Assembly: GCA_051362555.1 (NCBI GenBank)
Contig: CM120644.1
Span: 8,626,954-8,690,953, forward strand
From: Lingula anatina
Taxonomy: Eukaryota > Animalia > Brachiopoda
Direction: 5' to 3'
DNA length: 64,000 nucleotides
Positions 1-64,000 of this stretch are shown one piece after another. Under the pieces are notes generated by a model that was not told where the DNA came from, searched no databases, and was given only the letters and a program-made list of their open reading frames with translations. Within the stretch, counting starts at the first letter, position 1; each line of letters starts with the position of its first letter. A program made the translations under genes and the position numbers.

Positions 1-548
1 GCAGGTCAAGTTCGAAAATCAGCATGATCAGGCCATTTTTAGGGAAGTTTTGCTTTTTTTTTCACTTTTTTCAGCATATATGCAACACCGTAAACACGAT
101 AAGTGGAAAACCGTTTTACCTTTTGGTTTGAAACTTACAGAACTGATGAATTTGTATAATACGCAGGTCAAGTTTGAAAATCAGCATGATCGGGTCATTT
201 TTAGGGAAGTTTTGCTTTTTTTTCACTTTTTTCAGCATATATGCAACACCGTAAACACGATAAGTGGAAAACCGTTTTACCTTTTGGTTTGAAACTTACA
301 GAACTGATGAATTTGTATAATACGCAGGTCAAGTTCGAAAATCAGCATGATCAGGCCATTTTTAGGGAAGTTTTGCTTTTTTTTCACTTTTTTCAGCATA
401 TATGCAACACCTTAAACACGATAAGTGGAAAACCGTTTTACCTTTTGGTTTGAAACTTACAGAACTGATGAATATTTATAATACACAGGTCTAGTTTGTA
501 AATCAGCATGATTGGGTCATTTTTAGGGAAGTTATGATTTTTTTTCAC
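1..548. repeat. Tandem satellite, unit about 161-162 bp, about 3.4 copies, runs off the window start
   Basis: Unit start GCAGGTCAAGTTYGAAAATCAGCATGAT at 1, 163 and 324, with a diverged copy at 485. The near-identical ORFs 50-292 and 241-453 come from this periodicity. Confidence 0.95.
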
Positions 549-629
549 ATTTTCTCTGATTCAATTCTTAGGCATGTTAAATAGTCTCATTATTGAACTA
601 ATAAGATTTGTAAAAGTGTTTTTTTGACA

Positions 630-1100
630 TTTCCTGCATCTTTACAACATTGTTAGTTGACTATATAAAAATGATGGTAAACTTGTTATCGTGTATTGTG
701 TAATGAAGTGTCAAAAATGGAAATAAACCCATATCATTGCAGTTTGTCAGATTCAATCATCCACTATGTTCAGAATCTCAGAATGGAGGAAATCGGACAT
801 TTAATACTGTTCTATTGATATTTTTCCCATCTCATCAATTTTCTTAGTTGGTCATATAAAAATGGCAGTAAACTGTTAATTTTGTGTTATGTTAAAAAAG
901 TGTTAAAAATGGAAATAAACCCATTTCAGAAAAGTGCTGTCTTGTTTACATTTTGGCATTTTCAAGATGTGACTTTGAAGTTCCATGGGCCTGAAGACCT
1001 TTGCTAGTCACATTTTCTGAATATCCATGATACTAATATTTTATTATAAAAAATTGATGGTCATTATGCTGTTAAACATTATGTAATATTGCATCAAAAT
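630..1100 (+). repeat. Interspersed repeat, copy 1 (copy 2 at about 24770-25200)
   Basis: Colinear shared blocks such as TATATAAAAATGATG, GTGTATTGTGTAAT, CATTGCAGTTTGTCAGATTCAATC and GTTCAGAATCTCAGAATGGAG occur in both places. Confidence 0.8.
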
Positions 1101-2121
1101 TTGAAGAAACCCCTATTTTGGGCACTGCTCCCATAATGACCATTTAAGGAAAATCATGTCACTTACTGTTCTCAAACTTACAGGAAAGAAACATGGGACT
1201 AAAATACAGCTTCAGTAGGCAATGCAGTCTGTTTGGTAATTTTTCTGGCAGTTAAACAGTTTTTTGTGAAAATTTAATTTTTCACATATTGGCTTGGAGT
1301 GCTTTTCTAGTTTTGTTATGTTTTCCTTTTTAATTTTTTCTCAAACACTGGCATTTGTGACTTTTAACTCTCATCTGCCTTAGGCTCTGCACATTTTCTA
1401 TATTTCCACATAAGCAGTTGTATTGTTTTTTCTGTCTTTAAACATTATGTAATATTATTTTATGCACTGTCATCATTTTTCAAATATTGAGACTTTCATC
1501 ATGAGAATTTGAACTCTCATGGTCCTGAAACTGTAATCTTACTGAAGGGGTCTGGGTCTTCCGGAAGACGGTCAGGTTATTAAGTTTATATTGACTGGTA
1601 TCTATTTTTTTCTGTTGGAAGACCAAAAAAAATGGAGGATGGATCAACATAGATACTTTGGAATACTGTCAGAAAATATCTCTGGGTTCGCTCCTGTTAT
1701 TGACCATGGTACCTGTTGTGCATGATTAAAATTCAGTGTTGACTGACAGTGCTATTATAAGCATTATTTATTATTGCATCAAAATTGACAAAATGACCTA
1801 TTTTGCATCTTTATTTTCTGTTTTTTGTCTGTACATTTGACAGCTTTGCTGCCTTGTTATAACAAGCATAGCTAGGTACAATACTGTGAAAGTTGCTCAT
1901 AGGCATTTTACAGGTTGATGTTGAAAGTGGAGTGTTATTAGTAATTTTAAAAGTTTTGATTATTAAAGTTTTGTAGTTAAGATTATAGAAGGGCAATTTA
2001 AACATGTTGAAAGTCAACATTTTACTCTTTGCATTGAAATTTACATTCCGTTCCTTACTAAAATAAAATGTTGCTTTTTGTTTATTTATTTTATTTATTT
2101 ATTTATTTATTAACCCTCTAG

Positions 2122-5100
2122 GTTCTCCATGGATCAGCTCTGTGGCATGTGGAGTAATGGCAGTTATCAGATGGGCAAACTCCCTCCATGGCTCCCTCTT
2201 TCCTCATCTTTCAGTAATGATATATGCATCAAAAATACCAAATTTATTTCTTACACTGACAGATTAGGCTGTTCATTTGGCAAAGTTTTCCAAATATTAA
2301 TTGCTTACAACAGAACTGTCGTATTTCATGCACATGCCCAATATAAGTTTACCTTGCAAAATTGTTGTTAATCATAATGTCTTTTTCTCCTTATTTCGAA
2401 AGAGATTTCTTTTCATTGAGAGCTACTTGAAATAGTTAATTTAATTTAGTGAGCTTATGTTATTGTTTATCTGAGATGAGTCTGATATGGCTGTCTTTCT
2501 ATATTCTAGCTTTCCAATGAAGACATGATTGCTGAGTTTTCTTCATCCTCAGACTGGTACATTTTTTTTTTTTTTTAATTGTCAGTTTTTTAAACACTTT
2601 GGCTAAACAAGCTATCAAATTAATTTAATTTTAATCTAGCAAGAGAAATTGAACTGTAATTTATATGTGGTATATTTAATAAGTCATGTAACAGTTACTG
2701 ATGATAAAACTGGATTTATAATGGTGCTAAAAGGTTGCCCATGTGTCTGAAATACTAAGAAATACTCTGCTGATCTGAGGTAATGCTGGATAAAATAATA
2801 TGTTTTTGTTTTCTCTGCCCTCCCCCCACCCACCCATAGGAGGCATGGTCCTATCAGAGCATTTTCATGGCACCCTCACACAGCCAAGTTTGCCCTAGCG
2901 CTGAGGGATGATTCTGTCAGAGTTTATACCACAGGGGTAGGCATAGTGCCCACTCTGAAACATAAGCTACAGAAGGGTGTGGCAGACTTGGCGTGGCAGT
3001 AAGTATTTTTAATCCTCATTTCTCAGTAAACTCTTCACACACATGCACACACGCACACACACACATATATATAATTTTTTTTTTTTTTTTGCCAAATAAA
3101 TGAATCTTTTTAGCCAAGTCAGATTTCTTAAACCTAATCAAGGATAAATCTGGTAAAACATTTTGAACTGAGGTTTGAATCAGGTGAGAAACAGCTAAAT
3201 ATGTTACATCTTCCTTAGCTTCAGTAGCATAATGTTAGCATTTTGGAGTTTCACTTGCTAACATAAGCTCTAAATGTCATTTTGGCAAGGACCAGCGGTC
3301 ACCTTCATGACGTTTGTCATAAATATGAGTTATACAAGTTCTGTAAGGTTTCTTACAGAACTTGTATAACTCATATTTATTCACTCAAGATTACCATTGT
3401 TGTCTGTAGTAATTCTGGCTATATTTCCCCCAGGCCTTTGTCAGCCTCAGTTCTAGCAGTGGCATGTCAAACCTGTGTCTTGATATGGCATGTGGATCCA
3501 CTGTCAATGGCAACAAGGTAAGACAGGTTTTGTGTCAAGTCAAGGTCACTGCCCTTTTTTTAGATTTAAGAATAACTTGATAATCTTTCAAGAACAGTGT
3601 GTATTAGTTTCTTACCTGACTTTTAACATAGTATTAAATTTTCTGATTGATGTCAAAACTTTGATATATTGAAATTGTCTTGCTATGATATTTGTCAGCT
3701 ATTTTGAAGGTATATTTGTTATAAAACACAGAAATACATATATGTTCTACTTTGGTTTATACTAAATTTGTATCAAAAATATTGGTCCTAAAATGTTGAA
3801 TAGAAAACCTAGGTTTTCAGTCATTGCAATATGTCTTAGATGACATGATCATTAATTGTAAAAACCGTGTTCAGGCCGTCCACTAGTTCAGTCCAGGTTC
3901 TAAGCCATCCAGGACACGGTCCAGTGACTAGTCTCGCCTGGTGTCCACAAGGGGGCGTCTTGGTATCTGCCTCGCCAGTGGACACTGCCATGATGATCTG
4001 GGATGTTGCCATGGAGACTGCCATACCACTGCGCCGTGTGGGTGGCGGTGGTGTGTCGATGCTGAGGTGGTCAGCTGATGGGTCAAAGTTGTTCTCTGGT
4101 ACACCTTCTACTGTGTTCAGGTGAGGAGGCAGTGGACTCTGTGAGGAATACTGAAAATTAATATAATTGTGATGGTATTTGTTTGAGTGGTCATCTAATG
4201 GGTCAAAGTTGTTCTCTGGGCCACCATTTACTGTGTTCAGGTTAGTAAGCTGTGGACATGTGGAGGAGTATGATGATATTTATTTGAGTGGTCAGTTGAT
4301 AAATCGAAGTTTTTCTCTGGGACACCATCAACTGTGTTCAGGTCAGTAAGCAGTTGACTAGGTAGAAGAATATTTAGAGTTAATAAAAATCTTATAATTA
4401 TATAATGATGTAAGTATGATATTGTATAAATGAGTGAATGAATGAATGTATGGTGTGATGATTATTGTCTTGTGTTTGTGGAAATGCCCATTAAACATGG
4501 TAACAATGATTGATCCTTACATAGAAAGGATTTAATGTTGAAAGACCAAAAGTGGCATTAAAGATAAATCTTATTTAAACTTTATGTAGTTTGAATTGAA
4601 ATCGCGCCAGAAGGTAGGTGAAAGTAATTAAGGTCATTTGCTTAAATAATTGTGTTTATTTATAACATAAACACATGATTGCAGGTGAATTGCTAGGATT
4701 TGTTTAATATTTTGTAAATATACCTAATTCCTTGGTTAGCACACTTTTTAGCATGTAGTAACAATATGAATGCTCAACATATACTGTTCAAGAGTTTTGT
4801 CAATATCTTTCATATTTGCTAGGGTTTGGGAAACACAGACATGGAGCTGTGAGAAGTGGACCAAGCTGACAGGCAGGTGTCAGGTGAGAGAAGGTGTTCT
4901 AAGTACTGAAGTTTGCAATTTCTCAACTAGCACACTGGGAGCAATGCTGTCAGATTGCATTCATCACACTTAACACAATAACTTGTCTATTGTGTAGTTG
5001 TTAAAGTTGCACAGCTCATTACACTGTTATGCCACAGATATCATGCATTACAATACCCGTCAGCCTCAAATACAAAACTAAATAATTATTGGGCTTGAAT

Positions 5101-5533
5101 TTGTCTGTTTGTATCATGCCTGAAGTTATATAATTTTCAAATTAAATGTAACACAGGGGCACTCCTCCGCCATATTCATACATAGTAGAATGATAATGGA
5201 ACACAATCAGAATAATAATGTCATGTCTAACACAACATTGATTGCCTGCATTCTCCAGGCTGCTTGTTGGAGTCCTGATGGCACTGTACTGCTGTTTGCC
5301 ACCAAGGAGGAGCCTGTGATATATCTCTTGAAATTCACCTCAACCTTGGATGGAACAGATCATTCAATTGGTGGGTCCAAGGTGGCTGTGAGCTCAGTTG
5401 ACCTATCAGTGGTGGAGTTAGAAAATGAGGATGGACCTCAAAGGTACATGTTTTACCTCTTTGAAATTTTTTTTTCATCAATTTCTGAAAGTGTGATGAC
5501 AAAAAAGTGAAATCTGTATAATAATATTTTCTT

Positions 5534-5615
<82 letters not shown>

Positions 5616-5773
5616 TCATTGTTTTTGGGACAAAGAGAAAGTGTGGAAGTTCCAAGTCATATATTTTCATAATGTTCTAGATTTGTTGCCTTCTAGATTT
5701 GGGGGCTGTGTGCAGACAATGGCATGGGATCCTAGTGGAGAGAGATTAGCAGTGCAATTTAAAGGTAGCGTCA

Positions 5774-5810
<37 letters not shown>

Positions 5811-6942
5811 GTGTGTAATTGGGTATGCATACCAAGCAATGCTTATTTGTGTGTATGTGTTTAATGTTTGTCCAAATGCAAGTATGCACTTTAGGGGTGT
5901 TTTTGGTTGGGGGGTTGAAAATGATTTTACATGTGGAGCAGTTGTTACTTGCCAATGGCTAACTCTTGTGTGAATATATTTATATTGAAATATTTCTTTT
6001 ATTTAGACTAGTTAAGTATTTAGGTTATATTTATAATTTACTGTTGATTCTAATATTAACCATGACACAAGATACTGATGTGTAGTGCACATGGCAGATG
6101 TCTTTTAGACTGTCTGTTGTTTTATGAAAGGTTCAAGAAATGTATTTGTGTAGAGTAGGCACTTGTTTGTCATTCATTAATAAATATTCTATTATGTTTG
6201 TTCTAGGTGAAAACTCAGATCTCATTGCTCTCTTTAGAACTCGTGTGTCACCTGTCTTTGAAATAATGCCATGGTAAGTTATTATTATTATTTTTTATTT
6301 AAAGACATAAAGCATGTTCTTATATATAGTATACAGGACGTAAATGTGCTTGTAGAATGCCATTGTATGAAATAACAATCAGATCGGTTCCAGGCCTATG
6401 CCTCGTGGACTGGGACTGAGACCTGTACCTGAAATATTTTCTTTCCAGTGGTATAGTGAGAGGGGAAGAGGGTGCAGAGGCTCAGATGATTGCCTTTCAA
6501 CCCACTTTTGAACGACAGGGGGCACTGCTGTCAGTTGTGAGTAGTGTGTTGCTGGTGGACTGTCGTTACAGTTGTAGTTGTCGTCTGCTGTTTGTAATCT
6601 CAATCTGAGGACATTTTGTACTTGGAGAAAATTGCATGGTCCAGTTTCACGTTATGACAGGTTCTCACAAAAATATCCTGCTGCCTGGCAGGTTGAAGAT
6701 ACATCCAGTTCTTTCAAGAAATTCTAAATACTCCACAGATATTTTTGTAGGTCTTGTCAGCTTATTATAATTATTATTGTAATTATTCGTTTATATTACA
6801 GGTTTGGTCCACAGGACAAGTTTCATTCATCCCTCTTTTCTTCCTGCCATCATCAGCGGTAATTACAGACAGACCGATGGCAGTCAGAACTTCCAATGGA
6901 CAGATGGAAAATGGCTTTTTGCACACCCATCCAGGCTTGTAA
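2122..6942 (+). CDS. AAAS: Aladin, WD40 nucleoporin; 5' exons not found in the window
   Basis: Phase-consistent GT-AG exons 2122-2213, 2510-2556, 2840-2998, 3434-3517, 3875-4120, 4823-4883, 5259-5443, 5697-5764, 6207-6273, 6449-6536, 6802-6942 (stop). Peptides match aladin as recalled: [114 protein letters not shown]. Confidence 0.96.
4066..4370 (+). repeat. Triplicated 3' end of an AAAS exon, including its splice donor
   Basis: GTGGTCA...AAGTTKTTCTCTGG..CACC....ACTGTGTTCAG|GT occurs three times, with GT donors at 4121, 4241 and 4342. Confidence 0.85.
5538..5612. repeat. (TA)n microsatellite in an AAAS intron; (GT)n follows at about 5777-5816
   Basis: Read directly. Confidence 0.95.
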
Positions 6943-7309
6943 AGATGAAATAGCACGAAGTGAAGGAACAGTGCAGATACTTGAGCAATTATGGTGGTGG
7001 TGTAATTGCACGACCCTTGGCTTTAACTTGTATGTCGTATTTGTAATGATTGGTGGAACGATCACATTCTTTCCATTTCACGACCTGCTTTCTCCCAGCT
7101 CACTTTGACATAAAATATCTGCCGTTCGTTAATCAAGTCTTTTTTTTTCCTCTAAGATAACATTCAATCTGGAGAGTTCAAGTCTTCTTCAAAGCGCATT
7201 GAAAAGTCATAGTTCTTTATATCATTTTAAAATGGTATGATTATTACCCCCTTTCAAGAAAGATTACTCTAGAAAGAATGGTAAGCCATGTGCATGTAAT
7301 TATTTACAT

Positions 7310-7315
7310 AATAAA
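7310..7315 (+). terminator. Candidate AAAS polyadenylation signal AATAAA
   Basis: AATAAA about 370 nt after the AAAS stop, followed by GT-rich sequence (TCTGTTTGTGTTTG). Confidence 0.4.
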
Positions 7316-7594
7316 AATAGCGTCTGTTTGTGTTTGAACCCCGCTATTTATTTATTATTTAGAGCAGGTTATTAGTACCGGTATCTGGATGCCGTCTGTT
7401 ATTTCCAGTCTGATTCCTTTATAAATATATATATTTTTACTTTTAATCATGACATCTTTGTGCAAAATTTCTCCGAGCGGTTCTGTAAAAAATACGTCTG
7501 GCAACGCACTTAAGAACCAATCGTTTATGTAAAGCAAAGATAGAGTTGTGTAAGTTTTCATAATAATATCATCATCACGCGGACCTTTCTGTTG

Positions 7595-7820
7595 AGCCGT
7601 GTGCAAACAGCGCGTGCCCGAGGGTGCAACTATACTCTTACTCGGTAAGATGAACCAAATTGACAAGAACAAAATTATTTGTGGTGAACCATTTTTTCTT
7701 TCATTTTATATATGTACTGTCAACTCCAATCCATCAGGAAAACCAAAGAGCAGGAAATTGCAAGTGTTTTCCAGAGTTAGGTTTGTATTCATCTCTCAAA
7801 AACATCCTTTTAACCCAACA
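7595..7820 (+). repeat. Interspersed repeat, copy 1 (copy 2 at about 14885-15112)
   Basis: Both copies share GTGCAAACARCGCGTGC, CAAGAACAAAATTA, GTCAACTCCAATCCA.CAGGAAAACCAA and CATCTCTCAAAAACATCCTTTTA. Confidence 0.88.
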
Positions 7821-8165
7821 AAATATTTGATTGACAAAACAAGACTTTAAAGAAGTTTAAGTTTAACAACAAAGATATTATAGAAATTCACGTTAATTTT
7901 TATAAATCAGTCATCAAAAATAAATATTATCCTAAATAAGTTGAACGTGAGAGGATAGATCAGGGTTGCTTGCGATTAAATGTAGAAGATATCACACTAG
8001 ATGAAACTTCTTTACCAGCAGTCTGGCATGATTTTATAAGCAGTAGATCTAACAAGAGTAAATCTAACTAATTGCCTATCTTAGTGATACCTTATTGCAG
8101 CTTCACTGTGAACAATTACACATAAATGTCTTACACATAAATATGACTGCATTCCCACAGATTAA

Positions 8166-8379
8166 GACCCCATTCCTAGAGATTAGATCGATCCAACTAG
8201 ATCGACCTAACTCCCTGGGGGTTCACGCTAAATAGCTGTCAGCCGAGTGGGCATGAAAGTTAATTACTCCCTTACAGCTTGTAGTAGGCGGGACGGACAT
8301 TTAAGCTAGATTATCTGACAGTAATCTAGTGAGACTCCCCACGGGGATAGATCGATCTAAAATATTTGGGAATGCGCCC
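8166..8379. mobile_element. PIF/Harbinger-like (Tourist-type) MITE; inverted sister copy at 45167-45392
   Basis: Imperfect TIRs (CATTCC...TAGATCGATC), flanked by TAA and TTA. Reverse-complement homology over the full length to 45167-45392. Partial extra copy at about 8397-8422. Confidence 0.8.
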
Positions 8380-9849
8380 TTAGATAGACCCATCTGGATC
8401 GACCTAACTCCCTGGGGGTTCATGAATATGGAAAGATAATTTAAAAATGAATTAAAGTAATGCAAGCACTTTGTAAATAGTCAGTCTCTGTGAGCTCTTT
8501 CGTTGCGACGATTAAAGTCACTTTTCGTTCCTCGAAGTTCAGGTAGCGTTTCACCAAGCTCAATTGTTTTACAAAGCACACTATAATTACAACTAGCATT
8601 TTTCAAAGTTAAATAGCAGGCCACAGCTGTTAAGACACAGTCTTAAGTTTGAACGACAACGTATTTAGTAGCCTCTGAACTCTTGGTAGCGCCTGGTCTG
8701 GAAGTAGATCATCTACGTGGGATGTTGCATGGGAACGTCTGCTGACAATGTCCATCTAGAATTTAATGTCATGCTGACTGTCACACAGTCCTCCTGGTTG
8801 AGGACATCACCCAAGATGGTCAGGACATGCTGGGGGAGGGGGTTGCCATTCGTTCGGCGAATTGCCTAGCACTCTTCAGACTTTTGCCTGGAACCAAAGT
8901 TTCTGACTCCCAGACGGTAACAAAAAAATCACCAGACTCCTGGTCTGGAAATGCTCATCCGACCTTCCATGCCGGGCACATCACAGGACCGTACATTTTG
9001 TTCGTTGCCGTCCTCCAACGGCACCACCTGTGTTTGCATAACAGCTTACAATCATGGGTGCCGGCTTCCAGTCAGCATCTCTTCAGGTTCGTGTCAGGTT
9101 CTTTTGGCTCAAGGGAGGACTGGATTCTTGTAGCTTGAACCCTGCAGCACCCCGAAGCATTGCTTTGGACAGTGGACAGCTTGTTCTAGCAGACTCAACC
9201 ACAGGCGGTGCCCTTCAGATTACATCGCTTGGCCTGTGGCTCCTAGACTTTGCCTTCCAATAGCGAGTTTCCATCGAGGACGTCACTTTCTTTGTAGCTT
9301 GCTGGACCACAGCAACGTTCATGGTGAACTGTCTCGATCTACCATTGGAAAGGTTCAGCAACTGCACCAAAAATCGGATTCTTGGCCACTTTTCTCTTAA
9401 GTGCTTGCAGTACATTAATCAACAAAACTTTACAAAAAATAATGCGTTAAAATTACATTTATCATATGGAATGCATATAATTATATATAATTCCCATTCC
9501 TTTAATGTATAAGCTAAACGGAATTCTCGCTGAGGTTAACCCTCAACATTGTTTTAGGAACTATTTATAATATCCTGTTATAATAAGAGAGAAAATTCAA
9601 GAATTAGCCGAAACATCATGCATCATGGTGCATGAATCGGTAATAATTTAATAAGAAAATATTTTACGTTAATTTAGAAAGACATCCCAAAGCATAATGT
9701 TAAAATATTTACTGAAAGGTTAAAGACGATATACGGGACACAGGCGAATCGAATCTAGACAAGGCGAGCAGAGACTATAAAGTGAACCAAAAATATTAAC
9801 AGGCAGTCATAAGATGAGTTTCATTAATATAACTTATTTAACACAATAG

Positions 9850-10078
9850 CTGACTGTGACCAAATGAGAAAATTGAGCATGACTACAAGTGACTAACAGC
9901 GACTAAGGAGAAATGAATGAAACCATATGGGGAACGATTATGACGATATGAGAAAATCAATATGACCATATCGACTGACCTAATGAGAAAATCAATATGA
10001 TCATATATGGAATTGACTGTGACTTGTTGAGAAAATCAATGTGACCACATGGAATGATTATAACCAGATGAGAAAATA
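9850..10078. repeat. Degenerate minisatellite, unit about 35-45 bp, core TGAGAAAATCAATATGACCA
   Basis: Core GAGAAAAT or GAGAAAT recurs about six times at regular spacing. Confidence 0.7.
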
Positions 10079-10509
10079 AAAAAAAAATGTGATCAGTTTT
10101 TCCTCAGCATAAAAAAGGTCTCATAAACATAGATTGAAGCAGCGCCACAGCTTTGTGAATTTGGTCTTGAATTTTTAAATTTTTCCTTTGATTATGATTT
10201 TTATATTATAATGGAAACAAGGCAGGAAAGCTGTCAAATGTGCAGACAAAAAGCAGGAAATAATGATGCACATAATCGGCTACTGTCAATTTTGATGCAA
10301 TAATACTTAATGCTTTACAGCAAGGTCAACACCAAATTTTAATTATGCACAACAGGTAATATGGATGTACGTAAAATGCGTTACTAGCATAAGGCTTCAG
10401 GTCCATCAAAGTTCAACTTCACACTGTGAAAATGCCAGAATGAGAGAAAAAAACAAAGTGAAAGGACTTTCCTCAATACTGTACCAACTACAGATAGTCT
10501 AAGGGGACC

Positions 10510-11370
10510 TACACCTACTGGGCGACCGTTTTAGCTTTCCTAAATGATATATTGGTTCTAGGAAAGTCCTTTGAAGATCACATAAAAGATTAAAGGGAAG
10601 CCCTGGCAAGATTCCTTGCCTATGGACTGAAACGTAGACCCGAAAAATTTGCGTTCTTTCGGGAAAAATCGAGCTTCTAGGCTGCACAGTGACGGGAGAC
10701 ACCCTCGCCGTGTAGGATCACGATGTGAAGGCGGTGGAAGATTGGCCAATTCCAGAATCTTCTAAGAACGTGGGATGGAAAGAAGAACTTTCAATGGGGA
10801 GAGAAGCAGTAAGCGTCCTTTAATTACTTAAAAGAAGCGCTGACTTCACCCCCAGTTCTTGCAGTTCAAACGGGAACTGATGAGCCACACTGGATACGGA
10901 CGCTAGCAAATACGCCGTAGGAGCCTAACTGATCCAAGTTCAGAACGGACAGGAGAGGGTGGTTGCTTATGGTAGTTATGGTTTCACTAAAGAGCAAAGG
11001 CACTATTGCACAACCGCCAAAACAATTTCTGGCATATGTGAGATTCACAAGGCAGTTGAGACATTACTTGTTGAGAAAAACGTTGAAAGTCAGGACTGGC
11101 CATTTTAGCCTAAGATGGTTGATGATATTTCGTCAGCCGTGGGGGCAATTGCAATAAAATTATAGTATGGTGCTATCCCATCGTGCTGGGCGCAAACATG
11201 GGAAATCGGACACTCTGGCCAAAGTTGGCCACGCAAGTAAGACTGTGCATAACCTTCAGCACCAAAGGGCGTCTGGATGACCTACCATGTAGTAGGTGCG
11301 AGTATTGTAAGCGGGTAAGAGGAACTGGGCCAGGTTTGAAGAAAACATGGACGATGTAGTGCCATAAGCG
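10510..11370 (+). mobile_element. Decayed Ty3/Gypsy LTR-retrotransposon pol fragment (RT C-terminus and RNase H)
   Basis: Translation across stops and frameshifts: VLAFLNDILVLGKSFEDHIKD*REALARFLAYGLK..EK..FF..KIELLG (YxDD region); KEALTSPPVLA; LDTDASKYAVGA*LIQVQNGQERVVAYGS..QRHYCTT; FTRQLRHYLL..VRTGHFSLRWL; HRAGRKHGKSDTL. Confidence 0.92.
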
Positions 11371-11674
11371 ACTTGGAGAGTTGATGGCACAGATCCACTA
11401 GATACATCCAAGGTGATTTTTTTTTTATCTGACTAGAATGGAAACGATGGCAAGACAGTCAATGCTGTAACAGTGGACTCAAAGAGGGAGTATACTGAAC
11501 AGTCAGTGTTCAAGGAGAGAGAGCAGAAAGTATCCCAAGGGCGGGCGTGGAAGATATGCCAGGGTGCATAGTTTTACATGCTGTGTTTAACAGTTTTCCC
11601 TGGGAACCAGATATCATCCAGGTGAATGTATTAGAGACTCGTCGCCTGGGTAAAGACCCTGAGATTGAGGATTC

Positions 11675-11710
<36 letters not shown>

Positions 11711-12480
11711 ATCTCAGGCGAGGGACCATCAGGGAAGTGATGGTGTAACTGCCGCCAACCCTGGCAGGGGAGGTTAATGGTGGAGTGCGACTTCCGTGGT
11801 GAATGGTACCACGGTGCCTGTGTAAATTAATGTTACAGCCACTGAAGCACTAGACATAAAAAAGTATGTCTCCGGATTTTTTTTTTACTTAGAGCAGAAT
11901 TAAGTGCTAATTTAAGACGAAGAGATCTTAATTACACTTAAACGCTTGTTAAGAGAAATGTTGAAAATTACTCACACATAGGTAAAGAAATTATGTGTGT
12001 TGCTTATTCATTTCTGCCCCTTTTCATTCAGATGAAGGACGAGGCATTGTGAAAATTGGTAGCCAAAATGAAGAGGACACTCGCCAGGCATATTGAGCTC
12101 CTCTAAGATGCTGGCTGAGAGATTACCACGAGCCCTAGAAGTTTATCAGAAGAGGCAAGGCCCATATTAAGGGGACAGTTAAGGGATTTGCGACACGGTA
12201 AACTCCATTTCTCGAATTTTGTAGATCTAGTACTCAGTCTGTACACTAGACACATATTTGGATCGATTCCCACCCTATAATCTGTATAACAAATATATTG
12301 GAAGGAATAAAAGCGTTTTAGAAAGCCTCACCTCAATATGCAAAAGTGAAGCGACAGATCTGGGTCACGTGGTATTGTGACGACATACAAGCCAAGGGTC
12401 TTTGAGAATCAGCTGAGCTACAGACTGAATACAGTGAAGTTAGGGAAGGTCGTGTCGAACGGAGTTGGTCAATTTTCATT

Positions 12481-12752
12481 ATGCCTAGTGTGTTGCAGTT
12501 GGATGCACTAAAAAGCAGCAAAGGTTCTGTCATTCATATGTTTGCATTTCCAAAGGACCCAGGTTTGAGGCAAACGCGGACAATTAAATTAGAAAGGAAG
12601 AACTTCATACCAACCAATTACTCGAGACTTCGCTCTGATCACTTTAAAAGGGATGCGTACGATCGGTACACTGGAATTTGTTACGTCTGAGTATGGAAAA
12701 TGCGTATAAGAGGCCTAGACTCAAACCAGATGCCATACCTGCAATATTTATT
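12481..12752 (+). pseudogene. Decayed THAP zinc-finger domain, probably from a DNA transposon
   Basis: MP..CVAVGCT (frameshifted), FAFPKDPGLR, FIPTNYSRL(R)SDHF, RLKPDAIPAIF. The conserved Trp and second-half Cys codons now read CGG and CGC. Confidence 0.8.
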
Positions 12753-13078
12753 TTCACCAAACAGCCCGTGTTTTCAGGGCTACATACGTGTTCGCGAAAA
12801 GTGATACCGTAATGTTCAAACCAATAAAGCAACAATAAAATAACACCCTCTTGTCACATCTCCAGGGCGAAACAATTATAAACCTCTGAGAAAAATTAAA
12901 CACACCTATCTGCCAAAATCACCCTGCCACCCAAGGGCAAGAAAAAAGAATACAGAATGCTCACACGGCTCTGAACACCGCGTGCGTCAGAATAAAAGAA
13001 CGAAACCGCCTAAACATCCACTGAATTGTCTTAAACCTTGTTAAAACATGCGAGTTCTTAAAAGATGAAAATAACTTA

Positions 13079-14069
13079 GGCCCCTATTTCACACAGACCA
13101 CGAATCCCACGAATCGCCAGGAATTGAAAAATTTCAGGATTCGGGAGGATTCGGGAGATTTTGCCAATTTTCTGGTCTAATTCGACACGCTCACGATTCA
13201 TTTACGATACAGGTACGATAGTGTTACGAATATTCGTGGGATTCGGCTGGAATCGTGAGATTTTGCCAATTTTCTGGTCTAATTCGACACGCTTTACGAT
13301 TCAGTTACGATACAGGTGCGATAGTGTTACGAATATTCGTGGGATTCGGTTGGAATCGCACGAATATTGTCCAGAAATTCACTACGATTTTTTGGAATCG
13401 GTAGTTCGTGGCCAAAACTTTGAACAGCTCAAAATTTTTGCCACGAATTCCCGATTGATCAAGAATTGCAATAACTGACTACGATTATATACGAATCTGA
13501 TAAGAACTTCACGAACTGATTACGATTCAACCATGAATCCTGAAATTTTCAATTCCTGGCGATTCGTGGGATTCGTGGTCTGTGTGAAATAGGGGCATCA
13601 AAAAGTTTTTGCCACCAATTCCTGTTGGTCAAGAAGTGCAAGAACTGACTACGAATAGATACTAATTTGTTAAGAACTGATTACGATTCAACCACGAATC
13701 GTGAAATTTGTCAATTCATGGCCATTCGTGGGATTCGTGGTCTGTGTGAAATAGGGCCTTTAAGGCCTTCAAGAATTGCAATAACTGACTACGATTATAT
13801 ACGAATCTGATAAGAACTTCACGAACTGATTACGATTCAACCATGAATCCTGAAATTTTCAATTCCTGGCGATTCGTGGGATTCGTGGTCTGTGTGAAAT
13901 AGGGGCATCAAAAAGTTTTTGCCACCAATTCCTGTTGGTCAAGAAGTGCAAGAACTGACTACGAATAGATACTAATCTGTTAAGAACTGATTACGATTCA
14001 ACCACGAATGGTGAAATTTGTCAATTCATGGCCATTCGTGGGATTCGTGGTCTGTGTGAAATAGGGCCT
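13079..14069. mobile_element. PIF/Harbinger-like MITE with one left TIR and four right TIRs
   Basis: Left TIR GGCCCCTATTTCACACAGACCACGAATCCCACGAAT at 13079. Reverse complements end near 13597, 13759, 13907 and 14069. TTA on both outer flanks (13076-78, 14070-72). 310-bp tandem duplication (13461 vs 13771) and an internal duplication of about 101 bp (13155 vs 13256). Confidence 0.9.
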
Positions 14070-14884
14070 TTAGCCATCAGGCCAAGAACAAGTCCACTCT
14101 ACCGCAAAGCGACCGACCTCAAATCATAATCACCATCTTACCACGAACAAAAACGGCACTTACGAAAGAGCTGCCTACAAACCAACCTCACACCCCTAAC
14201 CAAAATGCTCATACGAACTTCAGCCAATCAGAAAACGCCTTGTCTCTCAAGCAATCAACGGACGCCTATTAAAGAACCGAAAAGTCAGTTCTCACTCGAC
14301 TTTTGAGCAATCAAAACGTCGCAGTTTGAACTCCCTCGCTCACATAAGTGACCACATCACAAGCAGGTAACTACATACCCTCACTACCTCATTCACTGTG
14401 CCGCTATCTGTTAGCACCGCAGAGAGCTACTTTTGTGTAACTACTGAAATCGTAACGAGCGAGACACTTAATTGATTGTGAACGTTTTCCATTGTGATCT
14501 GCTGAGCAGATACTCATATACAAAGGCGAGACGCCTCTCTCAAGAAGAGACGTCTTTGCACATAAATGCATTTGCACTCTGCACAAGCAGACGCAGACTC
14601 ACTAGGGCGAGACACCTTTGATGAGAAAGTCCAACACCAAAAAGCATCGAAAGTATCGCGAATTGCGATCGAGCGCAAGCGCCTCTATTCCATAACTTTC
14701 TTTTACTCGCCCCATATAAAAGAAATGAAAGGTGTTATCGCTATCGCAATTTGCGATGCTTTCGAGTTACGGAGCCCGCGGACTTGTTTTTTTCCCTATG
14801 AAAACCATTGCGTTGAACACAGCACTGAACCCCCTATCCCATACACCTATTACCAGGATTCTGCAGCTGCACATTTCTGTCGCG

Positions 14885-15112
14885 CCATGTGCAAACAACG
14901 CGTGCTGAAGAGTGCAGCTATACTCATACTCGATATGGTGAACCAAACTGCCAAGAACAAAATTAATTGTGGTGAGCCGTTTCATTTTTCTTTTTTAATT
15001 AATGTATGTACCGTCAACTCCAATCCAGCAGGAAAACCAATTAGAAGGAAATTGCAAATGTTTTTCAGAGTTACCTTTGTATCCATCTCTCAAAAACATC
15101 CTTTTAGCCCAA
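14885..15112 (+). repeat. Interspersed repeat, copy 2 of 7595-7820
   Basis: Direct similarity to 7595-7820. Confidence 0.88.
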
Positions 15113-15295
15113 CGGTTGAATATAAGAAAGAAGAGTTAAAAGATTTTTCGATTATGCAAAAGATGCATGAAGGAAAACAAGTGACCGCGTGATCAGTACC
15201 GAAAGAAACGCTTATTAAAGACACCTGCAGTTGAAAGAAAAGAGAATCTCGATGCACGAATGCGGAGGGCATAGTACGTTGCAAGGTATACCTTA

Positions 15296-15529
15296 GAGCT
15301 CATTCCCATTGTACGTAGATTGATACAACTGCGAGGAGACTCTTGCTGAATGCAATCAGTTTAACGGTTTAACAGTCCTTCTGGCGTCGAGTAGAAAACG
15401 GAAAACGAATACGTAGAAACAAGAGGATGCATGTTTTAACAATTAAAATCTGTTAAACTGGCTGCTTTCAGCTATAGTCCCCGCGAAGTTAGATCTACGT
15501 AGACCGATATTTTCAACAGGAATGAGCCC
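15296..15529. mobile_element. Degenerate MITE with long imperfect TIRs; a further end fragment at about 16585-16655
   Basis: Left GAGCTCATTCC..TACGTAGAT..GCTGAATGCAATCAGTTTAAC versus the reverse complement of the right end GGGCTCATTCC..TACGTAGATC..GCTGAAAGCAGCCAGTTTAAC. Confidence 0.65.
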
Positions 15530-17237
15530 TTGTAGGAGCTGATGAGATGGATTCGAGGTCTTAATAGTAAAAGTAAATCGACGGAAGCGAAATATCTCTT
15601 CAGACAATCGCTTAATGCCAAGGCATATTCTTTTACTATATTCATTCAGTCGCTGGTTCGAATACAATTGTCTTGCAGACGTGATATGTATATATATAGT
15701 TATTTGGGTATGCGTAAATACCCACAGTCGTTGAGGAAAACCCTTCATAATATCCAACTTTGGGAGATAACCAAATTGGTAAAATGTATACCTAACCGGC
15801 GCTTTTATAAGATTTTTACGGACAACAAAAAATAACATCGATATTTCAAAAAAAAAGTAAGCGAATATTTAAACTATTTTTCTGTATCCATTAGGTAGTT
15901 GAGTCAGTGAAAAGACGATGGGTGGCACCTTTTTCACTGACAATACAACGTTGTGTACAGTTTGTGACGGTGCAAAGAATAATGGCAGTGCATTGTTTGG
16001 AGCTGTCTGACAGAGAACACCTTGCGACTGGAATATTCTTGCTTTTATCAGGTAAAATTTATCTGTTAATTATATATTTTGTGGATTAAGAATGTACAGT
16101 GTACATGTGTGACATTCGACATTCTTTTAATTTGTTAATATATGTTTGTAGTTGGCTACTTTATGGTCATCTTGACTAAGATGGATTGAATTTGAAAACT
16201 TACAAATAGTGGTGTAAACACGGCCTTTATAAAATACAGTCGTACTGGTGCAACATGGAGTTTCTCGATAGATTAGAGAAAAAATAATAAACCGACCTGG
16301 ATATAACTAGCAAACAGCACTATACAAGTGGTCGAGAAAAATACGCTGACCATGCCATGTTTTAAACGCATTGATAAACAACTGAAAGTTCTTGCAAATA
16401 ACTAAGTTCGAGGTATGAAAGCAAGACATGTAGGGATGTCATGGTTTAACTTGTAAAATCGCCACTTGTGCGTTGAATCCCTTCTCCTCTACCGTTACTG
16501 AGCAATGTAGTGCATATATTTCTTTATGTCAGACACCTTTGAAGAGATACAAATTTCAATCTTGCCGTCACATTTTAATAATCTTAAAGCTCATTCTACG
16601 TAGATCGACCCAACTCCACGGGAATGTCGCTGAATGCAATCAGCTGAACGGCTTATGTTAGGAATTGACAGCCATGAGTGAATAAGAAGCGGAAAGCGGG
16701 CGAAGTAGAACGGGTATTCTTATGAAGAGAATTGTGACGCATCATCTGAAATAATTTAGATAGTAAGTTCAGGCACCCTAAACCAAAACCATTATCAAAC
16801 TGTAATAATAGGTATTGCCTGAGATTAAAATGGATGTTATTTAAGTGTCGTATCATGTTAAAGAATTTTTTTTTAAATCTCGTTATGACGGATATTTAAA
16901 TTGAAGAGTAAACAAACTATGAAATATTCATTAACTCCTCTGCTAGCCTAGAAGAGTAAACTATTTTATCAATATTAATTAGTGTAGTAGTCTTGTTCAA
17001 GTCAACATCAAAATAGTTTGTCACGAATTTTCAGCAGGGAAGTGAGGTATATCATTAGCTGGCATCTCTTCAAACTTTCCACCTGTAAGATCTTTAAAAT
17101 CAATAAAAGTAAATGATGTAAACAAAAAGTGAATATACTCAACGAACATATGACCTACATGTATCAAAAGATGAATAGTGTTTATATTCGTTTAAAGTAT
17201 CAGGTATCAAGAAATATCTACATGAGTAGTCACATAC

Positions 17238-17293
<56 letters not shown>

Positions 17294-17840
17294 CCGAATG
17301 AATTTAGCATACGGTTTTATGTATAGGTAGCACAGTTGACAAGTCTACAACTAGTTCACATTATTTCCTATAATAAATCAATACTTCCCTTTGTCTTACG
17401 TGCCTTACGAATGCAGATTCCTATCAGCCATGACCGGAGGAAAAAAACACGACTGCTGAACGCATCTTTTAAATTTTCCACAACGGTTTAATGACGTCAT
17501 AAGTAGGATGGACTCTACATACAAATCTTATTTCTATCCAATTAATATAATACTTTGTTACGTTTGCTACACGCTCACCGGTCTCCGCTTATACTCTTCG
17601 GCCTTCCTACCTCGCCAGGGGCGCAACCTCGGTCGAGTACCTTTCTCACTAGCTCACTTAATTAAGCCCCCTTTACACCGGACGGCGTCCTTTCTGCGTC
17701 CCGCAGTACAGTCCCGTCTGAAAAAAAAAAATATCGATGCGTGTGCCTCCATTCTTCGACCACAGCCAGTTTCTCTACAGCGCACAGGTCGACCCCTGGG
17801 TGTCTCTCCTTGTTGTAGAGTAGACTAAGTTTGATTTTAT

Positions 17841-17876
<36 letters not shown>

Positions 17877-17938
17877 CAATTCTGACTACTAAAGACTAAT
17901 GCCGTTTTCTAACATTTCTTTGCTAGACTCGATTGATT

Positions 17939-17969
<31 letters not shown>

Positions 17970-18650
17970 GGAGAGCCCCTGGGGTCTCCTTTTGTTTTTT
18001 GAAGTATAAATCTAATTTTATTGAATTTTTCAAAAACGATTCTGATGCCCAGAGTTTTTTAAGGATTCTGGCAAACAGAAACCAGTGTTATTTTTCAAAA
18101 ACACGAATCTTGAAACCAGGAACTAGTGTCGTTTATCAAAAACGTTTCAGAAAAGCCAGAATCGTTTTTGCGGGGGGAAACCGGAGTGGACTATGAGAGA
18201 GGCAAATGGCGATAAGCGTCTACTGCAACCATGAGACCTTCACCGCGGAAACCGGACAGCGTGTTACGGTCTCTCCTCGCCTTGCGCTCAGACCCGAGAC
18301 GTCCGCCTATCGATGTCTAACTACAGAGGTACATGTAGCTTGCACCGCGAAAGTTGGGCTCAATATAACGGTCTTCACCCGCCGCGCAGTGAGGCCAAAA
18401 CGACTGCAAATCAGTGTCTACAGCGCACAGGTAGCCACACCGCGGAAGCCGTGTTCAAAAATACGGTCTCTCTCGAGTAGATATTTATATGTTTTCCACT
18501 GCTTTAATTTTCATTAAACCGCAAGTAAGGAGAAAAATTGATACGTCGTATTCACCGATGAGATAATCTGTGCTTCGTGATTAGCAATCTTAAGCTTAGA
18601 TTCCATTTGTCATGCGATGTCCGTACGGTGCACGTATATACTGCCAGTAA

Positions 18651-18890
18651 AGCCTAGGTCCCAACCGAACGTACGGGGTGCCACGTGTGGTCTACGGTCA
18701 AAAAAAAATGGGGAAAACGTGGGAGTTCGTGCGTGAGGAGCAAGTCCATCGTGCGAATTTTGGAGGACGCAAGCAGCACGTAGAAACTTTTCACCAATTA
18801 CTTGATTTCTTCCCTGCGATCTAGCTACGTCTTAGCCGGACGCAAGGAACCTAAAAACCGTGCGTCCAAAACGTAGTTGGGACCTAGGCT
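18651..18890. mobile_element. PIF/Harbinger-like MITE
   Basis: Perfect 15-bp TIR AGCCTAGGTCCCAAC / GTTGGGACCTAGGCT, with TAA target-site duplication at 18648-50 and 18891-93. Confidence 0.9.
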
Positions 18891-18929
18891 TAAATACCTT
18901 TTCGCACAGCGTCTGAGAGGATGTGACGA

Positions 18930-19197
18930 CCCGATATATCCGACAGGCCAGTAATGTCCTACGACCAGAGAACAGGCCAGATATGTCCGACAAAAAAGAG
19001 CCAGCTGTGTCCGACAGGCCAGATATGTCCGACAAAAAAGAGCCAGATGTGTCCGACAGGCCAGATATGTCCGACAAAAAAGAGCCAGTTGTGTCCGACA
19101 TATGTGGCCTGTCGGACACATCTGGCTCTTTTTTGTCGGACATATCTGGCCTTCTCTGGTCGTAGGACATATCTGGCCTGTCGTAGGACATATCGGG
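18930..19197. repeat. Foldback (palindromic) element built from 42-bp tandem units
   Basis: Unit ACAGGCCAGATATGTCCGACAAAAAAGAGCCAG.TGTGTCCG three times (18972, 19014, 19056), then an inverted copy. Outer ends CCCGATAT / ATATCGGG. Confidence 0.88.
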
Positions 19198-19894
19198 GAG
19201 GTAGACGTGCGAAATTGTACGGAATCTTACGGATTTAAGGTCCTCGTAGCCTCTACGGTTTTGTCAAGTGAAACTTTTGACAAACTTTTAAAATCGTAAA
19301 CCCGTAGAAAGTAGCAATATTGAGATGACATTGCTTGATTCCCGCAAGGACATTGTGCGGTAGACTTGCGGTGATCGTGCCACAATGCAAGCCCATCTTG
19401 TAACACGGAGTTGTCAAAATTGATTACCCTAGATTACATTTGTTACGGGCGCGACACTATAAAATCGTATACGATTTCCCGTGCGATTTTTGTTTTGACA
19501 TCATAAGCAGCTACGGGCGTTGGAGAATACGTTTATATTATGTGCAAGTGCCCTGCCATTTCTCCGACATTACCTTAGGGTCACGTAAAAAATAGGTTTT
19601 TCGGTTGAAAAGTGATCGTACGGAGCCCCTTCAATCTCATTGTCTACTGTGCTGCTTCATTCAAGATTCACACGTGGGTGCACCTTCCAACGACTTATCT
19701 CACCCTTGTGGCAAGAATAAGAAAAATCGCAATTTATGCAAGCGAAATACACCAAGGAGTTGTACAACTCCTTGATTACATTAACTTTTAAACATATTAA
19801 TTATGCTATGCCTCCTTAACCACCAAAGAATTAAGAGAAAGAGACCAACAAGCGGGTTCAGCCATTTTCACGATCACCGCATAGCCTTGGCTGG

Positions 19895-20110
19895 GTAACT
19901 TTTCTTTGACAGTCTGATCGTATGTTTTTTGAAATCTATAATCGTTCTGTTTTCTCTCAACAAACCATTCCCAATTATCATATCAAATCCAATGTTATCA
20001 GCTGTTTGCACTAACGTGTTAATAGAATTGTATTCATAGAGGAAACGCCAATCTACCAACACTTGCCTTTTCAATGTGATTTTTGTATTATTTGCAGCAA
20101 CAGCTGTGTT
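19895..20110 (-). mobile_element. Retropepsin-like (retrotransposon aspartic protease) remnant
   Basis: AVAANNTKITLKRQVLVDW...FDMIIGNGLLRENRTIIDFKKHTIRL resembles the C-terminal D-x-I-I-G-x-D-x-L part of retropepsins. The catalytic DTG is not seen. Confidence 0.5.
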
Positions 20111-20477
20111 TTTTTTGTAGATGTTATGATGAGTAGTGATTTTAGAGTATCATGTTTCCGTAATGGTTCGGTATTCACAATATTGTAACAACAAAGCATT
20201 AATTTTGATTCCATTGATGAATAACTCTACAATTTTTTTTCCTATTTGTATTCCCCTTTCACATATACCATGATCGAACTGGTGCCCCTAGGGATATTTC
20301 GGCAAAATCACCCCGCCCTTTGCCAATTTGTGATTTTTTTTTTTTTTCCTTTCTGTTACGATTCTCTTTGTGAAAAGTTTGCTTTCTATGAGTATTTTGC
20401 TGTTGGAAATTTGAAAACATCTACAAAAATTCTGTACATTTAAAACATCGGGGATCCCATATGGTCCGTTTTTGACG

Positions 20478-21167
20478 CCGGTGTAACATGAAAATCTGAC
20501 TCCCATGAAAATCTGACTCCCCCCATGAAAATTTGACTCCCCCTCCACAAAACTTCATAAATCTTATTTTATTTTGAGCATATGACTGTGATCTTGTAGT
20601 ATGTAAAATGGAGGGTACATTGGCACTTTTTTGTAGTTTGCAAAAAAATTCTGTACATTTAAAACAAAACAATTTAATGAAAAAGGGTAATAACTTTGCA
20701 TTCTTGTGCCCGTGGGATTTTGACTCCCCTTGGTTACGAATGAAAATGAATATTTTGCCTGATTTTTTTCCACCCAATATTTTAACATCGAACTTTCAAA
20801 TATTTCCAATATATTATTCATAAAGTATACTAAAAGGAAAGATGTTGAAATGAACACCAAATATCAATTGAATAGCTTTTTTATTGGGTGGTAAAATACA
20901 TATTTTTAATTTTGTTTTCATGAAAAGTTTCACCTGCAAACTAACAAAGTGTCAATATATCCTCCATTATGCATACTTCAAGATAAAAGTCTTGTACTCA
21001 AATAAAATAACAATTATTGAGTTTTGTGGGGGTTGGGGTCCAATTTTATCTTTGGGGAGTCTTTAGAAGTCTCCCCAAGGGAGTCATTACGAAATTTTGA
21101 CTGGGGAGCCTGATTTTTATTATGGGGAGTCAGCTTTTAGGGGAGTCAAATTTTCATGGTACACCTG
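20478..21167. mobile_element. Non-autonomous TIR element with GACTCCCC subterminal repeats
   Basis: Left CCGGTGTAACATGAAAATCTGACTCCC versus the reverse complement of the right end CAGGTGTACCATGAAAATTTGACTCCCC. Repeated TGACTCCC / GGGGAGTCA near both ends. Confidence 0.7.
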
Positions 21168-21399
21168 CCATGTTGTAAATAAAGCCGTATTGCTTGAAAG
21201 TCCATGGTGACAGTGTAGGGCATCGCGAGCAGCTAGCCATTTTATACCTTGAGAACCATGAAATACAGTCCTTTTGGGTTGATTCCATTTAATATATAGG
21301 TCATTTTTTTATTTGAATATAAGTTATTTTAACTGTAAAACAAAATTAAATGAGTATATTTTCAATGACACTTTAATAATAGATTAATTCCGTCCGTTT

Positions 21400-21593
21400 C
21401 AAGAAAACATTTTGCACAGCTTAACACTGATGCACTGTATAACGCTTGCTGTCACACACTTGAGTGGTAGTCATTGTAAGTGACGCGTATAGTTTAAAGA
21501 AAAGAAACGTTTTGCACAGCTAAGCATCGCTGCATTGTGTATGACTAGCTTACACATATTTATGAGTGGTAGTCAAATAAGTCACGCGTATAG
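21400..21593. repeat. Diverged direct duplication of about 100 bp
   Basis: TTTTGCACAGCT...TGAGTGGTAGTCA...ACGCGTATAG twice. Confidence 0.75.
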
Positions 21594-23653
21594 GGGGGCC
21601 TAGTTCACAAGGCAATAGAATATCTGTGAAAAACCTCAAATGAAAAAGAAATGAAATGTAATGAACAGTGTGCATAAAACATTTTACTGCGGAATGGCAC
21701 ACAATGAGTTTACAATAAGTTAAATATTTTACTGTAAAATTAATTTTAAGTGAAAATTAAGAGTAAGAAATGGGCGGTAGAAGAAATTCAAATCCATTGG
21801 GGGACACGAACTGATGACAGTTCTGGTAGACTGCCACTTTCATTGCATAGTAAGCTCTTCGTCCGTGTCGCTCTCCACTACACCACCAGGTCGTTATGCA
21901 AACCACCGCCGTTTTGTTATATTATATTATATTTACTTGCATCAAAGGTTTGCTTTATTGCAATACTATTATGCCCAGATTGTGAATATAAAGCGCTTTT
22001 ACTAAATATCTACTGTTCTATAGTAAGACCCTAGTTTTCAGACCCTGTACGTTATACAGTTTTTTCTGTATGACGGGTGGACTCGGTGTTTCGTGATAGC
22101 TGTCATGAAACGTAGGGTCCGGTTAAATGCAGGTCCGGGGAACCCTGTATATTATACCTAATTACCATGATACAGAGTCCGAGACCCGTTATTTCAGAAA
22201 TAATGGTTTCTGAAATAACGGGTCCCGGACTTTCTGTCATGGGGGACCTTCTGGTACATGACACCGGCAGAAAATGAAGTTAATTTTTCACTTAATTGTG
22301 TAAGTTGCTTTTGTACTGTGTTTATAAGGGGGTCACCCTTACCTATAGCACCTAATTTCATATGCATGTCTTATATATATATATAAAGGTTCCTCCCTAC
22401 CTTGTATTTATTTCGTTTGTCCAGTTGCCATTCTCTTTAGAAATAATACGCTCGCCTCTGGATGTCTGTCTGGTGACTAGTCCTTCTCTGTCTGACATTA
22501 TTCATGTCAAATATCTCTGTTTTCCTTTCGCATCCTCCACCATTTATGTAACGAAGTTGTTGTCTTTATCTTCTGTAATAAATGCAAGTTATACAACTCT
22601 TTTATATTCTTTCATGTTATTTTTCCACTACTTTCCAATTGATTTCCACGCCGCTTTCTTTCCATTTCTATCTCTTCCTCATGCAATCTCCAGCGGCCAT
22701 CTCTCCGTTTACATTACACGCAGTTGTATAAATATCAAAAGGCATGTCAATCAACTCTACGAAACACTCCCCGCTACTTATACGCTCATGGCAGTCAAAT
22801 ACTAACATTACATTTCGATGGAAATGAGCCCTTATTATTTCTTTCGGAGCATAAGAAGTGCCATCCACGTGTATGAAGGCCAAATAGTAGTGCATGCAGT
22901 TACTCAATTGTTCGCTCATTTAAGAGTATTGTAACCCTTAATTATCACGCAGATACCAAAAATGAGTTTTTTTCCTGCGTCTACATGTAACTAGTCAGTA
23001 ATGCATCTAACATTGTGCTTATTTAACACAATAAAAAACCCTCGAAAATATAAAATACCGGCGTTTATATTTCTCGCTGCAATGTATAAGCATAAGCATC
23101 TCAAACTTTTAATCGTCAACTTGGCACCTTTCTATTGAAGTGGGATGGCAATCGATATGGGGCGTAACTTCATCCCTGAACAAGATTTTATCACGAAAAT
23201 TGGCAGAGTAGACCACGAGTGTATGGGCTACAAGCCCTTGCCGTCATTTTGCGTAAATTTTTTTGTTAAGGAGTCATGGGCAACTGATTACCTTTCTCAT
23301 TACACAAAGGCATTATTTTGCTTTATCAACGATAAAATCTGAAGTAAGAGGTTTAGGAAAAATTGCTGGCAGAATTTTGGAGTACTTAATGGTGTCATTA
23401 AATCGGCGTTGAAACGGTGATTGTGGGTGCTCAGGTAAAGGAGAAATTTGAGAAACCATTTTTTTAGTTTATTACCCTAAAATCGCAATTATGACGTCAC
23501 CTGTAAGATGACATATCTGTAAATGTTAATTAATGTAGTTACTAAACACTGATTTATCTATTACCCAAAATATAGTTTTGGGCAAATGTTGACAATATCC
23601 TTAAAACGTTGCTTGCTTCTCCACTTCGTCTTTCATATATCTGTTGATTTTAA

Positions 23654-23790
23654 TTGCTACCTCCGCCAAGGAGGTTATGTTTTCACCTCTGTTTGTTTGT
23701 TTGTTTATTTATCTGTTTCCACCAGCCTTATTCAAAGAGTTATGGATGTGATTTGATGACATTTTCAGGATAAGTCAGAAATGGGCTAAC
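23654..23790 (+). mobile_element. Truncated Helentron-associated (HINE/DINE-like) non-autonomous element
   Basis: TACCTCCGCCAAGGAGGTTATGTTTTCACC (hairpin ACCTCC/GGAGGT) followed by a (GTTT)n tract, the typical start of such elements. Confidence 0.65.
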
Positions 23791-23906
23791 TTAAGGGGAT
23801 TGATAATTAACGGTTATTTACCAGTTAACAGTTCGTTCATTTTTATCCATCCATTAAGATAATCATTAAATGTTTTAACGCGAAATTTTGTTTTCCATAT
23901 AATTAG

Positions 23907-25376
23907 GGGCCGCCTCTCTCCTGGTGAACGGACTGTGTATTGTCCTGATGTACCGCAAAAGGTCAGGTAAACAGGTGCTGCCCTCTCTAGTCTTTCAACT
24001 GTGTCTGGTAGGCCTCCTGCAGACGTGCACAGTCCACGTGCTGATAACTGCTTCCGCCTTTAATTGCGCATGGGCACTGGGTGACTGGAGATGCCAGGCA
24101 GCGGCGTTTCTTTGCAATTTCTTTTTTGTCGCGTGTGAGAATACTCACGTGGCCATCGCATTGATACGTTACATAATGATCTGTCTACCTAGGCTAAGTA
24201 AGTATTTCATTTTAATCATTATTTTGAATTGTGGCAAGTTGACATTGCGGGATTATTGTGTTAGGAGAGACGATGCACTAGGCTCAAATTATTTATAGCC
24301 TATACTGTGTTATTGAAAAAAACTAAAAAAAAAGCATTGAATTGATGAAATGCAAAACAATAATGTTTAGTTTTAATTTATTGCCTCCCACCCACAATAG
24401 GCGTACATTGGTTTTCGTTCAGAAGTTAACAAATTATTGTACAAAAAAATGTAAACAGTGCAACATGTTGTAAAGTCATTCTAGCTGATTTCTACTTCTT
24501 GATGCTACTAGGTATTTATATAATAGGTTGTTTTAATGTACAGACACAGATGTTGCACTGTTTACATTTTTTTGTACAATAATTTTTCGTACAGATGTAT
24601 CTGTACGAATAGCAGTTGCCTGTGTCTGTCGTCGTCGTTGTCGTCGCCATACACTATAAGTGTTATTTTGTTCTATGTAATAAGTGAATTTTCTGAGATT
24701 CGATTCTTTGGCCCTTAAACAGTATCAGTATTGAACTTATTATGTTTGTTAAGTATTCCTTAAATTTTTTGCATCTTAACAATTTTGTAAATTGCTTATA
24801 TAAAAATGATGATAAATCTTCTGTCGTGTATTGTGTAATAAATTGCCAAAAATGGAAATAGATTCACATCATTGCAGTTTGTCAGATTCAATCCCTCACA
24901 GTGTTCAGAATCTCAGAATGGAGTAAATTGGACATTTAAAAAAAATATTGATTTTTCCCATCTTAACAATTTTTTCAGTTGATCGTTTAAAAATGAAAGT
25001 AAATCGGTTATTGTGTATTATGTAATAACTGTTGAAAATGAAAATAACACATTTCAGTACTTGTGTCCATATAAAAGTGTGACTTTGAATTTCCATTGGC
25101 CCATAGAACTTTGATAATCACATTTTCTAGATATCTACATGTATGTTACCTGTAGTATATAATTTAAAAATGATGGTGATTATAATGCCTCAAAATTGAT
25201 ATTAATATTTTGTTTACTGCCGCTACAAATGCTGTAGAAGGAAAACTGTGTTAACTTTTATTTTTCACTTAAGCGAATAATTGCCATACAGCTCAAGTTG
25301 GCAAACCAGCTAGATTGGATTATTTTTCTTTCTTTGTTGTCTGTACATTTGATAGCTTTGCTGCCTTTTTGGAATA

Positions 25377-25428
<52 letters not shown>

Positions 25429-25565
25429 AGGGATACCAACTGTTTGTATAAGATTCATATTTCCTATATACATTGTTAACAAACAGAAGAAATATAATTC
25501 CATTTTACCACCAAACCAGCGGTCATCGCAATTATTCTGTACTTGCACTTAGACCACATGAAGTC

Positions 25566-25619
<54 letters not shown>

Positions 25620-27307
25620 TCGGCTAACTTTGAATGTATGACAAGGTTCATTCATCGATGAGTATGGAAAAATCGTCTACCCCAGGGAAATCTGTTTTTG
25701 GCCAAACCGATGTAAATAAATGTTTTGACAGTGAAATATGTTATCTTTGTAATCATCCGACATAATGGATGTAAACAATGTTGAACAAGTGTATTGTCCA
25801 TTCTGTGTTGGTAAAATAACGTATTGGTTAACAAATTACGAGGCCATCCAAATCCACATTACAAATGATTTGCGTTTTTCTACATGTGCACTATTTTGCA
25901 GAAATTAATTAATTCCCTTTCTGACTAAACATTTTCAAACCTCTTTTCTTCTAGAATATCTCATAGACCCGCGCCTCACTCCCAACTTTGCAGTGGCTGT
26001 CAAGGCGAGTGTATGGTTGTATAGCCTGGTCGTAACGGTCTTACCGTTACTGGGTTGGTCGTCCTACACGCCTGAAGCGTACGGGGTCTCTTGTGACCTG
26101 AACTGGAAGGGAGAGACCCGAGAAGACATAAGTTACATCATTGTCTTTCTTCTCCTTGGTTACGGCATACACGTCGTGATCATGGCTGTCTGTTATATCA
26201 AGGTGATTTTTAAAAAAATATATAATTTTTCATTTATATTTGTGGTCTCTCATGATGACACGCTTTGCCGAATCAATTCTAAGATAATTAATTCTAAGAC
26301 CATTTTATCGTGTTTTGATTGCCTTTGATAGCCCTTGACACGCGACACGTACAGAAATTTAAAGTATTTTGAATTCAAAACAAAGCAGCTGCTACAAGAA
26401 TCAGTTCCATATGAGCATTCGTCGAATCTGATACTGTAATTATGTTTATTAATCTGTGGCACCATTCAATGTCTGACAACTCTCCACCCTGCTTTATGTG
26501 ACAAATAATCAAAACCCCTTTCTTGCCAGATCCTATACAGGCAGCGAAAGTCTCATTCAACTTTGCAAAGATGCTACGTGGCGACAAGATTTACCCAATT
26601 AAGGCTTGAGAAACGTTTGAAAGCGGATCGGAAAAATTCAATAGTAAGTTCATATCATAGCCATTGCATTGAGAACTATCTCTCAAACTGTTGTTTTTAA
26701 TTTTAAAAGGGGCGGAAGTCATTCTGTAGACGGATGTTCGTCTGCTGTTTCAATTTTAAGTAGTGTCTAAGATATTTCCTTTAGACATAATTGTTTTTAA
26801 ACAAAATGAAAGAAAAATACAGACATTCGGCGACTTTTCCCGGCAACGAATGCTTTGCAAATAAAATCTTATCGGATATGATCTTTGATATGGTTTGATC
26901 GTGCAAACTGACCTATTTTCATTAATCAACGGCAGGTCTGCGAGGGGATGGCCTGCGTTCTTGTGCTCGTCTGGATGCCGTACGTAGTGTCCTCCAGTAT
27001 CAACGCGTTCTGGAGCCTGCCCGCGATGCTGGTAGTAGGACCTACACTGTTCACTAAATGTATCTACATCCTGAGCCCAATTCTCTACGTGTGCTGCAAT
27101 TTCCGGGGTGATGTCGAAGCTGCGGTTGCAAGGCGTCCAGGAACGGCAACCCATGCTACTGTGGTGAGGTTCAGGAGGATCCGTGAGGTTGTGTCAGGCG
27201 ATGAATCTACCCAACGGCAAGAACAAAACATGACTCCAGCGTTTTGCACAGAACGGTGTGCGGGTCCTTCTTCAGAGAGGTGCACCATCGAAATTGACCC
27301 CGCGTAG
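23907..27307 (+). CDS. Divergent opsin (class A GPCR with retinal-binding Lys), most like the neuropsin/peropsin/Go-opsin group; first coding exon uncertain
   Basis: Exons 23907-24197, 25955-26202, 26530-26643, 26936-27307 (stop), intron phases 1/0/0 consistent. TM1 VNG; WALGDWRCQ (C110); ALIRY (DRY site); LPLLGWSSYTPEAYGVSCDLNW (E181, C187); TM6 VWMPY; TM7 PTLFTKCIYILSPILY (K296 equivalent). Confidence 0.88.
24770..25370 (+). repeat. Interspersed repeat, copy 2 of 630-1100, in an opsin intron
   Basis: Colinear similarity to 630-1100, plus GTCTGTACATTTGA.AGCTTTGCTGCC shared with about 1827-1853. Confidence 0.8.
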
Positions 27308-27835
27308 CCCAATTGATAGACGCGTCTACGCGCACCGCAGAATAACAGCTTAGAACGTGTTGTGAAAGAAAGGTTTATGTTTTAGTTTGGACAAAAAGCA
27401 AGGCTTTCTTCTAGGACCAAGAGGACTCTGAACTACGAAACAGTTGTATAAAAAATATATTGATATGTCCTCGAAATTTTTCCTGTACTTTGTTTTTTCT
27501 GTTATGGAGAAAATTTGCTAAAATTTTGAGTTTCACGCACTTATTATGTGCGTCTTCTGAAACGTTTAAACTCAAAGCAGGCGAAAACAGACCCAGCCAA
27601 TGTCTGAATTAACGATGCTAAAATGTTGGGTTAACACTTAAAAAATATTTATCATGGATGTCTTCATTACGTGTTTTGAGTCAACTCATCGTTATTGCCT
27701 TAACATTGCGTGTGAGGTATTATAATACAGTGTCACCCGAGCGATATAGTATACCATTCCACAGACCGCGCTCACTTATACATGTGCGGGGATTGTAAAC
27801 AAGATAAACAATACAACCGTCCTCGTGCCTGGCTA

Positions 27836-27940
27836 CCTAGCAAATACTGAACGCTATTATAACGTTGCCATTACGTTTATATCACCAAAACGTTATGGTA
27901 ACGTTATGGTAACGTTATTAAACGTTCTGTATTTGCTGGG
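27836..27940. mobile_element. Short palindromic MITE (CCCAGCAAA-type ends, AACGTT repeats); sister copy at 31215-31320
   Basis: Ends CCTAGCAAATAC / GTATTTGCTGGG, TA on both flanks, internal GGTAACGTTAT repeats. Confidence 0.75.
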
Positions 27941-29428
27941 TACTTGGGTAACTGATGCTTGGCATCGTGCAGTGCGTTGTAACGAAAAAAAAAATAGAAA
28001 TTGATAGACACAAATATGTATTGCTGTGACGTTTTTCACTCTATTTCAACCTTATGAAGTATCATGCACATTATACCGGTTATAACTTCCCGGAATGTGT
28101 TTTCATTTAAAAGGAACACAAGCAGATACACAATGTTTCTTAAGAAAATATGCAAGGGGGGGGGGGAGGTATTCTCCAAATGTATCGTTATCTCCGCACT
28201 ACTTGAAAGGTTAAGAAACGTGTATCTTTTCAGTTCCAACGACACGCTACATGTGTATTTAATGTCCAGCGTTAACTAATTATTCAAGTGCAAATTGATA
28301 TACTAACAATACACGGAATAAACACTCATTGCTGGTATCTCGAGGTCCAAGCTTGACAAATACATGTTTGTGTGAGAAGCTATATGTAACTTCGGTTTTC
28401 TAAGTGTCAGATAAAGGCGTTGAAGATTACGATTGAATTAATACTCGGATCACATGTACAAACCATTGGCTGCACTGCAAATACAGTTATTCCATTATAT
28501 CAATGTGGCCGAATCAGTTATCATTTTGTACCACTTTGGTGGGAAGTTGTTGTTATTGGATTTAATCAACACCATTTGAATCTTTGTAAAGACTCGTGGA
28601 ATGTAGAATACGGTGTGGGAATTACTTACATGACGTGTTTACACAGATATGAATGCTATTTTGCACAAAATATATTTTCTGACGTCGACATACAATAGTC
28701 TATACTTCAAAAACTGTTTGATAATATAAATGTAAATTATAACAACTGATGGACAAACGGCGATTTCTTTAAAAAAAACATTCTATAGTACAGTACAAGT
28801 ATATGTGAGAGTAGGTCAATGTATGGCAAGGAAAATATTATGAGGAATGTTTTATGAATTGCAACAACTACAATACAAGTGCTGTCACTACAAATGCGTG
28901 AAATATCAACGCGTGAACAGGCACTCACAGTTTATCGCTAAGTTAAAGATTACCTGTTTGTACATTTAGCAGTAGAATGTAACTTCAACTTAAAACAAAA
29001 ATGTCATACAGTACCTTTGGTGTATTTACTGTCTCATAGTCCTGTGATATGATCAGATCTGTCAGAACCTGATACCACGCATTATTAAATCTCGCGATTT
29101 ATTAACCGCATGTCTAAGAATGAGTCAAAGATGAATCCAACATGAATGTTTGTTGAACAGTTCCATGATCTATGTGTGTATGACAAACAAATACAGTTGC
29201 ATTTGTCTTTTGGAGTCTGACTGTCAGCAGACGAAATATTGGCTAGTAAATCTCAGTTGTTTTTTTTTCTACAGCTATTGGTAAATGAAACTTTGTGTTA
29301 AATATAATACTATGGAATAAACGAACAACAGCGTATTGTAAAAGAGCTGAACTCCACTTCTGTACTGACAGGTATGATGAAAGGTCGCAAAGGTAATATT
29401 GTCAGCTGTGGGTCTGGTCACAGTAATA

Positions 29429-32400
29429 CTATACATGTAGATCGGCGAGTTTTTCTGAAAAGATGAAACATAAAAATTATCAAAGTTTTGGTAACTTAAA
29501 CATCCGTTCAAATATACGTGAACTCTTAAAAAACTAGTTTCACAAGTATGACGCTGTAAATAAGCATTGGTGAATAACGTGTATTATTCAGTTTCGTGAA
29601 GACAATGAATGCAATATTTCTACCAACAAGTTCGTTTATTTTCACTTTTTTCTAACTTTTCATATTGGTGGTGGTGGTGGTATGGTGTTAGTTACGGTTG
29701 TGTTAGTCGTGATTTTGTTAGGTGTGACACGTGTGCTTCCTCAGGTCGTGGGTATGCGCCTGTCATTGTGTTAGATGTGCTTGCGCCTGATGTGATTGCA
29801 TCGTAAATTGCCACGCAATCACAACCGCCCACCCAGCAGCAGGCAAACGGCATTGATTCTACGTTGATTCAACGTTGATCCACCAAAATTTACGTTGATT
29901 CAACAGTGAATCAAGGTCGTTTGTCTGCTGGGTGCACGTGCACCAACCTGCTGCCTGTCTGTGATTCAAGTTCTCCAAATGTTTCTGTAAACCCTCCAAT
30001 GTCGCTCCACCGGATTCTCTCCACATCATCAACGCCTTGAAGCATTTCTCGTCGTCGTTCAGCGGAGAGTTGGCGATTTTCTCCACTTCGCCGAACGGGA
30101 CGCTGAGCTCTAGGGCCACGTCCCGCCACCCGGCCACCACCGCAGTATTACGTATCAAAACGTTGAACGCTTTCACCAGGTTTAGATCTAGGGGTGAGAG
30201 AGAGTGCTGGCGGTTACTCAGATTACAGTTTGGACTCAAATGTAATAGTCAGAATAAGGTAATTGACGTCAACTGTTACACTCAAAGAGATGGCATTTTG
30301 CATCTATCCATAAAAGGTTTTATGGCTGTTAAACGGTTGTATTATCTTGTTCTTATACTGTAAACTTCGCTTTTATCCTTTCTGCAGTGTAATTTCACAC
30401 ATTTTATGTACTTTGGTCTTAACACAAGAAAACAAACCAAGTTATACATACCTTGTACTTTACGCAGCATGTGGGCTTTGAACTCTTGGACCTTCTTCCG
30501 GACCAGAGCCTCGAGATCAGGTCGGCCGATCTTGGTGCACATCTTTTGCAAGGCAGCTGCCTGTACGGGTGAAGCATGAAATAGTCGGAAAATAATTGGA
30601 ATGTAGCCTTAATTCCATTTGCGTGAATGGGGAAGAAATAGGTGGGTTAAAATTATATTACGGTTTTCTTGAAAATGACGCTGTGCACAGCTTTACGGCG
30701 TGGATAACATTAGGATCAAAGACAACTGGAATTTTTGGTGTCAAAGCGAGACAATTTTACACTGAGTAACGTTCCTATGGAAACTGCTCTATATTAATGA
30801 AATAAGAACAAGAACACCGCGATACAAACCTTATCAACTGAAATCGCTACGCTCTGGGACCATCTCCGCAATACCACCACTGCCCGCGAGGTGTCGTCAG
30901 GGTCGGCTTTCGCTATCTGGGCAACTCTGTGCGAAGATAAACCCAGCTCTTTGCCCAACTTCTCCCAGTCACTACCGAGCATCGGGGCCAGCTCCAAGAG
31001 GAATTCGTCTGTGATTGCATCTAGAACACGAATATATATGAAATACCTCTGTTCAGAGAATCGTGTTAATTGGATTTATTCCAAATAAATAAATAAATAA
31101 ATAGAACAGCTTTGTAATATTTGCTTCAGTAATGCCCCAGAACTCATTTCGATTTGAAATGCCTATTCTTTTCACAAAATACATCCCATACTCCATGTCC
31201 ATTTAAACACCATTCCCAGCAAATACGTTATTATATAGCGTTACCAGAACGGTTTGTATAAAAAAAAAGCTTTATGGTAACGTTATGGTAACGTTATAAT
31301 AACGTTCTGTGTTTGCTGGGACTATAAGTGTATTTAATTTAAATTTATTTAGTCTTCCAGGTTTACCTTTATTGTTACAATATTTATATTTAAAGGAGGC
31401 GACCAACCAAAATATGATTTTCCATTATCAAAGCAGATATTATCTACGAGGAAAATTTTTGAGTGTGTAAGCCTTCTCTAAACCGCCGTAAAAGAGCATT
31501 TTCTACCGTGAAGGCAAGGATCGAGCTACTAATTTTCTTCTCTTCTGTCATAAGCAGTGAAGATTGTAAAACATGAACAGTTCTAAACATCCATACTACG
31601 TGGAGTGGTGAATTACACATGATCAGCGACAAAACTCCGAGCTAACTGTAGGGTACAGGTACTGTATGTACATGCTGGCCTATGTAGATACCGAGTATGT
31701 ATGTTTTCTTTATTCTGAATTGTGTGCAGAGGCGCATGCTTTAAAGAACAGCACTATTTTTCTTCCTCACAATATAGCCAAATTAAGCAGTCAAAATGAA
31801 ATTGGAGAGGTAAACATATATTGGTACATACACAGCTAATAATAAGCCGTGACTGATCTGAAATCTAAGGTATTAAATCTCTCCATATACATAAGCCAGC
31901 CAATTGACAAATGCAAAAGTGTGCTTACATGCAAAGAAGTAAGTGGAAAATAACGTCGCACCTCAAGCACGCTGCATGCATGTATGAAAGTTCTTGCAAA
32001 TATAAGCAAAAAAAAGCTTGATAAAAAATGCCGGCCCGACTGATTTACAATATCGCGATGCGGTGGCCATGGTACAAGGGGTAGAGGGGATAGAAGGGGG
32101 GTTACAATACCTCATCCATTTATCCATTACCTTTATTCTCTTTGACACTCAAGTGCTACATGTGTCTATCTCCCTTTTCGGAAAGAGTGGGACGGGACGG
32201 AGGGGTGGGGGAGGAATTAACGAGAAATTAATTTGTGTAATTTTAATGAAGATAGATATCTTGATGATACTTTATTATGCAGACTTACGAAACACGCCTG
32301 CAAATAACTGCTGCAATACAAATGCCATGCTGTATTTTAAGGATATCAGCATACATTAATGAACAAGCACACATGAACACAGTAAGGCATGCGGCCAGAA

Positions 32401-34345
32401 CACATCGACTTGTAAACGTGCAATATTCGTGAAATTTCACTCACCGTTGCGCACTTTGATAAAGTGAATGATTAAATACAATTGATTAAATCATAAAAAA
32501 TTATGTAGCCTAACATGTGTTCCTTTTGTAAATGAAGTTACATGTAACTTTCATATATGCCGAACGCAATGTTTTCGACTAATCAGTATAATTCTTTCAT
32601 TCCGATATTGTTGGTTGGTTAACTTTTTATTAGGGATTTTAATCCGGTTTGACAACACACAGTCCTCTAAACTACGAGGAAGATTCTACAAACACAAACA
32701 AACTTATTTTAAATCGCTACTGACTGCAAGATCGCAATCACTATGCAATTAAAAGCAAATAAAATTATTTGCTCTACAAACGCTATAATGGTACTATATA
32801 ATAGAGGAATAAAAATAATGAAGGATTCGTAGCAATACTCAAAACGTAGGCAACTTACTTTCCCGTTTGTTTGACAGACCCCTCTTTGCCTACAAAAGGA
32901 GAGAGACGATTTATTTCAAATGTGAAAGCAACGTATGCACACGTTGAATATCATATTCATAGACGTTAAAGTGAAGTCACGACTCATCAATGCTGCGCTG
33001 ATATAACTTCAGTAAGCCACCAAGAGTATTCTATCTGTAGGTGATAATTTGGTGTTGTTTTTAACAGGATATACTCTATGTTGACAGCATTTAAGGATAC
33101 ACGTGACCAGTATTGATTTGCAATACGATATAATTTAGTTCTGAAAAACTTAATCACACTCAAGTACTTACCCAAATGTTTTTAGTCTTCCTTAATCTGA
33201 ACCACAATTTCTCCCTAAAATACAAACACAGCACAAGTTATGTTAGATGTTTTGTTCTTTAATAAAAGACCGTGCATAGCTGTCTATGATCCATCCACTG
33301 ATACATTTACTTGTATCGAATCTAATGGAGAGCAGAATCTTTGCCATATGGGCAGTCAATTTGTCCACACCGGCATTTCCGCTGTGAAAACGATTCAGCA
33401 CTAGTACTTGGCGCAGAGCTAATTCTTTAATTTTTTAGTTATAAGAGTCCACTGTATTTTCTACTCACTCTGGCGTTGGTAACCGTAGCAAGCAGCGTAT
33501 GGACGGCATATCTGGCGTCACTGCATGACTGATGGCGGAGTCGTACCAATGGCCGTCACCATACTTTGTTGTCACCCGGATCTCTTCGTCCTCTACAATT
33601 TAAAAAAAAAAAACTCGACGATATATGAAATCTTGATCAGCCTTGTAAACTTGCAAAATATGTAACAAACCAAAAAATAACGTGTGACATAGAATTTTTT
33701 GCCAGTTTAAAGACATATGAGAGCAACGTATACGTATACAGCAACACCGATATCACGATGAACAGACATTTAAAGTTAGAAACAAAACTGACTTGCAGAG
33801 TAGACAGTTTAGACAAAAAATATTGTATACACTAGTATTCTGGCATACGGAATATAATAATGACAATTTGAAACTGTTCAAATTAAATTGCTGACAAAGT
33901 CAAATGAAATGAAATTTAGATCACATTAGTGACAAGGGATAACCAACTTAAATATAAAAATGCAGCTATAACACCATGTGCTTTAATAAAGGACGTCGTT
34001 ATATATGTATATATATGGATACGTTTATAACTGTGGTACAACCAACTAGTAAGAAGGGAAGCAGTATCAATAAGCTAAATCGCACGCACGTACAAACACA
34101 CACAAACACGCACGCACAAAAACGTTCACACGCCCGCAAACAAACACATACCTTCTATCGTAATGGCAAAGGGAATTTGCACACTGATCATGTTTTGTCC
34201 GGGTAAAGAAGTGGTTAAGTTGAAGGTGTCACTGGCAATATACGTCTTCCTCTTCTGGTGGTCTGTTATATTGATTACCTGGAAATAAAACGCACACATA
34301 AATCAGTATACATGTACCAGTTACCTCGGTACGATTGTGTATTTG

Positions 34346-34406
<61 letters not shown>

Positions 34407-34538
34407 GTAAAAACGTTTTTCCTGTACGAGTAATATTATATATAATAAAAAGAAAAAATGAACAGCAACTTTTTTGCCCCGACCGGTTTCTTTCTTTCTT
34501 CGGTCGGGGCAAAAAAGTTGCTGTTCATTTTTTCTTTT

Positions 34539-34611
<73 letters not shown>

Positions 34612-37600
34612 AGTAAGAGAAAATATAGAAATCAAAACTCAAAGAGCTACCAGTACTCCTAATAAGAATTTTTAATTACAACTTAAATGTATGAAACATG
34701 CATTTTGAAGCACCGCGGTAGATTTTACTTTTTGGAGTATGGTCAAAACAGATCCGGTTTTATTTCAAACACACAGGTAGCATGTACACTTAAACAAATT
34801 TATCCAATAACTTATTACAAACCTATGCCTAATGGAGAAAAATCGTCTACTTATGTAATTTCTAAACATGCAGCGAATGTCAAGTTCATGTGATGTATCA
34901 TACAGCAATTTGTAAGTTGTGTTCAACTCACCTGCAGTGACACTGTAGATGTCGCTTCAAACGTATCTACGTCGAATGTTATTGATAGATTTTTACAATC
35001 TGACGTGGTTACAACGCCCCCTGCTGGCGAGATTTTATGTGACGTTCGTTTATGTAGCGCCACCGCGGCGGCCTTCCGTGGTAATCGGGTGACTCGACCC
35101 TGAACAACTACGTAGTTCTGAAATTGTAAATTAATATGAATGTCTTATGTCTCATAAGATATAACAATCTTTAACCAAATATGACAAATCTTGATCTCAG
35201 TAAGTTACGGCATCAATCAATGGAAGTTTGAAGTACATCAAAAGCGTACAGATCTTTTTCATTCATTTATTTTTTCTAACATTCAGAAAACTTGTGATTC
35301 ACGTTTATTGCAAATTGAATCATACAAATGTGTCGTATGACAAAGATTCTAAAAAGCATCATTTTTCATATCCTTTTTGTTTATGAAAACGGGAGTCACC
35401 AATTTCAAAAATACCTGTACAATGTTTATGCAATTAACTAATCCAATAACGGGTACCGGAGAAGATCATCATTGGTCAGAATTGTGCCGGAAGTGACGTG
35501 CAGTGGTGTTAGAAGCGAAGCTGAGTGGTCATTTTAACATAGAGGTGAACGGCAGTGAAGACGGGTTGTCGGAGGAAAAAGAAGTTTTCTAAACAACATG
35601 GTAAGATCAGGGCCGTAGCCTCCGGGGGGGCAGGAGGGGCAGCTGCCCCCCCTGGGATTTGAGGCGCAAATATGGCAAAATGGCAAAATGAACCCACAAT
35701 TTTTGACTTCTGATTGAGCAATAAATAACAGTTAAAATGCACCAGAATGCAGTATTATACATACAGTTTTTTAAAAATTTTCCACACCCACCCCACCCCC
35801 TCGGGGGCTTTGCCCCCTCGTGTCCGCTTACTGCCCCCCCCCCCTGGCATTTTGCTCAGGCTACGGCCCTGAAGATAACTCTCCTTTTTTACGCATTTTG
35901 GGCAGAGAATACTTGTAGAAATAATAGACGCATGATATGAAAACGTGACACGGAACTTGAAGGTGCAAAATCGCCTTTGTCTTGGCATTCGTCACTGATT
36001 TATGCCTACCCCAGTGTAAAAGGTGTATCAGTGTGATCATGTGTGTGGAATTTCATGCCAGATGGACATATAAAGATCTAAAAATTCGTCAATATATTGA
36101 AAAAAAAGATACAGCTGTGCACAGCAGTCGGAGATCGGTACATTGCACTTGTTAGTTACAAACTACTTCCTGGTTTTCACAAGGTCCTTCAAGACCTCTA
36201 AAACATCGTTGTAATTGCAGCCCATACCATAAAACACCCAAAAATACTTAGATATGGACATATCGGATTATATTAATGCCAAATTTCCACATGACAACGA
36301 TTTATAGACTCCCGGGAATTATTTCCCCTTTACGCTTTTTGTCGCGCTGGCGGTCGACGCAGCATTTATTTCTAAACAAGTTGACCGCAAATTAAGCACG
36401 ATTTTGCACCTTCAAGTTCCGTGTCACGTTTTCATATCATGCGTCTATTATTTCTACAAGTATTCTCTGCCCAAAATGCGTAAAAAAGGAGAGTTATCTT
36501 ACCATGTTGTTTAGAAAACTTCTTTTTCTTCTGACAACCCGTTTTCACTGCCGTTCACCTCTATGTTAAAATGACCACTCAGCTTCGCTTCTAACACCAC
36601 TGCACGTCACTTCCGGCACAATTCTGACCAATGCTGATCTTCTCCGGTTCCCTTTATTACATCCTCGGTTTTAAACATTTTGACTAAATCTGTCTAACTG
36701 ATTTGCTCAGATTGTTCTTTCTGTTACAATATAAAGTTTCTTCACACCATGCAATAAGATTGTTTATATAACTACTAGCAACCCTTTTACGAATATACCT
36801 GTCCTTCTAGCCGGTAGTTTTTAACAGTGTGGGGTACCGTTTCCCACTGGTTACCATTGACGTCATAAGACACGCGCAGAGATATCTCGGGAGCTGACGA
36901 GAATAAACGATCTCCAACTGGTATGCCGATTATGATGTCACTCTGTGAAAGGACCAAGTAAACTCTTTATCAGTAATGATAGCAAAGCAAATTGCATTCA
37001 TACTTGTATTTTAGACAGCCTGTGAAATGACGAGGACATCAAATAATATAGAAATAATGAAGCATGCAAAAATTGTCATATGTGTTATCTGTTACTTGCA
37101 ACACTCACAAGAATAAACTAAACTCATGACAGCTATATCTAATTAAATAGGCCACAAGAAAACAATTCGCGTCCATTGCAACTAAATTAGACGAAATACA
37201 TGTGAAATAAAAACACAGTGTAAATATTTTCTAGCTTTTTCATTCCATATTCATTGTTCGAGCCCAAGCTATACTAAAACAAATATTTAAAAATCAAGCC
37301 GTCATCGCTATTAGGGACAGCACTGTACGTAAAATTTTTGGAAAACCCAACTGCATGTTATATAATAATGAGCAAGCACGCATATTGCACACATTTAAAG
37401 GCACCAGATGACCGAACTGTTGCCTAATAATAAATGTGTCTTTAAATGCACCTACCTCCAATTCAAATTGCCCGCGTGGTTCGAAGGCAATGAGTGCCCC
37501 CATAACGTATCTGACGTCCTCACAGCCCACCTTGTTCAATATACTATTGGGGGTGTCTACGTCACACAAGATATCCTCGCCGTCCAAAGTGCCTGGTACT

Positions 37601-39201
37601 GCCTTCACAATGGAGAGCAACGTTTGGCTGGTGGATCGGAAACTGGAATGAGAAAAATGTTTCAAAAACATGAATGAAACAGCAGATTTTATTATTTATT
37701 CGTTTTCAGTTATCATTCTTTACAAGCTATTTCTTTCTTTCTTTTTTTTGTATTTTATTGTAGGTTTTTTCCTGGGAGCAGGGGTGGCAGCGGTAAAAGA
37801 CTACTAACTTTGTTGGCAAACAAAACAAACAAATTGAGGCGAAAATCCATCTGTATCCTACCAAACCCCACAGGTTTAATTTAATTTTCGTGGTATTTTA
37901 ATGCAACAAACTGGAATTCAAGCATGCAGACCGGAAGTCTTACCATATCATTTCCCAGCTATCTGGATCGCCTTCCATCTGGGACATGTTGTGCCACTTG
38001 GCAACGACACGACGGACCACCTCTTTTTCTCTGTCCTCCTTCATAATACTCTTGTCACGACAAACTCTCCGTATTTCATTCCTGACCATTCTCAGAAGGG
38101 ATTTCTGCATCGCCTGGAGCTCTTTGGTGATGTCAAAGACGCTTTTCTTCATTTTTAGTGCTGTCGTTTTAAAGGACTTATTTTCTGGTTTGACCTCTGA
38201 TCCTTCTGGTTTAGTCTCGCCTAGTTCTTCCTCCAGACTCTGGATGGCCCAGTTAACTGTTTTCTCCATCTGCAAGAAAATTAATGAGGTAGAATGAAGT
38301 AGAATGAGTATGAAGTAGAATTCGAAAGTAAACCTAAAGAGATATCGATAACCATTATATACTGCATGACCTTAACACACCACCTTATTTATACGCATGC
38401 TGTAAAAAGACATCCAAAATCCAAAATTGCACATGGTGTTGTATAGCAGCAAAAATTGGTAACGGCTTGCTTATACACTCAGATAAAATATAATAACCCA
38501 GAGATCTTGTTGGTTTGAATAAATAGAGTATTTTTAAAAGTGAGGTAGACATGAGCAATAAGACAAACGTATCAGCAGCATCAAAATACATGTCACTGAA
38601 TTCCTGCACTAGTCAACCCAATCCTAGCTTTACCTTATACCTTTACCCCGGTACCTGGCATACTTCTATTTTACTTACCTCAGGTATGGTTTAGAAGGGC
38701 CAGTGGCCATATTTCAGCAATGAATTCCTTTAGGTTTTATCAAGATAATGACACACTTATGAAAATCGTCGTTCTGCCAGACACTATACTTGAACCTACG
38801 TGTATCAAACTATACTGAGACCTTCATATAGGGCTTTAAAAGATGCCAAGCAGATGGCATAGCCAAAATAATGTTCTATCATTGATCAGCGCACGCGGAT
38901 ATTGGTTGTCTGACGGGCATTTGCTAACTCACCAAATAGGCTAAATCCAATCCCACGTTTACAGACTGTAGATACGTGTCTTCCTGCAGATAATACTTTG
39001 CTGTCAAATAAGACGTCCCCAGTTTACTATTCACCATATCCGGGTCTTCTTCGGCGATCGGACCGTTGCTAGGTGACAGACAAAGCCGCACAGAAGACGG
39101 CCTCAATGGGAGGTTTACCGCCGTGTTATCTGCCTTTGGATCTGGTGAGGTTTCGTCAACGCTCACTTCGGCACCAGTCAGGGGTTCCGTCGACCCTGCT
39201 A
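29429..39201 (-). CDS. DTHD1-like portion: helical linker, two ZU5-like domains, two death domains
   Basis: ZU5a: SIVKAVPGTLDGEDILC..MGALIAFEP..DIIIGIP..EISLRV..NQWETV. ZU5b: AAVALHKRTSHKISPAGGVVTTSD..ITFDVDTF..VSLQV..ISVQIPF..GHWYD. DD1: ITDEFLLELAPMLGSDWEKLGKELGLSSHRVAQI..VLRRW..KIGRPDL. DD2: GWRDVALELSVPFGEVEKI..EKCFKALMMWRE..ATLEGLQKHLENLNHRQAAEKL. Confidence 0.85.
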
Positions 39202-42200
39202 CTGCAAATAAGATAAAATGTCTGTCCATTAATGATAATGTTATAAAAGCCTTTTTACCATAATTTTAGACAAAAGAACAAAAAATCAAATATGTCTTGC
39301 CATAATTAAAAAAAAAACATCATGTTTGCATTAACAAGGGTAAGAAGTGCGGTTAACAGGATATACCTATACGTCAACCCAATATTTTATTTCACAACCG
39401 ATATAAGAGTGGTAATAACCTGAAGTAAACAACTGAAAAACAAAGGTATTTCAGCATAATAGAAAAGTGAATGTCACACATTTCTGAAAGTTTCATAACC
39501 CCCATCTAACACACACACACATACACACACACACCCCACCAAAGAATTGACACATTACTCAAATGGCTTAAAACACGTTTTGTTAGGTTTTACACATACT
39601 TACGTCCAAATCTGACCGTCTTTTTCTCAGCCTTTTTAGTGGTGAACAGAGCGCCTATCTTATCCATCAGATGTTTATTCAGCTCCCTATCATACTCCTG
39701 CTTGGTAGGGTCCTCTTTGACGTCCGACAGAGTGTCGTTGATTATAGACATAAACATGTTCAACAAAATGAAATTCATCGACATTGCAAACACAACGAAC
39801 ACTAAGATCATTACAAGAGAGTCTTGCTCCCGGAGATCAGCGTATTTTAGAATCCCCAACATGGCACCAAATAGACGGTACATAGATTCGGGTATTTCTT
39901 TGAAAGAGGTAGTGAAATCCCCGGTCTCTATCACTAGCGCCGCGCTAAAGCTGTACAAGAGAACGACGAATATCCCGACGTAGTTCATGACCTCTCCAAA
40001 GCTCCGTTTGAGGATGGACTTTAAGACGGCAAAACTCTCGCTAAAGGAGAGAGGAGCAAAAAGCTGCATCATGGCCAAAAACAAGTCCAAGGCTATGGCA
40101 GTACTGTAAGCGTCGTCCCAAAGAACTACTCGATCGAAAGGTACAAACTTACCTAGATAATGAAAGTAACATCACGGAATATATAATTTCGACATAAAAT
40201 GCTGAAAACACTCTGACTACTTAGATCACATAGATACCCAAGTGATGCTAGGCAAATAAATAAGCATCAAGTAAGAACCCCTTTAAGCATGATATTGTAA
40301 TACACGGCAAATGTTTTTTGGTAAAATGAGATCAACACCAAAAAACTTACCAATATTATTCTTGACCTCCTCGACCACTTCCACGAGGTACACCGTCCTG
40401 AGGACAAAGAAAGCCATGCTTAGGAACGCCATTATGCAGTCACAGAGGCCTAGGACGTGCCACAGATGTCTGTAGAAGTACTGCAACTTCATCTTGAACA
40501 TCAGAATCAACTCCTTCACGAAGAAATAGATCACGAAGATTGCCCATATGATCTGGATGAGAAGCAGAACGAAGTCGAATGCCTCCACGTACGGGTAAGG
40601 TCTGAAACTTGACTGCGTGGCCGACACCATCATGCCACCGGTGACGGGGAATTCGATGGCGACCCTCACCATGGTGAAGACGTTGACGAACGCGTTGTTG
40701 ATGGTGAACTCCACGAAGACAGCCCTCGTAGAACGGTCCAACCAGTTGTTGGCTTTGAGACTTGTGAATGTGGCTGTCGCTGCGGCCGCGCTGGAGACAT
40801 CCACTATATATCCGCTAGGGGGATATGAACCAAATAAACCGCTGTACCAAAAGTCGTTTGGGCCGTCCTGAACCTTATATTCAAATCCCTGTGGCATGGT
40901 GTGTCCAGCAGTAAGGTTGAATATGTCCCATTCTTGAAAGAAACACAGTGCGGTTTTTATTTTGATAAATGCTAATGAAACTAATATAATGTATCGCAAA
41001 GCAACAGAAGCCTGAACTACAATGTAAAAGAAATTTTGAGTCTTTGTTTTTATATTTCCCATTACTTTTAAAATGCTATAAGAAGATGAGATGATGGCAT
41101 TTACCTTCCGTGTGGTTGTGTCTCACTTCAAAGCGGTCCTCCCAGTACGGGATACAAGAGTTAGTCAGTTTGTACATGGGCTCTACCACAGAACATCCCC
41201 CTGGCGATAGAAGCATTGCAAAATATGGTACAATAGCAACATAATAATAAAAAAATAATAATATAAATCGAGTACTCAATATCACATTTACAATTACTGA
41301 ACAACATGTTTCAGTCAGTCCTATTATGTTCACTTGTCTGTGAGGGCAAATTAAGGTAACAATACCAAAATTGTAAAACCTTGCAACATATGAAAACATT
41401 TCACAAAATATAACATCCTAACAACAACGTATGACTTACCTTTTCTGACGCGCACTTGGCGCAGACGCAATGGGCCCAGTCTCAGTCCCGCTAGATCTCG
41501 TATGAACTGAGTCTCGTAGGCGTCTAGAGTGTCACCATTATACAGCGTCGTTGGGAACACCCCGGGCACGATTGTTTCGTCTAACCACGTCCAAATGTCA
41601 TCAAAGCTACCAAACTACAAAAATATTAAAATAAAAAAGAACGTTATGCTACCTGTATTTAAATGATATTCAAACGTGTCGTAAGACTCCTAATCACACT
41701 TACAAACAATTAATTAACCAAAATCATGTTATATCCAAAATTATCTTGACTTCCTCAATTACAATTAAAAAGACAGGCAATCGTATAATTTTTATTTTAC
41801 GTGACAACAGTGTGTTCAATACCGACTTGTATGGCAAATGCGACAAACCAGCACACTCGTTTACCATACTGTTTTATTCTAAATTCTAGCTACAAAGAAA
41901 ACTGAAAGCAGTTACGCATGCAAAAACACGTATTTATCAGAGATCTAACAATGGCACTTGCTCCCAATGGCTTACCGATATATCCCCCATTTCGAAACCA
42001 GTCCGCACAGCGTAGTTTTGCAGAAAAAAGTTGTCATCGCGGTTACTGAAGCAGATGACGATGAGTAAAAATAAGTGCAACAGGTGAACTGCCACGTCCT
42101 GCAGTTTCCCCATCAGTCTTTTGTCCCGAAGATGCGACGCTCTTTTCTCCTTCAGTTCCTCGCTGTTGTCGCCTGGTTCCTCGAGTTGATGCGGTATGAA

Positions 42201-44432
42201 TACGGTCACTATGAAAATATCCAAATATCCAAAAATGTGTAATTAAACATAGTAAGTGGACCACGAAGACCGTCCTATGACTTGACTAGCTGCCTTTAAA
42301 TGAAAATCGTCCTGAATCCTTAGTTATAATGTCAGTTGTTCCAAGATGTTACTTTTACTATTAAAACAAATACCAAAAATTGCCCACTGCAATAATCTAA
42401 CGATTGGAGACGCAGAAATAATAATGACACAAGTAGTACATCTAGGTATTTTCTTACCCGGTCCCGAGCCTCGTCGTGACACCAGTACATCGATGTTCTC
42501 CATGTCCATGTCGTCCTCATCCTCAACGGCCGGTAATTTGGATATACACGAGAACGCCACTGCTAACAACACCACCTACAAAATACACATCATCAGAGAG
42601 GAGGAAGATATTACTACTTGAACTGAACCCTTTGGATATTAAAAGTTCTTCAAGGATACAATATTTATCTATTTTTGAATCAGATTTTACAGCAGAAACG
42701 AGTACCACATGTTGTGTCGGCAACGAAAAGTTTACCAACCGATGAATTTGTTACCTACATGTTTCCGAATACTCATTTAATACTTTCATATTTCAAAAAT
42801 TGCGAAACTTTATCGACACGTATTTGCCTCAATAATTAGAATTCCATTTGCACATATCATGACACACTTATATTAATGTACTGGTATCTTTCACACATGA
42901 CACCCTTGCAGCGATTCTTGCTTACCTTAATCGGCTGAATGATGATGAAAGACTGTGTGAAAGAGAAAAACATGGACAGTAGCCAATCCAGCGCCTTCTC
43001 CTTCCCCCACTGAAGGCTGTAGAGAAGCGTAAAGAACCCCGACGCCGCCACAGACAGTATTACAAGCACGTATCCCACTATGATAAAGCCCCAAGGCAGC
43101 ATCAGCGGTTTGGAGGCTTCCTTCTTTTTCTTGGCATCAGCCTTCCCTAACGCATCGAAGAAGTTCCCCCTCGTGAAGGGTTGCATGGCCAAGGACATCA
43201 GAAGCTCGTCTGTCACCTGACTACCAGATTTGTCGTCAGTGGTCGCTGAAAAATACGTGTCGCGGTACGTTACGGGTATCATGCGTTCAGGGTACGCTAT
43301 TCCATACTCAGTGCTACATATCCCATAAGAATCAAGACCATTTTCTTCCTTCGCCTTCATTTTCTTCTCATTCTCCTGCACGCCGTAAGATATCGCCACC
43401 GGCTTCAAGACAACCCCAGTCCCGAACCGCGATTGCCCCTCTTCAATGTCAAATTTTTTGGTGTCTGTAACCCTTGGCTTGGCACGCCTGAATATCTCAA
43501 TCATGATGACAGTTGGGGGGACCACAAGGAGACTTCCTATAAAGCCGACATAGACCTAGAGACGGAAGCAGATAATTATATTTATATGATTTTTCAGAAA
43601 ATAGTAATTGCTTTTTTAATACTAGAAAGCAGTTTTAATAACAGAAATGCACTTTCCGTACAGTACCATTGCAAATCTGCTGCGAGTTGCAGACATAATC
43701 TTTTTTTTTCTCGCCGAAAGGAAGATATTTCAACATTGTGGCATCAATACTCGATATTCATATTACCAAGAGGCCTGTACAGCAATGTTTCAGATGAATA
43801 TTACAGCAAATATTAAGACAGTTACACTATATAGCGTTCACTAATAAATGTTTTAGCAAACGTGAACTAGCGGGCATTTTAGAGAAAATAATTTCAGTCT
43901 ACCGCCAGCAGGACCATTTGTGAAGTAATACACTCTCCTGGCCAGTCCTTCGAAGTATAAAGCGCGTCTTCAACCCAGTTATAAATAAATTAATTCACAA
44001 AATCGCGTTATAAAGTCAAAGTAATATTCTCTCGTTATCCACATCTCATTAAATAAATATGTATAATTAAGCGTCAGCGCATAAACTCTGCCTTCTCTAA
44101 ATCTGCCATTTTACCTGGCGGAAAGTGATGGTGATGGGGCCCAGAGATATACCGCTGCTCGACGTCCCCTCTTCCTCTCCCTTGAAGAACATGGCGTTGG
44201 CAATCATGGCTAGGAAGAGCATCGCTATACACACCGAGACCCTCTGCACTCGGGAGAACCTGAAGGTATTTGGAACATTGACACACAGAGAAGACTGACT
44301 TTAATAAATAGCGGTGTTCGATAATACAGTTTAACGTGCCCTGTGCGATTTTTATTTTAATATCTGCGCAAACAAGTTTCAATTTATTTCCTTATCCATT
44401 TTTAGATTCTTCTTTTTCTACTAATTATTAAA

Positions 44433-44484
<52 letters not shown>

Positions 44485-46154
44485 TGCATTGGTGTTGTAG
44501 TTAATACAGATTAACAATACGAATCTGTTTTTATTGACAAAACATGAATGGTTTGACTTAATCTGCCTCTGCTTGTCTGTGTTAGGTTAAACTTTCCCCT
44601 TTACCTGCTTGACGTGGGTCGAGTGAACACCGAAATCCACAAGTGATCGTCAAAGAAATTCTTGGAAGCGTTTTCCTCGAAAAGTTCGTTGAACTCCTGG
44701 ATTTCATCTTCAGAGCGTGCAGTGAGCAGACGTTCGATCCTCTTCTCGCCTTTGGTATGTGACAGCCACCGACCACAGGTGAAGAAGAACCTGCAGACGG
44801 ATTAGGTATAACTTTTTAAACCATATCATCACCTTCAGACTAAGATCATACTCCGCGTCTCCTTGTCAGACTCGCGTTCATCTAACAGTACATGTGCGGA
44901 ACTATGTGTCCAAACATACAAATACATGTAAATTCGTTTTGTTTCTCATCGTGAGCAAATTTTTATAATTCATTGATTTATTTTCAATATCTTTTGACAC
45001 AAAGTCATTCCAAGGCACCCTCTAGCGAGTAATATTCCACACCTTATGAGACAGCCTCTTGTTCATTGTTTGTGAACAAAAATAACTTTCAAAACAATAT
45101 ATAAGTCCACCGGAATGCAAAAAAAAAAGATATTAAAAAAGCTGTAGACTATTTCAGAAAGACTAACACCCCATTTCCATAGATTTTTAGATCGATCTAT
45201 CCCTGTGGGGAGTCTCACTAGATTACTGTCAGCTTGGCCGGCTTAAGCGTCTGTCCCGCCTACATAAAGCTGTAAGGGGGTAATTAACTATGGTGCCCGC
45301 TCAGCTGACTGCAATTTAGCGTGAACCCCCAGGGAGTTAGGTCGATCTAAATCTTACTCTTTAGATCGATCTAAATCTCTGGGAAAGCACCCTAAGAACG
45401 TACAATCTCTACGTACCGTTTTTTCTCTGTGACGTCATAGACTATGATCTTTCTGAGGAGCCAGTGGGGACTTTTCCCCTTCCCGTCATGCCATATCTGC
45501 ATATTAGTAAGTTTTCCTAGGGACTTGGGGACGCCCATGATGTAGTTATTGGTAGTGCCACTTTGTAAACACTAATTGGTAAAGGTAACTAGTATAATTA
45601 CGCTTGTTTAATGCAAACGGTATAGCCTTTGTTCGGTATTATCACAGGATAGTTTTGCTGGGGTTTGCTTCAGACGTTTAATAAAAACACAAACCCAGTG
45701 CACAATCATCAAAATATGGTACAGTTACAGCTTAGTTGTTTTATACTTGATGTGATGGCGAATGTTTGAGATGAAACTACCAGATCCTGATGTGACTAAT
45801 CATTATTGTGCAGTATTTATTTTTATGATATCAGATAATCAATTCACCTTACGCTGTCCATCTGACAGCACTCTTGGTCTTGTCTTCCCGAGTTCCCCGT
45901 GGAGTATGAAGTAAACATTGGCCGATAGATGGCGCGACGAACGCAGACCGGTTAACACGCTGATTCTGTAGTAATAAGTGTCACTTTTCTTGTTGTCAGA
46001 TAACGGTGCATAAGCCCACTAAAATATGAGAACATGGATTTTCAAAATAGTTTTTTTAAAAAACGTGACATGTTGCTCTAAAATATTGTCAATTTTGGGT
46101 TTCATTTCAATACAAGACAAATCATATTGAAACTATTTAATAATATGAACATTA

Positions 46155-46187
<33 letters not shown>

Positions 46188-48501
46188 AATAATAATATTG
46201 TTGTTGTTGTTGTTGTTGTTCTATCTATTATATTACATACCAGTATTCTGTCTTGAAGGTCCCTCCTCCTCATAAATATGACCAATATAATGTACAGAAC
46301 CACTAGACCAATCAGAAAACCGAACACATACGCATTCTCGGCCAGCCGCTCCCCAAAATTGGCGAACACTGCATCGAAGTCGATAGTGTTTGGTGGCTCA
46401 AATAAGCCGGCGGCGAATGATCCGAAGAAGTTGCTCTTAAAGACAACCTTTCTACCTGTCGATTCGGGAGCAATCTGTAAAATTGAAAGCAGCAGTTTCT
46501 TTATTTATTAGGCCTCTATACCATATTAAAATTACACAATTTCTACATCGATATGCAAATCCATTCTTTTTTGTGACAAGTGACATTTAACATAATATGA
46601 AGTATGTCTTCATGTTACCTCTAGCTCTGTGGACGTTTCCCATTGGCTGGTAGTTGCGTTCCACACGCGTGCGTCGATAGTTAGCGCCTGCGCAGTGAAG
46701 TTGGTGGTCGTGTTCCCTGAACTTAGAAGTCTTCTGCTGCTAGATACGACAGCCTGCGGACCTTCACGGTACAAAGTGTTTAAGCATTAAATAAATTAAA
46801 ATACATTGAAAATTATACCCCAGTACGTATGCATGATTAAAAAGAGAAGCTTGAACAGGCAAGTGACCGCATGTGTTGAGGTGGCATTACGGTGGCTAAA
46901 AGTACCTTGGGGTAAATTTGCATAAGTTCCTATGGTATCAATTAAATGAAATAAGCCTGCAATGTATTTTTAGCGTAAGCTATTGCAGAGGGATATTGCT
47001 TAATATTTGAATCAATATGAACATCATATTTGAAGTAAGACAACCAGATCCAAAGCTGCTTCAGTGTTGTAGAGGAGTCAACCCCCCTCCCCCTTCGTGA
47101 GTTCTTAAAATAATTTCTTTTCTCCCTGTCCGTAAGAAGTATCTTACTTTCCTTTTTGACAGCATCTTCCCAAACGTTTTGTAATTCAAGCATCTTTCAT
47201 CAAATAAGTTTTTCACCTTACCTTCCTGGGTAACACCAATGTACATGGTGCCAGCGCCATCGAAGTTCTTAGCAGAGACGAACAATCTGTAGCTGTTTGA
47301 GACTAGACTGACTGATATCCCTGTGGCACTTCCGTAGTCAGTTGTTAAAAGCTGTGTGTCTGCAACAACTTTAAACAAGTACGTGGTTTCTGTCGGTTTT
47401 GTTTTAAAGTTGCCAATCAAGGTGTACGTGTCATTTGGATCGCCGCGCCTGTTGATGGTGACAAGCAAAGACGTTGGGGGGTCACTTATTGTGAAAGCCA
47501 AAAATGACGTGCTGCCATTGCCGTTTTCAACGACTATCTCTTCCGGATCAGTTGTTCTTCCGGTTTCACTTTCGATTTGCACCGGTTCTGTTGGTGTCAT
47601 TATGTTTCCATTAGAATCTTTGATCGTACAGTCGATGCTGGGCGAATTAACATCTTTATTGGAAGCGGAATAGGAGTGAGGGGGCTTGTCGTGTATAACC
47701 ATCTGGGATAAAAAGGCAAAAACTGTTTTACGTTTATGCTGAAGTACATACACAATGTTGATACCCGGTGCAAGTTAAAATAGCATGTTTGTGTTATGAA
47801 TGTTTAACAAGATTAAAAGAGCATATAGCTTGTGCGATTACCAAATTAATTTATTTCCTACAGTTAAATCACGTAAGCGTTTATACATTTTATTTATAAA
47901 CGGTATTCCAGATCAGAAAAACATGGTTGTTTATATTTGAAAACAAGCACAAACACATTATTAAATTATTCCGAACCCCACCTTAGTAAGCAGTGTTGTT
48001 CCAGGCGCAGCGTTGACCCCTGGCATAGCAACGTTGGCATTGGGCGCAGTGACATTTTGTGCTGGGTCATCACTGGTTGATTTCTGTAACGCCATGTTGA
48101 TGCTTCCCCCGGAAATGACGACAGGCGTGGTCCCATTGAGACCACTGTACACTAAGGAAGCCACAGTCTCCAATATTTGGTTGGCTTTTTCTACTGCGGC
48201 TTTAGCCTGGTAAAAATTAAAAAAAAGTTAAGTCTGACAAAACGGCTTAAAATCAATCAAAACTGGTTTGATTTTGAATGCTACCAGTTTTTTTGCATTA
48301 TTTTAGATAACTGACCAGCAATCATTGCCTCTGTTTTTACAAGAAAAAATGTGTATTTCTATGCACTGTAAATGCCACACAGTTGCTGGTTCTGTTTTAG
48401 CTACAACCGTCGCTTATTTCAGTATTGCTTTTCTTCTGTTTCTTGTGTTGCCACACAGTGAATCTGTGTTTTTTTACATACTAGTATATTCATCATCATC
48501 A

Positions 48502-48539
<38 letters not shown>

Positions 48540-50245
48540 GGTTGAATGACATATTTGAAAATGATCATATCGAATCAATCTTACCACAGTTCTGTCGGCT
48601 TCTGACATCTGGCTGCCGCCGCTGCTGGATGAATTACCGGAAGCTGCCGGTGCCGAGGTTGGAACAGAGGTCGCTGTCAAGGACGTCCCGATGGCCGACA
48701 AGAAATCTGGCAATTATATCAATTATGTGGATAGCGCTGCAGGCTGTTTTACAACACAATTCGTTATATTTGATACGTTCCCCTTGAATCGGTTACAAAA
48801 TGAGCAAACCAACCGTAATTAAGAGTGAGATACGTGCAGAAATGTAAACCGATGTTACATGTATGATGTTCATACGAACGCCCCAGATGTACATGTATAG
48901 CTTACGCCAGAATACTATATTATACAGAATACTTATAAAAATTTTAAAAAGGTTAACTTCGAGATCACCCACAAAAAATGGTATTACCATAATGCTTAGA
49001 CAAAGGAATCAACAACACGATAAGTGGAAATGTATTCATAAATATAGGATGCATACTTTTAAATGAAGGGAAACCAATACTCACTTTTTCCAACTCTAGC
49101 CACGGCGTCCACTGGCTGCCCCGCCATCCGCCCTGCCAGGTTGCTGGTGACGTCCAGGAGCTTATCCTAGATAATGTTTTAAACAGTTCAATCAAACTGA
49201 CCAGTTAAATACCTAAAGGCGCATTTATACAACCAAGAGAGTGAAGGATTGAATCAGAAAAAAAAATTAAACTTGACTTGTCCAAACTCAAAATTGCTTT
49301 TGTATTTTCTTTGTATGTCTTTATATTTTCACTTCATCTCTCTGTTGTTAAAATGTGTAATACAGCAACTTATCACTTGATATTTTATCCATGATTCATT
49401 TATTTACAGGTATTTATTCATTGCCCAAACAATGGTTCCTTTAACCAAATACATACTACATTAGTTAATCTTATCATTCATACATCTACTTCAACTTGCC
49501 TATTTTTCTTTTATTTATAAATTTATTTGCCAGTCATTTACTTATCTTTTATTTATATTTAGTATTTATTTTTATGGTACTTACTGCTGCTGATGCATCA
49601 ACGGATGTCAGGTTGCCCAGACCGCTGGATACCTTATCAATAGTATCCACACTCAGCGTTATATTTGGATTCGACGCAAATGATTCAATGTTACTGAGAA
49701 GTTTCTGAAAAAGAATAGAAAATTTACTTCGAGGCGTTTTCTGTGGTGACTCCGATTGTGGAATCCCTTGTTTCTGAGCTGCGAAGAAGTGAGAAATAAA
49801 CAAGGTCGATATGTATGTATGTACATAATTTGAAGTAGCTGCTTGGCTTGCAGGACCCCCGTGTTGCAGACGAGTACCGTAAAAAGTTAATATTAGAAGG
49901 GGCTGGCATTTACCTTTGTCGTACTTCTTATGCTTATGACTGACGTAGTTGAAAAAAATGGAATAACTCCTTATGAGTCAAAATTTCTGCTACAACATAT
50001 ACTTGAAAAAGTAAAACAAAAATAATCGAAATTCTGACACAATTTGGGAATTGGTCTTTTAACGGGAGAGACTGCTCCTCTGCTTTGTTTGAAAATATGG
50101 CGGCCGTCCCAAAGAGGCAACATACATGCACGCTCGGTGATGAGTGACCCATATTTACACAGGAGCTAAATAACAACATGGCTTATGATTACCTGAGTGA
50201 GCGCAGACGAGTTTTGGGATCCATTCCCAGCTCCCGAACCCTGGA

Positions 50246-50301
<56 letters not shown>

Positions 50302-52950
50302 GTGAGGGCTACAAAACTAATATTTCCATTCAAAGGAGTCATTTTTGCTTGAAAACAGTAGAAATTCCACCTGTTTTAATGCAGGCGAACTTGTTCTTTT
50401 GACTCGACTGCTACTGTTTTATCTGTGGGCTAATAGTCATTCTTTGTGAACGCGGTCTCAATGTCGAAAGATCTGTTGTTGGCATAACTTACGGCTAAAC
50501 TCGCGCCAATGTTTAGTACGGCGTCTGCAAAAGCATCCGGGTCCTCCATTAGTGAGTCCAGGTTATCCAACATTTCGTCTGCGCCTTGATTGAAGATACA
50601 GAAAATAAAATCAGAGAATGATGAAACATTGCAACGTGTCCAATATATCCTAGATTTTTTTCTTTTGGAAAAGTATGTTTCATAACGTAGTCAAAATTAC
50701 ATTTTTAAACATATAACATCTTTCTATTTGCAGTTTAGGAAATTGTGACACAAACATCGGACAAGTACCTTGAATGTAATTGGTCCGTCGAGAGAAAGGT
50801 TGTATCCCCTGTAGTTAATTGTTGAATGAAAATAAGATATCAGCTAGACGACTGATCACAAGAGAACACAGGCTTCTTCTATGAATTAAGAGTGTATCAA
50901 ATATGAATAATGGGCGACATGTCTTAATAACAGTATTCCACTCACTCGCTGTTGTAGTTTGGACGGGTGTTGTGGTAATGAGAGGCGTGGTAGTTGTAGT
51001 GGAGGTTGTCGTCGTCGTCTCCTCGGCCATTGTCGTCTGCTCGGGCGTTGTCGTCTGCTCGGTGGTAGTCGTCTGCCTGACCGTTGTCGTCTCACTCTCT
51101 GTAGTAGTGGTCATCTCCTGTGTCGTGGTGTCCTCCATTGTCGTGGTCATTAGGTTCACTATTTAATACATATTATATTATATTATATTATATTATATTA
51201 TATTATATTATATTATATTATATTGCGGGTCCAGCATTTCCAGAAGTGTAGTGATACATGACGAAGAACATTTTGTCCCTGTAATTGCTTTTATGCATTA
51301 ATACTGTTAATTGCATCATAACATACTGTAAGCGCCTAAAACCCACACACTACTATAAGAATAGACGTCGCCACGATCGTTTCGTCCTTTCGCCAGTACG
51401 ATGCTCATCATGAATTAGAAGAGATCGAGGCTCAGTGTTTGCAATAATATAGATGTCGCCACCTACCTTGATAACTAATGTTAGCCCCAGCAGCAGTAAT
51501 GGAGCCGTCTGATATGGACCAGAAGAGAATCACGGAGTAATCTAACGTGCCCGTGATGCAGGTGTCCCCGGTGCAGTTTTGGATAAAAGTATAACCTGCG
51601 TCGCCAATGTTTTTGCCAAAGACCTGCACATGATAAATTGATACATGGCGAGTAAAGACCCTCTACCAGGGCCTCAATATAAATAAGGTAATTAAATCAA
51701 TAGATAGGGATACAGATAAATATATGAATTTATTCCAAATGAATAAATAAATAAACGCAAAAATAAGTGCATTTCAAAAACTGGGCATAAACAAATTAAT
51801 GAATAAATGATATTAGACACGGTTGTCCATGTACTTACGCCTACGTAATCATAGCCATCTTCGTATTCAAAACTGTTGACGGTCAGAGTAATAGATGCCG
51901 CATATGGGCCTCCCAGGATGGTGGTGTTGCATGAGTGACCAGTCGGATATTTAAATGGATAATCCGGTGACAAGTAGGTACCAACAGGATCTGTTAATAT
52001 GTGATTGCACTGATAGGACGCTGGAGGAAAACAAAAATGAATTGGCTGTTAAACTAAAAATGTTAAGCTTTTGTAAACATGAGTGAATATGAGAAGGGCA
52101 TTTTATAACCTTGTCGGAGCGGCTATAAAATTCCCTAGTAACATACAAACTCTTATAGCCAAATGATGTAGGATTTTTGATAGGCAATGCACGTTTCATT
52201 ATCATCACTTCAAGTATATTAACGAGAGAAATATCCATTACGCTTTCCAACACTACGTGTATCAGGGCTGCTCATCTCCATCTCACTTTACTTTTCGTGT
52301 GTCTATTTACGATAGGAGAATAAAGAAAAAACAAGCTGGGTGCGATGTATAACAATAGGAATCTATTTTAGGTTTTGCCCAGTTGACAAGCCTGGTTCAC
52401 ACTTGGACTATTTCAGTCTTTGTTTCCACTCGACCAAACATTTTAGGCACTTTTAGCTTGGAAGGCACCGGTACTGCCCAATGATTAGATCGACCTTTTG
52501 GAAATTGATGTCACTCAGTGTCTGTGGAATACTCAGCCAGGTTCACAAATTTTATTATTGCAAAATGTCAAATCTGCTTCCATACTTTCATACAAATAGC
52601 AGATATGCAAATATGCAGTAAGCAATTATGCAGATAGCACCTTACCATTCACAGATATATTAAACCCCTGTTCCTGATTCCGGTAGCCATCAGCGGTGAA
52701 GTAGCCCACCAAAAGCAAGTGGCTAACCATTTGGGACTGCTCCTCTATGATGGTCACGTTTTGTTCTAAAGTCCAACCATAATTATTGCTCTCGCAGTAG
52801 CCCAGTTCGATCTGGAACGTGAAAAATACTGAGTTGAAGAGTACTGTTTGCAGTGTTAGGAAGGTGATGGCAAGAGCTTTAGAAACTCAATTAAGCGCCG
52901 CATCACTGACCGTTCGTTTCTTTATTGCATTATCAACATCATCATCATCA

Positions 52951-52987
<37 letters not shown>

Positions 52988-54586
52988 ACAATGATAAGCA
53001 TGCTGATAAGCCGTCAACACCAACAACAACAGGGCAATATTCAAACCCGGAATGCAAAGACTTGAAAAAATGAGGTTGCAGGCTTCACAATTAAATGAAA
53101 AATGCATTATTTCAAATGAACCGGTGAATGGATGATGCTATTAATATGCATTTCCCTGCAGTTTGATATACTCCCTGAGGTATTAAGATTTAATTACCTT
53201 TAATGTGTCGTTATCCAGGTTCAGCCCATGATAGAAAACCCTGGCTTTTCCATAAGGTAGGCTGGGCATGGAGACGTAGTAATAACACTTTTGGTTCTTG
53301 TCATACACTTGTGGGTAGTTTGAAGATGTGAAATAGGCGACAGGTGCCGCCACCAGCACCTGGTTACAGCTCTCACCTGAAAATTTTTTAATTAATTTAT
53401 CCGTGTGTTAATTAAGTCACCATATTATACGTTATGAATTTACAAACACACAGTTGGACATGCAGCAGCTTAAGTCTTTAGACTAAGAAAGGTTCTTACT
53501 ATACAGTGGTAACAGAATCACAATGACAACATACTGTAATTAACTACGGGTTTCGGAATTGCATGTAAGTTCAACCACTAACTCACAAACAAACGCACAA
53601 ACAAGCAACGCATTAGACTTGCAATTTTTTTCAAAAGTTATTATGTCCAAACAAAAATCTAAATTAAAACACGCACTTGAGTTGCTTAGCGTATTTGCAA
53701 ACACAGTGGTTTTGTTGCCTACAAAGATGCTCCCTTGGCCTTTCACGTCTATTGCATAAAGTATGCCCGGAGTCAGGCCGGTGATGGTAGCGTTGAAAGC
53801 GATCCTGTTCACCACGGCACTGCCACACGAGTTGTATTGACGGTTACCTAGACAGTGGGTACAGTTCACCTGAAAAATTGACATTAGGCATGGAGGTGAA
53901 CATGCATATTGAACAGTGTTAATCAGATCCAGAAGTTATATTTGTGTCTTGCAAGAAACGGATCCTCTCAAGCAATATACTTGTAAAAAAAACAGATTGA
54001 ATGTCAGGTCAGCTTAGTGCCAATTGATAAGACGTTTTCGTGAGCGCAGGTAATGCGGCTGATGAAAAGAAATGAGCATGCTTATAGTGTTTCAAATTCT
54101 CCGTTGATATATTTTGATGGATAACTACAGGTTTAACGTTGTTTTAAGTACATGCTCAATGTGAATGTACAGGTAAACACTATACAAGAGGATATCGAGC
54201 ATCACTATCGTGTTGATTTTGTAGTGGCCATTTACCTGTACCTTTCAGCTAACACAGTGAACGCAATATGTGTACTTTCACCGAACACAATCAGCACATT
54301 GCGCAATCTCAACTAACACAGCGTGACGTCACAACTCACCACGTATTGAGTCACGAGGCTAGCTCCTGTCGCTGGGGCACTCCACTGTATAACGACTGCT
54401 GTGGTGTTTCCACCCACCTGCATCGCGTTCTGAACTTCTGAAATCTCTGTAATAAAATATAGTTAACTGGTGGATGTGATAAAGGGTGATGATGAGTTGA
54501 GGCAAAAATGATAGCCTTGCTCCACATCACATCCTGCGACCTCCAATAATGGTAATGATTTAAAAACATTTGTGTCACTGTGGCCT

Positions 54587-54628
<42 letters not shown>

Positions 54629-55804
54629 GATGTCCCTATTCACCAATGAATGTAATTCCGGACAATCTGACCGTATTTGTCCCCGGACATTGACAGAAGA
54701 AAATCTGGCCCAATGACCCCCAGTTACCCCCTTCACTCCAACTATCGCCTTTCAGGTGTCGCAGTTACATCATAATGGTAATGTTCCTCTTTTACCATTT
54801 TCTACAGGTACATCTGACATGTCACATCATTGAGTGTTTTGACCTGCTTAAAGATGCGGATAAGATTTGAATGACGTGAACTCATTATATTTATGTTTTG
54901 AAATCTATAATTGCAAGATCAGTATTGATTGCAGAAACACGACATACTGATCTCTCAATCGATTCCGTAACTTGACATTCACATTTTTCTTTTACATTTC
55001 AACAATAGTTCACCTTTTTTGGCAAATGCACTGACTATTTGATCCTTTTGCGAGTTATCTTTATTATAACGACGTGGTCATTTTTAAATTTCACCAAGTT
55101 GGTTTCACACAGGTGAACTCACGAGCTCAAAATTGCTGGAATAAACACATTTTGAATAGGATTTAAGGGTTTGAATAAACATTGAAATTCTAAGATTAGA
55201 TTGTAAATCACTTGATTCACAGTATGCTAAGGTGAATTTTAGGGAGTGCAGTTTCTCGCAGTCAATATTCGGACATGATTCCAATTCAACTGCGCAGCAT
55301 TTTTCTATTCTAATTATCATGCCTTTCTTTTCTCATGTTTAACTCGCGTGAGTGGCCTCGCTGGTCAGGTTTTCTCTACCGTGACGGTTTGATTTGTAAT
55401 GTCAACAATTCAATAAATAAACTCATTGGTAATAGAATTCATACCGTGGAGGAGCAAATCGAAGTATCGATTTCACCGTTTACATACCAGAATTTTCGCT
55501 TGTATGTCGTTAGAAGCTGGCTTATCCTATATTTACGATCTTAAAAACATACTCTTTACATATATGTATATTATCATTCTTTATTTCTTTTTCTCTGTCA
55601 CGCTCTCTCCCTCTAGATCTGTCACATTCCCACCCACCCAATCACACGCATACGCACACACACACGCACACACACGCGCGCGCGAGCACGCACACACAAA
55701 CACACACACACAATAGTTTGTCCATACTTACGACATTCTACTTTCTTTATTCCAACTATCACTAGGGTGAATATCTGCAAAAGATAAAACACAAGGTCAA
55801 ACAT
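29429..55804 (-). CDS. Predicted polycystin-1-like (PKD1L2/L3-type) receptor-channel fused to a ZU5-ZU5-death-death tail; 40 exons, 7851 nt, about 2616 aa
   Basis: Manually phased GT-AG exons: 55732-55804, 54340-54446, 53677-53869, 53198-53376, 52646-52811, 51839-52020, 51467-51623, 50946-51158, 50493-50578, 50193-50240, 49585-49704, 49085-49166, 48585-48706, 47982-48206, 47222-47702, 46619-46761, 46241-46474, 45848-46018, 45417-45571, 44605-44790, 44115-44259, 42926-43555, 42458-42575, 41976-42208, 41440-41614, 41105-41200, 40351-40932, 39604-40152, 38933-39201, 37944-38269, 37456-37642, 36799-36942, 34932-35117, 34152-34278, 33469-33592, 33311-33381, 30830-31020, 30452-30560, 29948-30187, 29429-29454 (TAG). 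No internal stop; total length divisible by 3. A few boundaries have equivalent alternatives. Confidence 0.7.
31215..31320. mobile_element. Short palindromic MITE, sister of 27836-27940
   Basis: Ends CCCAGCAAATAC / GTGTTTGCTGGG; GGTAACGTTAT repeats. Confidence 0.75.
34437..34549. repeat. Perfect hairpin (49-bp stem, 15-nt loop) between two (TA)n tracts
   Basis: 34437-34485 is the exact reverse complement of 34501-34549. (TA)n at about 34348-34401 and 34542-34609. Confidence 0.92.
35445..36658. mobile_element. Non-autonomous element with near-identical inverted arms of about 260 bp, in the intron between ZU5 exons
   Basis: 35445-35973, minus the nested insert, is the reverse complement of 36399-36658 with few mismatches. 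Confidence 0.9.
35608..35871. mobile_element. hAT-like MITE nested in the left arm of the 35445-36658 element, 5-bp TSD
   Basis: Perfect 13-bp TIR CAGGGCCGTAGCC / GGCTACGGCCCTG. AAGAT duplicated at 35603-07 and 35872-76; the right arm of the host shows the empty site. Confidence 0.9.
39604..55804 (-). CDS. Polycystin-1-like portion: SP-FN3-CUB-CUB-Thr-rich-GAIN/GPS-TM1-PLAT-10 TM polycystin channel
   Basis: Signal peptide MFDLVFYLLQIFTLVIVGIKKVEC; FN3 (IQWSAP, ITGLTPGILYAIDV); CUBs (FTSSNYPQVY..C; LSPDYP..C..FEYEDGYDYV); PPNTIDF before TM1; PLAT (YYRISVLTG, QIWHD, FFFTCGRWL); DDHLWISVF, FSRVQR, LYSLQWGKEKALDWL, IIQPIKV, RLRQVRV, WLDRSTRAVFVEF, EFPVTGG, FILLNMFMSIIND. Confidence 0.93.
45167..45392. 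mobile_element. PIF/Harbinger-like MITE in a PLAT-region intron
   Basis: TAA duplication at 45164-66 and 45393-95; TAGATCGATCTA subterminal motifs; inverted homolog of 8166-8379. Confidence 0.85.
51170..51224. repeat. (ATATT)n pentanucleotide microsatellite just upstream of the acceptor of the Thr-rich exon
   Basis: Read directly. Confidence 0.9.
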
Positions 55805-58800
55805 GTATTGTATTGTTACCTCATTCCTGCAAACGCATTAGGCAAAAAATTTGAGGACATTAATTGTGTATTTATACTGATCTAAAGATATTTTGAGGGA
55901 ATTGGGGAAAGCGGCTACGGAATCATGTCGTCATTTCAAAGTATTGGTTTGCTAAACCCAGCCTGTATCTAAGCTGCCTTGTGCTCTATCGGCAAACAAA
56001 TTACTACTTATTTCGTAACATCTGGATCGAACGACCTAGACATTGAGTGCTTTGGTTACGTAATCATTGATTACTCAGTATAAGCAATGACCTCTCCCCA
56101 TAGACAGTGTGTAGGACCCTGTTATAGGACAAGGAGTTTGCGTTATTGACAAGAAAAATGTGAACCTTTCTTGGTAGTAAAAACAGCGGCGTTACCAAAA
56201 TATGAATAACACATCTATTAACTCGTATATATTAATAAAACTACTGTACAAAGTCGAACAATGACGTGACTAGTTTAAAGATGCATACAAAGTCAATTTT
56301 TTGTCACAAAAACCAACCAAATGCCAGCATATAGTTTCAAGTAGTATAACTAAGAGAATTACCAAAAGGCATTGTTTAATTTTACCCGAAAATGATGTTT
56401 GAACGGATTTTTCTGCTGGCATTCTAAGCTATATGTCAATGGGGCAGGAAAGTAGGTCACGAAAGTAGGTTAAATTTACAACCAAAAATTTAAAGAAAGG
56501 AGCAGTCTAAAGGTCTATTATGGCTGATCGAGTGATCTAGTCAGTTTATCCCTTGGCATGTCGAATTTATTTGAGTTATATAAGAATCACGTAGAAGTGG
56601 TTTACATGTGTTACTGGGAATCCACGCTCCACCGATGCTCGGTTCGTATGTACCTTTAAGGACACAGCAGTAATATTTTAGCTATCATAAATTACGCTGA
56701 ACAATTATACAAAACGTGTGGATAAAAATCAGCCTGGGGAAGGTAGTTAAAACAATCACATGCTATTTGAATGAAAATAACACAATATTTTAGGACCTTT
56801 AACGCGGGATTTTATAATATGAAGGAAATATTATAATTTGAAGAGTGCATCCAAAAATTTAAACAAAGTACTAGTTCAAGCCTAAAGGTAGTACTAGGGC
56901 AGACCGTTTGGGGCATGTGGTCGGGTTATATATCATCATTTTGATTACTGGCCTGTAGATGTATATGCATTATCTTGTCAAATATCATCGAAGCTTTGGA
57001 GCAGCGTTGCGTTCCTTTCAACAAATCTGTATGCGTTAATAATACTAAAGGCCTTTAGAGGGAGAATTATTTCAAGGCATGTAAGCGAGAGAACCTCTTT
57101 CCATTGCTGTATAACCTTAATCTCGGAGACGTTTTTAAATACTAGCTTTATGGCAAATCAAATAAAGTCCAAAAGGGTTATGTATTTTTTCATTAATGAA
57201 AGGGCGTGAACTTAATGGTTTTTGTATCGATTTCTTTAATCTGACGTACCGCCATTGCACAATAAGTGTTGATTTTTTCACCCCTGCATTGAATTGTCAA
57301 ACAAATGCGCAATAAGTGATTTATGATTTTTCTCGGGGCATATGTTCAAGACGTAATATCGGATGGTTTTATTGATCAGAAAAAAAAACCATAAAATTCG
57401 CTTTTGATCCCAACTGAATGTGTAAAACTGACGAATGTTTCACAAACATCCTTTTTTGTGCGAAAATAAAAAAAGATGAGACATAGCAATGAATCGTTCA
57501 GATACCGCAATTGAGGGGTGTTAGTGTAAAGAAAAAAGGTCTGATTTTGGGTGACATAATACACTATCATCCGAGTGATATATGCCGTGACACCTTCAGG
57601 GTCGGCGAGACGTGTTCAAGGCATATATCGCGAGCGGGAGGCAATGTATTGAGCCTCTTTGACAAATATACCGATAGAAAGTCGAAAAACGCCCCTAAAA
57701 ATGAATAAACCGCATGTCACCACTGTCACATATATGTAGCATCTCCATGTATGTATTCAAATCAGCATGGTTTTCTTTTTTATTATTGGTGTGCATAGTC
57801 TTGAATTGTTGGTTTGGGAATTTGCAAAAGAAGATTTTCATTATGTCACTTGTCTTTTGGGTGTTTGTTAGAATACCTGACTATGTATATATTTCCTTGA
57901 TAGTTTATTTATTCATTTGCATGTCTTTGATCTCTTGTTGAACACCGTACTCAACGTTTTTGTTCATGATTGAGACAGGCCTATAAAACCAATTTAAGTA
58001 AAAATATATGCTGTTATACTGCATATCATATCACTAATTGCGGCTATGAAGGATATTGCGAATTCTTGTACTAAAATTTGTAGTAACCGTACTACAATTT
58101 GTAGTAACCGTTTGTTTTGCTTGTATTGCCATATGTGTTGTCGTTACACGAGTATTAAATGTCCAAAACATTGTGTGCACCACAGTGGCCATCTGTCTGT
58201 TTTTCCACACTGTCCGCAAGAACAAATAACGACCTCCACGTTCTGAAAATTTTGTTTCATTACTCTACCTATAGCAACATGCATATAAAGTTCAGGCGTT
58301 TTTCACTTTCCATTCCAAATATCGACAGACGTATCACCATTCCTTTGTGTTTCGATACGGTTCGGGCTGTCACGTAGACTTTGTTTAGCAATTAATGTCA
58401 TCAGATGTTACTTCTCAAGACCTTGTTTGGGTTCCACGCGTTATATTGTTTAAATTGTCGTGATAATAATTGAATCAAATTCGCAGGTGCTCGTGTTTTT
58501 CTATGCTCGGTGATTGCCTTAGCAAGAGAAATGGTTTAAATATAACTGTAGGTACATGTAGCTACACGCATTAAAAGCTAAAACGCGGCGTTATCTATTT
58601 TTAAGCCTCAGCTAGATTTGACTGATATTTTTCCCGAAATATTGACGAAATTTTGTTGATTAGAAACATCAATGTATGTCATAGCTTGGACGATTAAATT
58701 CCATTTAAAATATTTTGCTGGCTATCAAAGTAAAGATAAAAGAAAAGCTACAAATAGCCTTCGTGGAAGCCACCTCAATTCTCAGTTTCAGTGACAATAC

Positions 58801-59786
58801 GTAATGTTGCAAGGCGGACAAAACCGTGCATTTTCAATTGCCATGTGAGCAAGACCACGTGTGTCAATTAATGACTTATTAGATACTATGTAAAAAGAAA
58901 CATGATATTCGGACATATGTACCTTAATGCTGTATTACATGTAGACAGGATGAATACAAAAGCATGATCGATATTTCGACATTTGTACTTCTAAGGATCA
59001 TCTTACTTGGCGTGAAAGGTGGTGCCTTGGTTTTATCAAGGAAAGATAAATAAATGCATGACTTAAAGTCAATGTGACCCAAGGGACGCGTTCCAATGTT
59101 ATTCTATGGATCTTATGTACCAGAATATTTCTTAGAATGTGTTTGATTGTCATTTTATTCTTTTGGAAAAGCTTTATATTTATTTCTATTTTCATCTCAG
59201 TACTTTTTTATTGGTGAGATATTTCCGGGTTAATTTTTTCATTTTGATTGTAATTTGATAAACACTTTGCCTTTTCATTTTCGCTGGGAAAGACATGATT
59301 TTTAGTGGTTTGTGTGGAGAATATTTCACTTTATCCGATGCAGTGGCATCATTTTGGATATTTTCATGCATAAATTATATATTTTAAAACACTATATAAA
59401 TAAGAAAAATAAGCAACAATTAAAAACAAAAAAGTTTTTCTCACGTTGTTTTGACTCGCTCAGAGCAATTTTCCTAATCAGAAAAACAGTTGTGCGGTTG
59501 TGAAACGAACTGTGTTCTTTTTGTCGAGCTTATCAAACATACTTTCTTTCTTGTTGGTACAAAAACATTTATTTGGGATATTTTCCAACAATATTTTTAC
59601 ACATTTACAGCATATGAAAAATAGTTGTTTAACCATGTGCATGACAATTTTTGTGGGACTTAGCCGTAAGGGAGCACAAAAGTACTGCCTGCTGTGGTTT
59701 TAAAACAATAATATTTACATGTAAGTAGTGAAAATATCTTAAACTTAGAAATATACCAATTAATCAGACAATAACCCATATAAAAA

Positions 59787-59846
<60 letters not shown>

Positions 59847-62800
59847 TTTTTAATTATTTTTTTTCAGTTATTAAGAGTTACTTTAGCCCGTAGTATTAGG
59901 TACTATGCGGAAACAAGTTTCATAAACGTTATCCATTTAGTCATAATGTTCGGGGAGTCAAAAACGCAACAGATAAAGCTAATGAGGCTAATAATAATTT
60001 CTCTCATCTTAAAGTTATAATAATTATATCAATAATATCAATATTAACAAAATCGGCAAACATGTACTCTTAATATACACTTCCAATCGTGAAAAAAAGT
60101 TTGGATTTACAAATGTAGCTAAATAGACGAAAAACAAAGAAACTCCATTTACTTTCAGGCCCCACTAATTACTTGATTACCACATTAAAATTATATGAAA
60201 TGAAGGGCAGGGCCAAACTAGAAAATAATAAACTTCTAGACTGAAAAAAAAACATTAATAAAACTATATTTTTGAACAATCTGGTTTTTCCTAGTCAATA
60301 GCACCTGGAGGCAGACCTATTCCGAAGCGAGAGAAAAACATTCGTGTCCTTGCTTTTTGATAACTTACCAGAGAGCACGCGATCGAGCGAAGCACCATAG
60401 TTTGATATTGACTGTCTTTATAGGATCGTCTGGCAATTCAAGCTTTCTGCCGTGAAATCAAAGCACGGAGTATTCGTTTGAAAGCAACTTTAGCTAAGTT
60501 CGCTTGACCTCAAAGCGTGGTTGATTTGGGATCCGTTCTTTAAGATTTTCTGGGTTTATCAGGTGTCTTTCTTACGTGTCTGATGCCTCCTTGTCGCAGT
60601 GAAACTTAAATTTAGCAATCCCAAGAATGGTACTACATCCAGCATTAGTGCATCTATTTCTGTTACAATTTCGGTCAGTATATTTTGCAATTCTATTTCA
60701 GCTTATTTTACGGTATTTGTCCATTTCCAGCCAAACTTTTTGTAACCCTACACATTGCACTCAACCCGTTGATCTGGAAAGGGATTCACCGACAATTCTC
60801 TCGCCTCTCGTGCTTTCGGGTTACCAGTACAGTGACCAACGTAGAACGACTCGAACATCAGTCGATATCTGATCAATCGCCCGCTGAACCGTGAGACGCC
60901 TTAACGGTACGGTAATACTAGTGCCTGTACTACTCCTCCGGCCTGAGGCGCCGAATAAATGTGTTCGTCACATAACGGGAGCTGCAGCTGTTCGTTTCCC
61001 CCGATTGAAGTTTGATTAACTGGACCATGAACAAAAAATCGAACAGGATTGTTAAAGTATTTGATTCACCTTTCTCATTAAGCTAATTTAAAGAAGTCAA
61101 TGTCAATTATATTACATGCCTCATTATTATTTTTACTGATGTTGTCATTTTCTAAAATCCGAGATACATACTTCAATACCTAATAGTAAAATACAGCCGG
61201 TTGACTGGTTATATTCATTAGCTTAATTGATGACATTATTAAAACCTGATAATTAATAAAGCCGGATGACCGATAGTCTTTACAGTTTAAATGCGTATGT
61301 TCAAAAATGAAACAGGGTCTTTGGAAATAATAATAATAATAGTAATAATAATAATGATAATAATAATAATCATTCTAAAGTCCAAATAATGTTCAATATA
61401 CTTTACAATATGAATATGATTTATATGACATAAATAAAAGAAAAGAAGAATTATTGATAATTAAGTCATTTTGACTAAGATAATAATGTAGACTTTAATG
61501 TCCGTTGTTTCATTAAGTCTACTGAAAAGTTATTAAGATTCTAGTTTCATAAAATGTCATTTTTTAAATTATCCCAAGGTATTTTCAAATTCCTTTTTAA
61601 ACGTCATTCACACAAACCTGCGTCCGTGTTTCCTTGTCTCTTCCTAGTTCTTATTTAATCTGATAGACTTAAGTGTGTTGACAATGATGTAATGATGCCT
61701 GCGGTCTAAGATACTCAGGGTTAGTGAAACCCCACGATGAACAGTATTTTTTTTTTTTTATTTTGGTTTTTATAAGACTTTGCTACTTGTTTTTGAACGG
61801 GTCGATTCTCTTTTTGTTTGGACCCGTTTCTTATAACAGAGCACACTCGATTCCTCATTATTTTCTTGTTATTGTAGTTACATTAACGATTGGTATAAAC
61901 AAAATAATCATCCCGTTGCGTCTCCCCTTCCCCTGTCATTCATGCTCGCGCATTAGAGCGAGATTTCATTGTTATGTGATTTCCGATATATTTTGTGCGT
62001 GATTACACAATTTTGTTCAATCGGTTGCGTATCTGCTTGTTTCCTTTTTCATTATTGTTTTTCTACCTGGGTATATGGTCAGCTATTGCACCCTGTGTTT
62101 GAGAGCTTACTGCAAATTAGTCTCAATTATTGATATGCATATGCTGATTTGATGCCCAGATCGACTCGAAGCAAGCCCATTATTTCGGTCTTTGAAATAC
62201 AGGATGTCGTAGTGGCTTTTATCAATTGAAACAAGGCTTCTAGAAAGATCGTGCCAATAAAAAGTGCGTCTTTTTTTTTTTTGTTAATGGCTTGATTGCT
62301 TTGAGATGCAGGTAGCTTTGGATTCTTAAGTATCAAACCGTCTAATGCATTGAACATACTTCCTTTTTTATTATGTTTATATTTTATTGCCCTCTCTGTA
62401 ATAAAGATTCTAGGGCTTCTTTAGACGAAAAACTGAATTGGCTCTCTAGAATCGGCTGTCTAGATCCGAGTTACGTTGTAAAATAAACATACAAGATTTA
62501 TCAATCGAAATTTTAGCTTTCAGTTGATAGCGGGAATGTGTTAGGTGTGACAGGGTATTATAGTGTCCAGTGCGTTAGTTTTGCAAAAGCACCAAGCTCA
62601 GCCGCAAACGTGGCAAATAAGAACCTCGAGAGGATTTAAAGTAATAATGAAAGCCGTGGATGATAGAAAATTGAATAAGAGATGACGAGACTGATCTAGG
62701 AAAAGATGGACCCTATTTTACTATATTATTGCATCGAAAATATTAACCGAAGTAGCGACTTTTTTTTCTTTTTGCTCAACCACGGCAACTTTGAAGATAA

Positions 62801-64000
62801 ATTATTTTTCCTGGTCACATACTGGTGTTCAGTTTTATTGCTCGTGTTAAAACAAATGCGTTTCCTTTTTATATCTTTCGCTAAAAGTTTCCAAAACTTT
62901 GACACATCACGGATTGATAGAATTTAGGACCCTTTAGCTGTAGGTTACGATATAGCAATTCAATCTTTTTATTGGGATATGTTTAAAGAGAAAACCCTCA
63001 ATTAAATTTAACCCAGGTACCTAAACTTTCAAGATACAAGATAACGTTCAATTTACAGTATTTTATTACTGTTACTGTTACTACATGTGAACTACCCTTA
63101 AACAGAATTATTTTGGGAATTTCAATTTAGTTTCCACTCCTCTTTAATGCTTTCTTCGGTCACTAGAATCTGGTTTCTTAGCTTAGATTACACTTATCTG
63201 ACATTTATTCATTGCAGGTTCACATACGGAGCGCATACAGACCCCCCTCCCCCCCGAACTCGTGACAAAAATAGAGGTCTTAACTGCCAATTAAACACAA
63301 ACTCTTAGTAGCACAAGGGGCAAAAACAAAGAACACTCTTCAAGCTAGATTTCTCTAAAAGGAATGACTAAAAAAGCATTTGCCACTACAAATGGAATTA
63401 CAAACGTTACCGACCGATATCTAACTTAAAAACGCGCTAAAGACACGTCCAAGGACATGTCAGCTGAAATGTTTTGTTGCCGTTTAAATAATTCAGGATG
63501 ATTAGCTTCGATAAAAAAGAGCGTTATGAGCACACATTGCCCGTCCATTGGCGATTGAATAAATATTATAGTCGATAGCATACTTCGACCTTCCCCTGTA
63601 GGGGTGATAAATATTTCCGTAACCATAAAAGAAATCGTCGGAACACATCGAAAAAACGATAATTGGCATACTTTTGGTTCGATAGGTATTACGAGACAAA
63701 TAATGGTTTCAAGTTTATACCAACAAAATGACAAAAAAATTTTGTGTTGAATTATTTATCGGACAAAATGAAAACAATGAGTTCGATAATGAAGTGTGAT
63801 GCTACCTATTCCAATCCGGACTGTCCAAAACCTTGACCTTAACACCGATATACATAGAATAAGCAAAATAATGTAATAAATTGAATATTGAAAAATATCT
63901 GTTATGATATTCCTTTTTAATGATAGAAGAACATTCTCAAAATACCAATGCAATCTCCAGGTTCCATGATACGAACTAATATATATAAGAATCTACTCAT

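What the first reader, a model, noticed from the sequence alone, without database searches (positions are those of the whole stretch)
29429..55804. Polycystin-1-like channel apparently fused in frame to a ZU5-ZU5-death-death signalling tail
Seen: the last channel exon (39604-40152) ends at a canonical GTAAGT donor in phase 1. 402 nt further on, a phase-1 acceptor starts exon 38933-39201, and 11 more exons continue without a stop through a helical linker, two ZU5-like domains and two death domains to TAG at 29429. All 39 junctions are phase-compatible. Known: PKD1-family proteins end in a short cytoplasmic tail that binds PKD2-type subunits, while ZU5/death modules belong to UNC5 receptors, PIDD, ankyrins and DTHD1. 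I do not know a described protein that joins the two. Inference: a sensory channel subunit wired directly to a death-fold adaptor platform (apoptotic or innate-immune signalling, or cytoskeletal scaffolding), architecturally like UNC5 but on an 11-TM polycystin.
Basis: partly seen in the sequence, partly recalled or inferred. Interest (0 to 1): 0.92.

Follow-up and report, generated by a model that had tools for sequence, protein, structure and literature searches.

The report
Polycystin channel carrying death-domain tail
A brachiopod gene likely encodes a polycystin-1-like sensory membrane protein whose inner tail ends in two death domains, a layout also present in database models of mussel and scallop proteins, which would link a sensory ion channel to cell-death or immune-type signalling, although that role is untested.

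Summary
The fusion is very likely real. I rebuilt one open 43-exon frame of 2622 aa. Lingula anatina database models (XP_013384714.1, UPI00078A29CA) use the same 39604/39201 junction. The 39604 donor matches a phase-1 intron seen at nearly the same place in both Mytilus paralogues, so the stop at 39590 looks like intron read-through. No joint across it was listed in 8 of 8 runs laid; one run covers channel and tail exons at similar low depth. Both death domains are confirmed. 'ZU5' stays inconclusive: only weak fold hints. Polycystin-plus-death-domain models also exist in five Mytilus species and Argopecten, but their channels do not form one clade with the Lingula protein (AU p=1e-5). New here: three runs show a much more abundant short tail-only transcript starting in an intronic inverted-repeat element. 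My ten paper searches found no description. This scan found the architecture before on other DNA (e1-8672202, octopus/abalone). Function is untested.

The parts
60369..60398 (-).
   Evidence: N-terminus of P0151 found here, followed by GTAAGT
55732..55774 (-). Second exon, rest of predicted signal peptide
   Evidence: hydropathy
53677..54446 (-). Fibronectin type III-like domain (2 exons)
   Evidence: Pfam fn3 E 1.3e-4, below curated cut-off
51467..53376 (-). Two CUB domains (4 exons)
   Evidence: Pfam CUB
50946..51158 (-). Thr-rich mucin-like stalk
   Evidence: sequence
46241..50584 (-). GAIN-like region, degenerate GPS segment and first transmembrane helix
   Evidence: KSNFFG stands where Saccoglossus P0086 and P0112 have CxCNHLTSF; no Pfam GPS or REJ hit
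44605..46018 (-). PLAT domain
   Evidence: Pfam PLAT E 4e-14
41976..44259 (-). Further transmembrane helices of the PKD1-type N-terminal membrane part
   Evidence: hydropathy; match to human polycystin-1 chain 6a70_B
39604..41614 (-). TOP domain and 6-TM channel module (4 exons)
   Evidence: Pfam Polycystin_dom, PKD_channel; RNA joints 41440-41200 (5 reads) and 41105-40932 (3 reads) in X6
39202..39603 (-). Key 402-nt phase-1 intron; read-through stop at 39590; AATAAA at 39391
   Evidence: no gene-strand depth in the bins that cover it in 8 of 8 runs
38933..39201 (-). Linker exon, first tail exon, no ATG at its start
   Evidence: depth about 2x in X6 only; in both database models
37944..38269 (-). 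Helical linker exon with an amphipathic heptad stretch (predicted coiled coil)
   Evidence: crude heptad scan; low RNA depth in X1, X3, X6, X9
33469..37642 (-). About 270 aa beta-rich tandem, ZU5-ZU5-like (5 exons); fold not established
   Evidence: RNA joints 37456-36942 (7 reads, 2 runs), 36799-35117 (8 reads, 3 runs); strands in a low-confidence model
35445..36658 (.). Intronic element with 163-nt terminal inverted repeats (96%); source region of the alternative first exons
35415..35445 (-). 3' end of an alternative first exon, donor at 35415 (5' end not mapped, lies in the repeat)
   Evidence: 35415-35117 joint: 13, 20, 14 reads in X1, X2, X3
36503..36520 (-). 3' end of a second alternative first exon ending in an in-frame ATG (5' end not mapped)
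   Evidence: 36503-35117 joint: 4 reads in X1; frame
32445..32453 (-). 9-nt microexon
   Evidence: in both database models; flanked by AG and GTGAGT
30452..31020 (-). Death domain 1 (2 exons)
   Evidence: Pfam Death E 8e-8
29429..30187 (-). Death domain 2 and stop codon (2 exons)
   Evidence: Pfam Death E 1.3e-5; FADD death domain Z 15.5, rmsd 1.1 over 87 residues

Best explanation
One gene likely encodes an 11-TM polycystin-1-like protein whose cytoplasmic tail continues through a helix and a ZU5-like beta tandem into two death domains, so it is predicted to act as the sensor subunit of a PKD2-containing channel that carries its own docking platform for death-domain adaptor proteins. Shown: open frame, domain calls for channel and death domains, RNA for most exons, a short tail-only transcript. 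Inferred: splicing at 39604/39201 (about 0.88); assembly 1:3 with a PKD2-type subunit by analogy with PKD1/PKD2 and PKD1L3/PKD2L1; no GPS self-cleavage; ZU5 identity (about 0.7); recruitment of death-domain adaptors after ligand, pH or mechanical input at the FN3-CUB-CUB-mucin ectodomain (about 0.45). The short isoform (267-359 aa, both death domains, no membrane anchor) would act as a soluble adaptor or decoy for the same partners (about 0.3).
For: Open 2622-aa frame. Donor rank 9 of 40, acceptor rank 4 of 40. Two Lingula database models use the junction; one matches my model at about 99% over its length. Unnamed single-exon ORFs from the two Mytilus clusters stop matching the full-length records 19 residues after the post-S6 His and run into a phase-1 donor signature, against 22 residues here; 4 of the 5 fragments examined show this break directly, the fifth ends in the same read-through letters; 3 of 8 other short family fragments end similarly. 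In X6, depth is 0.3-5.8x in 18 of 20 bins with exon bases from 41700 to 34880 (7.3x in one of these, a 10-nt bin), on the gene strand, and 0 in the intron-only bins outside the repeat. 12 of 14 long Mytilus records (five species, two paralogous loci) and Argopecten XP_069119237.1 carry a Death hit after the channel. Their beta regions are 276-287 aa against 270 here. A bivalve death-domain profile scores Lingula DD2 at 37.8 bits, DD1 at 8.9, 400 shuffles at most 4.5. DD2 folds like FADD. PKD1-family 1:3 heteromers: PMC10319900, passages.
Against: No 39604-39201 joint listed in 8 of 8 runs (threshold 3 reads; 6-30% of each run read); X6 has zero depth in the bin holding the donor, though also near zero in a bin wholly inside a channel exon. 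An AATAAA lies at 39391. In X1-X3 the tail's 3' half is at 15-20x from internal first exons while upstream exons are under about 2.5x. All supporting protein records are automatic gene models; most bivalve Death hits are below Pfam's cut-off (2 of 13 pass), and one M. californianus model (P0191) holds a death domain alone. ZU5 not detected by sequence; beta-region similarity to bivalves is marginal (1 of 300 shuffles scored higher, HHalign probability under 1%). Closest Lingula paralogues have no death domain. No binding or function was tested.
Confidence: 0.6

Rival explanations
1. The fusion is real but the tail is a structural anchor, like the ankyrin ZU5-ZU5-UPA-death tandem, that holds or traffics the channel at a membrane skeleton and does not signal to death or immune pathways.
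For: Weak Foldseek ranks to ankyrin ZU5A-ZU5B (3ud2, rank 3, E 5e-3) and ankyrin-B tandem (4d8o, rank 7) for the mussel tail model; ankyrin-G death domain Z 12.0; no CxH or HFS-type autocleavage motif at the ends of the beta domains by eye (CxH motif from PMC3482391 passage; HFS recalled).
Against: FADD death domain scores higher than ankyrin (Z 15.5 vs 12.0); no room for a UPA domain between beta tandem and DD1; an abundant soluble tail isoform fits an adaptor better than an anchor.
Confidence: 0.25
2. Two neighbouring genes: a polycystin ending at the stop at 39590 and a separate beta-beta-DD-DD gene, merged by gene predictors.
For: No junction read listed; AATAAA at 39391; short tail transcripts dominate in X1-X3; closest paralogues lack the tail.
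Against: Conserved phase-1 intron; strong donor 14 nt before the stop; only 402 nt for a 3' end plus a promoter; no gene-strand reads in that gap; exon 39201-38933 is seen only in the run that best expresses the channel; fused models in six bivalve species.
Confidence: 0.1
3. On origin: brachiopod and bivalve fusions arose independently from a mobile ZU5-death module, rather than once with later losses.
For: The Lingula channel groups with tail-less Lingula paralogues (SH-aLRT 97-98) and one clade of tail-bearing channels is rejected, p-AU 1.1e-5, 19 rows, 10 left out.
Against: All sit in one lophotrochozoan clade with the same degenerate GPS (SH-aLRT 99); same order and spacing of tail parts; DD2 matches bivalve death domains far better than DD1 does, though only one non-random control domain was used.
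Confidence: 0.35

Closest known systems
PKD1-family polycystins (PKD1, PKD1L1-3, PKDREJ, sea-urchin REJ, LOV-1)
   Same: Large ectodomain, 11 TM, PLAT after TM1, TOP domain and 6-TM channel module.
   Different: Tail of about 700 aa with death domains instead of a short tail (PMC10319900 passage); no REJ or GPS Pfam hit; GPS lacks the Cys and His residues; FN3-CUB-CUB-mucin ectodomain.
Ankyrin ZU5-ZU5-UPA-death tandem; PIDD1; DTHD1
   Same: Two beta-rich domains followed by a death domain; weak fold hits to ankyrin ZU5 tandems.
   Different: ZU5 fold not established; no UPA-sized segment; two death domains; attached to a channel. PIDD1 and DTHD1 layouts are recalled or from passages, not compared by sequence.
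UNC5 netrin receptors
   Same: Membrane receptor with a ZU5-type and death-domain cytoplasmic module (recalled).
   Different: Single-pass Ig/TSP receptor with ZU5-UPA-DD; UNC5H2 death domain ranks only 44th (Z 7.8).
Bivalve 'PKD1L2-like / LOV-1-like' models (Mytilus XP_052077930.1, XP_071126985.1, XP_071179984.1; Argopecten XP_069119237.1)
   Same: Channel, helix, about 280-aa beta region, death domain; same degenerate GPS and intron position in Mytilus.
   Different: One death domain; different ectodomain; unannotated tail; not one clade with the Lingula protein.

Membership tests
PKD1-family polycystin | 11 transmembrane segments | tested here: met
   11 hydrophobic segments after the N-terminal one
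PKD1-family polycystin | PLAT domain after TM1 | tested here: met
   Pfam PLAT E 4e-14
PKD1-family polycystin | TOP domain plus PKD_channel module | tested here: met
   Pfam E 7e-36 and 7e-29
PKD1-family polycystin | GAIN/GPS with cleavable HL/T motif | tested here: not met
   KSNFFG in place of CxCNHLT, shared by Lingula paralogues, Lineus, Mytilus, Owenia; position and Trp residues kept, so degenerate, not absent
PKD1-family polycystin | REJ module | tested here: inconclusive
   No Pfam REJ hit; a divergent version is not excluded
PKD1-family polycystin | Short C-terminal tail | tested here: not met
   About 700 residues follow the post-S6 helix; this is the variant feature
PKD1-family polycystin | 1:3 heteromer with a PKD2-type subunit | not tested
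   Inferred from PMC10319900 passage; filter segment has Ile where PKD2 rows have Asp
Death domain (PF00531) | Six-helix death fold above family cut-off | tested here: met
   32.7 and 25.7 bits against cut-off 22.6; DD2 model pLDDT mostly 66-89 and FADD Z 15.5; DD1 was not modelled confidently
ZU5 domain | Sequence match to Pfam ZU5 or solved ZU5 chains | tested here: inconclusive
   No hit; divergent members can be missed
ZU5 domain | ZU5 beta fold | tested here: inconclusive
   Models at pLDDT 25-66; ankyrin ZU5 chains rank 3, 7, 10, 24 at E 5e-3 to 3e-2 for the mussel tail, not listed for the Lingula tail
PIDD-type autoproteolytic ZU5 | C-terminal autocleavage motif (CxH; HFS recalled) | tested here: inconclusive
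   Not seen by eye at the presumed domain ends, but boundaries are unverified
UNC5/ankyrin supramodule | UPA domain between ZU5 and death domain | tested here: inconclusive
   About 270 aa of beta region fits two domains, not three; which two is not established

The most novel reading that the evidence does not exclude
An old lophotrochozoan subfamily of non-cleaved polycystin-1-like subunits carries a ZU5-ZU5-death tail and works as a channel-type death receptor: ectodomain sensing and calcium entry are coupled to death-domain adaptor assembly, and in Lingula a transposon-derived promoter supplies a soluble copy of the tail that tunes it.
Probability: 0.25. Interest if true: 0.85.

Novelty: new variant of a known kind. 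Interest (0 to 1): 0.62.

Why it matters
What PKD1-type subunits signal to inside the cell is a long-standing question. A natural fusion names a candidate partner class (death-domain adaptors or ankyrin-like scaffolds) and gives a testable construct. It would be a rare case of an ion-channel subunit bearing death domains, present in brachiopods and farmed bivalves, hidden under generic 'PKD1L2' labels.

Tried and rejected
No whole genome held, so synteny and paralogue neighbourhoods were not checked. X4 and X7 showed no depth on channel exons at 95% likeness; X8 about one pair. A read pair inside the key intron in X3 lies on the opposite strand and was not taken as a 3' end. Word-index protein searches were poor: blank (capped at 2000 aa), one search gave 7 rows with only the Lingula record carrying Death, only Mytilus. 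Of the best 150 channel hits, 77 were scanned with Pfam and 3 had Death (P0001, P0027, P0106); a tail search of all 150 gave those three plus chance-level rows. Homology of the two linker exons to paralogue tails was not shown (shuffle p 0.04-0.99, 8 tails). Both structure predictions were low-confidence in the beta region (alignments of 4 and 10 rows; the first was misregistered). The ESM Atlas gave no answer. No internal repeat between the two beta domains. Ten paper searches listed no description of the fusion; passages read in PMC8260672, PMC12980990, PMC3482391, PMC8195603, PMC10319900; two supplements of PMC12980990 hold no 'death' or 'ZU5', but its figures were not visible, subscription journals are not searched and bioRxiv supplements are closed.
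Full report
Gene model. Reading the minus strand and testing phases gave a 41-exon open frame from 55804 to 29429. With the database model's first exon (60398-60369) and a 9-nt microexon it becomes 43 exons and 2622 aa with one stop.

Identity. A search of 1.84 billion representatives with the last channel exon found a 100% match in a 2480-aa protein, named XP_013384714.1, uncharacterized LOC106154780 of Lingula anatina; a second member of that cluster (UPI00078A29CA, 2616 aa) has both death domains. Both read through the 39604/39201 junction. They differ from the window at about 14 residues, so they come from another haplotype or assembly. They are automatic models; I could not see their RNA support.

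Is the junction real? The donor ranks 9 of 40 and the acceptor 4 of 40 among this gene's sites, and only 11 minus-strand positions in the window score as high as the donor. Single-exon ORFs clustered with two Mytilus paralogues end 19 residues after the post-S6 His in letters expected from reading into a phase-1 GT donor, while the full-length records continue into a tail; here the distance is 22 residues. So the stop at 39590 looks like read-through of an old intron. RNA: 8 of 9 listed runs were laid, 6-30% of each. No 39604-39201 joint was listed (threshold 3 reads). Run X6 covers channel exons, the linker exons and the beta exons on the gene strand at low, similar depth, with none in intron-only bins outside the repeat; it has no depth in the bin with the donor, but nearly none in a bin wholly inside a channel exon too. 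Listed joints include 41440-41200, 41105-40932, 37456-36942 and 36799-35117. I put the junction at about 0.88.

A short isoform. In X1, X2 and X3 (one study) exon 35117-34932 is at 15-20x and is spliced from 35415 (13, 20, 14 reads) and 36503 (4 reads, X1), in or beside an intronic element with 163-nt terminal inverted repeats. Upstream exons are far lower in those runs, so initiation is likely internal; the start site was not mapped. The 36503 form has an in-frame ATG (359 aa); the 35415 form would start later (267 aa); both keep the two death domains. These joints were not listed in X4, X6, X7, X8 or X9.

Domains. Outside: signal peptide, FN3-like, two CUB, Thr-rich stalk, GAIN-like region. 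The GPS position lacks its Cys and His residues, a change shared with Lingula paralogues, Lineus, Owenia and Mytilus, so self-cleavage is predicted not to occur. Membrane part: 11 TM, PLAT, TOP, channel. The filter has Ile where four PKD2-like rows have Asp, as expected for the odd subunit of a 1:3 channel (inference from PMC10319900, passages). Tail: linker, amphipathic helix, about 270 aa beta region, two death domains. Both pass Pfam's cut-off; DD2 matches FADD at Z 15.5, rmsd 1.1. The beta region had no sequence hit to ZU5 and folded poorly; the mussel tail model weakly ranked ankyrin ZU5 tandems near the top. ZU5 is likely, not shown.

Relatives. Of 77 of the 150 channel hits scanned, 3 carry Death: the Lingula record, Mytilus coruscus CAC5393050.1 and Argopecten XP_069119237.1. 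Following Mytilus gave 14 long records in five species at two loci; 12 have a Death hit after the channel, mostly under the curated cut-off. Their beta regions are 276-287 aa; similarity to Lingula there is marginal, but a bivalve death-domain profile scores DD2 at 37.8 bits against 8.9 for DD1 and at most 4.5 for shuffles. On a quick tree of the channel region, all these genes lie in one lophotrochozoan clade (SH-aLRT 99), but the Lingula gene groups with its tail-less paralogues and a single tail-bearing clade is rejected (p-AU 1.1e-5; 19 rows, 10 left out). One origin with several losses and two independent fusions both remain open; I lean 65:35 to one origin.

Mechanism. Most likely a sensor subunit that joins PKD2-type subunits and presents a death-domain platform on the inside, recruiting adaptors after ectodomain stimulation, with the short isoform as soluble adaptor or decoy. 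All of this is inference. The main rival is an ankyrin-like anchoring role.

Novelty. The layout sits in databases under generic names. Ten searches listed no paper describing it; a 2026 abalone TRP survey draws its TRPP1-like proteins without death or ZU5 domains in text, legend and two supplements (PMC12980990, passages and supplements). An earlier unchecked note of this scan reports the same layout in octopus and abalone; I did not retrieve those sequences. This report adds a brachiopod and bivalves, the conserved intron, RNA data and the short isoform. Verdict: new variant of a known kind, interest 0.62.

Noticed in passing
window 35445-36658: Element with 163-nt terminal inverted repeats and an inner 102-nt inverted pair; reads from other copies pile on it with many A>G and T>C differences, which could be copy variation or editing of double-stranded RNA.
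   Followed up: partly
window 23903-27307, + strand: Rhodopsin-family GPCR gene (Pfam 7tm_1 on two ORFs), opsin-like by eye, tail to tail with the polycystin gene.
   Followed up: no
window about 5124-5973, + strand: Exons of an Aladin (AAAS) beta-propeller gene.
   Followed up: no
window about 32150-32211, - strand: The different C-terminus of XP_013384714.1 matches intronic sequence upstream of DD1 in this window, suggesting an assembly difference or a repeat copy in the RefSeq assembly.
   Followed up: partly
P0175 (Mytilus trossulus XP_063414496.1, isoform X2): An annotated isoform that ends before the death domain: tail length may be regulated in mussels too.
   Followed up: no
P0003, P0009, P0029, P0048, P0167: Members of the degenerate-GPS clade carry varied ectodomains (C-type lectin, Kringle, VWA, PAN, EGF), hinting at receptor diversification.
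   Followed up: partly
window 34340-34610: Short hairpin-like element (49-nt perfect inverted arms) flanked by long TA runs inside an intron.
   Followed up: no
window 18825-19299: Tandem-repeat region giving repetitive open frames.
   Followed up: no
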